Shown here: positions 1-64,000 of the stretch, in pieces
Layout: each line of letters starts with the position of its first letter
Numbering within the stretch: position 1 is the first letter of the stretch
Assembly (NCBI RefSeq): GCF_021028975.2
Contig: NC_059429.1
Coordinates: 72,416,001-72,480,000 of the forward strand
Length of the DNA stretch: 64,000 bases
Direction of reading: 5' to 3'
DNA from: Sphaerodactylus townsendi
Lineage: Eukaryota
Translations under genes and position numbers: made by a program
Notes under the pieces: generated by a model
What the model was told of the DNA's origin: nothing
Databases searched by the model: none
Seen by the model: only the letters and a program-made list of their open reading frames with translations

Positions 1-126
1 TCCAGGGCAAGTGAGAAGCAGAGGCGGCTTGCCAATGCCATTGTCTTCCTCTGCAGAGTCTTCCTTCTAGGTAACAACCCTGCTTGACTTCTGAAATCGG
101 TCTATGCCATTCTGTCTTCCCTCCCC
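1..126 (-). mobile_element. Degraded SINE fragment, possibly with a 5S rRNA-derived head
   Basis: accctgcttgacttctgaaatcgg resembles the reverse complement of a 5S-derived SINE head. Recall only. Confidence 0.35.
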
Positions 127-1273
127 AGGATCTATTAGCACATAACATTGTCCAACATTTCTGGTTGAGGGCATAAGGTGTTTTAAGGGTTGTTTGTTTT
201 TAATCTTAGTTTTATTAAATTGCTTAAATTGTTTTTACATTGCTGTTACTCCCTTGGCTCCTGGGATGCCTGGGCAAAGACGGGTACATAAATATTTTAA
301 ATACATAATCTTGTGTTCTAGAAATGAGGCATTTGTGGTAAAAGCTGCCAAAGCTATTACTATTTTTTTGTTTTCTTTATGGACCTCCAGCCACTAGAGA
401 CCATTTTTGTATGTTTTGAAAGAGATCTGATATTTTATTCTGCATCATTACACTTAATAGATCTCCTTGGCCTTTATTTCGTGCACCCACTAATACCTTT
501 GAAAAGGACTGGAAAGAGAGAGAGTAAATAGAAGTCCTTCATGGTGCTATTATTCTCTGATGGGATGCTGAGAGATTATTTGTCTTCTAGTAGTAGCATC
601 ACTTGTTACCTGATGATCACTGATCCATAGCTGTTTCAGACAATCTAAGATAATTATTACAAGTGTAAATTCAGATGAGAAAATGGGAGATTATGCACAA
701 AATGACTACCCTGGGAAGAAGATAAATAATTGCCACCCATTATTTCTGCATCAAGAGACCTGGTCAAAATTACTGTGTAGAGCAAAGAAAGGCAATGTTT
801 CTTCCTCCTCCCACTCTTGTCCACAGACAAAGAAAAATAGAGAGCCCATAATTAAAGGTGCCCCCTGCTCCCACAAGAGGGGTGCACAAGAAAGGAGATT
901 AACAGAAAAATAACAGGACTTGTTTTCCAATTTTTTGACCAGAGAAAAGAGATGTGAAGGATTCCAAATCAGAGATTTAAATTTGATAACTGCTGTTTAG
1001 ACAAACAGGGAGGATACTGTTCTGAATTGAGGAGCTCTGATGTCTGCACAGAGTTGTGAAAGCAAAATTTCAGATATAAAAGATGGTTTGGTTTGTGACG
1101 TCTGTTCTATCTAGTTTTTAGAACCATGTATTATGTAACAGGTGACATCTTTTTTTGGCTAGGACACTATATAAAATGAAACAGTCCCTAAACATTACAT
1201 TTTCCAAGTATACTTGCAAAATGTGAATATGTAACTAGGGGCAGAGTAAAGACAGCTGTGAATCACCACGGGG

Positions 1274-1887
1274 TGCGATTGCCGCTCGGGGTGGGTTAGT
1301 GGAGCAGAACTGGCTACAATTGCCCAGGCCAGGCCAGGGCGGAGGCCAAGGCCTGGCCTATAATCGGCAGGGCAGACGTCACTGGAGGGGGGCAGATCAG
1401 AGTCTTTAAATGAACAAACCCTCCTTTGTGCCAGTCATGTGCTTTGGCCGGCCCACGATTTGCCCGCCCACCTCTCCCCAATTTTACAAGTTGTTAATGC
1501 ATGTTCTTTTGTCATAGCCTCGGCAGTTGGTGCATGGGTATTGATCCGAAAGGGCCAGGGAAAGGGAGCTAGGGAGCTATCTCTTTCCCCACTTCGAGTG
1601 GCCAATGGCGGCAAGAGGCAACCGCCCTGCCGGACAGGGCCAATGGGGAACACCTCTTGCCAGGAGTGTCCGCCCGGCAGAGCCCCTCAGTGGAGCGGAG
1701 CTCCAATACGAGGAATCCGCTCGCAGGAGCTTCGCCATGACGATCAGATCAAGACCCATGCTTCGCCTCACGCTTCTGTCTTTTGTATAATAAATGGCTA
1801 TGGCCAATTGATTTATCCCAGCCAAGGTGTTGTGTGATTATTGGGAGAGGATCCACGAGAAGGTTCCACCCTCAGACGGCAATAGCA
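1274..1887. mobile_element. GC-rich non-autonomous DNA transposon (MITE-like)
   Basis: Imperfect terminal inverted repeats, tgcgattgccgctcggggtgg and ccaccctcagacggcaatagca, around a CpG-rich interior in AT-rich flanks. Confidence 0.5.
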
Positions 1888-2285
1888 TTTTGTAAGCAGA
1901 AGATCCAAGCTTTTAATCTTTGCCATCTCCATCAAAAATGATCTATTCAGTCCTTCACACTTTGAATAGCCAGTGTCAGGCAGAAAAAAATAATATTGGG
2001 TTAGATGGACAAATGGTCTGATTTGATATAAGGCAACTTAGTATGTTCTATGAAGTGATTTGGCTATGCAGCAAATGTCTGTTTTCAACCACAGGCATAC
2101 AGAGAACCAGGACTTCCTTGGCTTGCTACTGCATGTATCACAAAGTAGCAGACCCTGCATTTGCTGCCACATAATGTGTAGTGAATATTAGAGATATACT
2201 GCTTTACAATCGTGGGGTTGTTCAACATTTTGGATACAGTTCAGTCAGAGTTCAGCATTTTAAAGTCTGAGCTGTTTCAGTGAAA

Positions 2286-2840
2286 GGCCATTTCCGTACG
2301 GCACAACCATGCCTGGTTACAACCGTTTTCTTACAGTCCAGGTCTGTTTTATCCTAGTTTCTCCCTTCGCTTGGCTGCCCATTTTGTGAAGGAATCCAGG
2401 GAAGACCGGAAGGAAATATTCCAATTTCTACTGCACGAGCCCAGGTCTTTTGTATTTACATTGCAAGAGTATCCACACATGTCCGGTGTCCCACATTCTA
2501 ATTGGCTATTGTTTTTGAGTAGCAGCTTGAATGAGCCTCAGGTGGGGAGATCAGCGGGTTGGGGTGGGGCAGGGAGATCAGATGGCTGGGCGGGAAAAAT
2601 AAACTGGTTCTGCTCCCATGGTGTTTGCAAGTGAACTGGGGGAAGGTGTTTCATCAGGTGGCAGGAAGATTGCCTGAAGCCAGCATCCAAGGGTTTCCCC
2701 AGCAAGGGGATGCTATTCATCGGGCAACAGGTGAGTCGCCCAGTGCCAAGATCTAGGATCCATCCCCAAGCTGTGGTTTTACTCCCTTACCTGTATTCAA
2801 TAAACAAGTTGTGGCCAATTTTCTACCCAAATAAGAATGG
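2286..2840. mobile_element. Probable Harbinger-type non-autonomous element (right end uncertain)
   Basis: Starts ggccatttccgtacgg, matching the TIR (ccgtgcggaaatggcc) of the element at 62728-63249. Confidence 0.4.
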
Positions 2841-5000
2841 CATGCATGTCTTTTTCATCTCCTATGCTTTGCTATATTCCCTCCTGAAATCGAAAGGAGT
2901 TCCAGAGAATGTTATCAGTAGGTTGGATTCCATAATCTATCAACAGAGAAGTCTGATGGTCACAGATCTCCACTGTTTTCTCTGCATCTAGCAGTCCTTT
3001 TCTGTCCTAGGAAAGCTTTTGTCCATGGTTGCAGGACCTGCATCAAGCCACATCCATGCAGGGCAGAAGGCTACAGAAGGCTGAAGAAGGGGCAAAAATC
3101 ACTCCCTCCTACTCTCCAGTGAGTTGAGCTCTTCCAGTGGAAGAGGAAGAAGAAAGTGATTGCAATTACTGCTGGGGAGAAGGAGAAAACAGGGAAGATC
3201 CTTGTGTGAACTACACATGGTTCTTGTGTGGAATCCTGCCCCGAGAACTGAAACCTTGAGTAGCTATCATTTTTGATCAGTTGTACAGCTTCCACAGTTC
3301 TAAATAAAATTTCCTTGTTCCACACTTCAGTCTCCTCAGACATCATTTCATGAAGTTTCCAGAAATAGCTCATGCTCTTTGGAAGAGTAAGAGTTTGAAA
3401 CCAGAAGCAGGGTTGACTTAGGAATTCCTTTTAGTCACCTGATGCTCTGGTTAAACAAATAATAGAAAAAGAGTGAGAAGGATGGACTTTTCTCCATCTA
3501 AACAAGAGGTGACAAATATCTGCAAGCTTTGACTACTATTTTAGAGATTCTTAAAAACTGGAATCTAGCTACACCAGGCTGGGCAAATTTTAGCCATTAG
3601 ACTAAGTTGGGTCATATTCCTTACACTTATTGTACAATGGATAGAGTTAGCATGTGGCATGTTTTTGGTGACTATGTGGAAAGGTCATAAGCCTCTACAG
3701 AGATTGCTGAGTATGGAAATCCCCTTTTCTATGCAATATGTGCTTTGGCACATAAGTTGTTCTAAAGAAGTAGTAGCCTCAAGACCAAGTTTTGTGTCAC
3801 ACTTCTTTTCTGAGGGGTGACATGTAGGACACAGGGAATATAATTAGGTGTCCCTGTGGTTTGTGGTTGCTTGTCATTTCTGTCAGTTCTTATTTTTAGG
3901 CAAATTATATGTTTCTGTCTCAGGAAAAAGAACCAGGTTTTGTTGATGTAATTCTTCTAAAATTTAGGCCCTAGCAATTGCTTTTCATAAATTGTGTTAT
4001 CTTGGAAACCTCCAGTTTCCAGTAGTATATGTTGGGTAAGAAATTGATTCTTGTCATGAATTATGATTAGGGATGGATAGATTCCCCTCACCCTATTTCA
4101 TTGTTTTCTTGTTCTGGAATTTTGCTCCACACTGCATTCTAGTTCTGAATTCTGTATTAACTAAAAGAATATGTGTAATTAAATATGAAATTGAAGCTTG
4201 AACAATTTTCTACAACATTTTGTTCCTCTTGTTCATTTGCACCTTTCTCCCCCATGCATTATCAACAGGCACATGTTCGTTAATCACTTCTAAAATGCAA
4301 CCTTGCCATGATCTTATGGACTGTTGCAGTGTGTTACTGATGAGTACAAGTACCTCTGTGTGTCAGTACTATATGCGCACACACAAGGCTTGATAAATTG
4401 TGCATAGAATCACAACAAGCAAGATTGCTTTTTATTTTATGTTTTGCAGTATTTTATCAATGCATGTACACACACTGAACAAAAAGAGTTACATATCAAC
4501 TGCAGGAACTGAAAGCTGTTGTTGAATGCACAGCATTCTGTAAAACAATCTGAAAATTTCAACCCTGCACTAATGGGTAATTGTTATGTATTGGCTATAT
4601 TTTAAACCAAGGTGTTCAGACCTCCAAAATCAGTGAAAATGTTGAAAGTTTCCCTAATAATAATACTATTACTAAATAAAAACCCACAAAAATATGGTTC
4701 TTCAGTATTATATGAATGATGGCTAATTGTAATTAGCTATCTAATTATAATTATCCATCTGAAACTGACTGTGAATGACTGTACACTGAAAATTGAACCT
4801 TGTATTATTTTTTGGTTTTTTATATTTCTGTAATCAGAAACAGGTGGGGTTATTTGTCTTCTCTGATTGTGCTAGAATATTTGCATAGTCAGGTATCTGG
4901 CACAAAGTGTGTTTGCTTCTGTTGATTTCTAAGAACCTCACCTTTCATTTTCAAATGAAGTCTTTTTATAACCTCCCTTGTTGTAGAGATAAGATTGACA

Positions 5001-5068
5001 TGGTTCTCAATATATATATATTGGTTCTCAATATATATATATATATTGGTTCTCAAGAATATATATAT
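5001..5068. repeat. Compound tandem repeat, tggttctcaa(ta)n x3
   Basis: Directly visible. Confidence 0.85.
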
Positions 5069-5524
5069 TCTTGCCCCTATTTCTCCTTTGTAGCTAAGGT
5101 GCAGTGCTTTCCCCATTGATTTCAGTGGGAAATATTTAAGATAGCATAAGTCTCCCATTAAAATAATGTGATTTGCTGCTGGATCTGGGGCTGTCGGGTC
5201 TCGGGGTTTGACCTGACGTTTCAGGATTTTAGCCATTTCCCCCAGTGTCTCCAGGGGAAGGAGAAGTGCCAGAGTAAGGAGACAGAATCATTGCTCTTTT
5301 GCACAGGCCTTCTCTCTCCATTTTACTCCCCCTCTCCCACTTCTTCCATTCTTAGTCAGAGTTAACATTATATAGTCATAACAAATCTGCCTGAAAACAC
5401 ATGTAGAAGAGAGTAATAATTCTGCACAACAGATCAGCTCGACTTAAGATCTAAACTGTTTTTAAAAACAGGACCTGTACTCTGCACCATCCATCCAGTC
5501 GTATTTCCTTAGGCTTCACTCCTT

Positions 5525-5663
5525 GGTGGATTCCGCATGGGCCAAAAACAGCCAAAAACAGCAGTGTGAAAACAGTATGAAAACAGTGTAAAATGGTTTA
5601 AAACGGAGTAAAAGGGTTTACACCGTTTTCACAACACTGTTTTTGGCCCATACAGAATCCGCC
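5525..5663. mobile_element. Palindromic Harbinger-like MITE
   Basis: TIRs ggtggattccgcatgggccaaaaacag and ctgtttttggcccatacagaatccgcc; the interior is also largely self-complementary. Confidence 0.75.
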
Positions 5664-6449
5664 CCTGAGTCTCTAGTCCTGAGTCTCAGAGGACCTGGTA
5701 ATCCTAGCAGGATTTTTTCCTGTAAATTTTGCAAAAATGTTAATATAGGGTTCAAAACAAAGCTTTCAAATAAAGCTGGATATTGGGGGGGGGGGGGGGG
5801 CGTGTGTGTGTGTTTGGGCCAGGAGGAAATACCTCAATATTTTGGCCATGGAACCTGGAGAGCAGGGTTTGGGGAGGAGTATTTGTCAGTGAAACAAACC
5901 TTTTTTAGTCCTTGGTGAATTATGTTACATCACACATGGTAGTCCTCTGAAAACTGATCTTTCCTCTGTAATTTGTATTTAAGACTTTTCCTCTTTCCTT
6001 AATTCAGGAATTACTTAATTCTGGTAAGTAATTCCTTAATTCTTAGGCATCATTTTTAAAATAGGACTCCTATTTTGTTAGTGTTTTATGAAATGAACTT
6101 TTGCCACATTTTATGAATTAACCATACATTGGAAATGGTCTTTATTTTAGCATTATTATCCAGAAAGTACAAGGCATTAAAAGTTCTCCAAAACTATAAT
6201 ATGCTGGGTGTGAGCTTCCAAAGAGCAGCACAGTGATTTCATATGCTCATTGTCAAAATGAATCCAGAAGGGACATACTGCATATACAGTTTAGCTGAAT
6301 CCATTCTTCACTGTAAGAGTTTATAGTCCTTCCACAACCAACTTCCCTCAATATAAGCATTATTTCTGGGATAGGAGAAGAGCTTGTTTTCATCCCCAGC
6401 AAGGACTCAATAGTGATTTGGAGTAACACCCCTTCTCTGCTTATTCCAG

Positions 6450-6581
6450 ACCTTGCATCTGTTGAATTGGATCCTTTTGATGGACAGACAGTAGCCAAAA
6501 TGCTCAGAGGCTATCTGGAACAATCGCCTCACCCTGTGATTCACCCAGCAATATACTGTGAACTACTCTACACAGTTAAAG
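6450..6581 (+). CDS. PIK3R3: Internal coding exon (132 nt, phase 1-1) of a p85-type PI3K regulatory subunit, BH/RhoGAP domain; probably long-form PIK3R3 (paralogue tentative)
   Basis: Acceptor ccttctctgcttattccAG at 6448-6449 and donor GTaaat at 6582. Translates (D)LASVELDPFDGQTVAKMLRGYLEQSPHPVIHPAIYCELLYTVK(E), which aligns without gaps to p85alpha [45 protein letters not shown]. Length and phases equal the recalled 132-nt PIK3R1 exon. The family call is firm; the symbol is inferred. Confidence 0.88.
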
Positions 6582-6636
6582 GTAAATGGTTATTGTTCCC
6601 TTTTTGACCACATTTCAAAATGTCCACATTCTGAAA

Positions 6637-7341
6637 TGTGAGCACCACACCGCACTGCCCCTTTTCACTGTCCCCACAAGGTAGGCTCAGATCCTCACAA
6701 TAAGTCAGCTCGATAACAGAAGATTAATACAGGGTTCTTTGCCCCCAAGGCATTTATTTCCACTTCAAGCAGTTACAGTGCTCTCCTCCCCCTCCATATC
6801 TTTCCTATCAACCACCCCGTGCTTCCCCCTCTGTCCTCCTTTTATCCCTCTCAAAACCCCACCCCCACCCCATCTCCCTGCTCCAGGGAATTAATGGCCA
6901 GCAGGCTGTCTTTCAAGCCCTGCCAGCTTGGGACTGACCCCCACCCCCACCCCAAATGCTCTTGGCCCTTCCCCCTGATGGCAACCTGGTCTGGGCTGTG
7001 TGAGCTCTGCCGTACTCTGAGGAAAGGCTGAGGCCTGCTGGTTGCAGTCTGGTCAAAGCTGTGTCAGCCTTGCCCTGCTCTGGGGAACTGCTGAGGTCTA
7101 CTGCTTACAGATTTACCTCAGCTTTATTGGTCCTGCTCTGCTCTGTAGAGGCTGGCAGCTGCTGCTTCTCAGGCCTTCCCACCAGCTTCTCCTGGCTTCC
7201 ACAAGGTCCCTTTGTTTGCTGGAAATCCAGGGAAGGTTGCCAGTTGCAGGATGTCCTGCCATTCATGGGTGAGCATCCATGAAAGGGAGGGGTGTGAGAA
7301 GGGCTTCTGGGTGCTGGAAGTCAGCCTTGTCCCCAGACACA
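6637..7341 (-). mobile_element. Possible solo LTR
   Basis: TG...CA ends; reverse-strand AATAAA near 6753 and a TATA-like motif near 6840. No clear TSD. Confidence 0.35.
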
Positions 7342-7469
7342 AACATTCTGTTATCCATTTGGGATATAGGAATGTGTCATTTTAAGGACTCCTGGAAAAT
7401 TGTTAGATTGTGTGACAAATAGTCCAGTCATAGTTAGTCTTCAAAAGAGCTGTAGTATTGCAGGGCAAG

Positions 7470-7850
7470 TGCCAACCATTATAATCTATACAAGGTAGAA
7501 GAGCTCCTAGTTTAGGAGTCTACTTGTCTGTAGGATACAAGTCTCACATTGGACAGGGTTATGCTACCACTGGAGATTCAGCTTCACACCTTGGAGTATT
7601 CCTAGAACCAGTCTTCTTTCTGGATGGCATGGGGGAACAGTGGCCAGGAGTACTTTTTTTAAAATTAGCTTAGATTGGTGTTTGATCCATGGACCACAAT
7701 TACACATCCTGCAGTAGTCTCAAGTTTAAATTACTATAATGCAATCCACACAGGGCTGCCTTTGAAAAATTCTTAAGAACTCAAATTAGTTCAAAATGGA
7801 CTGCTGAACTGCTTGATTACCATCTGGGGCTTGCCACTGGGATCACAGTA
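7470..7850 (+). mobile_element. Old L2-clade LINE ORF2 C-terminal fragment
   Basis: Decayed coding resembling LGVxLxP...VARS...SxLxYxNA...GLPLK...LKLVQN, typical of the L2 RT C-terminus. Confidence 0.65.
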
Positions 7851-9429
7851 CAACAATGTCAACCAATTAAAAAACTTGCAGATGCCCTTTTGATATACAA
7901 ATAATTTACAATTTAATAAACAAAAGCTGTAGAAAAGGAAGGCCTCCTTTAATATTTTCTTTTTCATTCCTTGTTACATTAAGATGATAGAATCAAAACA
8001 GTTTCAAGAACAGAGCCCTGAATTTGCAGTTCAGTTGGTTACAATTTGCTTTTATCAACTAAAATTCACTCCAAATGACATATCAACCAAAGTTTCAATT
8101 TATTAATCTACAAATTAAAACTTTAGGCCAGTTTTGACTGATGCTATTAATGTGGTTTTTGCAATAATGTCCAAATTCAATTTATGCCTGTTTTTTACAA
8201 AGTTTAAAAAACCAAATTAGCAAGGTCATTACATGAAAATGAATGTAGGAAGCATTGAGTTCCCAAAACCTTTTACACGGACTGAAATGGGCACTGTGGA
8301 CCTATCGATTGCATTTATACTCCATCCTTCCTAAAAAAATTTTTAGATATATTTATTCCCTCCCTTGTAGGTTATGCTAAAAGGAAATGGTGGCCAAGTT
8401 GAGTGGGCATTTGATGGAAATGAGTGGCCAGTGAGCACGGGTGAGTGCTTGTTTGAACTCAGCTCATCCCAGTTCAGTTCTGCACTCACTTTGGACCAAA
8501 CTAGATATGGTGGCATCCTTGTATCAAACATGGGGATGCCAGTACCATTTTCAAATGATTTAACAATGCTGCAATTCTGATTGGGCATAGAGGGTAGCAA
8601 GTAGAAGGAGTCTTGTTTCCCTCTCCCCTGTATCTTTTCAAGTGCTAAAGGAGCAGCATATGCATTCACCCCATGCAGCTGTTTTAGCATTTGAAAAGTC
8701 AAAGAAGGGAAATAGGTGTCCCTCAGCCCACCATGCCTTAGGCATTTGCAGCATGTTAAAACTCTTTAAGATGGCAGTGGCAGCCTCATGGTGGACATGA
8801 GGACACCATCAAATCTAGTCGGGCCTAAGGGAATGCCCATTTCACAGGCCTGCTACAGATGGTCTTTGGAAAAGTGCCACCAATAAAGGCATTGAACTTT
8901 GAAAGCTAGAATTCAAGTCAACAGCACCGGTTGGATTGAAAATACATTTATGTGAAGGATTCACTTCCATGTCAGATTTCAGCAATGAGCAGGTTGCTGT
9001 TGTGCATATCAGATTGCCACCTAAACTTAATTTGAAGTGAATTTGTCAGGTCCAGCTCAGGTGAACCATATGCAGAGTGACTGAAAAGAATCTCAGCCAG
9101 AGGTGCTAAGTTCCAAATTGTATTTATAAGAGGGAAAGCAACAACAATTTGCATTAGAAAACCTATCCATATGGATGGTGAGCCTGTTCCAAAAGCAAAA
9201 CATGCCAAAGTCACAGAATAATTTCTTCAGGTTCCCTCAGAAAAGGTTGAAATATCATGGTTTCAGAAATCAACATTATTCTGTTGTTTGAAGCATTTCC
9301 CATTTCGCTGGTGGTATCCTCAAATATGATGAAAAATAGTAATTGAAAATAAGAGCCTTAAACGGGCTACACTAATAACACCAATATTGTTTTTATCGAC
9401 TCACATTTTAGTGAGCCTCATTTGAATCT

Positions 9430-10250
9430 GCTTTATACTGAGGCAGACTATCAGTCCTCCTGGTGTTTTCTATTCTGTCTGACAGCAGCTCTCTAAGATA
9501 GGGGTCCCCAAACTTTTTAAACAGGGGGCCAGTTCACTGGCCCTCAGACTGTTGGTGGGGCCGGACTAAAAAAAACTAAAAAAACCTATGCACAAATGAT
9601 TGTAAAATGTTTGATTTCACCTTTCAGCCTTTCTGTCATGGTCTATTTTTAGAACAGTGACCAAAGTATGTCAAGTACAGGGTGGGCTCCAAATATTGTT
9701 GGGGAGGCTGTGGAATACCTTCCCCTGTAAAAAAAAAAGCAGAACTTTCCCAATGAAGCATTCCATCTAACCCAGGATCAGGTATCTTCCTGGGTTTCTT
9801 TCCCTCCCTAGCAGCCAGCGTAGCGATCCTGGCCAGCCTGGCTGATGCCAGTGAGGGAGTGAGGCGGAACAAGAAAGCCTGAGGAAGCAAACACATGGAG
9901 TAGCCAAGAGGGGAAAGGGTGGAGCGAAGCGTTGCCACATGTAAGGTTTCCAACTCTGGGTCAGCAACTTCATGGAAATTTGGGGGTGAACTAATGTAAC
10001 TGCAATCAACAGCCGTTGGGGCCGGTTCCTCCTCTCCCTCGAGCCCCCACTGCACATGAATGGAGCCATCACTGCCATGCCTGGCGGGCCGGATAAATGC
10101 CTTCAGGGGGCCACATTTGGCCCCCGGGCCGTAGTTTGGGGACCCCTGCTCTAAGATATGGGATGGATTTTCCAAGTCCTGCTACTCAAGATGCTTTTTG
10201 GCTGGAGAGCCCGAGGGGACATGCTCTACCGTTGCACCAAAGCCTCTCCT
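9430..10250 (-). mobile_element. tRNA-derived SINE with CR1-like tail, interrupted by the hAT element at 9499-10148
   Basis: The flanks join into a recognisable reverse-complemented SINE. Related pieces lie at about 1960-2050 and 26100-26260. Confidence 0.45.
9499..10148. mobile_element. Non-autonomous hAT transposon, OposCharlie1 (OC1)-like
   Basis: TIRs (t/c)aggggtccccaaact; perfect 8-bp TSD ctctaaga at 9491-9498 and 10149-10156. Subterminal sequences match recalled OC1 ends. Confidence 0.9.
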
Positions 10251-11105
10251 CCTCCCCAGTCATTCTGGGTGGGTGGGCGGACCTTGCTTTATTTCATAGT
10301 AAAATAATAGGAACTATTTCTGCTTGTAAGAGGTTTCACATCTACATGTTTAAACAAATGTATTTAGAATCTGAGCCTGTAGGTAGGAACCTTGTATTTA
10401 TGTAGAATATTTTAAGAGTATTTAGCAATACAAAAATGATAAGGAAGGAGGATGCCCTTTACTGAGAATCATTTTAGTAATATCAGAACAAACTACTGCA
10501 TATTTTCCCAGAATGATATGAACATGCGAGGAATTCCTTGCAAATCTTGAGTGTGGATGGGTCCTACTTAACAGCCCCACTGAAAAAGTAGGAGAGAATG
10601 TGAAGAGCAAATCTTTACCCTATCAAACCCAGTGTTTAGTAAGCTATTAATAACCCCCTGTTACATCTACACTCTAGAATAGATTTGCTCTGGGCTTTGC
10701 CTCTGTCACCACCCTGAAAAGAATTGGAAACTGATGTTGAAATGGTGAATTTCAGTGTTGTAATGCTGTATATTGCACTGGGTGGCAGAAGAGTTGTTGT
10801 TTTGGTTAAATTTCTTCCACTTTCCATGCTTTTTGAACCCAAACCTGAAAAATCTACACTCATAGTTGTCCTCATAGCTCTAAAAAAGTTTGCAGAATGA
10901 TACCTAAATTCAGCTGCATTGATCATGATAAGAAGATATGGGCCATAGCAATGCAGTTTTCCCCATCAACTTGATATGACTAGGCTAGCAGCTTCATGTT
11001 TCCATTCTCAGCCTCTAAACTGAACAGCAGCTGAGAGGAAGAAAAGGCTCTGTCACTGGCACCAGACAATGAAAGCAGAGAGGGAATGGGAATAGGTTGG
11101 GCTTG

Positions 11106-12180
11106 TGTAAGAAACAATCTGGACAAAGTTGATGAAGCAGGTAACAAAGCTTTTATTGGTTCTCGGTCTTGCAAGTTCCGGTGCCCTCTCAGAGAGAGAC
11201 ACACAGTTCCTTGGCTGTGCAGCAGCTTATATTTCCTTTTTAGGACCACCCATTCCCTCCTTCTTGTCTCCATTGGCAGGAGATAAGAGGGCTTAGCCTA
11301 TTACAATTCATCTGGACATATTATGTCATATACCAGGTGGCATCTCCTCCAATTAATATTTCTTTATATGGTCAATTCCTGCAATTAGTGTCAACCCTGT
11401 TAGTATCTTTATGATATATTTTCTTTCTGTGAGGACATCGTAGGTTCATCCAAGGGTTGCTTATCAGCAGGTGCCCCTCTGCTGACCTAGGCCTGCTAAT
11501 TGGAACGTGGATCCTGTCCTACGTTCCTATAACTATTGAATCTGGGCTTCAGAAGCATCTTAAAATGTTTCTTTATAAGATTTAAGTCAATATAAGTCAA
11601 TATATTGGACAAACTGGTAGCTATCGGTCTAAAAGGCTTAACCGGATTTCAAAATAGAGTTTCTGCTGGTCAGCTAGCATCTAGGGCCCTCTCTAAAGAA
11701 GCAAACTGCCTTATGGACTGAGAAAAAGACATTTTCTTTGGCCATATTAAAGAATTATACAAAGATTCTCATAAAGCATACTCAAAATACATATATTCTT
11801 TAAGTTCCATTATTTAGTTACAATATAGAAGCATTTTAAACGTAAAAACATATTATGAACTTTCCCCTACTAAACTCTTGAACCCCTTTTCCTGCCAGCT
11901 CATTAGAGCAAGTATACTAAACCAGCACACGTTATCATTACACTCCCTTTTTCTACTAACGGACTTCAAAGGAGGTGATATGACAGTCAAGCCATTCATC
12001 TCTCCTTCTGTTCCAATTAGTACCATTCTGGTGGGATATGATCTCAGAGCAGGTGTGCTTCATCCCAATTAGCCAACAAACTTTAAGACTTCTATCTGCT
12101 GCCAAGGTCACTATGCTCCCTTCTTAACGGACTTCAAAAGAGGAGATATGATAACCTTGGAGTCAATTGGACTTCTAACA
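11106..12180 (-). mobile_element. Solo LTR of an endogenous retrovirus (boundaries approximate)
   Basis: TG start; reverse AATAAA at 11152-11157 and TATA at about 11226-11232; internal duplicated motif taacggacttcaaa at about 11957 and 12125. Confidence 0.55.
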
Positions 12181-12213
12181 TCTTTAAAGTGAACTTTATA
12201 TGAACTCTACACA

Positions 12214-12407
12214 AACATAAGAACATAAAAACATAAGAACAAGCCAGCTGGATCAGACCAGAGTCCATCTAGTCCAGCTCTCTGCTACTCACAGTGGCCC
12301 ACCAGGTGCCTTTGGGAGCTCACATGCAGGATGTGAAAGCAATGGCCTTCTGCAGCTGTTGCTCCCGAGCACCTGGTCTGTTAAGGCATTTGCAATCTCA
12401 GATCAAA
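12214..12407 (-). mobile_element. CR1 LINE 3' UTR fragment
   Basis: (ataagaac)n tail; near-identical to the reverse complement of 14735-14918. Confidence 0.9.
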
Positions 12408-12811
12408 ACGTTTATAAAGCTAAATTATAGTCAGTGTTCAACAACCTTTGTATTTTCTGTGAAGGCTATATTCTTTGTGACTTCTAAATAATGCCTATAT
12501 TTGTGCACTAAAATGTTTATCTGTGAAAATACTTACTATAGTCTTACATTTCAGGAAAATACTTAATAATACCTTCTTTGTGTAAAAGCAACATTTTGTC
12601 ATCTCTCACAGTTTGTTTCATGCAGAAATGGAGCACCCACACTACACTTGCACAGAGGTCACGAGCAGCCTCTGATACGGAGCAAGATCCTTCTGAGGTG
12701 TGTGTGCTGGTAAGAGTTGTGGAGTCACTGATTCAAGCCTGGTGCCATTTATCTTGTATGCATATGTTGTGAGTAGCTAGCTAAGTTCCATGAGTATATT
12801 ACAGATGGTGG

Positions 12812-13018
12812 TAAGAACGTAAGAACATAAGAACAAGCCAGCTGGATCAGACCAGAGTCCATCTAGTCCAGCTCTCTGCTACTCGCAGTGGCCCACAGGT
12901 GCCTTTGAGAGCTCACATGCAGGATGTGAAAGCAATGGCCTTCTGCGGCTGTTGCTCCCGATCACCTGGTCTTTGGCTGTTGCTCCCGATCACCTGCTCC
13001 CGATCACCTGGTCTTTGG
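12812..13018 (-). mobile_element. CR1 LINE 3' UTR fragment with a rearranged 5' junction
   Basis: Same family as 13684-14918; reiterated ctcccgatcacctg(gtctttgg) at 12955-13018. Confidence 0.9.
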
Positions 13019-13683
13019 TAGCTGACCAAAGAAGTGTCACTCTTAATGTGCTGGAGATATCTAGCAGGTTATGGTCTTGGAAGAAATTACAGAAGGAGGT
13101 TGGAACCTGCTAAGAGCCTTGTCCAAATACCAGTTCACATTCTTCCTATTTGTAGCAGGCCAGAAGACTGCCTCAAGCTCTGCCTCAAGCTCTGGAAAGC
13201 CTGTAAGCACAGATCTATGTGTTGCTCCAGGCCAGAAGCCCAAATGGCTGCCAAGTTTCTGTGATACTGGCCTAGGAAGAAAGTATTATTGTAATTTTTT
13301 GGCTGAGCTGCACATTAAGTTTTTATTGTAAACGCATCCCTTTTTTTGGCTTTATATGGGCATAGAAAAATCTCTAGGACCTTTTTTTAGTTTGACATGT
13401 TAGAAGCCCCTCTGAGTCCCTGGAGGGTTTCCTTTTTCCTTTTGGACCTCCATATAACTATGTTTCTATGTTTATTTAGTTTTACTGGAATTATTTTTTA
13501 GAAGCAACAAGCCAAATATTTGAAACTGTGGAAGTTAAAAGAAACAGAACTCAGAAGAGAAGGCTTTGATTTATCAGTCATCAACAGGAGAATCTCAGCT
13601 ACTTGAAAGTGAAACACTTTATAAAACACATTTAAAACACATTTAGCTTTTTAGTTTTAAGAGCACTGTAAAAGTAATATCTA

Positions 13684-14918
13684 ACTCAGCAATGAAGGAA
13701 TAAGAGGGGAAGTCCTCCTATGGATTAAAAACTGGTTGAGGAACAGGAAACAAAGGGTGGGTATAAATGGGAAGTTCTCACAATGGAGAGATGTAGGGAG
13801 TGGTGTCCCCCAAGGATCCGTATTGGGACCAGTGCTCTTTAACCTATTCATAAGTGACCTGGACGTAGGGGTTGGTAGCGTGTTGGCCAAGTTTGCAGAT
13901 GATACCAAATTATGTAGGGTGGTGAGAACCACAAAGGATTGCGAAGAGCTCCAAGCGGACCTTGATAAATTAGGTGAGTGGGCTAGGAAATGGCAAATGC
14001 AGTTCAATGTAGCAAAATGTAAAGTGATGCACATAGGGGCAAAAAATCCAAACTTCACATACACGCTACAGGGGTCAGTGCTATCAGTCACAGACCAGGA
14101 AAGGGATTTGGGTGTCTTAGTTGATAGTTCCATGGGAATGTCAACTCAATGCATGGCAGCTGTGAAAAAGGCAAACTCTATGCTGGGGATAATTAGGAAA
14201 GGAGTTGATAATAAAACTGCAAGGATTGTCATCCTCTTATGTAAAGCAGTGGTGCGACCACACTTGGAGTACTGTGTTCAGTTCTGGTCGCCACATCTCA
14301 AAAAAGGATATTGAAGAGATAGAAAAAAAAAAGGCAGAGAAGGGCAACGAGGGATGATTGAAGCGATTGGAGCACACCTTCCCTATGAGGAGAAGACTGC
14401 AGCGTTTGGGACTCTCTCTTTAGTTTGGAGAGGAGACATCTGAGGGGGGATATGATTGAAGTCTATAAAATTATGCGCAGGGTAGAAAATGTTGACAGAG
14501 AGAAATTTCTCTCTCTTTCTCACAATACTAGAACCAGGGGGCATTCATTGAAAATGCTGGGGGGGGGGGAGAATTAGGACTAATAAAAGGAAACACTTCT
14601 TCACACAACGTGTGATTGGTGTTTGGAATATGCTGCCACAGAAGGTGGTTATGGCCACTAACCTGGATAGCTTTAAAAAGGGTTTGGACAGATTTATGGA
14701 GGAGAAGTCGATTTATGGCTACCAATCTTGATCCTCCTTGATCTCAGATTGCAAATGCCTTAGCAGACCAGGTGCTCAGGAGCAGCAGCAGCAGAAGGCC
14801 ATTGCTTTCACATCCTGCATGTGAGCTCCCAAAGGCACCTGGTGGGCTACTGCGAGTAGCAGAATGCTGGACTAGATGGACTCTGGTCTGATCCAGCAGG
14901 CTAGTTCTTATGTTCTTA
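13684..14918 (+). mobile_element. 5'-truncated CR1 LINE (ORF2 reverse transcriptase C-terminus plus 3' UTR)
   Basis: ORF 13736-14314 carries GVPQGSVLGPVLF, FADDTKL and RPHLEYCVQFWSP; ends in a ttcttatgttctta tail. Confidence 0.97.
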
Positions 14919-15964
14919 ATAATAATAATTAGTGATGCAATTTGTGAACATAGATCTACAGGCAGCAAAGCCAAAGTTCCTGAGTATCCCAGTCTTGATC
15001 TTTATTACAATGTCTTTTGCCTTCTCAAAAATGCCAAAAATATAATTTTCTATTTTACAGTCAAAGAACTTTGACCAAGTGGGTTGGGTTTTATGGATCC
15101 ATTCAGCTGACAGCAGTGCCTTCCTCCAGTGCGACTAGCCTTTCACTACACACGAGAGGCTCTTCTGCTGGTGAAGTAACCCCTTGCATTTGGGAAAGGC
15201 TCCTTGCATCAGAAGAAAGTATGGCTGCTGGAACAGATTGAAAACATTCCCCTATATAAAATATGATGACAAAGAGTTCACCACTTGGTCTGTGTGCATT
15301 ATATGTAATCATTTCCTAGGCATGTGTATCAACTGTCCATCCAACTTACACCAAGAAGTCCTGAAAGATAGATGCAACAGGCCATGTTCATGGTGCTCTG
15401 TGTAAAAATCTACATGCATGCCCTACAAAGAGATGACACTGACTTTTTTCCATTTGCAAATGACAGCCATCTGTTGGAGAAAGACCCTTTCTCCCAACCA
15501 AACAGGTGAATGCTGCTGTCATAAGAAGCTGTGCAGAGCATCTCTTTAGTGCTGTGCATATGGTCTTTATTTATTTACTTATTTAAAATATTTATGTGCC
15601 TGCCTTTCTCCTGAGCATCTCAAGAGCCAAGGTGGGTAACAATAATGTAAAAGCAATTTTATATTTCAAACATTAAAAATAAAAATATTAAAACCAGTCA
15701 AAAAGTACCTTATTGCCTGCCTAGGGTGTATTTCCCCTTTTTCCATGTTCAGATTGCCCCAAATCACTTCCCAGAGTCTCTTCAGAGGCATGGAGTTGCT
15801 ACTGAAAAGACTCAAACAAATGTGACTGTTGCCAAACATGCCTTGGACAAAGGGGGCATACTTATGGAAGAACATGCTGGTAAGATCAAAGCTGCGTACA
15901 GAAACATGCAGGAAACTGCAACAGGAACTGTTTGTGGAGTTTTAGGACTTAGGAATCCCAAATA

Positions 15965-18316
15965 ACTGACAGATGGCTGTCAATACTGTAACATCATATG
16001 TCAGCTTTTGTGAAGATCTTTGTATACCAACCAGGAACTTGCGTATATATAGTAACAACAAACCTTGGTTCACAGCTAAACTTAAGCAGTTACGTCGTTC
16101 CAAAGAAGAGGCCTACAGAAAAGGTGATAGAGTGCTGTACAATCAGGCCAGAAATGTATTAACAAAGGAGATCAGAGCAGCAAAAAGAAACTACTCTGAA
16201 AAGCTAAAAAATCAGTTTTCACCAAACGAAACAGCAAACATGTGGAAAACTCTTAAAAATATCACCGGTTACAGCAAACCACCTTCCCAAGCTGAAGGAA
16301 ATCAGCAATTGGCAGACGACCTGAATGTGTTCTACTGTAGGTTTGAAAATAATCTACAGTCACCTTTCTCACACAACCTCTATTTCAGATGCACCAACAA
16401 TAGCCAAACTTCCTACAACTGCACTCCATTTCATTGGGTTTACAACCCTGGTGATCTCTGTAGAAAAGGAAGTGCAAGATCCTATTTACACAGACAGGAA
16501 GCCTGGAAAAAAAGCCACCAGGCCCAGACAAGATAACACCTTCTTCCTTAACAGTCTGCGCTGTCCAATTGGCCATCTCATCTTCACTCAAATCTTCAAC
16601 AAATCACTCGAGATGTGCTATGTTCCTCCTGCTTCAAACACTCCCCTATCGTCCCAGTGCCAAAGAAGCCTTCCATCATAAGGAACTGAACGACTCACCA
16701 GACCAGTTGCTCTAACATCTGTAGTTAAGTGAAAACTTTTGAAAAGGCTAGTGATGTATCAGTTTGAAAACCATCAACAGCGGATCCACTGTTGGACCCC
16801 TTGCAATTTGCATACCGAGCAGTAATGAATCGTAACAGATAATGCTGTTAATATGGCTTTGTACTATATTCTACAGCATCTTGAATCGCCAAAGACCTAT
16901 GCAAGGGTCCTCTTTGTTGACTTTAGTTCAGCATTCAATACTATCATACTGGACATTCTTCTAACCAAATCTAAATCAATGCTAGCAGTACCTGAGCATA
17001 TATTTGTAAGTGGATCGCATAAGCTTCCTAACAGATAGGAAACAGCAGGTGAGGCTAGGGAAAAATTACATCAGACACTTGCCCAGCAAAATGAGCATGC
17101 AGGGACCCCTAAGGCTGTGTTACTTTCACCACTTCTCTTCTCTCTGTATACCAATGACTGCATCTCAAACTATCCATCTGTTAAAATACTGAAGTTTCTG
17201 CAAGAGGATACAACAGTGATTGGTCTCATTCGTGACAACGATGAGAAACCAAGCATACAGACGGGAGGTGTTGAACAACTAGCCTCGTGGTGCCACTGGA
17301 ACAATCTAGAACTGAACACACTTAAAACTCGTAGAAATGGTGGTAGATTTCAGGAGGAAACCCTCCCATCCTACCTCCTCTCACAATACTAGACAACACA
17401 GTATCAACAGTAGAGACCTTTAGAATTTCTAGGCTCCATCATATCCTTCATGACCTAAGAGAAATGGTCACCTAACATCAAAAATGTCATCAAAAAAAGC
17501 ACAACAAAGAATGTTCTTTCTGCGCCAACTCAGGAAGCTCTCCAAACTGCCCAAGGAGCTGCTGATACACAGTTCTACAGAGGAATCATTGAGTCTGTCA
17601 TCTGCACCCTCTATAACTGTGTGGTTTGGTTCCCGGCAACCCAACAAGACTCGACACCAGACTTCAGAGAGAATAATCAGAACCTGCAGAAAAACAATTG
17701 CTGCTAACCTGCCTTCCATTGAGGACCTGTATACTGCATCGGTCAAAAAAAGGGCTGTGAAAATATTTACTGACCCCTCAAGCATCCTGGTCATAAAACT
17801 GTTTCAACTCTTACCCTCTAAGCGTTGCTAAGCAGAGGCACTGCACACCAAGACATAACTAGACATAAGAGCATGTTTTTTTCCTCGAATGCCATCACTC
17901 TAAGCTAAAACAAATAATTGCCTCGATAATGTTAAAGCTATTTATTATATAATATTATATAATTACTGCACTACTTTTTTTCATCATTCTTATTACCCAT
18001 CTCCTCCCGCTTATGACTGTATGACTATAGCCTGTGCTGACATTACATTTTATTTCATTTTATTTCATTTTATTTTATGATTTTACATTTTATGGTTTCG
18101 TTACTATTGATTGTTTCCTGATTGCTTACTAGACCTATATGACAATCATTAAGTGTTGTACCTTATGATTCTTGACAAATGTATTTTTCTTTTATGTACA
18201 CTGAGAGCATATGCACCGGAGACAAATTCCTTGTGTGTCCAATCACACTTGGCCAATAAAGATTCTATTCTATTCTATTCTATTCTATTCTATTCTATTC
18301 TATTCTATTCTATTCT
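15965..18316 (+). mobile_element. 5'-truncated Rex1/Babar-clade LINE with frameshifted RT
   Basis: ORF pieces NNKPWFTAKL, YARVLFVDFSSAFNTI, LSPLLFSLYTNDC, DTTVIGLI and KKAQQRMFFLRQLRK; AATAAA at 18255 followed by an (ATTCT)n tail at 18262-18316. Confidence 0.93.
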
Positions 18317-19430
18317 GCTAGCATCTATCACACTACACAGCAATGGATCCAGGAACATATTCTTGTGGAATCATGCACATGCGTATACAGATTGCCCTTC
18401 ATGGGCTTAGGGTGAAGAAATAATCTGTCCCCTGTTATATGTACTCCCTCACATCACTCTTAGGAATAATGGCAGAAATGCCCCTTTTGCAGTTGGTTAT
18501 GATAGTCACTGCTGACATGCCTAGATCAAGGTGATATACTCTGTCTGAACCTCCATGACTGCAATTTTTTTTATCACCTAACACTTGTAAAGCAGCTTCT
18601 TCAGTTTGTCTTGATTTACTTTGGCTTAGACTACCTTTGCAAGGTGCAGTGATCATACTGTATATTTGTAACCTTAGTTCCCTCAACAGAGATGAGAAGG
18701 CAAGTGCTTTCCTTGCAGTCAGCCTGGACTTCCTGAATATGGCTGTGAAAAACAAATCCATCCTGCTCAAGATACTGTCATCTCTATTACTGCTTGCATG
18801 TTAAAGCCAAGATAAATGTGAAATCTGAATTTTGATTCCAGACACATATACTTTGTGTGTTAATTCAGATTTTGAAATTGATATATATTGGTACCAAGTG
18901 CTGTGTGTGTGTTTGTGTGTGTGTGTATTTGTGGGCCACAAATATATTTATATATTTAGTTAGGCTCATAGGCATCACTATTATTATGTCAACTTTGCAA
19001 ATCACAATATAAATTTGAGTTTATTTCTCTCCCTGTTAGTTTAAGCATCCTGTGTTCCACAGTACAGATGTGCATGTTTGTGTGTGTGTGTAAATGCCCA
19101 CCCTTTTCTCATCTATGGTTAGGAAAGTTCCTGCCAAGCAAACCATTTAGCCTCTAGATGTGCCCTGGCTGTTTTTTACATAGTTGCTGCTTCAGAAAAG
19201 TGGCATAACTTTTTCTTCAGGGATTGGATGCTCTTTTTCAAGTGTAGGCATGACCAGAAGTCCTAATATTAGCTGCTGCCTGCAGAAAACTTATGACCAC
19301 ATTCCCAAGATGTTTCTCATGGTGTTGATAGGTAGCCTGCCTAGCTGCCCTATGTAAATAAATATTTTTACCAGTCGTTCTTGGGATGGTATACATTTCA
19401 AACAATACAACAAATAGGCTGAAGACATTA

Positions 19431-19908
19431 ACAGTGCAATCCTCAGCTGGTGGGCAGCAGGGATGGTGCCGCTCCAGCACAGCCCCACCTGCTCCAAAGG
19501 GTTTTCCCGGGTGCAGGAAGCCCAAAATTTCAACCCCTCCCCACTCATCTTAACATGCCCCATATGGCAGAATAAAGATAAGACATCCAAAATGTGGCAT
19601 ATCTCATATCTCTGTTGGCAGCTCTGCCAGCGCAAGGGGGCTGATCAGGCTGTAGGGGCCAACTAAGGTTGACCCCAGCCCACCCCCGGAATGTTCCCAG
19701 TCATGCCAGTGCACCATTTTGTGCCCACAGGACTGGCTGATGAAGCAAGCTCCTAGGTTGGCTGCCATGGAGCTGTGCAGCACCCAGCCAAGTTGCCCCT
19801 CTGCTGATGCATTTGCCCCTTGCACCGGCAGAAAGGGCATTTCCATTGGCACAGGGCTGCACTGGCTCCAGAAGGAAATTCATTCCCCCGCCCCCAGATT
19901 GGGCTGCC
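19431..19908. mobile_element. GC-rich MITE
   Basis: Imperfect TIRs cagtgcaatc and gattgggctg; GC-rich interior. Confidence 0.45.
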
Positions 19909-21548
19909 CAAGTATAAAACAAGAATACCTTAAAACGAATATAGCAATATATTAAAATGAATATAGCAATACAAAGAATGAAAAAGCTACAACAGCAAAA
20001 TTAAACAGCAGCATTAACCCTCAGCAGAGGCAAGGTTATGAGCATTGTGCAGGTCTAAAGGCTCAAAGACGACCATATACTTTATGGAAGGGGATTGAGA
20101 GAAGATGCTAAGAACATTAAATGAGGAGACATAGAAAACAAATATGTTTTCAGCCAGTGAAAGACTCATAAAGACTTAGTACTGGGGAAATGACTAAGGT
20201 AAGATGTTCCACAATTGGGTGACAAATGTAAAAAGGCCCTATTTCTAAAAACATAAAAACAAAAATATCACTCTTTTAGGTCTTGTTTGGCAAGCAAACT
20301 CCTTATTGATCAGAAGAAACAACCAGAGAATAGCCTGCCTGCTTTTCAGTACCTTTTTATAAGTATACAAAAATGGTGTGACTCCCCTGTTCTCCCTACT
20401 CACCTTACCACCCACCTGTTCTCTGGACCTATTTTACAGGAAGAGGCATCTGTCCTTGTGCATTTCCTATGTGCTGTTTGGCTTGATTAAATACCAGCAA
20501 TCAGATGTATAGTTCCTGTGCAGAAGATCAGAGGCAATTGCCTCAGGTCATAGAGCAGCTACAGGACTAGCTCACATGTTATGGTTTGCCTCATAACACC
20601 GAAAGCTACTGTTCTCCTACTGCATTCCCAGAGTCTTTCAAAGACAGAATCCTTTCAGCTACATCCAGCCAAAAAACATTCCTCTTAAATCCTTGATTCC
20701 AACATTCAAAAAGTCTTTCTATGCACCTCAGCCAAAACTTTAATAGAACATTTGTTCTTATTCTGGATTCTACACCCGCCCACCCCAATTGTCATGATTA
20801 TTGTAACAACAAGGCTCTGTCCTCTCTCAGGAAAGCGTAAACACTGTTTGTCCTTCCATCTTAATTTGAATATGCACGCTTTTAAATCACCTTTGAAGAA
20901 AAAGAGAACTAACATAGCTGGGAGAGCACTGAGTAAGGAACAAAACTGGCCCAACTTCACCAGTCAGCATGAGAGCAGATGAAACTAGCTGTGAATGAAA
21001 AGTGGCTCTGAATAGAAAATAAACATTTTACAGTCACTACACTCCCCACAACTTTTCTGTTTGCTCAGTTAGGTCCTTGCAGATTTTTTATTTGTTTAGA
21101 AATACCAGAAAGAAAAAAATTAATGATTTATGAGGACCTTTTTTTTATTTAGCCTGATTTTTATTTCCCTTCAGCAATTGTATATTTTGCTTTTCCACAT
21201 CAAGGATATATAAAGCAGCTTTATGTACAGAACGTTGAGACTGACCATGTCCCCCACTAACACACACATATGCAGAATTGTCATCCTTGCAATCGTTCTC
21301 TGTGAGGCAGTCAGCATTTTGTAGTACTTCTTTCCCTAACAGGTTACATGGCGTACTCATTCTGCATCTAATCCACAGCTATTTAAAGTCCACCTGTGTG
21401 GAATTTTTACCCCCATATTGCATGGCAGAGTTGCTTGAGAGCCACCATGCCCCCCCCCCCAGACAAAAGTGCTCTGTGAATTTGATACATATGAGACACA
21501 AACTGCCTGTTGAATGAAATGAGACATGCATGTCTCTCAAAAAGTACT

Positions 21549-22325
21549 TGTAACGATTGAATACGTTGTGTGTTCCTTTAAAATGAGAAGCAAATTATAG
21601 AAGGAAGGGGGGTGAAAGGGGAATGACAGAGTGATGTGATTGGTTGATATTGGAGAGTGGCCCTTTCCCCACTTACCGTTTGCTGCGCGCTACTCTCCCC
21701 AAATAGAACGGGGTCCTGCGGCGCTCCCCACGAGTCCGGGCGGCGACAATGCAGCCGCCCCAACTCTTTCGCTCTCCCGTTCCCTCAGCGCACGTCATTT
21801 CTGGCGCTGAAAAAACGGCACCTTTTGATGACGCGGGGCAGTGGGGAACACGACCCCGCGCCAGAAATGACTCACACTGAGAGTAGCGCGCCGCAAATGG
21901 TAAGTGGGGAAAGGGCCAGTGATTGAAGGGTTTTGTACAGAGAGAGAGAGAGAGAGAGAGTGGGCAAAAAACTGAGAGTGTGAGGCTATCTGGCTAAACT
22001 GATAGTGAGAAGGGGACATAGTGATATTAACAGCCCAAAGAACTGCCCAAAGAAATAGACAGAAACATTGAGAGACTAGAAATGAAGTCAAATCCTAATA
22101 TGGTCTCAGAGATGTAAAGGAGTGAGAGAGTGGATTGATGTGAAGTGTAACCTCAGCCAGAGGTTATTGACTCAGATTGTTTTATTTATTGTGAATTCTT
22201 TCTTTTAATCTTTAAGTTAAAGAACATATATGAAATAAAATTTGTTAAATGTAACCTGGAATTCCACACTGGTGATTTCCTCAAGACTACATAGTCCTCT
22301 GAGACTGCTTTGAGGCTCGGACACA
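21549..22325 (+). mobile_element. Solo LTR containing a nested MITE and a (GA)n tract
   Basis: TG...CA ends with flanks gtact/ctact (5-bp TSD, 1 mismatch); AATAAA at about 22234. Confidence 0.5.
21659..21917. mobile_element. PIF/Harbinger MITE
   Basis: About 40-bp TIRs, ggccctttccccacttaccgtttgctgcgcgctactctc and gagagtagcgcgccgcaaatggtaagtggggaaagggcc; 3-bp TSD AGT on both sides. Confidence 0.9.
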
Positions 22326-22381
22326 CTACTTTAGGAGGGAATAAAAAGGAGTTTGGAATTAAATGCAGCAATATATAAATC

Positions 22382-22468
22382 CAGCAATATATAGATATGG
22401 AATTCAGCAATATATAGATATGGAATTCAGCAATATGTAGATATGGAATTCAGCAATATGTAGATATG
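22382..22468. repeat. 23-bp tandem repeat, about 4 copies (cagcaatatRtagatatggaatt)
   Basis: Directly visible. Confidence 0.9.
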
Positions 22469-24524
22469 AAAATAAAGGAATAAATAAGCATTATTTTTCA
22501 CCTATCATATTTATTTATGAAGGAATAAGAGAGTGGTAATTGAAGTACTCAGCTGGAAAATATACTTGAAAATCTGTCTGCTCACCCAGAACAAAAGTCA
22601 CAACAATGTGAAGATGTATAATGAGGAACAAAATTGGGGAGATTTGAAAAGTCGGTCATATCCTCCATGGAGTGGAAGCATATTAACCAAGTTCCCCAGA
22701 TTTTCCCTGAGATTGCCCCAGCAGCAGCTATTTCTTTCCCCTGCCTGAGGTGCTTTAATTTTTTTTGTTGGCACTATAATATTGCTATAGCAATTTAATA
22801 TTATAACAAATATGTGCACCTCTGATTTCTCATTTTCATTTTTTTAAATGTAATACTTTATCCCCTTCCATTGCAGAATGGAAAGCTGGGAATTCAACAA
22901 ACCTGATACATGCAGCTACTGGGAATTTTGTCCCCCCTCAATCCCACTCCCTTGGCAGCCCTCTCGTATTAATGTCTGGTGGGTGCAAAAAACCCAGTCC
23001 AGTTTAGACTCTAGATATATTGTTTTGCCAGTAATTTTTATTTGCAGTGTTATCTTCAAGAATGTAACTTAAAGAAGTAGAACTCTGTTAGGCTGTGTGA
23101 GAATGCACATTCAGAAAAAAAACTAATTGTGCTATACTGTACTTCTAGGAAGGAATATGTTGATGCAACCTGCCAAGCAGCCACAAACTGGTTGCTGAAT
23201 CATCTCAAAAAAATAATCTTCCTTTTTATTACTTACAAACAGAATATATGTTCAACGGGTGGGTGTTCAAGCATCCCAATTCATTATCAGAAATATATAT
23301 TTGAGTGGAATGTCAGAATAAGAATTGGGGTTTTTTTGCGCATTCATGCACTATAATAATTAATAAAATAACGCCCTGTAAAACCAACCCCTTGTTTGCA
23401 GAAAAACATATTTTCATTATTTATGTATTTTAAGTTTTTTTTATGTTGTACAAGCATGCTACTGCCTTGATTTGGCTAAAGCATAGCTGTACACTGGGAA
23501 TGCAGAGGCTGCAGTGAACCAAGACAACCTTTGGGGAACTCTTCTTCTCTCATGTCTGGCTCAGCCAGTTTGGATAACATAAGAACTGCACACAAGTTAG
23601 GGATTTCCCTCCTGTGGAAATAGCTAGCTGGCACCACAGGTAGTTATTTCACCCTTTGGCCTAGCACTAAGCTCAACCATTGTGGTCTGGAAAATTAGCG
23701 TTCCAGTCAATCCACCAAAAACCTCTTTCCCAAGAGTTACTCTATTTCTTTATATTAATGTTGTTCATAGTAAGATGGTCACATGTACATCCCATTCCTC
23801 TCATGAAGATTCCTGAAGATATAGCTTCTTACAAGCCACAATAGACTCATGGCAGAAGAACTGCATGACTAAGTAGGGAACTGCCACAATCACGTTAATA
23901 GAGGGCCACTCCCCACTCACCATAAGCCACGGGGTCACCTCTTTAAAAGACACGAGGGAGAGGGGTGGCGGATCTGAACTGTTCCAGCTCCTGGTACTTA
24001 TTTTCTCCATCCTGTTTCCCCAAGTGATTTTCAACCAGCTGATTTATTGTCTGGCATAAGATTTTAGCTATACAGAAAAGCACTCTGCAACAGAAGCTTC
24101 AAGAAGGAAGGGATGGGAATGGAATTGTTCTAAACTGTTTGGCATGTGTTTCTTCTGCCCAAGATCCGTCTATTTTCTATGTTATTGATGCAGTTCCAAA
24201 TTTCAGCAAATAGACTTGAGCAGGGCTGGCAAAATCCTGAAATGCAGTGATAGGAGAAGAGAAGATTCAGCATCTGCTGCTGCTGCTTACCTCTCCACAG
24301 TAGCTTACAGAAGACTTGGACCCTCTTCCATGGACATCCATTTGGCCCTTTATATGGGTCAGGCTTAACTGCATGCTGGGATGGATCCCCTCACACCATC
24401 TCAACTCACTGAGGCATAATAACCACTCTGACCAGGCTTGTCAGATTTCCCTCCTTTTTCAGGGACTGCATTGCTTTAGATATGGTATCATAAGATGGTA
24501 TAAAAGCTTATTCAGTCCTTTAAC

Positions 24525-25610
24525 TGTCCCAGAAAGTGAAAGGTGCCTGTTGTTTTAAACTTTTTGGCAGACTCCTTAATAAGGCACAAAATAATACTGA
24601 CACAGATTTCAAACTTAAACAGAATCAAAGATTTATTTAATAGAGGAGAGATGGGAATAGGAGATGAATAAGGAAAAAATAAGGCAGGAGAAATATATGT
24701 ACAAGTGCTTTGGCAAAATTCAATTGTTAGCTTCAGACACAGGCTTATTCAGTTTCAGGTACAGTAGCTTAGATGTTCTTAGATGGTACAGTTTCTTAAG
24801 ATGTTCTTCAGATGGTATTGGCTTATGGATTACACACACAGGCCCTAATATGGGCTGGTACTTCACCTCATTATCATCACAACCTCCTCTCCATTAGAAA
24901 CCCCAAATAAACATAAAACTCTCTCTCTGGAGGAAAATGAAGCCAAACCCCATACACTAGACTGTTGGTCCCAGGAATTCTTCCCTCTCTGGAAGATCTG
25001 TTCCTCTATGGTTATATATATGGCCACCTCAGTTTGGGCCCATCAATAACCCACCACCAGTTATCTAGTCGGGTATTCTATTGCTTTCATATAGCACAGG
25101 CTGTCACTAGTAGAACCAGTCAGGTTTTCACACACACACTAACTGACCTACTCTCTCAGAAAAGATATGTTTAGCTCAGTTAAGGCAGATAGCTCTTTAC
25201 TTAAGAAACTCCAAAATCTAAAAGCCTCTCAAATTGTTCTTGTTAAGGAATTATCCTCCTCCCTCTCTGTGTCATCAAGTTGCTGTACCCATCAAAGTTC
25301 AGGAGCCACATTCAATCAGGTGGCTTCCTGTTCTTAAGCCTTATTCACCATTCTGAACAGCAATGGCTACTGACAGACCTGCACTTTTTAACTCACTTAT
25401 TCTGTGCAGTCCATCACACATGTCTGGGAGCAGGTTCAGTCTCATACAAGCTGCTTCTGTCATGTCTAGTTACCAAAAGCAATTCTGTATTTCTCAATAT
25501 TCTCTAAGAGACCATGAAAGCCTAAGAAGTTTCCAGGGTCCCCTTCAAGCTGAGGGAGTTTTTTCCCATTCCTGGGGGCTAAAGACATAGAATCCGTCTG
25601 CCTTAGCCCA
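24525..25610 (-). mobile_element. Solo LTR related to 59252-60402 (boundaries approximate)
   Basis: Shares collinear blocks (aaacttaaac..gatttatttaa, ggcttatggat, cctaa.at.ggct.ggtac, aaacataaa.ctct) with 59252-60402; reverse AATAAA at about 24632. Confidence 0.55.
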
Positions 25611-28299
25611 CATTCTACTTTTGCTTCTTAAAAGAAAGTACAGAACTCTGAACTTTTTTCCATATAAAATCAGCAGCGAAGCTACCAGGGGATGGGGGTG
25701 GGGGGTGCCACGCACCGGGCGCACGGATTTGGGTCACGTGGGGGGTGCAAAATTCCCCCTGCCCCCCTTCCCCTGAGCCCCCCCACGGCACCCCCCACAC
25801 TTACTTTAGGAAACCAAGCTGGCTGGAGAACAGGCCTGGGAACTGTTCCCAGGACTTGACCCTGGGCTCACATGTAGTTCCCACCAGGAGATCACTTATG
25901 TAGTTGCCCTCCAGCGAACAGGGCAAACCTGTCTTCAAAGTTGATGTTGCTCCTAAAATGTAAGTGTGGGGGGCCCCAGAGGGCGAGCGTGTTCAGCAGC
26001 GTGTCCCCCCTCACACTTACTTTAGGAAACCAAGAAGGCTAGATAAAGATTAAAATCCTAGCATAAGCAAAGAGGCCCACATGCTAATAGGAAAGCACAT
26101 GATGTTACTGTTGGGACCTGGCTTCCCATAGTGGCATTTGGACTGAAAGGACCCTGGAGAATAAGGCTGGGAAATCCTTTAGCCTGAGCCCCTGGAGAGT
26201 TGCTGCCAGTGTCAGGCTAGATGGATCACGGTTCTCATCCTACAAGGCAACTCCTTATGAGGAATGTTTAATGCCTTACTGAGTGCAGTAGAACAGTACT
26301 TCAGATAAAAACCCATAATATGATGTAGGGATGCACAACTCAGATTACTCATTTCCATTTTTACTAATCCAACGGCCATGTTGCTAAATTCATTGTGGAA
26401 AAGAATTTCCTCTCTGCATCCCATTGCCTAGTCTGCTCTCTCTTCATCTCTGTACACTCTCTTTTTTCTTTTTGTTCATTCCACAGGTTTCTTGGCACCA
26501 GCATCTTTCAGTTCCCTTATTTATTCATGTATTTTCTCTTTTTGCACTGTTTCTGCTTCACCCACTATCTCTGTAGCTCTTTGATAAGTTCATGGAGAGC
26601 CGTGCCAAGGTTTGCACTTTCTTAGCAATTCACACTCTGAAGGAGTGTCAGGTTGTGTGCCATAGAGCTGGCTGGCAGCAGCTGGAACAGTCCGGAAATG
26701 CTGGTGGAACATCTTGTAGCCCAGAAAGAGAAAGAGCCATGTGGTCAGAGTGATAGAGGAATTCTCCCATCCCCACCTCAATTTTGGTGGGCTTTGAGAT
26801 TGCCACAGAAAGTTGATAGAGCTGCAAACAGCGCAGTTCCCCCAGGGTGCCAAAACTCCTTTGCACCTGTTGCTTTGCAGCCCTGAGATTAAGTTGCTTT
26901 ACCACTTATCCTTTGGTTATAGAAGTCTGTTCTTATATAGAACATTCTTTGATCTCCTGCACTAAAAGTCCCAGCGTCTGATTCCCCTATCCAATGACAT
27001 TCTTCTTCAGTGGGAAAAAGCTCACTCTTTCCTTCTCCATTACTGCCAGCTTTTTTCCCCAAAAAGTCTTGACCCCAGACTTTTTGCCACTTAACATGAT
27101 CTCTCTATTAATTCTTTAGATTTCATCATCAGTATATTGTCCCATGTTCTCATATTACTTACTAGAAAGGAAATCTCTTCCCCAAGAAAGAAAAAAACTT
27201 AATTAGAAGGCAATTAGTTGAGTTTGCTCATTAAACTACTTCAAAGCACCACTCCCCCATTATGCTTTCACCATATCTCTTAGCCAAATAGTTCCTAAAA
27301 TGTGATCTCTGTTCATTTTGGAATGCAAGGAGGATTCCAGTGCCAGTAAGTGGCATTTTAAAGTGTCTTTTAAAACTGTCTTTTTCAGTCTTATACCAAA
27401 GAGGTCCTTAGTCCCAAAGAGTAAAGACTTGGCCACTATCTTGCGTACTCTGGTAACCTTTCAACTTGATTAGTGGGAACGACCTTGAAGACACTTCAGT
27501 AATTTTAGCTGTTTCAGAATTTGGCAGCTTCACTTTTACCTGGAACTGTCTATGGAATTTATGTAACGCTGGTTCTGTTCCATCTTCACTGGTAACCACT
27601 CTAATACAGGGCTAAGTTCAAGATACACATTTCAACCTTTAAAGTCTTAAATGTCCTGGATTCAATGTACTGGAGGAGAGAATCTCTTTAACTTCCTCGC
27701 CTTTGAACTCTGAATAGTTGGTGAGACATAATTCAAGGTGTTGTTATTTGAAATGTGATTACTGCAAGGAGGGCTTTTGTGCCAGTGAACTGTGATGTGC
27801 CAGTTTTAGAATCTATGTTAATATTAACTATATTATGGCATTGTATATTATTATATCTTAACTATTGTTTGTGTAATATTGTGTAGTAGTAGAGTATGAG
27901 GAGCAGTACTACTCTAAAGTTTACTCTAAAGTTATATATTAGTGGGAATGAGAGCAGCCCCAGTTTACCAGAATGTTATTTTTTGTGAACTACTTTGTGG
28001 AGAAATTCCTTTGCAAATATACCGGTAGTCTAAAGATCACTTTGCTACCTGGCCAAATAAGCTAGGGTCTGATTTAGGAAGTTCTGTGAAACTGGACTGT
28101 TGAAGAATAAGGGGCCTTCACAACATTCCCAGGAATCTAAAATCATTGTTGTGTCATTTATAGAACACTGCATTTGAAATATTAATTGAATACTAATTAA
28201 ATATAATGATGAAGTCCAGTTTCTATTTCACTTGAAAAGCAAGCTTCGAGTCCTTGTTATTACAATTTTTAAAATCTGATATTTCTGTTAAAAGGGTTG

Positions 28300-29156
28300 T
28301 GTTACGGTTGGAAAGGAGAAATGGTACCTTTCTTTGTTGGAAAACTCACAACTCAGGACCTCCTGAGAACCTCTAGACTGACCCACTGAGAAGATAGTCT
28401 TCCAACACAGTACCTGAGAAATAACAAAACAACTTATAACCAATCTGATAACACCCAGGCAGTCTAGCTTATGGGGAAGCGGTTAAGATAAATATCCCAG
28501 AGAAATAGATTGTACTAGACAAAGCCAAAAAAAGTATTTATGAAATGATTTATTGTAAAAGAGAGGGGAGAAGGGAAAGGATTCAAAGAGGGTGGAAAAA
28601 GGCAAAACAAAATACAGGGACAAGCACACAACAGTGATATTCAAATTAAAAGCAATTTGGTTGAACTAGGGTAAACATGTTACCAATGCTGTAGCTGGTT
28701 GCTCCTTGTCGTAACAAGAGGTTGAAGGACTCATTAACATCTACCCAACTTCCTGTGGACCCAGTTTCCACTGAAGACAAGAGGAAATCCCAAATGTCCC
28801 AGGTATTTATGCTAAATGCAGTTGGCCCTAAACCTGCCTCCTGGACAAGTGGATTTCTCCAATCCCATGCAAATCCCCATCTCTGATGTCAGAGTCCACT
28901 TTTACCAATCAGAGCAATATACAGTGTAATACCACCTCCATCAAGCTCCTGGTAATGGTTCTGAATGTCCATAACAAATGGATGGTCTGGTCCAAACCAG
29001 ATTGTCCTTTGTCCAAAAGGGATTATGTCTGCCATGATGGTTCAATACGTAATGGAAGTAAATAGCTCATCCTAAAGGAATCTCTATGGGTCTAAGGTCC
29101 CAGACACTCAAGATGACACTCTTTGAGCCTTAGCAAGTTTTAGAATTTTTATCACA
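28300..29156 (-). mobile_element. Solo LTR
   Basis: TGTTA...TCACA ends with flanks ggttg/ggtta; reverse AATAAA at about 28549, TATA-like motif at about 28805 and CCAAT motifs. Confidence 0.55.
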
Positions 29157-29794
29157 GGTTAGAAGTTTGAAGAGAATTCTGATAGCCAAGAACTTCAACA
29201 GAGTTCCAAGTTCTTATGCAGGCTGTGAATTTCCTGCCATCTTATTTGTATTAATGCATTGCATTCACTACCCATGATCTACAAACCTAGGGATAAAATA
29301 GGAGGGGGAAATTGCCCTGGAAACAGCTCCACCCCAAGTCCACCCTGGCCCTGCCCCCAGATGAAGGAGTGCCTGCCTGGTCATCCCCAAGCAGGAAGTG
29401 CCTGGCCAAACTATGAGACCAGGTGGGGAGAGGCCAAAAGAGTCCTTCACTGGGCTGGTGCACCCCTCATTGCAGTGGGGCCAGACAAGCATGCCACTTG
29501 TCCAGTTGAACTTGTGTCCAGCACAGTAAAGGATGGGCCACTTATCCTTGGCTGCTCTGAGTGTGGTGAGGCCAGCTTCCCTGTATCTCCAGCTCATAGC
29601 AGTAGCAGATTGTGCTTGCCCCTCTCTTTGGTCTGAGGTGGCCCTGATAGGTGGAGGCAGCCTGCAAGGCCATTGGCCTACTGGGACTTTTTCAGGTGGC
29701 CTTAAGGGCCACTCTGCCCCTCCAACAGAGCCTAGTTCTCTTTCTGCCACATACAGATATCATTGTTTCTCCCTTCAAAAACTGAAACAAAAAT

Positions 29795-30179
29795 AAAACC
29801 TAATAAAAGGAAACTAATAAAAGAAAACCTAATAAAAGGACTAATAAAAGGAAACACTTCTTCACACAACGTGTGATTGGTGTTTGGAATATGCTGCCAC
29901 AGGAGGTGGTGATGGCCACTAACCTGGATAGCTTTAAAAGGGGCTTGGACAGATTTATGGAGGAGAAGTTGATTTATGGCTACCAATCTTGATCCTCTTT
30001 GATCTGAGATTGCAAATGCCTTAACAGACCAGGTGCTCGGGAGCAACAGCCGCAGAAGGCCATTGCTTTCACATCCTGCATGTGAGCTCCCAAGGGCACC
30101 TGGTGGGCCACTGCGAGTAGCAGAGAGCTGGACTAGATGGACTCTGGTCTGATCCAGCTGGCTTGTTCTTATGTTCTTA
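29795..30179 (+). mobile_element. CR1 LINE 3' end with a reiterated 5' junction
   Basis: Near-identical to 14576-14918; ctaataaaag repeated 4 times at 29800-29851. Confidence 0.92.
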
Positions 30180-31914
30180 ACCATTCAAAATCATGCATAT
30201 TGTATAATAGGAGGAATAAAGACTTTTGTTAGTTAGATGGCATCTGCAGACTTTTCTTTATATACGGTATTCAAATTATTAAATGAGAGGTTCTCTGGAA
30301 GCACAGCTTGAGATCTTAAGCCTATTTTTCATTTTATTTAAGATATTTCTCATAACCTACCCTTCAAAAGCTGGCCGACAGGAGCACATGATTCAAGCTC
30401 TTTCTTCCTCAACCCTTTCCCCTTCCATGTGTTTCATGTAATTGAGCATTTTGCAATAAGGAACACATTTTGAAAAGCGAGAGATAGCTGCCAGTCCTCA
30501 AAATACTTGGCCACGATGAAGGCGGCTGCATTTTAAAAGGCACTGCAATTGAGCATTGCTTGTTGCTAGGGCTTCTTTTTCTTGACCCCTTTAAATCAAA
30601 TGAGCTCCTTGAATCCTTTGCTAGAGGAAAGGTCAGGCACGCTGAGTGTTGCTAATGTTCTAATGAAGAGCTGAAGGAGTGGGGGGGGGGGGGCAGTGAG
30701 ACATCAAAAGAGCTTTTGCCAGCACTGGGGGTGGGGTGCAGAGGGTGATACATAGCAGCAGCACATCCCCAGCCCACGAGGCTTTGCTTTCTCTGCTGCT
30801 AAGTGGATTTGCTGAGATCCTATTTGCTGGGGAAATGTGGCTGAGCAGATTTCAGCTTTTTCTCGGTGCTTAGGGGAGCTGCCTGAGAGCGCTGATGGAA
30901 TTTATAAATGAAAAAGCTTAACTGAGTTTAATTATTACCCAGCGTAGTGCAAGCTACAAACTTGGGACAAGGGAAAGATGGAGGGGGTGGCAAAGCCACT
31001 CTTGCCCCAATTAGGGCACCATTCCACAGACAATTACTTAGGCTATAACAAAACCTTAACTTGCTTGCTGTCTTCTCAGTTCTTACTTGAAAGAAATATT
31101 CAAATCTAGCAGGAGGATGACATTCTTAAAGGGAAGTGTTGTCCTCTGTTCCCAAAGTGTTGGAACTCATACATGTCTCTAGAGTAGGGCCTTTCCCAGA
31201 GTGCCTCTACCTACCAGCCATTTATAGTGAGAAGTATAGCAGACCACTCGTTTTACTGAACAGGGTCTTTCCTCAGGGTTCCCACTGCCCAGTTAAGATA
31301 CCACACCACCCATTGAGCAATGTCAGATAAACCAGTAAGATAAACCAGATAACAGCAAGATAAACCAGTAGCAGAGACAGGTTACAAAGGCCAGAACTGG
31401 GATTCTGTGGTGACACAGCAACCTAGACATTTTGTGCCCCCTGCTAGCCACCTGGGGTGGGGCTGGTTGGCCTGGGGAGCACCACCAGAAACTGAAGGGA
31501 ATTCCCTCAGGAGTAATAAAGTTCTGTAGCTGGTTCCAAGGGAAGTCGGGTTAATTAACTAGCACATTGGTTAATTTAAGAGAATGGAATGTGACATGGG
31601 AAGTCCCCAGCTGAAATCTCACTTTTTTTGAGGGCACCAGGAGATAACATTAAGGTAATCTACTGTTCTTTCTATCTCAGTCCCCGGTTAGAAATACAGG
31701 GTTAAAGGACATTTCACAACTTCTTAATATTTTACTTACAAGTACTTCCCTATTAATTTTTTAAGCCTTTATTCCAGTTCTTTTGGGAATGCTTTAGTTC
31801 TCACCAAAAAGCCCAAAACAAAAAAATATAATATAGAACATCAAGGTTTGATTCCAGAACATAACCCCTTAAAAACTAGCAAGGTTTCCAGGATAGAAGC
31901 TCTCAAGAGTCTTA

Positions 31915-32124
31915 GGCCTTTCCTGCATACACAGCTTACCACGGATTTTTCCAGTGGTCAAATCTTGTGTCTTGGAAATGGTTTCTGTGAAATCATTCTG
32001 CACGCCTCCTACCTCCCACCGCTCTGCATTTTGGTGCCCCCCCGCCCCGGTGTTTTCATCTGCATTTTTTCCACACACTATGTTGAAAACATATTATTCC
32101 TGATGGTGGAGGGATGTCATCCCT
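31915..32124 (+). mobile_element. Dispersed non-autonomous element (Harbinger-like end); other copies at about 38600-38803 (-), 40190-40311 (-) and 51162-51335 (+)
   Basis: Shared core ggcctttt..gca.a.agcttac.acagatttt.ccagtggtcaaa...tgaaatcattc in four places. Confidence 0.7.
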
Positions 32125-33990
32125 GACCTCAGTGGGGCACAATGCCATGGGGTTCACCCTCCAAAGCATCCATTTTCTCCAAGGGAGCTGATTTCTGTAT
32201 TCTGGAGATGAGCTGTAATTCTGGGGGATCCCTATGCCCTGAGTCATCATTAAGAGGCCATGACACATTGTACAAATGCTTTATTTGCATCCACTAGAGG
32301 GAAGCATTATACATATATTTGGGCTGGTCTGGAAGAATAGCAGACCTGTATCTTGGAATGCCATCTCATGGACCCCTTGGAATTATACTTTAACTAGAGA
32401 AGTTGTATACAGCAAAGATCATATAGCTAGAATGTATTACACCTGGTAATTCTGATGTTTGTAAAAACAACAATAGTATGGAATTATAGTTTCAAGGGAA
32501 CTTTCTGTACCTGCATATTAATCTTGTGTTTTCCCTTTGGGAGCAGGTATAGATCATTTAATTGGAGAAAATGTGGCTCCTAAGACTGACATGACATTTT
32601 TACCAGAAAATAATTAAGCTGGGGTGGGGGGGAGGGCACTATCCTTTGTTGGCCTGTGTCCCAACATGGTTCTTTGTCTTCAGTTCATCATGCCCTTGTC
32701 CATAGCCTTCATAGATTCTCACAGGCACTGAATGAGCTATAATTTAGATTTTCTGAAACTGGAGCCAATACATTTGCCAGTCCATAACAATATCCATATT
32801 TGATTTGAGTTTCTCCATGTCTGCCTACTCTTAATTGCAGCTCTGTTTCCTGTAGTTTTGTTCCCTCCCACCCTCTCCCTACAGCCTTGTTTGATGGGCC
32901 CTCAGGTCAGAAGTCTTTCCCCACTGACTCATTAGCAATGCATAGTCCAGCCCATTTTGCATCCCAGCAGCCTCATTAATGAGCTGCACCATTGTACCAT
33001 CACACTCTGCTTGCTAATTATTATCATCAGACATTAATGTTGCAGATGTGGTGGAGCCAGTGGTTACTGAGACAACTTTGTCAAGATAAGATTTTAAAGA
33101 ACAGCTGCTACCCACTAGAGAATCACAGCAACCCACCCACCCCCATATTTTAAGGCCTGCAACACATCTGTGTAATTGGTACATACAGCAGAGAACTTCA
33201 CACAAAATTTCCTACACCTTAGCTTCCATTTTAAAGAATTTGTTTATATTAGCAGTACAGATATTATTTTGGCTGCAATCCTAAGCAAGAAATAAGTCCC
33301 AGGTTGTTGCATATATTAAATTGTCATATTCTGAGGAAGAGACCAGACCTGAGACTCTAGGCAAAAATCTGTTTTCCTTCACATTTTGAACAAGAACCTT
33401 AAAATCACCAGGATATTCTTGCATATCTTCTGTGAGTCAGGACAGTGCTAGGATTGGAGCTTGTGATTTGCCCAGGTCTACATAACAGGGTCTATGGCAG
33501 AACTGAGAGCAGATTCCTACCCAGTAAACTAGAGGTGTCTCATTGGCAGTTCATGTGCTAGATCTGGCCTTCAAAATAGGGTTACCTGGACTGCAGCAGC
33601 CCCAGCATATTTAATCAAAGTGTGAAAAATATTTTGCCCATAGTCTTTCTGGGAAGAGTTTCCCCCCCCAAAAAAAAACAGCCAGATAGAGGTCTGTATT
33701 TTTCTATTGCATCCTGTTTACTGTTGTATGGTACCCTTACCATATCTGTGTGTATGTGCTCCATGAAGCCTTTAATGCTAATTGTAAGAACTAACTTAAA
33801 GAGTCTAACAAGTAGTGAGGTGTCCAGGTTGTGCAGCAACATGGACCACTGAGCTCGGGGGATTTGTAGCCCCCCAGAATACAGTAGATGGTTACCCTTG
33901 CTTAAGAGCCATGTATAGAGAGAGGCCAACTGAATTCTAGCCAAAGCCAGAATTCAAAAGAGGGAAGTTCACATACAAATCAAACATACC

Positions 33991-35060
33991 CAGTAGTGGG
34001 ATTCAAATAATTTAACGACCAGTTTGCTGCCCTAATGACTATTCTAAGCATTAAAAAAGATATATCGAAAGGTAGTGTATTATTTCATACAGCTAATACT
34101 TAAATTAGAACAAAAAAACAGGTGCACAAAACTAGATTGTTATAAGAAAGAGTTTTAAAATATTAATGAAAAAACCTGCTTGAAAAACACCGATCCTCAT
34201 GATTTTTGCACTAAGTCATCCCAAAATCACCAGCACTTCACAACTCCTGCCATTAGCCACGTGTCTGAACACAACAATCACAGATCCCACACTTTGTGGT
34301 GCCGCAGTGATGCAAAAATCTGCTTGAGAAACATGGATCCTCATGAATCCTCATGATTTTTCCACTTGGTCACCCAAAAATCACCTGCACATCACAGCTC
34401 ATACCCCTACACACATGTCTGAACACAATAACCCTGCATCCCATGGCACCACAGTGCCATGGCACCACAGTGGCACAAAAATGTAGTTAAAACACACAGA
34501 TCCTCATGGATCCTCCTGATTTTTGCACTTGGTCACCCCAAATCACCAGCACATCGCAGCTCATGCCCCTGGCAATGTGCCTGAACATTTTGGGGTTGTT
34601 TTGGTGTTGTTGGGGGGAGAGGGAAGGCTTCTGCCGGCCCCCCAAGGGTCCAGCTCGCCTTTTGGGGTGGTTGGGGGGAGAGGGAAGGCTTCTGCCAGCC
34701 CCCCAAGGACACAGCTAGCCTTTTGCAGAGAGTGGGGGAGAGGGAAGGCTTCTGCCTAGCCCTCAACATCCAGAGTCTTGCCACCACACCCCTCCCCCTC
34801 CCATTCACTTATGGAGGCTCTGCTTTAGTTTCAGGCAGGCAGCAGGACCTGGAGGATTTCCTCCCCCTCCCGCCTAGTAAACTCCACTTTCCAGACTGGC
34901 CTCGGTCCCTCAATTAAGGCTCTTAAAGGAAAAGGTCCTCTTAAGAGGAAAAGTCCTCTTAAAGGGAAAGGTGCTTTCCCTTTAAGAGCCTAGGTTTTAA
35001 GGGAGGGCAGAGAGGCCAGGCTGGTAACAACCGGTTCTGGGAACTAGAAAAAAAAATAGC
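33991..35060. mobile_element. hAT-like non-autonomous element with internal tandem repeats
   Basis: Begins cagtagtgggattcaaa. Contains three related gatcctcatgatttttgcact units (34190-34570) and three 60-bp ggggagagggaaggcttctgcc units (34613-34760). Right end uncertain. Confidence 0.5.
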
Positions 35061-35619
35061 TACAGCTTCCTGAACATACCAATCTAGGTTAATACCATGA
35101 AGTAACGCAAGAAGAACTGAACACAATGTCTTCTTGGACAGAAAGCAAAATATTTTTTTTTAAAGATTGCCTGTATGAAATGTAAACTGTATCAGGTTAT
35201 GTGAAGATACTGTCCAAGTAGTTGCCATCCAGCTCCCAGGTATTTGAACTCTAAAACCCACAAATTGTTTGAAATGTCGTGCGGAAGATCTACCAGGGGG
35301 CATCTATTCCACTCCAGAGAAAAGCGAGGATTTTTCCCCATATTGTTATCTCCAGACTTTGTCGCGTCTGCAGATCCCAAGAGACCTTCTTCTACTTTGT
35401 TTAATAGGTCTAGCTGTTTCCATTATTGCAATAGGACGGCTTGGGAAAACAGAGAAACTCTGCTTCAGCAAGACAAACATTATAAAAAGGACCTTGTAAG
35501 AACAGCAAAATGGATGTGATATATTGAGATTCAGCTGCTGAAATGCGTAAAAATGTAGCCATGGCCATGATGCAAGCTGGACAATGGTTTAAGCCATCCT
35601 AATGCAATAATGATGTCAA

Positions 35620-36965
35620 TCTATATATATAAAAATGGAACCATGCGTTTGTTGCTTCGAGAATAACCCCGCACCTGCTGGCCCAAAAGCTCTGAAAATT
35701 TCACAGATACTTACTCATTCACCGACTGTGTTCTTACGTACCTCTCGCTGTCAGACAAAACACCTGAGCCAGGTAAAACATCTTTTTCCTGGCACACCAG
35801 GCCATGAAGCTGCCTGTGTGTAACTGTCACCCTTAGAATGTTCGTGCTCTTAGAATGTTCGCTCAGATGGCCAGATATGAGCAGTGAAAACAGAACATAG
35901 GCAATAATTCGAGTGGACGTGAAACACATACACACGTTGCCATGTGAGATGTCAGGTGGGGTTCCAGTGGAGGGATCCAAACATTTTAGTAACAGGTTCC
36001 CATGGTGGTGGGATTCAAACTGTGGTGTAGCGCCAATGGGGCTGGGCGGGACACGATGGGGGCATGGCCAAGCATTCCAGGGGCGGGGCATTCCTGGGCG
36101 GGGCTGTGGCAAGGACGCAGCCGCTGCGCCGGTCCTTGGGCGGGAAACAAATGCATGCAGGTGCAGGCTGCCACGCACACCAGTGCACCTCCTGCTAGAC
36201 TGCTTCAAGTTCTGCGCGCTACTGCTGAGAGGAGGGGCGTAACTAAGGCAAAAATCATGTGGCAAAATCACCAGTTAGTAACCCCCTCTTGGCACACACA
36301 AATAATTAGTAACCTACTCTCAGGAACCTGTGAGAACCTGCTGGATCCCACCTCTGGGGGTTCCCCCCCCTCACACGCAGGTACCTTTCACTCTCTGAGC
36401 CTCACCCACTACTACCACACAACACATCTACTCTCATACACATTCAGCGGAGGGAGAGGGAAGGGACAGAGGGGGAGGCATGCAAGGGAAGAGAAGTGGG
36501 GGAGGGGACAGAGAGTGAGGGGTGGCATGCAAGGGAGGGGAGGGAGCGGGCCCAGCATCTGGATGTGACCCACCCACCCTAGCAGAGGGAGACGGAAGAG
36601 GGGGAGGGGTGGCATGCAAGGGAAGAGAGGGTGGGAGAGGGAAGGGACGGAGGGGGAGGCATGCAAGGGAACAGAAGTTAGGGAGGGGAGACAGTGAGGG
36701 GTGGCATGAAAGGGAGGGGAGGGAGGGGGCACAGCATCTTGATATGACCCACCCACTCTAGCAAAGGGAAAGGGGAGGGAGGTAGGGGGAGGGGTGCCAT
36801 GCAAGGGAAGAGAAGTGAGGGAGGATGCGGTCACACACATCAATGACATCGCACAGTATCAGCCTGCGCATTTCCATGAGCATGTACTGCTGGCCTCTGC
36901 AATTGATTTGCTGCTACTGTTCCTTTCCCATTTCACCACAGCAACACGTGGCCAGGCCCCGCTAG
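35620..36965 (+). mobile_element. Non-autonomous Helitron with a nested hAT MITE and a GA-rich minisatellite
   Basis: 5' end TCtatatatataaaa after an A; 3' end ccacagcaacacgtgg hairpin then CTAG followed by T; no TSD. Purine-rich repeat at 36448-36830. Confidence 0.8.
35965..36356. mobile_element. hAT MITE nested in the Helitron
   Basis: TIRs cagtggagggatcca and tggatcccacctctg; ggggttc duplicated on both flanks. Absent from the homologous copy at about 45950-45985. Confidence 0.85.
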
Positions 36966-37549
36966 TTGGTAATAAAGACACATCACTCAGATGGCATAGT
37001 TTGTAGGCCTGATGTTGTGGAATAACGTGAAAATATTGACAATAACTATATGTTCTGATGGGCTATAAACTGAACATTCTTTAGAAGCAAATGCAAAGAT
37101 GTTAACCACTTTTTGATTCTTAAACCCTGTTCCTGAATTTTAACAGGAAATCTAGTTTATTTTCCTGTTTGTTTCAGCATTAGAGGCCGATCACTCCAGA
37201 GTGAGAATATTAAAAAGACACAAGGGTCTTTTCTGCATGAGTCATTCACTATGTATCTTGCCACCAAATGCTACATTTTTTTAATTTTGCACATTTTCCC
37301 TCCCTTTGATTCCAGAAATGTTTTTCCTTCATTGTGTTCCTGAGCACTTTTACTGCAATTTTTTTCACTCCATTTCTGAGCCAGCTTTCCTTGAGCCTGC
37401 GATCATGTTGAAACTGTCTTTATTTCTCTGCCCCACCAAACTCCTGGTCCTTATCCATGCCCATGTGTAGTCGCCCAAACTCCCCTTCAGCCATCTTCTC
37501 TTCCCCTCCTTCATTTCCGAAAGGATTTTAAAAATATTATCCTTATATT

Positions 37550-38480
37550 GAACTAGCATTCAGTCAGACACACACAAAAGCACAGTCAATTGGATCAGCT
37601 TTGTCAATTTCATATAGCACTTGCAGTGGAACATTGATTTTTGTGGGGGAGGGGACTATGATATAACATTAGGACAAAGACAGCCCCGCTGTTACAGCTT
37701 TGTCAATTTCATCACAAATTAGCTATTTAATGTTAAAATAAAGATGCACTGTGTTCCCAGTTAGAAGCAGGTGAAATTGACAAGAGAAATTGCTTTTGCT
37801 GGAAAAAAAATTGCCAAGGGACTGCCACAGTAACAATTGTGTGTTACTGCAGCTTTAATGTGGTCAAAAATGTGGTTCTTTTGAGTGGGGGAGCTACATG
37901 TTTCTGCTCCTTCAGGCAATGGCACCAGCTCCAGTAGGGGGCTTTTTGCTTCCATTTTGTGCAAGCACCTGGCCTTTATTCACATCCCTTTTCTTCTCCC
38001 CTTCTTCCTCCATTTTCAAAAGGAATTCTTTTTTATTTTTATTCTTTGTCATCTCAAACTGGTGATATAGCCTGGAGGCACAGCTACAACTAGCTTGGTC
38101 AATTGAATCAACTTTGTGAGTTTCACACAAAACTTGCAATCTTAACGTTCAGGCAGAGATACAAACTAGCATGGTCAATTCGATCAACTTTGTCAATTAC
38201 ACATAAAACCTGGGATCTGAAAATTCAGGCAGAGATTCAAGCTAGCATGTTCAATTGGATCAGCTTTGGCAATTTCATATCAAACTACCAATGCAGTGTT
38301 AGGACAGAGACCCATTTTGAAGCTGGGGACAATTAAGAAGAATACTTGGTGTAATTGCAGCATGTAATCAGTTGTGCATTACTGCAGATCAAATTTGGCC
38401 AGAAAATATGGTTCTTTGTGGAGAGGATTGGGCTACATGTTTACATTCATTCAGGTAATGGAGTTGTGTTGGCTTCCATT
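37550..38480. repeat. Degenerate tandem array (about 77-bp unit) plus a larger local duplication
   Basis: ctagcatggtcaattggatcagctttgtcaatttca-like motif at about 37586, 37696, 38089, 38166 and 38242; block 37840-37960 recurs at 38372-38482. Confidence 0.75.
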
Positions 38481-38850
38481 TTGGGTTGGTAGTTCTCAGT
38501 AGTAGAAGTGGAGGATGAGACATTTTTGAATTGCTGCTTCAAAATGTAATTGTGCAGTAACGCTAGAATGCCTGTGCAAAAGAAAAAAGGGGGGAGGATT
38601 GTACTTCTGCATCATGGATGACATCCCACCACCTCAGAAATAATATGTTTTCATCAATAGCATGTGGAATAAAGGTGACTGAAGAGACGGGGGGTGGGGG
38701 GCAAAATGACCAGGAGCAAGGGGTTCTGTGGAATGATTTCACAGAAAATGTTTCCATTTGACCACTGGGAAAATCTGTGGTAAGCTGTGCATATAGAAAA
38801 GGCCAATGTACATTAGCACACACTACAATAACACAAAATGCACATCTGTC

Positions 38851-38934
38851 AGGACTGCTTCATCCTTTATCGGAAGTTAAGACTGATTCACTCGTTATAG
38901 GAAGTTAGGACTGCTTCACCCATTATAGGAACTT
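38851..38934. repeat. 28-bp tandem repeat, 3 copies (aggactgcttca...ttataggaagtt)
   Basis: Directly visible. Confidence 0.85.
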
Positions 38935-39755
38935 GTTAGATCAAAGGTGTCTTTATAGTACAGAGCGAGAATGGACAGATTCTAAAATTCATGTGTGTAG
39001 TAGCTAATATTTGTGAATCATTGACTGGGATCCTTTGGCCCCAAATCCTCCTCTAACGTACACTTTAGTTATGAACAAATCTTCCCCACTACTAAGTAAA
39101 CTCAAGTTCTGTTGAGTCAGGATGGAGCCTGCATTTTGGAAGACTGTTCAAAAAGTCTGGCAGATCCTTGCCAGCATATAATTCTCATGTACTCTCCCAT
39201 AATCCTCAGACTGTGGAGGAATGATCACAATTATTCTCTACCCCTCTCTGCCCCTGCTCCTTTCAACTTGAGGAGCAAGAACTAGTCAGTTTATCATTCT
39301 CAACTGATCTCCTTTTGCTTTTCAAAAAGACTGGCCCTTCCTGATTCTAGCCCCATTGGTGACTCCACCATTCAAGATTTCTCATGAGTTCAGCAATTCT
39401 CATGGGAAGCAGCTTCAGCTATGATTCATTTCTTCATTTCCTCACTCCTGGTTCAAGGCTGCCTTCCAGCTGATTGTCAGGAGCCTTGAGCCAGTCTCAG
39501 CCAGCCAGTGGAGCAGAATCCTTTCCCTAAAGGCATCCTTGGTGTGTTGCCATTTAGGTAAGCAAGTGCTTAAGGTGGGTTCCCAGGTCCCCTTGGAATC
39601 AGGAAGCCTGGGGGGAGGGCACTCAGCTTCCCAACTCAAGGGAAGCAGATAAGAACCAATGGTTAAGTTTTGGTGAAATGATTCAAAAATTGCCTGCCTT
39701 GCATTTTTACCTATAGACAAAATCTCTTTTTCTTCCACCTCCATCTTTCTTTTAG

Positions 39756-39957
39756 AAACTCAAACTATGAAACAGTGTGACGAACAAATAAAGCTGATCC
39801 TGGAGTCTCCTTGCCTTCCCCAGTGGCACAGATGTCTACTGCAGCAGCTGATCAGATATTTCTACAAACTGTGCCAGAATGCCAACAAGAGTCACCTCAC
39901 ACCCAGGGTGTTTGGAGAGGCCTTCAGTAAAGTACTTTTCAGACCATCCTTGTTAAG
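39756..39957 (+). CDS. PIK3R3: Internal coding exon (202 nt, phase 1-2) of the same p85-type subunit, BH/RhoGAP domain
   Basis: Long pyrimidine tract with AG at 39754-39755 and donor GTgaga at 39958. Translates (E)TQTMKQCDEQIKLILESPCLPQWHRCLLQQLIRYFYKLCQNANKSHLTPRVFGEAFSKVLFRPSLL(S), aligning to p85alpha [68 protein letters not shown]. Length equals the recalled 202-nt PIK3R1 exon, and it is in frame with 6450-6581. Confidence 0.92.
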
Positions 39958-40423
39958 GTGAGACTGTTGAGCTGTAATATTTATCAGACATGTTGCAGGA
40001 GTTGGTTGAGGTTCTTTTTTACTGCTCTGTGAGCAAATCAGCCCAACCTGAGCTATTCGAAAATCAGATTTTATTCCTGTCTGACAGTATGACAGACACC
40101 CTAAGTGAAATCCATTTACATGTCAGATAAGAAAACCTATTCTTTTCCACTTATTTAGCATGTGAAATAAATCCAACTGAAGAGACAGGGGAGGGGAGTC
40201 AAAACAATGGTGGTAAAGAAGGTGTATGGAATGGTTTCACATAAAAGTTACCAAATCACAAGGTTTGGCCATTGGAAAATTCTCTGGTAAGCTGTGCATA
40301 GAAAAAAGGTCAATATCGTATTGTCTCATAGGTCTCTGAATGCCATTTTCCATCTACCATCCCAGCAGAATTCAAGTACAAGACCCATTGCTTCTGTTAT
40401 TTTTTTTGTCTTTGTATTGCCAG

Positions 40424-40506
40424 CATGGATGTGAATTCTGAACATCATGTAGAGATTATTGAGGCTCTCATTGTAGCTGGTGGAGGGTCTGAGATCCAGT
40501 CCACAG
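40424..40506 (+). CDS. PIK3R3: Internal coding exon (83 nt, phase 2-1), end of the BH domain
   Basis: Acceptor ttttttttgtctttgtattgccAG and donor GTagga at 40507. Translates (S)MDVNSEHHVEIIEALIVAGGGSEIQST, matching p85alpha [26 protein letters not shown] (80-nt exon, same phases). Too short to appear in the ORF track. Confidence 0.85.
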
Positions 40507-40525
40507 GTAGGAAATCACTCTAAGC

Positions 40526-40671
40526 CCGTGGTGGCGAACCTTTGGCACTCCAGATGTTATGGACTACAATTCCCATGAGCCCCTGCCAGCATGGCCAATT
40601 GGTCGTGCTGGCAAGGGCTGATGGGAATTGTAGACCATAACATCTGGAGTGCCAAAGATTCGCCACCACTG
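40526..40671. mobile_element. Fully palindromic hAT-type MITE
   Basis: Arms of about 70 bp, near-perfectly complementary around ggccaattggtc; imperfect TSD ctctaagc/cttaagc. Confidence 0.9.
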
Positions 40672-43600
40672 CTTAAGCCATAGTGCTCCAAACACCATAG
40701 TCTAGCAATATTTAGGCTTTGGGGGCAGTATACAGCTGGTCTTTGCTGTGTAATTGATTGTAATCCTTTAACAAACATTTGATTTATTGCTCCTAGGGCT
40801 AATATGGGTCTTCAAAGAATGGAGAGAATGGAAAGTCTGCAGTGTGGCATGAGGGGTTCCCTGGTGTTTCATTAGCTGATTGGACAGCATTTGTGACAAG
40901 GATAGCTAATGGAATTTGTGAGACATAAAGTCTCATCACTGTTGCTAAATATATACGTAGGTGGTAGCAGTGATAAGGGATGTGAATGGCTTTGTCCCCT
41001 AGTATTAAGGGGCTTCCTGGCAGCTCCACAGCAACTTTATATGCTGTCAGGTCAGCCCTTGGAAGCTTGGAAAGCCCTTGGAAAGGAAATCCTTAAGATG
41101 GCTCCCAGTGAGAACAAGGAGAACATCTCGCATATTGCTAGCAAAAAGTTGGCTGCACATACTACAACATTAGTGTTGGTCTAATTTCATTTTTTTTTGT
41201 CCAAATATATGGACTACCAACATATGCAGAGAATTAGCAATGTATCTGCATCGTGATGTGTGCTCCAAGTGGATGGTGATTTGGGATGGGGTTGGGGATT
41301 TGTTTAGGTATTCAACGGAAGGTTCCTTGTCATGAAACATACACATTTCCACAAAAAATATCTGAAACTCCTGAAAATATATCTCAGCTCCTTAATGCAT
41401 TTTCAACACTGCTTTGTGTTGCCATTGACTCAGATTGGGAGGGGGAGAGAGACTCTTTCTCATCTCAAAATGCCTGCTTGCCCTGCATTCTCCAAGATTT
41501 TCAGACTGGTAGAGCACCTGATTCAATATTACATGGTTTTGCTAAAGAACCTCTTTTCACAGGCAGGTTTCTGAGAATTAGAGACAATGGGAACAGATGA
41601 CTCTTAGGGAATTCACTACCCAACTGTCTGCTCCTTGATTGCACAGTGATGCTGCCCTCTCACTTTCTGGTTTTCCAGAAGGCAGTCACCCTGCCTGGGG
41701 CAGGAATGGAAGATCCATCTTCGTCTCGCCTTCTTGACTTTGTCCGTAGTTGTTAGATTGATGTAGCTTGATTGGCAGCACAGCTGGCAGCTGGGGACCA
41801 TTTAATTGCTCTTCAGGGAATCACTGAGGTGATGTTACAGGAATGCCTTTGGTGTGGGTTGACTTTGGGAAGAGTCCAGCATACAGAAGGAAAGGGGAAG
41901 GGAAATTGTGTTGCTGTATTTTCCAGCACACTGTTTGCTCACATGAGGTTTATTGGCAGCAGGGATGACTCCTGATACTGTTTGTGTTTGTTTGCATTTG
42001 TCCTCTGACCAACAAGGTTATGGACAGGTAGTTCTTGAGGCACCAGAAGAGGATTGGATTGAGATCATTCCCAATGAACACTCCAAATCCTGAAGCCACA
42101 ATGATTCTCTGTTTTGCTGGAGAAGAAGTTTATCAGTTTAGGGATGACTTTCAGATGTACCTAACGAACTTGCTTGACCTCTGAATTTCTGATGAGCAGT
42201 TCCAACACACAAAAGTCTTTTCTAAATGCTTAAAGACGCAAATTTAGCTAGACCAAATCATTCTGTTTGAATACAGTGGAGTAGTATGTTAAGAAGGTAT
42301 TCCTATGTCCAGCAGGATCTAGTGAATGGCACCAATTACTTTCATACAGCTATTTGTTACTAGTAAAAGCAGAAAAATCAGTACAGCGCAAACAGAAAGA
42401 AAAAAGAACTACTGGATAATAATCTGTTGTCATTGGTGTATTTTGTTCCATACCTACTAATAGTTTTTATTATTGTTTAATTCTCTTTTGGTCTATATTA
42501 TTAATTTATTGTGACCAAGATGAATATATTAAACACTTTGTAGATTTGTGATGCAATAGACTACATTACAGACAAGCTCTCAGATGAAGAGCAGATGTAA
42601 TGTTTGCTGCTGAAACTTTGTAAAATATTGTCACAGGAGACTAATACATGGGAAAAATATACACCACTGAATATTACTGAACATTTACAACAGCTGAATT
42701 AAGAATGGCTGCTGCCTAAGGTTTCAATTTTCTGCTGATGTTCCACAGAATCTCTTCCTTCCTTGTACCCACTTATGGAATATTTTGTAACTCTCTTCTC
42801 CTGCTCCCCAGTTGCAGCTCCATTTGTCCTACGGATCGCAGCCATGAATAAAGGAACAGCGTTTCAGTCCCATGGATCACAAAAACATTGGTGCTCTGCT
42901 TCTTCTACTGCTTCTCTAAAATTTGGGGTAACCAGATAGCCCTGAGGGACTTCTGTGATAATGCAGATGCCTTTGAGCTGATCTCCCATTTTCTGGTTGG
43001 AAGGCTGTATAGAGGACATCTGGAGAGCAGCAGGTTGCAGACCCCTGGAAGAATTGCAGCCAATTCTCATATCATGACACCAAAAAGAGGTCTTTTACAG
43101 CGGTCTTACTATTTCCTATTATTTTACTGTATGGGGGTTGGGGAAATTCCATTCAAGCACAACCTGGCAAGATTGTATTAGCCAGGAAGGACAAGGATCT
43201 ATTTTGCAAATGGTGGTCTTCACAACTCCAAAGAACCTTCTCTTCAAAAAGAAAAAGCCACTTTTAAACTATTGATACAAAATGGACGCATGGATGCTTT
43301 CAATAGTTAAGACAATTCCACCTTGTGCATTAAGGAAATATATTCAAATTCATGGCTTCACAAGTGTTTCTATTTTAACAAGTCCAGGAAAAGGGGCAAC
43401 TTTATTGTATGGGATTTTCTGTGTCCTTCCCAAGATGGACTGTCTCTGGCATCAACTGTTATTGTATTTTCATATTAAACTTTTTAAGTGATTGAGGGGA
43501 AAATACGAAATTTCCCAACACAATCTGTCTGAGAATGAGCTAGAATCTAGAAGGCCCTGTGTTCAAATATGTATATTGATAGAACAGAAGAGACAGATTC

Positions 43601-44858
43601 TCAGTTGTTTTTTATATATGAGTTTACTAACTATAAGGGAGGGTTACATGGAGATAAAATAAGAAATCCTTTCTTTCCTATTACACATCTACATTACTGT
43701 ATGTCTGGTTAGAACTTGTTACCTATCTGCTGTCTCATATGATGTTTCTACCTTGTGTCTGCTCAAATAAACAGAGTTACCATAACTTTATATCTTTGGA
43801 TGTATGTGCTCGCTAATACATAAGCAGTGGCTATCTGACTGATCAATAGCTATTCAACAGATCAGGTCATAATCAATGACTTCAGCAGCTTGTTTACATG
43901 TGAAAAGTTAACCCTTTTAGAACTGAGTTGTGACAGACACTTGCAAAATCCTAACAAAATCTTGTCTCTGTGACAAACTAAATGGGTGATTTTGGTTTCT
44001 GAAGAATTGGGGGGGGGGTGATAATGGCTATATTACAGGGTACGCCAAATAAATGTATGGGCGTTTTTGCACACACTGTTTGTTGCAGATCCAGCATGTG
44101 AGTTCGTTGCTGTTTCCCACATTTGTTTGCACACACTTAAGCCGAAATGTGTCCCGACCCCCCTTCTGTGCCACATTCCAGCCGTTGTTCCACATTTTTC
44201 CAGTCGCTCGATACTTCTGCAACTTTCTTGGAAAAACCGGTTTCCCCCCACAATCTGGTGGCTAGGTCATGAAACAAATCTATAGATATAGCGACAGTCA
44301 AATTGGCAACCCACAGTGTGACGTGATTTGATCCAGCCAATGGGAACGCGATTGGGCTTGCCGGTTGCGCGCGCACATCCCATTGTTCCGCTTGAGTCTC
44401 ACTCGACTCCCTCCCCTCCTCGCATTCGGTTGTGTGTGCCTGATAGCTCGAGCTACCAAGTCCCCATGGCACCGTTGCTTTGATACATTTGCAACACGGT
44501 GGCTCATTCAGTCGTTTCGCCTCCGTTAACACGGTAGCTCAACAGCCCGTCCACGGAAATGGGATGGGAAGCAATTTGGAAGCCCGCCCCCGGACGGCCC
44601 CATGATGGTGCAACAGCCAATCAGAGCGGTTGTTTGCGCCGCATTCCTGGGTGATGCAGAAACCCGGGAGTTGCAAAGCAGGCAGAAGATGTGTGACTAC
44701 CTGGCCATGTGTGAATGCCATCAAGCAACGAAACTGCATCAAAAAGGTCAGGAATCAATGCGGTTTGCTTTTATTCTAGAATAAATTGTCCTTCTCATCA
44801 CAGTCCGCAACCCACACAGATATCCATGCAGGTCCAATAATCCCCAGCATAGCCTTTT

Positions 44859-45188
44859 GGGTGCAGCAGTGGCATAGTGGCTAAGAGCAGGTGCACTGTG
44901 ATCTGGAGGAACTAGGTTTGATTTCCAGCTCTGCAGCTTGAGTTGTGGAGGCTTATCTGGGGAATTCAGATTAGCCTGTGCACTCCCACACACACCAGCT
45001 GTGTAACCTTGGGATAGTCACAGATTTTCGGAGCTCTCTCAGCCGCACGCACCTCTCAGGGTGTTTGTTGTGAGGGGTGAAGGGCAAGAAGGTTGTAAGC
45101 CCCTTTGAGTCTCCTACAGGAGAGAAGGGGGATATAAATCCAAACTACTCCTCCCCCTTTTCTTCCTCCTCCTCCTCCTCCTCTTCTT
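44859..45188 (+). mobile_element. Squam3-type tRNA-derived SINE
   Basis: Pol III A box TGGCATAGTGG (44870-44880), B-box-like GGTTTGATTTCC, typical body and (TCC/TCT)n tail; cttttggg(g)tg on both flanks. An older copy lies at about 47380-47520. Confidence 0.85.
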
Positions 45189-45268
45189 TTGGGGTGGTCA
45201 AATGGAATCCCTCTTTCCCTTTTCAATTCACATTATTATATGGTGCTGTCTTGGTTTTTAGTATAAGG

Positions 45269-45506
45269 CAGGGGTGGGCAATTATTTTTTCCATGGGGCC
45301 GCATAAGAAACAGAAAATATTGTGGAGGGCCGGCCAAAAGGCAGGGGGCCGAGGCGCTTTTGAAAGCCCCGCAGAAGCTGGCAGCCAAGGCAACCGGCTT
45401 CTGCGGGCCTTTCAAAGACACCTCGCTCCCCAGCACGGCAGGGGGGCCAGTCAGGGTCATCTGGCGGGCCGGATATGGCCTGCGGGCCGTATAATGCTTA
45501 GGTCTG
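45269..45506. mobile_element. hAT MITE
   Basis: CAG...CTG ends; perfect 8-bp TSD gtataagg at 45261-45268 and 45507-45514. Confidence 0.85.
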
Positions 45507-45789
45507 GTATAAGGTAACCCTTTCCATTCCACAACGGAACTGTCCAGAGTGCGAATCCCGCTGTCCATGAGGCTGGTTGACACGCACAGTCCTGGCTTGG
45601 GTAAGGCAGAACTGGGGCAAGGAGGCTATCCCAGTCAGGCAGCAGAGGCAGGGTGGTGAGATGCTCAGATTGAGGCCAGCTCCCTGGGTTCTTAAAGGGC
45701 CACGTGCAAAAGAACCGGAGCCGGTAGTGTTGGTTTGCCCCCACCCCGCGGATTTTCTTAGAAGAAAAAGGCAAACTCCAGCTTGCTTT

Positions 45790-46340
45790 TAGTAAAAGAG
45801 AGCTGTGGCGAATATGGGTGAGGAAGTGGGTAAGTGGTGGTTGGATGTGAGGGAGGGCAGAGTGAGGTGTGTGATGATGTGCTGGATGTGGATGAGAGTA
45901 TGTGTGTTGTGTGGTAGTAGTGGGTGAGGCACAGAGAGTGAAAGTTACCTGCGTGTGTGGGGGGGGGAACCCGACCTGACGTCTCACACGGCAAAGTGTG
46001 TATGTGTTTCACTTCCACTCGTATTACCTAACAGTATTACCTATTTACTGTTTTCACTGCTCATCTCTGGCCATCTCTGCGAACATTCTAAGGGCATACC
46101 AAGGCCTCAGGCCTCAGACAGGCTGCACGAACATTCTAAGGGTGACAGTTAAACAGAGCCAGCTTCATGGCCTGGTGCGCCAGGAAAAAGATGTTTTACC
46201 TGGCTCAGATATGGACTTTTGGCGATTTGAAGGTCCGATTACCTGCCCGCAACAGGGAGGGACGTCATGTGAAAATTGGGGGGCGATCCGTCCAGCCATT
46301 TCGGCTTTAGGGAGTCACCAACAAATGGATGGTTACTCTG
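45790..46340 (-). mobile_element. Second, related Helitron copy (boundaries approximate)
   Basis: The reverse complement matches 35765-35964 and 36357-36440. Confidence 0.7.
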
Positions 46341-48274
46341 CATATCATCTGTATTTATAAAAAGCTAACATTATGTCAATGTTTAGTGTGATTATTATTT
46401 CACCTGAGCAAGTCTTTCTGCATATTGCAGAGAAAAACAATATAAAAACATTTTAAATTAGTTAATGAAAAAATAAAATCCTCTTCCTCTTCCTTGATAT
46501 GGGGAGATAATATCTTTCTGCTGAGGCTAAAGCAGTCATAGTGCAAACATAGCACTAAGAGGAAAGTGCAGTTTGTTAATTGTTTTCGGAGACCTGGAGA
46601 TTCATTCAGTCTCTCCTCTTAATCATCCTGTGGCCATGTAATGTGCACATATGTGTCTTCTGGTAAATTCTCATAAATCAAACCTACCACCCTCTAATTC
46701 ACATTTATTGCTCTACTCAGAGCCAATCAATTAAGCAATGTCATTGTGTGTCTTTTATCTTTGATTCAACCATGTGTTAGGAAATCATAGTCCCTTTTTT
46801 CTGGTATGTTATTAAACTTGAAATCTGGTTGAGAGACATCACCAGATTCTAGGTCTAAATATGAACTATTCTGATGACTACATTTGCCAGGAAATATGCT
46901 CAAAACATGCACTAGGAAACAAAAGGAATAAATCAGGTTTCCTTTTACAGTACACTGAAGATGACTTGGTAAAAAATGTCAATTGGAGAAAAATGCATTT
47001 ATTAAAATGTTACTGAACTTTGGTACTTCCTATCAAAGGTTATTTTACCCAGAAAAAAATGTAATTACAACTTAATTTCTCTGCAAGTTAGATTATAGTT
47101 TCCTGTGTCTTCTTCAAATGTTCATCACTGAGAGTGTATGTTTGTGTATATGCACATGGTGAGAATGTGCACAGTCTTGAAGAATACATTGCAGGAATCC
47201 TGAAAAGATTGCCCTAGACATATGTGGCCTTGTACAGAAGCTTGTGTGCACTCCTCATTTCCTTTGAAGCACAAGTCCCATGTTCCCTTACAAAGGCAAA
47301 TCTGTATTGCACAGGGAGCAGGAAAACAAATCCAGTGTCTTAATTTATTGGTTTATTTTTAACAACACTGAAAACTTATGGAGCAGTTAGAGTGTTGGAC
47401 TAGGATCTGGGAGAGCAATGATTGAATTGCCACTCTGCCATTGAAGCTTGCTGGGTCAAACTCACTGCAGGTTGTGCCATAAGTGATGTCACTGTTGTGA
47501 GCAAGCCTACCCCACCTCACCTTGGTAAGTCTCCTCATTGGTTGCTGATCTGACAAACCTGTTTGTAAAACCTTTGCGTAGGTCCAGCACTTCTACAGGC
47601 TACTAGCATTCAAATGAAAAAATGTCCCTCCTACTCTCACACAAAAATCTGCTGGTTCTGGGATCTTGTGTGTTAACTCCTTAAAAAGGCAGTACATATC
47701 ATTTTGAATGTGCTAAGTGGTGACTAGAATGTGTTTATGCACAGACACTTCTATCCCTGAGGCTGGGAATGAGATAGCGGACAGAGGAAATGGCCATCTA
47801 GACTCATAACAAATCACTCCTGGCTTTGTAGCTAACTTTACTGTGTGGCCTCAGCTTGCCCTGTTAACTTTCGGTATGGCTGAGTTATGGTATTTATCTT
47901 GTTTCCTTCAAATTGGTGTCATGGCCCTGGCTGGGAATGGATGGGGTCTGAAATTTAATAAAATAAAATAAAAAGGCCTCACTCCTTATTTGAAAGTATT
48001 TTTGTAGACCACGGATGGACACAGAGGTGCTATAAGAAGCTTGTGGTATTAATATTAGTGTTGTATTCTACCATCCTGCCCTGTTTTGCACATTTCCCCC
48101 TTTTCCCATAGTGATCTGTATCTTGTAATTATACATATGAAAATAGTTCTCTGTGAAAATACTATATAAATAGAGCCCATGGTGGTTGATGGTAAGAAAA
48201 ATGAGAATATGGCCTTTCTTTGACCCAAGTCTTCTTGAGACTCAGGTTTTTGCATTCTCTTTAATCACAGGAAA

Positions 48275-48483
48275 ATAAGGGGGAGGGGGTCTGGAGATCT
48301 TCCATTTCTACAAATGATCTCAAGATTACGGAGATCAGTTCCAGTGGAGAGAACGGCTGCTTAGGAGGGTGGGTTCTATGGCATCCTACCCTACTGATGT
48401 CCCTCCCTTCCTGAAACCCTGCCCTCCTCAGGCTGCAACACCAAAATCTCCAGGTATTTCCCAAATCCAGAGCTGGCAACCCT
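48275..48483 (-). mobile_element. Common dispersed non-autonomous DNA element (agggttgccag end); related pieces at about 32125-32235 and 5790-5970
   Basis: Shared motifs ccattttctcca..ggaactgatctc and ctggcaaccct. Confidence 0.5.
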
Positions 48484-51400
48484 ACAGGAAACAGACTACA
48501 GTTCTATGTTTGCTAAGGCTAGTAGGCCTCTTGCTTCTGACCCCATGCATTCACTCAAAGTGTCAATCTGGAGTAGTGGAGCTTGACCATGGATTCCTTT
48601 GTGTTCTTGAGAAAGTCACTGTCCTTCAGCTAAGTCATGCCCAGAGTTCTCTGTGTATTCCCCCCTTCAAATAATTCTGGGCTTATATGTACAACCAAAC
48701 TGATGTGTTGGGAATCTGAGTCATACTGATGTGCAGAACAATTGTGTGGTCATTTCTTCGCAAACATATGTGGCAACTAAATCCACTCAGATTAATTCAG
48801 ATCTGGTAGCCTTTGTGGTAGGTTGAGTTGCAAGCCAGGTAGATACTCAGTCACAACATAATCACTTTACCACATGTTGAATTCTGTATAGTGATGTTCA
48901 TGTTTTCAGCATATTGGGTAATGTCATATGATTTTGATACATGACCCTTTGCCCTGAACAAATGGAGGCCATGCACCACATTTAGTTGACTGCTGGGTCA
49001 CAAAAGTGCAGCAATACATCTAAATGTCTACCCACACTACTCAACTCCCATTTGAATCATTGCCAAAGTTATTGCTGAAGGAAGAAGAAATCTGCTAAGG
49101 GGAACTGATAAAAATACCAGCTTATGTAAATGTGAGTGACAGCATCTCTTCTCCTGGTGCTGTTTATAGCTACTTTAATTTACTCCCTTTGCTTTATTAT
49201 CTTTCCACAAGCTCTTCATCCCTTGCATTTAGCATCTCAATTGGCAGGAACAGCCAGCTGCATGATAGAGCAGGCTGTTTGTGATGCAGCAAAGACTGGC
49301 TGTGGTACAAATCATGAGGACGGTGGAGGGGGGGGGGAGAGAGATGGAGCAGGTCTGTGGGCCTCTAAGCGGAGATGGAGTTTGAGACCTGAAAAGATCT
49401 CTGTTAGGAGACCAGCTTGCTAGGTAAGCACAGCAGGAGCCATCAGGGAGCAAGGTGAGTAGCTCTGAATTAGCTGTTAATGAACCCACACTAAGCATGA
49501 CACAAGTGTTTCACACACAGCCACACCCATCATCCGGCTTCTGAAATCTGATTTAATGTCACGCAATTAATGTTAGCAGAGCTTTTAAAGAAAGAATTGT
49601 GCTTAAAGAAGAAGAATATCTTAGCCATCCAAACTCTTCCAAAGGCATTTTGTTGCAGCTCCTCACTTGTAAGGTATATTTCCTGTAAGGATAAGAATTA
49701 GTAAAACAGTTCTCTGTTGGGCACTAGGAATGTTCTACCGGGCTTCAGCTAGTGGTGCTGCTCAGAATGTTATTTGTTCTCAACTCTTGTGTGATGCTTC
49801 CAGTTACATAATCAGATTTTTTTAAGTTGCTTTATTTGCTTCCTGGCTGCAACTGGAATACAATCATCATTATAACAGGTCCCACAAAAAGATCCTTTAC
49901 TATCAATAAAATGAGAGGTAAAGAATCTTGTCTTCTGTTGACTCTTCATTATGGTAAACTGACCTCAAGAGACAGAAAAAATAGGACAGTACATGCCGTG
50001 ATGTCTTGAAATGTGTGTGGGGGGGTGTTTACTATTATTATTATTATAGTGGGGGACGGGAGATTAGATTTGGCTTTTTCTTTTTTCCTGTATGTGTTGT
50101 TTATATGGGTAAAATAAATTTAAAAATTTCTGTAAAAAATGAGAGGTTAGTGCCATTCTTTTTCCCCTTCCTTTTTCCTACAATCACACAAGATCTCCTG
50201 CCCTTTAGTTTCACTAGAATTTCCTTTCCTCCAACCCTCAAGAACTTTCTTCCTAGTCTCTCAAGACATCTGCAGAGCTTATTCCTATCCTTTATTTACC
50301 TGTATCTTCTTTTTCTTTATCACTGAGGAAAGGTCTAAAACATGGTTTCAAAGAAAAAGGGGCAAAGTTTTTTTTAAAGCCAAGAAAAAGGTCAAGGGGC
50401 AATAACTGGGAGCTCAAATGTAGTTAAAAGGTCTGTAGTAAGAGAAACACAGAAAAAAGATGGTAACTGTAATGCCCCTGTGGCAACCCACAATGATAGC
50501 ATTGTTGTGCTCCTGATACACAAATCTTCATACTCATGTATCCTAAACTTTCCTGAAATGCTTCTTCTCCGCATTTCAAGCAAGTATATGGATAAACTAA
50601 TTTCTCAAAGCATTGAATGCCCCCAGCATCAATCAGTGGAACAACAATGACCTTCAGAATGAAACCAGGGACTAAGTTGAAGATGCTCTTTTATTTCTTC
50701 ACTTAGAATTGAGTGGCATTATTTCTCAGGAAAAGTTCTGCGGAAGAACAGGACATTCCCACTACTGCCACATGTGAAGTGACAGTAGGTTGAATGGTAA
50801 CCGCACCCAACTATATGCATGCACACACATACCACTTCCCAGAAGAGATCCTGTGAGGTTATGGGCAACAGCTTCCCATCAGCCTTAAACATGCAACAGC
50901 TGCCTTTGTATATAATTCTAATTCAGCGCAGCTAGGAAAGGAAAGAGGCGGGGAGAGGACCGTGACTGATATGTGTTCCCGCTCTCTGAACAGATAGCTT
51001 TCAGTCATTATGGATGACACAAGCAAAGTTTTCATTGCCAAAAAATCCTGTGGTTTTCCCCACTAAAAGGCAGTGAAGCTTCCTTTGATACAAGTAAAAA
51101 CCGCAGGCATACTTTCATATATTTTCTCATGAGGATGCATGATCTCAAGAGTTTTCGAGTATGGCCTTTTCCTTATGCAAAGCTTACAACAGATTTTCCC
51201 AGTGTTCAAACCTTGAGTCTTGGAAATGTTTTCAGTGAAATAATTTCACAAACCTCCTTTCCCCCTTATTGTTTTGGGGTCCCCCCATCCCTCCTCAATA
51301 TTATTCCTGATGGTAGTGGGGTGTGATCCATGATGCAAAAGAACAACCCTCTTTTGCCCTGAAAACCCAATGGGTTGCTATAAATTGGCTGCAACGTGAA

Positions 51401-51910
51401 TAATAGAATCATAGAGTTGAAAGAGACCATCCAGGGCCGTCCAGGCTGAATATACAATCAAAGCACTCCTGAGAGTTGGTCATCCAATCTCTGTTTAAAA
51501 GCCTCCAAAGAAGGAGACTCCACCACACTCCAAACCAGTGTATTCCAGTGCCCTCACTGTCAGGAATGTTTATGTGGAATCTCTTTTCCTGTACCTTAAA
51601 TCCATTACTCCTAGCCTCTGAAGCAGCAGAAAACAAGCTCTTCAAGATGTCATCCCTTCAGTTATTTAAACATGGCTATCATGTCCCCCCCTTTAACCTT
51701 CCCCTCTCCAGACTAAACATACCTGGCTCCCTAAGCCATTCCTCATGGGGCATGGAATTCAGTCCTTTTACCATTTTGGTCACCCTCCTCCTCACCCATT
51801 CCAGCTTGTTAATATCCTTCTTGAATTGCAGTGACCAGTGGACACAATATTCAAGGTGAAGTCTGGCTAATGCAGAATAGAGTGGTACAATTACTTCTCT
51901 TGATCTAGAC

Positions 51911-52096
51911 CAGTAGTTCTCAACCAGTCGGTCCTGACCCCTTTGGGGGTCGAACGACCCTTTCACAGGGGTCACCTAAGACTCTCTGCATCAGAGTTCT
52001 CCATCTATAAAATAGATAAATGTTAGGGTTGGGGGTCACCACAACATGAGGAACTGTATTAAAGGGTCGCAGCATTAGGAAGGTTGAGAACCACTG
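51911..52096. mobile_element. SPIN (Space Invaders)/URR1-like hAT MITE
   Basis: TIRs cagtRgttctcaacc; perfect TSD atctagac (51903-51910 and 52097-52104). Interior gacccctttgggggtcgaacgaccctttcacaggggtc and ggtcaccacaacatgaggaactgtattaaagggtcgc match the recalled SPIN/URR1 consensus. Confidence 0.9.
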
Positions 52097-52239
52097 ATCT
52101 AGACACTATACTCCTATTGATGCATCCCAGAATTGCATTGGCTTCCTTGGCTGCCACATCACTCATGACTCCTGTTCAGTTTGGGGTCTACTAAGAGTCC
52201 CAGATCCCTTTAGTATGTACTGTTGTCAAGCCAGGTGTC

Positions 52240-52469
52240 TGTAAGACTGAACACACTCAAACAAAGTCGACGCTGAGAAGAAACAAACTTTATTGAATTG
52301 TATTGCCCTAGCTACAGGGTGCTGGAACTGAGGGTACTTGCCCTCAGTTCCAGTATATGTAGGGTGGGCAGTGGGCGGTCCTGAATGGTGGCGGGAGTGA
52401 GGGAAAACGAAACTGAAACTTACTGGGAGTTACAAGACGTGAAACCTGGTCCTGACATCCCGCTCCCCT
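52240..52469 (-). mobile_element. Short Gypsy-like LTR with an adjacent polypurine tract, nested in CR1
   Basis: TGTAAGA...CCTGACA (52240-52457); reverse AATAAA at about 52289; PPT aggggagcggga on the minus strand at 52458-52469. Confidence 0.6.
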
Positions 52470-55400
52470 TAAGCCCCATCCTATATCTGTGCATTTTTTT
52501 CTGCCTAAGTGCTGTATTTTACATTTATCTCTGTTGAAATTCATTGTTTGTTTTGGCCCAGCTCTCTAATCTGGCCAGGTCATTTTGAATACTGAGTCTG
52601 TCCTCTGGGGTATTAGCTACCCCTCCTAATTTGATGATATCTGCAAATTTGATTAGCATGCCCTCTATTCCATCATCCAAGTCGTTGATAAAAATATTGA
52701 ATAGCATGGGGCCCAGGACAGAATCCTGTGGCATCCCACTAGTCACTCCTTTCCAGAATGAAGACGACCAGTCGGTGAGCACCCTTTGAGTCAGTCCACG
52801 AAGTGCAAATCCATCTAATAGTAGCATTGTCTAGCCCACATTTTACAAGCTTGCTTGCAAGAATATCATGGGGCACCTTGTCAAAGGCCTTACTGTAATT
52901 AAGATACGCTATATCCACAGCATTCCTATCATCTACCATCTAGTCTATCAAAAAAAGAGACTAGATTAGTCTTGTCTGATGTTCCTGGCAATACTTCCTG
53001 CAAAGCTAGTTGTTCAGCTCCACTATTCTTCTTTCCCTCTCTGGGATGTGTCCTTCAACTGGAAGTAGAAATGAAATGACAGCCTGTGCATCCAGATCCT
53101 TCAGCTTCCTTCTCAGAGACTCAAATCCCTTGTGATGTCCTGAAAGCTACATCTTGCAATGTTATTTGTTCCCAAATGGATCAAAGGGAAGAAATAATGG
53201 TCAGTGGGCTTGTCAAATCTTGTCAGCCTATCTGTAACATCATGGATTTTTGTCCTAGAGAGACAACACATCTCTTGAGACATCTTGTCAGGCCTGCAAA
53301 TCACTGCTTCTGTTCCTCTCAGCAGGGAGTCCTCTACCACCATCACGTGTCTGCTCTGGGGTTTTACAGGGGGCATTCCATGGGCTGAACCTTCTGCTAC
53401 TTGCACATTCTTCGAGGGCTGACTCTGTTGCTCCTGTGCCTGTTCCTTAACCTCACAGACAAGGGAGAGAACTTCAAATCGATTCTGTTGCTTCAAACTC
53501 ACAGAATGTTCCACAGTTCCTCTATATCTATGTGTCGCATTCCTCCAATTGCTTACCTCCTGTGTTTGAGAGCTGCCATCTCCTCAGAGAGATTCCTGGT
53601 GTGTTCCCCACCCAGTACCACCTGCTCCATTCTGTCCAGAAAATACTCATTCGGCTCAACATGGAGAGTTGATACATGTGCCTCAAGCTGCTGGACCTTT
53701 TCTTCCAAGAGAGCAACCAAATTGCATTTGCTGTAGGTATAACTACCCACATCCTCCAGCAAAAAAACCAAAACCACACAGCTTTTGCAGGTGACAGCTC
53801 CCTGACTATCCATAATTAGTAGTCTTAAATAGTCCAGAATCAGATCTATGGACCTCGCTTTCAAAAAGTCCCCTACTAAAATTCCTCACAAGAATGTGTG
53901 TTAGCCTTTCCTGTTTAGCTAAGTTCCTGTTCAGTGAGCTCCAGGGACTGGGACCTGGTGGTTGAAGCCTCCGCCCCCAGTCAAGTCTGTCCAATCAAGT
54001 TGGCAGCACTTTATACCAGCCAATATATATACCCCTTACAGAGGCGTTTCAGGGAGAAATCAGGGCTCTGGGTGCGCCCCCCCATGCATGGCCACGGCGC
54101 CCATCCAAGCTGCCCCCCTGCCTCCCTGCAGGCTGCCTCCTGCCCTCCCCAGGTCCTGCCCTGCCCCCAAGGGCTTGGGGAGGGCAGGAGGTGGCTTGGA
54201 CAGGTGCCGCAGCAGCAGGCCGGCTCTTTCTTTAGGCACCTCCCCCACGCTGACCCAGCTCTTCTAAGCTGGGTTGGTGTGAGGGAGGGGGCAATTTTGC
54301 ACCCCACCATTACACCCGGGGTCATTTGCCCCCCTGTCCCTGTCATTTGCCCCTGACCCCTTGCTAATTTTTAAAACACAATAAGTCAACATGATTGAAA
54401 TAGTGTAATTTTTCCCCTCCACAACTGATATCCAAATGGCTGTGGCATGTTCATAACATGCTTTCTGCATGACATTTAATGCAGAGCCAATTCTCCATCA
54501 TTCATTTAACCAGTATTGCTTGAACCAGACTCCTTTTGAGTTTCCCTGTGTGCTATCAATGCCAAAGTTTAAGAAAACAAGCTTTGGCATTTGTTTTAGA
54601 ATGAGGTGTCTAGAATGAGGTGAGATCATACAGGCTCTCCTTGAGTCAGGCACACCGGCTGCAGAACTCTGAAGACCAGTACTAAGAGGTAGTATCAAAA
54701 TAAGGTCTTGGCCTCTATGCCCTGTTTGTTGGCATTCCAGATTTACTGATTGGCTGCTGTGTAAAACAAGATTCTGGACTGGGTGAACCACTGACCTTAT
54801 GTTCTTCTTATGTTCTTATGAATCATCTTTTAGTAACTTACCTTCTCATCCAGACTCAGTAGTGGATTCATTTTTCAAATGATATCTCAATTCCAGGACT
54901 ATACATCCAATCATACACCTAGCAAGGAATATCAAGATATACACATTCATTTCTCAGAACGTTAGATAAATATTCTAGTAAACTGGAGTATTTTAATGAA
55001 GAGAAGAACTGTCGGTCTGATAAGTGGTTCCATACCAGTCAATTGTGGCATGATTTTCGTTAGACATGGACACAGTTATCAGTTATCCGGGTAGCTCCAA
55101 TGTCAGTAACAACCCTCAGTTCTCCTATTCTTTCTCTTACATGTCTGATTTTCCTATGAGCCAATGTGACTTTTTTCTATCATTGTGTAATAAAAGTGCA
55201 AGTTCTATGGTGTGCATCGTTTTTCACTACTATACTGGCTGATTCTTCCTATACATTACAAAATCCTAGCCAGTTATTTGTTACCTTTCAGCCCTGCAGC
55301 AACAGCTGCCAGCCGTTGATTTAAAAAATAAAATCCATGACACCCTAATGCTGTTAAGAATTTGTTCCATTTCTCTATATGTGGCTTCTCAAGGGGAAAA

Positions 55401-57200
55401 ATTGAATCTGAGAGGCAGAAGTTGGAGCTTCTAATTGACTGAGATGAAGCTGTGTTCCTATCTTATGAGGAAGGGATTGTACAAGTTGCTACCTGATGCA
55501 GGGATAGTGCACTTGGTGCTTAAAAGTGTGGGGACAGCAGAGTGGTGAGGTGGTGCCGTGAAGCAGCAGCAAATATTGGCTCACTCTTTTTTTAAAAAAG
55601 TAATGAATGAATAACTGCTAATGTCACTGAATAATAGGAGGAAGCAGAGTTATTGGCCCATTATGCATGGAATGCTGACCTCAGGACTCTTCACTGCACA
55701 GTGGGGTTGCAGTGAGATCTCCTAACATTTCTCTACACAGGAGGCACCCCACTGCCTGCAGCGTGGCTTGCCTGCTGAACTCTCCCAGGTCTCTGCTTTT
55801 CCTAGTTCTCTTAACTCTGCCCATCAACTCAGTCTTAAAAACATAGTTCTCACCACACCTGTAGTCACAAGATTGCTGGCTTGTTTAAAGCAATTTAAAT
55901 TGCTGTTATGTCTCACATTGTAAGTCTCCTTTTCCAAAAATAACTCCCCCCAATCCAAGGAAAGAGTGTGCACCCCTTGGACCACACCTCTCTAGTTGTA
56001 CAAGAAAGAGACCATCTCCTAGAATTTATATTCTCCTCCCCCGCCCCGCCCCCCCCCCCGCCCCGCCCCGCCCCACCCCCCGCCCCCCCCACACACATTT
56101 CCTGTTGCTGCTTTCGTGGGAGGAGAGAGAGGCTTGTTATTTCAATATTCCTTGGTATTTCAATGTTCCTGTATTAGAACTATCATTATTTTGAAAGATC
56201 TAATATAGTACAAATGCTTGAAGTTGCAATAAAGTTTTACAAAGCCCTCCAGATCATTGGGGAGGGCAGAAGTAGAACGAGGAGGTGGGGTAGAGCCAAA
56301 AAACCCAAAGCAAAGAATAATGTGAGGCCATTTCTTTCATCTTCCATGTGAAGCAGGAGAAAAGGTTGCTCTTTGCCCGCTGTCACAAACACCAGAGACT
56401 ATGGGATCTGCCGCACAGTGACTGTGAGAAGAGGGAAAGGTGTCTGTAACAGAAGCTCTGCCCCCCAAAAAATCTCCCTTTAGCACGGGGCAAAGTATCA
56501 GTATATAATTCGTGATTATCAGAATAGAACCATTCCCTTGTGTGACAAATAAAATCCAGGAGGTGAATTATTGTGGTGACACAACACCTACTACTCTGTG
56601 GATTCTCTGTAGTAATTCCATGAGCAACTGAATGCAAAAAGGAGCAACTCAACAATGCAAAAAGATGATATTCTTTACAGGTTATAGCTTGTTTCTTAAA
56701 ATTCCTCCTGGACTACCAGGAAAGCATAAATTTGTATCTTCCTGAAAAAAGAGTTTTGGTACAGAATGTTTTTCATTATTCTACAGCACATACGAGCAGA
56801 TGAGCTATTCTTGGTGGCCACTCTATTTCCCAAGCAGCATCCTGAAGGCCACAAAATGAATTTTGTCTCACAAGCCAAATCATTTGCAAATGTAATGGAG
56901 CTGGTGCCAGGTGATGTAACACAGCAAGAGTGTCCAGGTGATGTAAACACATCCACTTTTGCAAGATGTAAACATCACTGGTGGTACTGAGGCATAAATG
57001 CACTGCAAAGAGTTTCCTCAAGAAGCCAGTTTACACTGGTCCTTTACCTTTCTAGAGAACACACATCTAGAGATACCAGGGCAATAAAATTTGTATAAAA
57101 TTCACACTGGGTTTTATTGCTTCGCCATGTAGCTATCACTCAAGATGTTACATCAAATCCCAAAGATAAATGACACAAAAAAAGTGTGGAATATGTCTGT

Positions 57201-57289
57201 GGTGGAACAGGCCTGCTTTGACTTGCAGGCCTTATTCCATTTAGCCCACTCAGATTAGGGCGTGCAAGTCAAAGCAGGCCTGTTCCACC
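57201..57289. repeat. Perfect 27-bp inverted repeat (hairpin)
   Basis: ggtggaacaggcctgctttgacttgca (57201-57227) and its exact reverse complement (57263-57289). Confidence 0.95.
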
Positions 57290-57334
57290 CCAATAACATT
57301 GTCCCAAAACTTTTAAAATATTAATTTTGCTAAT

Positions 57335-58862
57335 GAACATAAGAACATAAGAACATAAGAACATAGGAACAAGCCAGCTGGATCAGACCAGAATCCATCT
57401 AGTCCAGCTCTTCAAGTTACCAGCAGTGGCCCACCAGGTGCCTTTGGGAGCTCACATGCAGGGTGTGAAAGCAATGGCCTTCTGCGGCTGTTGCTCCCAA
57501 GATCCTGGACTGTTAAGGCATTTGCAATCTCAGATCAAAGAGGATCAACATTGGTAGCCATAAATCGACTTCTCCATAAATCTGTCAGCATATTCCAAAG
57601 CATATTCTTCTCCTCCATAAATCTGGCAGCATATTCCAAACACCAATCACACGTTGCGTGAAGAAGTGTTTCCTTTTATTAGTCCTAATTCTTCCCCCCT
57701 GCATTTTCAATGGATGCCCTTGGTTCTAGTATTGTGAGAAAGAGAGAAAAAAATTTCTCTCCACAACATTTTCTACTTCATACACCTAATTTTAGAGACT
57801 TCAATCTTATCCCCCCTCAGACGCCTTCTCTCCAAACTAAAGAGTCTCCCAACGTGGCTGCAGCCCTCTCCTAGCAAGGGAAGGTGCTCCAGTCCCTCAA
57901 CTTCATCCTTGTTGCTGGGTTCTTCTCTGCACTTTTTCTATCTCCTCTACATCCTTTTTGAGATGTGCGACTAGAACTGAACATAAAGTACTCCAAATGC
58001 AGTCGCAAATAATTGCTTTATATAAGGAGCATGGATAATCTTTGCAGTTTTATTCCTCAGTTCCTTTCCTAACTATCCCCAGTATAGAGTTTGCCTTTTT
58101 CACAGCTGTCTATGCATTGAGTTGGATATCCCATGGAACTATCAAACTAAGACGTCCAAATCCCTCTCCTGGTCTGTGACTGATAGCACTGACCCCTGTG
58201 AAGCGTGCATGTGAAGTTTGGATTTTTTGCCCCTATGTGCATCACTTTACATTTTGCTACATTGAACTGTAGACATTTGCCATTTCTGAAATCCACTCCA
58301 CCTAATTTATCAAGGTCCGCTTGGAGCTCTTCGCAACCTTTTGTGGTTCCTCACCATACTGGTAATTTGGTATCATCTGCAAACTCTCATACCTACGGCC
58401 ATCCAATTTCTACTTCAAGGTCATTTATGAATAGGTTAAAAGAGCACTGGTCCCAAAACGCATCCTTTGGGGACACCACTCCTTAAGAATTTCCATTGTG
58501 AGAATTTCCCATTTACACCCATCACTCTTTTGCTTCCTGTTTCAAACTTCAGTTTCTTAATCCATAGGATACTCTCCCCTCTTATTCCCTTTGATTGCTG
58601 AGTTTTCTCAATAGTCTCTGGTGGAGGGAAATCTGTCAAAAGCCTTTTGGAAAACCTAAGTAGACAATGTCCACCGGGTTCCACTCTCGTCCACATGTCA
58701 CTTTACACCCTCAAAGAACTCTAGTAAGTTTGTAAGACAGGATTTGCCTCTGCAAAAGCCATGCTGACTCTTTCTCAGCAGGTCTTGCTTTTCTACATGT
58801 TTTATAATTTTATCTTTAATTATAGATTCTACTAATTTACAAGGGACAGATGTCAAACTGCA
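57335..58862 (-). mobile_element. 5'-truncated CR1 LINE (same family as 13684-14918) with many indels
   Basis: (ataagaac)n tail; RT motifs SLTSVPCKLVE, QHGFCRGKSCLTNLLEFFE and GVPKGCVLGPVLF. Confidence 0.95.
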
Positions 58863-59251
58863 AGCAATAGTTTTACCAAATCTCAATTAAAATCTGCTAG
58901 AGTTGCAGGGAGAGAACCATTTAAAAACATTTCATTGACTGGTCACCGGTTGACCATCTAGATTATAAATAAAGCTTAGAAATTGTTGGGCAATATAAAC
59001 AGGGTATGTTTTTAGCAAAGAAGGGAAGCAATGAGACAAACTTGTGCTGCTCCAAATCGAATGAACTCTTGAGCTTTGCCTGAAGCAGCTGGTTTGGACC
59101 TTTGGTCATGGAAATCAGAATATACAACTGCAACGGACCCCCGCTCAAGCTTCTACCACACCAAGACAGGGAAAACACTCACTCTGATTTTTCCCGCCTT
59201 TTCACTCCAGGGTCTGAGGTGCCTCTAATAGAAAGTGCTTTCTCTCAACCC

Positions 59252-60402
59252 TGTTGTCATACACCAGAAGGTGAAGGATGCCCGTTAACTTTTATTTTCC
59301 TTTTTCCCTCTCAGTCACTCCCCACACTTGGCACACTAAAATAAATATACTGAAGCAGATTTAAACTTAAACAAGAACACTGATTTATTTAACAGGCAGA
59401 GGAGATGGTGAAGGGAAGGATTTTAAAACTTAGATGGTAAATTTATCATCTAAGATAGATGATTTCAGCAGGGGCGGAGTGAGGGGGAACTACGCCCAGG
59501 GCACATGTACCCAGTATCCCGTGCCCCTGCCATCATGGCCCCACTGCATCATGCGCCCCCCCGGTTGGCACTATGCCATTGGGTTGCAGCAAACAAGGCA
59601 GGAGACAAGAGAGAATATAGTTATACTATCCCAAGACACCTTGGCACATAGACTTATAGTTTTGGTTTTCTTTAGCACAGCACTTAAGATTACTTACATG
59701 GTAGTTTCAGAGATACGTATTTCATAAGATGTTTTACAGCTTGTACAGTTCCTTTGTTTAAATGTTCTGGCTTATGGATACTACTTTCAAGGTCCTAACA
59801 TAGGCTAGGTACACTCGCTTATTATCTACACACATAGCCTTCCAAGTTAGATAAAACCCTCAAATCAAATCAAAACATAAACTCTTACTGAGGCAAACTT
59901 GAAGCAAATCCGTACACCCCAAACTGATATATTAGAACTCTCCTCTCTCTAGGAGGTCCTTATTCTGGTTTATTAAGCCTTCGCCTGGCCTTCAATAAGC
60001 CCTGCCAAAATATACTGTCTGTGTATGATTGCTTAAACTCAGCATTCAGGCTGATAACCAGTAAAATCAATCACACTGTTGGCTGATCTACTGTCTTCAG
60101 AATTTTGTTTTCTCACACAGTTAAGACAGGCAGCACCAAAAAGTCACTCACAAAGAACTTCTAGTTCTTGTGCTTCCATGATCTTTCTCTGACTAAAATC
60201 TTACAGTTCCCTTGACAGAGAGAGCTAAACTCTCCCTCTCTGCATCTCCTTATTACTTGCCCAATCAGAGTGCAGGAGGCCACAGCCAATCCCGTGACTT
60301 TTCCTGTTCCTAAGCCTCTCCTGCTCCACTCTGAAAGTAAACCGTAAGTTTGCTTTAACAGAATTGCATTTTGAAATCAGCTTTTCCATGCAATCTGTCA
60401 CA
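59252..60402 (-). mobile_element. Solo LTR with a small GC-rich insertion at about 59467-59585
   Basis: TG...TGTCACA ends; reverse AATAAA at about 59384; homologous to 24525-25610. Confidence 0.55.
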
Positions 60403-62399
60403 ACCACCACCACATTACTTTTGTTTATTCTTTATATTATATTAAGGCTCCCCAATGTGGTGCCTATAGGCATCATGGTGTCTGCTAATATCTTACCTAC
60501 ACCTGCCAAGAGTTTTTAGGAAGTGTTTGCATCCAGGTGTGGCTCCTACTTAGCATGGCATCTGTTTGGCCATTGAAGTTCAGCTTAGCTGTGCAGATTA
60601 AAATGTTGTTTTGGTGGCAGCTGCAACCACAGCGCTGGTTTTATTCTGCCTCTCACTCCTCTTTCCTAGTGTGTTATTTAAATTACACCTCTTCATTACA
60701 CTTGAACTGTTCTATGTGTGTGTTTGTGTGTCTCCACTTCCTGTGGCCATCATTCTGTGATTGTATCCACCACCCTGTATCAAGATTCCAAAGATTCCTA
60801 CAAACTCTAAAGGTTTGGAGACCCCTGGTTTATATAGTGGCAGCAGTGTGGCAGGAGCCATACAGAATATGGATGGCCAACCTGAGACTACAGGGCAAAT
60901 GTTAAATTGCTCAGACAAAGATGAGAAGGGAGAGTGGGAAAGAGGGGGCATATGACCCAGGTGCCACTTTCTAATGTCATATGGGAGTCCCAGAAAAGTT
61001 TGAAGAAAAGTTTGTTGAATCTTTTTGTGGGGGTGGAGCAGTTCAGCAGGGGGGCAAGGAGTTTGGCTGGGGGCTGGGGGGCGCAGTTTTGTAAAGGAAC
61101 ATCACTGGGAGCAATTGCAGTTAAAGCTCAGTTGGTCAGGAAAGATTGGTTACCTTAGAGATAAGATTTCAGATGGGACTTAGAGCAGGAGAAGGCCACT
61201 AATTGACAAACAGGAGATGGCGGTATTCAATTGCAAGGACTAGTAGCATGAAGATGGGTTTGGGAGAAGGAGATAACAGACAGTTGCCCATGGAGGAAGT
61301 TACCTCAAGGAGCTACAAAAGGAAACAAGGAATGAGATTTAGAGCTGGAGCCACACATCACTGTTGCCATCTAATGGCCTCCTTCTTCTGAGGTATTCTT
61401 TCCCTGGCAATAGGTGGGAGGGAAGGCCAGCTGTAAGAATACTTGCTGTGCACAGTATGGTCCTAAATTGTGACTATGTGACTTTCCCTGAGTCTATGAG
61501 AAATTATGATATTTATTCTGGTCTAATTCCACAGTTTATAATTTTGTTGGCTTGTCTTTCTCCCTTGCTCTGCTAGCACTTCTGACTTGGCACATCTTCA
61601 TTCATTTATGCTGCCTGTTTGCATTCAACTACAAACCGGATTATATTTGCTAACGCTATGTGTATAAAGGAATGACTGCAGAGGGCAAGGCTGAAGATTC
61701 CAAACATTGTGGTGGATTTAATGAACCTTTGTCAACCACAATGAAAAGATCTTGTGAATGCCTCCCAAAATTCCCAGTTGAATGTTTTTACAAGTTATGA
61801 TAGTGTCCCTGAGCACTCCTGGTTCTTCCACCTCTGAATTCTTGGGATGCATGCCACTGTTGACCACTCCTCTCACAGAGACAAGTTGCAAATTCTCTCT
61901 CTTTTTTGTTTGGCAAAGCCTGTATTCAACTGTCACCGTACTGCACACATCCCGCATTTCAGCTTAGCTCATATTGCCTATAGCAGAGCTCAGCCTCTTC
62001 TGCTTCCAGACTCCCAGACTCAGGGGAAGAAACAAGTAAACTCTGTACTGAATTGGAATGGGCTCTCCAGATCACAGTGCAGCTTGGCAACAAACCTTTG
62101 CTGCCAGTTTCCGATGGTAGAAATATAACTTCCCTTTCCTTGATAAACCACACAGAATGCAATATATTTTGGATGTTCTGCCAGCCTATAACCCTTCCAC
62201 TTCTAGGATCTATTGTGTGAGTCTGTGTTGTTCTGATATTCAAAGTGTAGTGGCCTCTGCATTTGGTTTCCAGGGTCTCTGATTCAACATACTGTTTACC
62301 AAGGATATAGTCCTTGGACCATTGTGGGCCACTTGGCACATTACAGGAAAAAATGGAGACCTGTGTTTTGCAAGGCATTCCTTTGTTGCAGCAGTTCTA

Positions 62400-63476
62400 G
62401 TCAGCCAGTCTCAAAAAAGGATGTTGCAGAACAGGACAAAGTACAAAGCAATATGCAACTTTCTTGTCAGGAAAGGCTGGAGAGTCAGGATTTTTCAATT
62501 TAGAAAAGAAACAATTAAAGTGAGACATTATGGAGATTTATAAAATGATGCATGGAGTAGAGAAAGTGAATAGAGGGCGCTTTTTCTCCCCTCTCACGTG
62601 ATACCAGAAATAGTTCTCACCCAATGAAATTGTTAGGAAATATGTTTAGATAAAAGGCAACAGTTCTTACTTCATGAGTATTTATATTCACTGCCAGGGG
62701 AAGTAGAGATGACCATCTAGTTTCCTAGGCCAAGCTTCCGCACGAATCGCGAGGGCGGCCCATCGGCGTACTTGATGCCGTGACTGACGACAGCTTAGGA
62801 CCGTCTCAAGCGCTGGACGGGTCCTGGAAAGAGCCAGGCAGCCGGCAACACGGAGTGCCGGCACCCGGCCGACCCAGCGTGTCCCCGGGCCTCCGGCACG
62901 TCGCCAAAGCCTGGGGACATGCCCCCCTGGCCCTGCGCGCCTGTTCCAGCGGCACAGGCGAGGGGGGCGTGTCCCCAGGCCTTGGCGACGCGCCGGAGGC
63001 CCAGGGACAAGGTAAGTGCCAGGAGGGAGTGGGGGGGAGGCGTTCGCCGGGCAGCGAAAGCTAAGGCTGGGCGCGCTTCCCCAACAAGAGCGCTTCTGAG
63101 CTCTCTGGGGAAACGCCAGCTTCGCGGCTGTCGGGCGGCGCGAGGGCGGCGCGGCTGCGATGCAGCTGCGCCCCCTGTGCGAATGGCAGCCTGGGGGCGG
63201 CGTTTTTGCCGTCCCCAGGCCGCCATATTCCACCCGTGCGGAAATGGCCATAGATGGCTTTAAAAGGGGGCTAGACAGATTAATAGAAGAGAAGTTCCTC
63301 TATGGCTACTAATGGTGACTGAAGAGAGTCTTTATATACAGAGGTGGCAGCAGGAAAGGACCTTGGTCTCTATGCCTGGTTTTCCCTTCAGGTCAACAGG
63401 TTGGCCACTGTATGAAACAGGTGCTGAACTGAATGGACCACTAGTCAGATCAGCAGGATCTTTTTATGTTCTTATG
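62400..63476 (+). mobile_element. Older CR1 3' fragment interrupted by a Harbinger MITE
   Basis: Decayed RT C-terminus (tttagaaaaga...tataaaatgatgcatggagtagagaaagtg) and ttatgttcttatg tail. A related tail lies at about 54700-54820. Confidence 0.7.
62728..63249. mobile_element. GC/CpG-rich PIF/Harbinger non-autonomous element
   Basis: TIRs ggccaagcttccgcacg and cgtgcggaaatggcc; 3-bp flanks cta/ata; internal inverted repeat at about 62877-63010; splits a CR1 fragment. Confidence 0.8.
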
Positions 63477-64000
63477 GTCTTAAAACTCACAGAAAACATG
63501 TGACTGGAAGCCTTAACCAGGTGTATTTACTGTGTCCTTCAAACAATATTGAAAAGATGCAGCGCCTTATCTGCCACAACACAGGTAGCAACTGTTAAAA
63601 AGTAAATATACTTAGGGTCATGGTGCAAGATTGCAAGCAAAATTGTCTGTCTCTCACCTAACACGCACACTTAATTTTTACAATATTGACTCCCTATACA
63701 AGGCTGGCTGGTAATGCCAAGAGAGAAGCTGGTAGGTTAGGAACCTGGTAAATTAGGGGCAAAGTCTTGGCAGGTCAGGCTTCCAACTTTTTGGAGACAT
63801 CAAAGTTGCCTCTTCCATGGGTAATAGCAGGACAATCATAACAGAGGAGAAGCTGGAAGTGGTGCAAGGGCTTGCAAATGGAGTTGGGTCATCATTATGA
63901 TACAGCATGGTATGTATACTGTTAAAGTGGGGCTGGCTTAATTTCCCAAAGGAAAATTAAAAGGGAGAGGATTTGTGTCTATGAGCAATCCCTTTCTGGG

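What the first reader, a model, noticed from the sequence alone, without database searches (positions are those of the whole stretch)
6450..40506. A third BH/RhoGAP-bearing p85-type PI3K regulatory subunit (probable long 'p85gamma' form of PIK3R3)
Seen: three exons with canonical splice sites join into one open frame of about 139 aa. Their 132/202/83-nt sizes and 1-1/1-2/2-1 phases mirror PIK3R1 (132/202/80 nt, recalled). Established: mammals have only two BH-containing class IA adaptors, p85alpha (PIK3R1) and p85beta (PIK3R2). Mammalian PIK3R3 encodes p55gamma, which has no SH3 or BH domain. Inference: identity to p85alpha here is only about one third by eye, far below what an amniote PIK3R1 orthologue should show. 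This therefore looks like an intact extra SH3-BH arm retained in reptiles, either spliced onto PIK3R3 or belonging to a fourth paralogue. Such an isoform could add Rab/Rho/PTEN-type regulation that mammalian p55gamma lacks. It may exist in automated annotations, but I know of no functional characterisation.
Basis: partly seen in the sequence, partly recalled or inferred. Interest (0 to 1): 0.75.

Follow-up and report, generated by a model that had tools for sequence, protein, structure and literature searches.

The report
Ancestral long PIK3R3 isoform mammals lack
Three real exons encode part of an extra front end of the PI3K regulator PIK3R3 that databases already list from sharks to birds and that mammals likely lost; we found no study of what it does.

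Summary
The three exons are real: canonical splice sites, one open 138-codon frame. The peptide is 77.5% identical to a gecko 731-aa protein annotated as PIK3R3 isoform X1, but 34.6% to gecko p85alpha and 26-34% to p85beta. It nests in the gamma clade, and trees forcing it into alpha or beta are rejected. The SH3-BH arm is not reptile-specific and not a fourth paralogue. It is annotated on PIK3R3 in rays, sharks, ray-finned fish, coelacanth, caecilian, turtles, crocodilians and birds, beside short p55gamma forms that join the same core exon. PIK3R3 was therefore likely a two-promoter, p85alpha-like gene, and mammals likely kept only the short form. The SH3 and proline motifs used for p85 dimerisation are conserved; the arginine linked to Rab5-GAP activity varies. 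Splicing in this species was not shown, because all four runs found are genomic. Two runs likely carry a 1-nt deletion inside the 202-nt exon. The isoform is in automated annotation; ten paper searches listed no study of it, and one phylogeny says gamma lacks RhoGAP.

The parts
6450..6581 (+). Coding exon, middle of the BH/RhoGAP-fold domain of long PIK3R3 (residues about 165-208 of the gecko protein P0001)
   Evidence: AG/GT ends; 77% identity to P0001, E 5e-16; Pfam RhoGAP E 0.02
6582..39755 (+). 33,174-nt intron (inferred), with repeat and LINE fragments
   Evidence: GT..AG; no further family exon; RVT_1 at 13685-14311
39756..39957 (+). Coding exon, C-terminal part of the BH domain, holding the R274-equivalent arginine; likely site of a segregating 1-nt deletion
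   Evidence: 78% to P0001, E 3e-26; best PDB hits are p85alpha BH; deletion inferred
39958..40423 (+). 466-nt intron (inferred)
   Evidence: GT..AG
40424..40506 (+). Coding exon, last BH helix; ends in phase 1 where long and short isoforms of relatives join the shared core; one codon shorter than orthologues
62501..63500 (+). CpG island with a consensus splice donor after 63011: candidate internal promoter and non-coding first exon of the short p55gamma transcript (inferred, untested)
   Evidence: GC up to 0.71, CpG o/e 0.85; the only [AC]AG|GTAAGT on the + strand of the window; p55gamma coding exon not in window

Best explanation
The three exons encode most of the BH (RhoGAP-fold) domain of a squamate PIK3R3 N-terminal arm, which is likely spliced onto the downstream p55gamma core to give a roughly 730-aa p85-type subunit, likely the ancestral form of the gene in jawed vertebrates. 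Shown: exon structure, open frame, gamma orthology, and long and short forms annotated in many lineages that join the core at the same residue. Inferred: an upstream promoter makes the long SH3-PR1-BH-PR2-nSH2-iSH2-cSH2 form; an internal promoter, possibly the CpG island at 62.5-63.5 kb, makes p55gamma; mammals lost the upstream exons. The long form would bind, stabilise and restrain p110 through the nearly unchanged core. The arm would most likely act as a dimerisation and scaffolding module (SH3 of one subunit binding PR1 of another, possibly with p85alpha or beta), not as an efficient Rab5 GAP or PTEN stabiliser. Odds: orthology about 0.97; spliced long isoform as the general vertebrate state about 0.9; made in this species about 0.75; scaffold rather than GAP about 0.6.
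For: Exon 2 finds only squamate gamma-type proteins (3 hits among 14 candidates), named PIK3R3 isoform X1 in gecko and lacertids. Joined peptide: 77.5% to gecko gamma, 53.6% to ray gamma, 34.6% to gecko alpha, 26-34% to four tetrapod or coelacanth beta; the gecko alpha reference is confirmed against 1PBW at E 7e-87. Tree of 34 rows: window sister to gecko gamma (100/98), gamma clade 99/97; AU rejects window+alpha (p 3e-5) and window+beta (p 0.007). Cores of 12 long forms, 5 short forms and one mammal form one clade (SH-aLRT 95, quick tree). Long forms are named in ray, shark, paddlefish, gar, teleost, coelacanth, caecilian, lizards, turtles, gharial and birds; short forms in skate, sharks, catfish, sturgeon, turtle, birds and geckos; 5 long and 7 short forms join the core at the same residue. 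The arm of a cordylid lizard folds as SH3 + BH (pLDDT 82.7; best match 1PBW, E 2e-9). In 47 gamma arms: SH3 R18 46, E19 40, E20 42, D21 43, W55 45; class I PR1 motif 45. These residues drive p85alpha dimerisation (PMC4518712, passages). Window versus gecko differences fall in 4 of 46 conserved and 27 of 92 variable columns (p 0.0085).
Against: No junction was observed in this species, and the SH3 and core exons lie outside the window. Isoform X1 records are automated models. Some pipelines annotate the arm as a separate 'alpha-like' gene (cordylid, lungfish, spadefoot, silverside; a 51-member arm-only Atlas cluster), and two geckos were retrieved only as short forms. The window lineage has more private changes than the other gecko (16 vs 8, p 0.15), one radical change at a conserved leucine, and no constraint signal against the cordylid (13 of 46 vs 27 of 92). 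Two of four genomic runs likely carry a 1-nt deletion in exon 2. Mammalian loss rests on established knowledge plus weak negatives: no mammal name among 120 of 140 arm hits listed, in a search that also listed no teleost, frog or lungfish arm. The case against GAP activity is modest: R151 is kept in 41 of 47, the window has R274, and L191, V263 and P270 also vary among 4 non-mammalian alphas.
Confidence: 0.8

Rival explanations
1. The arm is transcribed as a stand-alone SH3-PR1-BH protein from a separate upstream unit and is not, or only rarely, joined to the p55gamma core.
For: Arm-only 'alpha-like' models in cordylid lizard (314 aa), silverside, lungfish and spadefoot; Atlas cluster of 51 arm-only proteins; at least 23 kb without a core exon after exon 3.
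Against: The silverside has both arm-only and 719-aa joined models, and the coelacanth beta gene is split the same way in an older annotation, which points to annotation splits. Exon 3 ends in a phase-1 donor at the point where joined forms meet the core. The Atlas cluster of full-length gamma-like proteins with RhoGAP has 445 members.
Confidence: 0.1
2. In this gecko lineage the arm is a decaying relic: the ancestral long isoform is being lost, as in mammals, and the exons are under little selection.
For: Likely 1-nt deletion in exon 2 in 2 of 4 runs; 16 vs 8 private changes; L193S at a conserved column; one codon lost in exon 3; degenerate SH3 motifs in an agamid; two geckos retrieved only as short forms.
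Against: Frame and all six splice dinucleotides are intact; differences from the other gecko avoid conserved columns (p 0.0085); neutral simulation left the frame intact in only 27 to 651 of 2000 runs, depending on assumed rates; the rate excess is not significant; the deletion's position was not shown.
Confidence: 0.2
3. The exons belong to PIK3R1, PIK3R2 or a fourth paralogue.
For: Many bird records of the same protein are named 'P85A kinase' or 'alpha'; Philippon 2015 found no p85beta in Lepidosauria, leaving room for a divergent beta.
Against: AU tests reject alpha and beta; geckos have their own alpha (P0175) and beta-type (P0148) proteins; the 'P85A' bird records are 96-97% identical to the turtle gamma core; the arm tree broadly follows the species tree with one copy per lineage.
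Confidence: 0.03
4. The long isoform works as p85alpha does: a Rab5/Rab4 GAP and PTEN stabiliser.
For: BH fold retained; R151 in 41 of 47, E137 or D in all 47, R274 in the window; SH3, PR1 and PR2 conserved.
Against: R274, tied to Rab5 binding and GAP activity (PMC5940657, PMC7458397), is R in 28 of 47 gamma arms (K 9, C 6, H 2, P 1, G 1) against 4 of 4 alphas; R151 is Q in 3 iguanian lizards; I133 and M176 are in none of the 47; p85beta, with a similarly diverged BH domain, fails to stabilise PTEN (PMC4518712).
Confidence: 0.25

Closest known systems
RefSeq/UniRef 'PI3K regulatory subunit gamma isoform X1' of non-mammals (e.g. XP_056700260.1 Euleptes, XP_034979167.2 Zootoca)
   Same: Direct orthologue: 61-78% identity among squamates over the 138 residues, same position before the core.
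   Different: Window exon 3 is one codon shorter; these are automated models with no functional study found.
p85alpha (PIK3R1; PDB 1PBW, 7MYN)
   Same: Same SH3-PR1-BH-PR2-nSH2-iSH2-cSH2 layout along the whole length and the same long-plus-short isoform logic (p85alpha, p55alpha, p50alpha).
   Different: BH only about 35% identical; R274, I133 and M176 not fixed in gamma; different clade.
p85beta (PIK3R2)
   Same: Full-length p85 with a conserved SH3 ligand site and a diverged BH domain.
   Different: 23-34% identity; AU test rejects membership.
Mammalian p55gamma (PIK3R3, 461 aa)
   Same: Same gene by the core: the one mammal model retrieved is 94% identical to the gharial long-form core and groups with gamma.
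   Different: No SH3 or BH domain.

Membership tests
Class IA PI3K regulatory subunit, full-length p85 type | BH/RhoGAP-fold domain homologous to p85 BH | tested here: met
   window exons; orthologues
Class IA PI3K regulatory subunit, full-length p85 type | N-terminal SH3 and proline-rich motifs | tested here: inconclusive
   Present in orthologues; these exons lie outside the window
Class IA PI3K regulatory subunit, full-length p85 type | nSH2-iSH2-cSH2 in the same polypeptide | tested here: inconclusive
   True of annotated orthologues; no junction seen in this species
Class IA PI3K regulatory subunit, full-length p85 type | Binds and regulates p110 | not testable with these tools
   Core 92-95% identical among gamma long forms; no assay
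PIK3R3 (gamma) orthology group | Groups with gamma, apart from alpha and beta | tested here: met
   Tree 99/97; AU p 3e-5 and 0.007
PIK3R3 (gamma) orthology group | Synteny with the PIK3R3 neighbourhood | not testable with these tools
   No genome held; no neighbouring gene detected in the window
PIK3R1 (p85alpha) | High BH identity to amniote p85alpha and placement in the alpha clade | tested here: not met
   34.6% to gecko alpha; AU rejects
PIK3R2 (p85beta) | Placement in the beta clade | tested here: not met
   23-34%; AU p 0.007
Catalytically active GAP (p85alpha-type Rab5 GAP) | Fixed R151 and R274 equivalents | tested here: inconclusive
   R151 41 of 47, R274 28 of 47; window has R274, its R151 exon is outside the window
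Catalytically active GAP (p85alpha-type Rab5 GAP) | Measured GTPase stimulation | not testable with these tools
   Needs an assay

The most novel reading that the evidence does not exclude
Jawed vertebrates have three full-length p85 subunits, mammals alone shed the third arm, and this gecko is caught repeating that loss: a frameshift allele segregates in a BH exon and removes only the long isoform, a natural knock-out that would show what mammals gave up.
Probability: 0.2. Interest if true: 0.62.

Novelty: new variant of a known kind. Interest (0 to 1): 0.4.

Why it matters
The textbook set of class IA adaptors (two long, one short) would be a mammalian peculiarity. A published PI3K phylogeny states that p55gamma homologues lack the RhoGAP domain (PMC4617754), which current annotations contradict. 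Work on PI3K in fish, amphibians and birds would need to allow for a third full-length p85 that could cover for loss of p85alpha, and many bird records named 'P85A' are really PIK3R3. It also offers a natural comparison for what the p85 SH3-BH arm does. The sequence itself is not new to databases, and no new biochemistry is shown.

Tried and rejected
Whole genome: none held, so no synteny and no upstream or downstream exons. RNA evidence: no RNA holder listed; the four runs laid on 39000-55900 are continuous across introns, hence genomic; this says nothing on expression. dN/dS: no orthologous DNA available; replaced by a column test and a neutral simulation with assumed indel rates, which alone is weak. 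Full-length AlphaFold model: low confidence (pLDDT 59.9), and its fold search only matched the SH2/iSH2 core. The p55gamma first exon was sought in the window without a hit. Rfam: 0 matches. 24 long ORFs: only one reverse-transcriptase fragment. Earlier findings: none. My first idea that 83 nt is the gamma-typical exon size was wrong; the norm is one codon longer. P3R3URF, recalled as a human reading frame upstream of PIK3R3, was searched by title listing only and not followed. No complex prediction was run, as a pass would mostly reflect likeness to p85alpha. One search ended in a script error and was rerun.
Full report
Observation. The three segments are in the sequence as described: 132, 202 and 83 nt, each between AG and GT, joining into 138 codons without a stop. 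Three squamate relatives match the window only there at E<1e-6, and a family profile over 2833 six-frame pieces adds no further exon below E=1. The SH3, first BH and SH2 exons, and the coding first exon of p55gamma, lie outside the window. No genome is held.

Identity. Exon 2 retrieved 3 proteins among 14 candidates: two 730-aa proteins named PIK3R3 isoform X1 and one 314-aa arm-only model. The joined peptide is 77.5% identical to the gecko gamma protein, 61-71% to five other squamates, 58.7% to turtle, 50.7-53.6% to shark and ray, 34.6% to gecko p85alpha and 23-34% to five p85beta sequences. The gecko alpha reference was checked against solved p85alpha BH (E 7e-87). In a 34-row tree the window is sister to the gecko gamma (100/98) inside a gamma clade (99/97) that broadly follows vertebrate relationships. 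Forcing it with alpha or beta is rejected (p-AU 3e-5 and 0.007). Alpha sampling is thin (4 rows, one amniote), and no human sequence was in the tree. The SH2-iSH2-SH2 cores of 12 long forms, 5 short forms and one mole-rat model form one clade (SH-aLRT 95, quick method). The window is likely from a gecko.

Range. The arm search gave 140 hits, 120 listed: long gamma forms in ray, paddlefish, sturgeon, gar, coelacanth, caecilian, lizards, turtles, gharial and many birds, many of the bird records misnamed alpha. Later calls added a teleost and a shark long form and arm pieces of lungfish and two frogs. Short 462-465-aa forms with the p55gamma N-terminus occur in skate, sharks, catfish, sturgeon, turtle, birds and geckos, and 5 long and 7 short forms join the core at the same residue. 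Invertebrate-type outgroup proteins carry RhoGAP too (PMC4617754). So the long form is likely ancestral, with a second, internal first exon already present in early jawed vertebrates. That mammals have only p55gamma is established knowledge (PMC4617754 table and PMC7458397, passages). My own negatives are weak: no mammal among the 120 listed, in a search that also listed no teleost, frog or lungfish arm. Monotremes and marsupials were not tested.

Mechanism. Shown: the arm of an orthologue folds as SH3 plus BH, best match 1PBW; the core is 92-95% identical between gecko and turtle, finch, coelacanth or ray, against 56-76% for SH3 and 45-63% for BH. Inferred: the long form regulates p110 as other p85 proteins do. 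In p85alpha, SH3 residues R18, E19, E20, D21 and W55 bind the PR1 motif in trans to form dimers (PMC4518712, passages). In 47 gamma arms these are kept in 46, 40, 42, 43 and 45, and a class I PR1 motif in 45. By contrast R274, tied to Rab5 binding and GAP activity (PMC5940657, PMC7458397, passages), is R in 28 of 47; R151 is R in 41 of 47; I133 and M176 are in none. The 47 include 29 birds, so they are not independent. L191, V263, P270 and M176 also vary among non-mammalian alphas, so they do not discriminate. I therefore favour a dimerisation or scaffold role (about 0.6) over p85alpha-like Rab-GAP and PTEN control (about 0.25). A CpG island at 62.5-63.5 kb with the window's only perfect consensus donor on the + strand (after 63011) is a candidate promoter for the short form; this is untested.

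State in this species. No RNA run was listed, and the four runs laid are genomic. Constraint is visible against the other gecko (4 of 46 conserved vs 27 of 92 variable columns differ, p 0.0085) but not against the cordylid (13 of 46 vs 27 of 92); the window has 16 private changes against 8 (p 0.15). Exon 3 lacks one codon relative to 44 of 45 orthologues. Contigs of X3 and X4 span 39000-40545 with one base fewer and one gap, and the same two runs hold 14 of 17 sampled words of exon 2, while X1 and X2 have no gap and hold all 17. X4 has no substitution there, and a single deletion inside the exon removes at most 18% of its 31-mers, while one outside removes none. A 1-nt deletion inside the exon is thus likely (about 0.65) but was not displayed by the tool. 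X2 and X3 are one sample, which would be heterozygous; the four runs are at most three samples of one study.

Literature. Ten full-text searches (listings and abstract starts only) showed no paper on a long PIK3R3 isoform. The 30 listed of 35 papers holding 'p85gamma' mention it once or twice, mostly in human-disease reviews, and were not opened. PMC4617754 (abstract and passages) says p55gamma homologues lack the rho-gap domain and found no p85beta in Lepidosauria; a beta-type gecko protein was retrieved here. Its figures and supplements were not seen, and subscription journals are not searched, so absence from print is not established.

Verdict. A real and likely ancestral long isoform of PIK3R3: known to automated annotation, apparently unremarked in the papers searched, of moderate interest. 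Splicing in this species, loss across all mammals and function remain inferred.

Noticed in passing
window 39756-39957; runs X3, X4: Likely 1-nt deletion inside exon 2 in two of four genomic runs; it would shift the frame of the long isoform only. Position not shown.
   Followed up: partly
window 62501-63500: CpG island with a consensus splice donor after 63011; candidate promoter of the short isoform.
   Followed up: partly
window 13683-14918, 29837-30180, 57356-58604, 12214-12407, 12812-12972: Copies of one interspersed repeat, 83-98% alike; one carries a reverse-transcriptase fragment (RVT_1, E 1e-14), likely a LINE.
   Followed up: no
window 40526-40650 and 44640-46330: Very high-copy repeats by contig depth; the first is a short element starting 20 nt after the exon 3 donor.
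   Followed up: no
P0020, P0137: Two agamid lizards have altered SH3 core motifs, and three iguanians have Q at the R151 position, hinting at uneven constraint on the arm in squamates.
   Followed up: partly
P0060-P0134, P0286: Misnamed records: many bird 'P85A kinase' proteins are long PIK3R3; a coelacanth protein named gamma is beta by sequence.
   Followed up: yes
P0148: A gecko p85beta-type protein exists, although Philippon 2015 found no beta in Lepidosauria.
   Followed up: partly
P0289: The mole-rat PIK3R3 model has an internal duplication and an unusual N-terminus, likely a prediction error.
   Followed up: no
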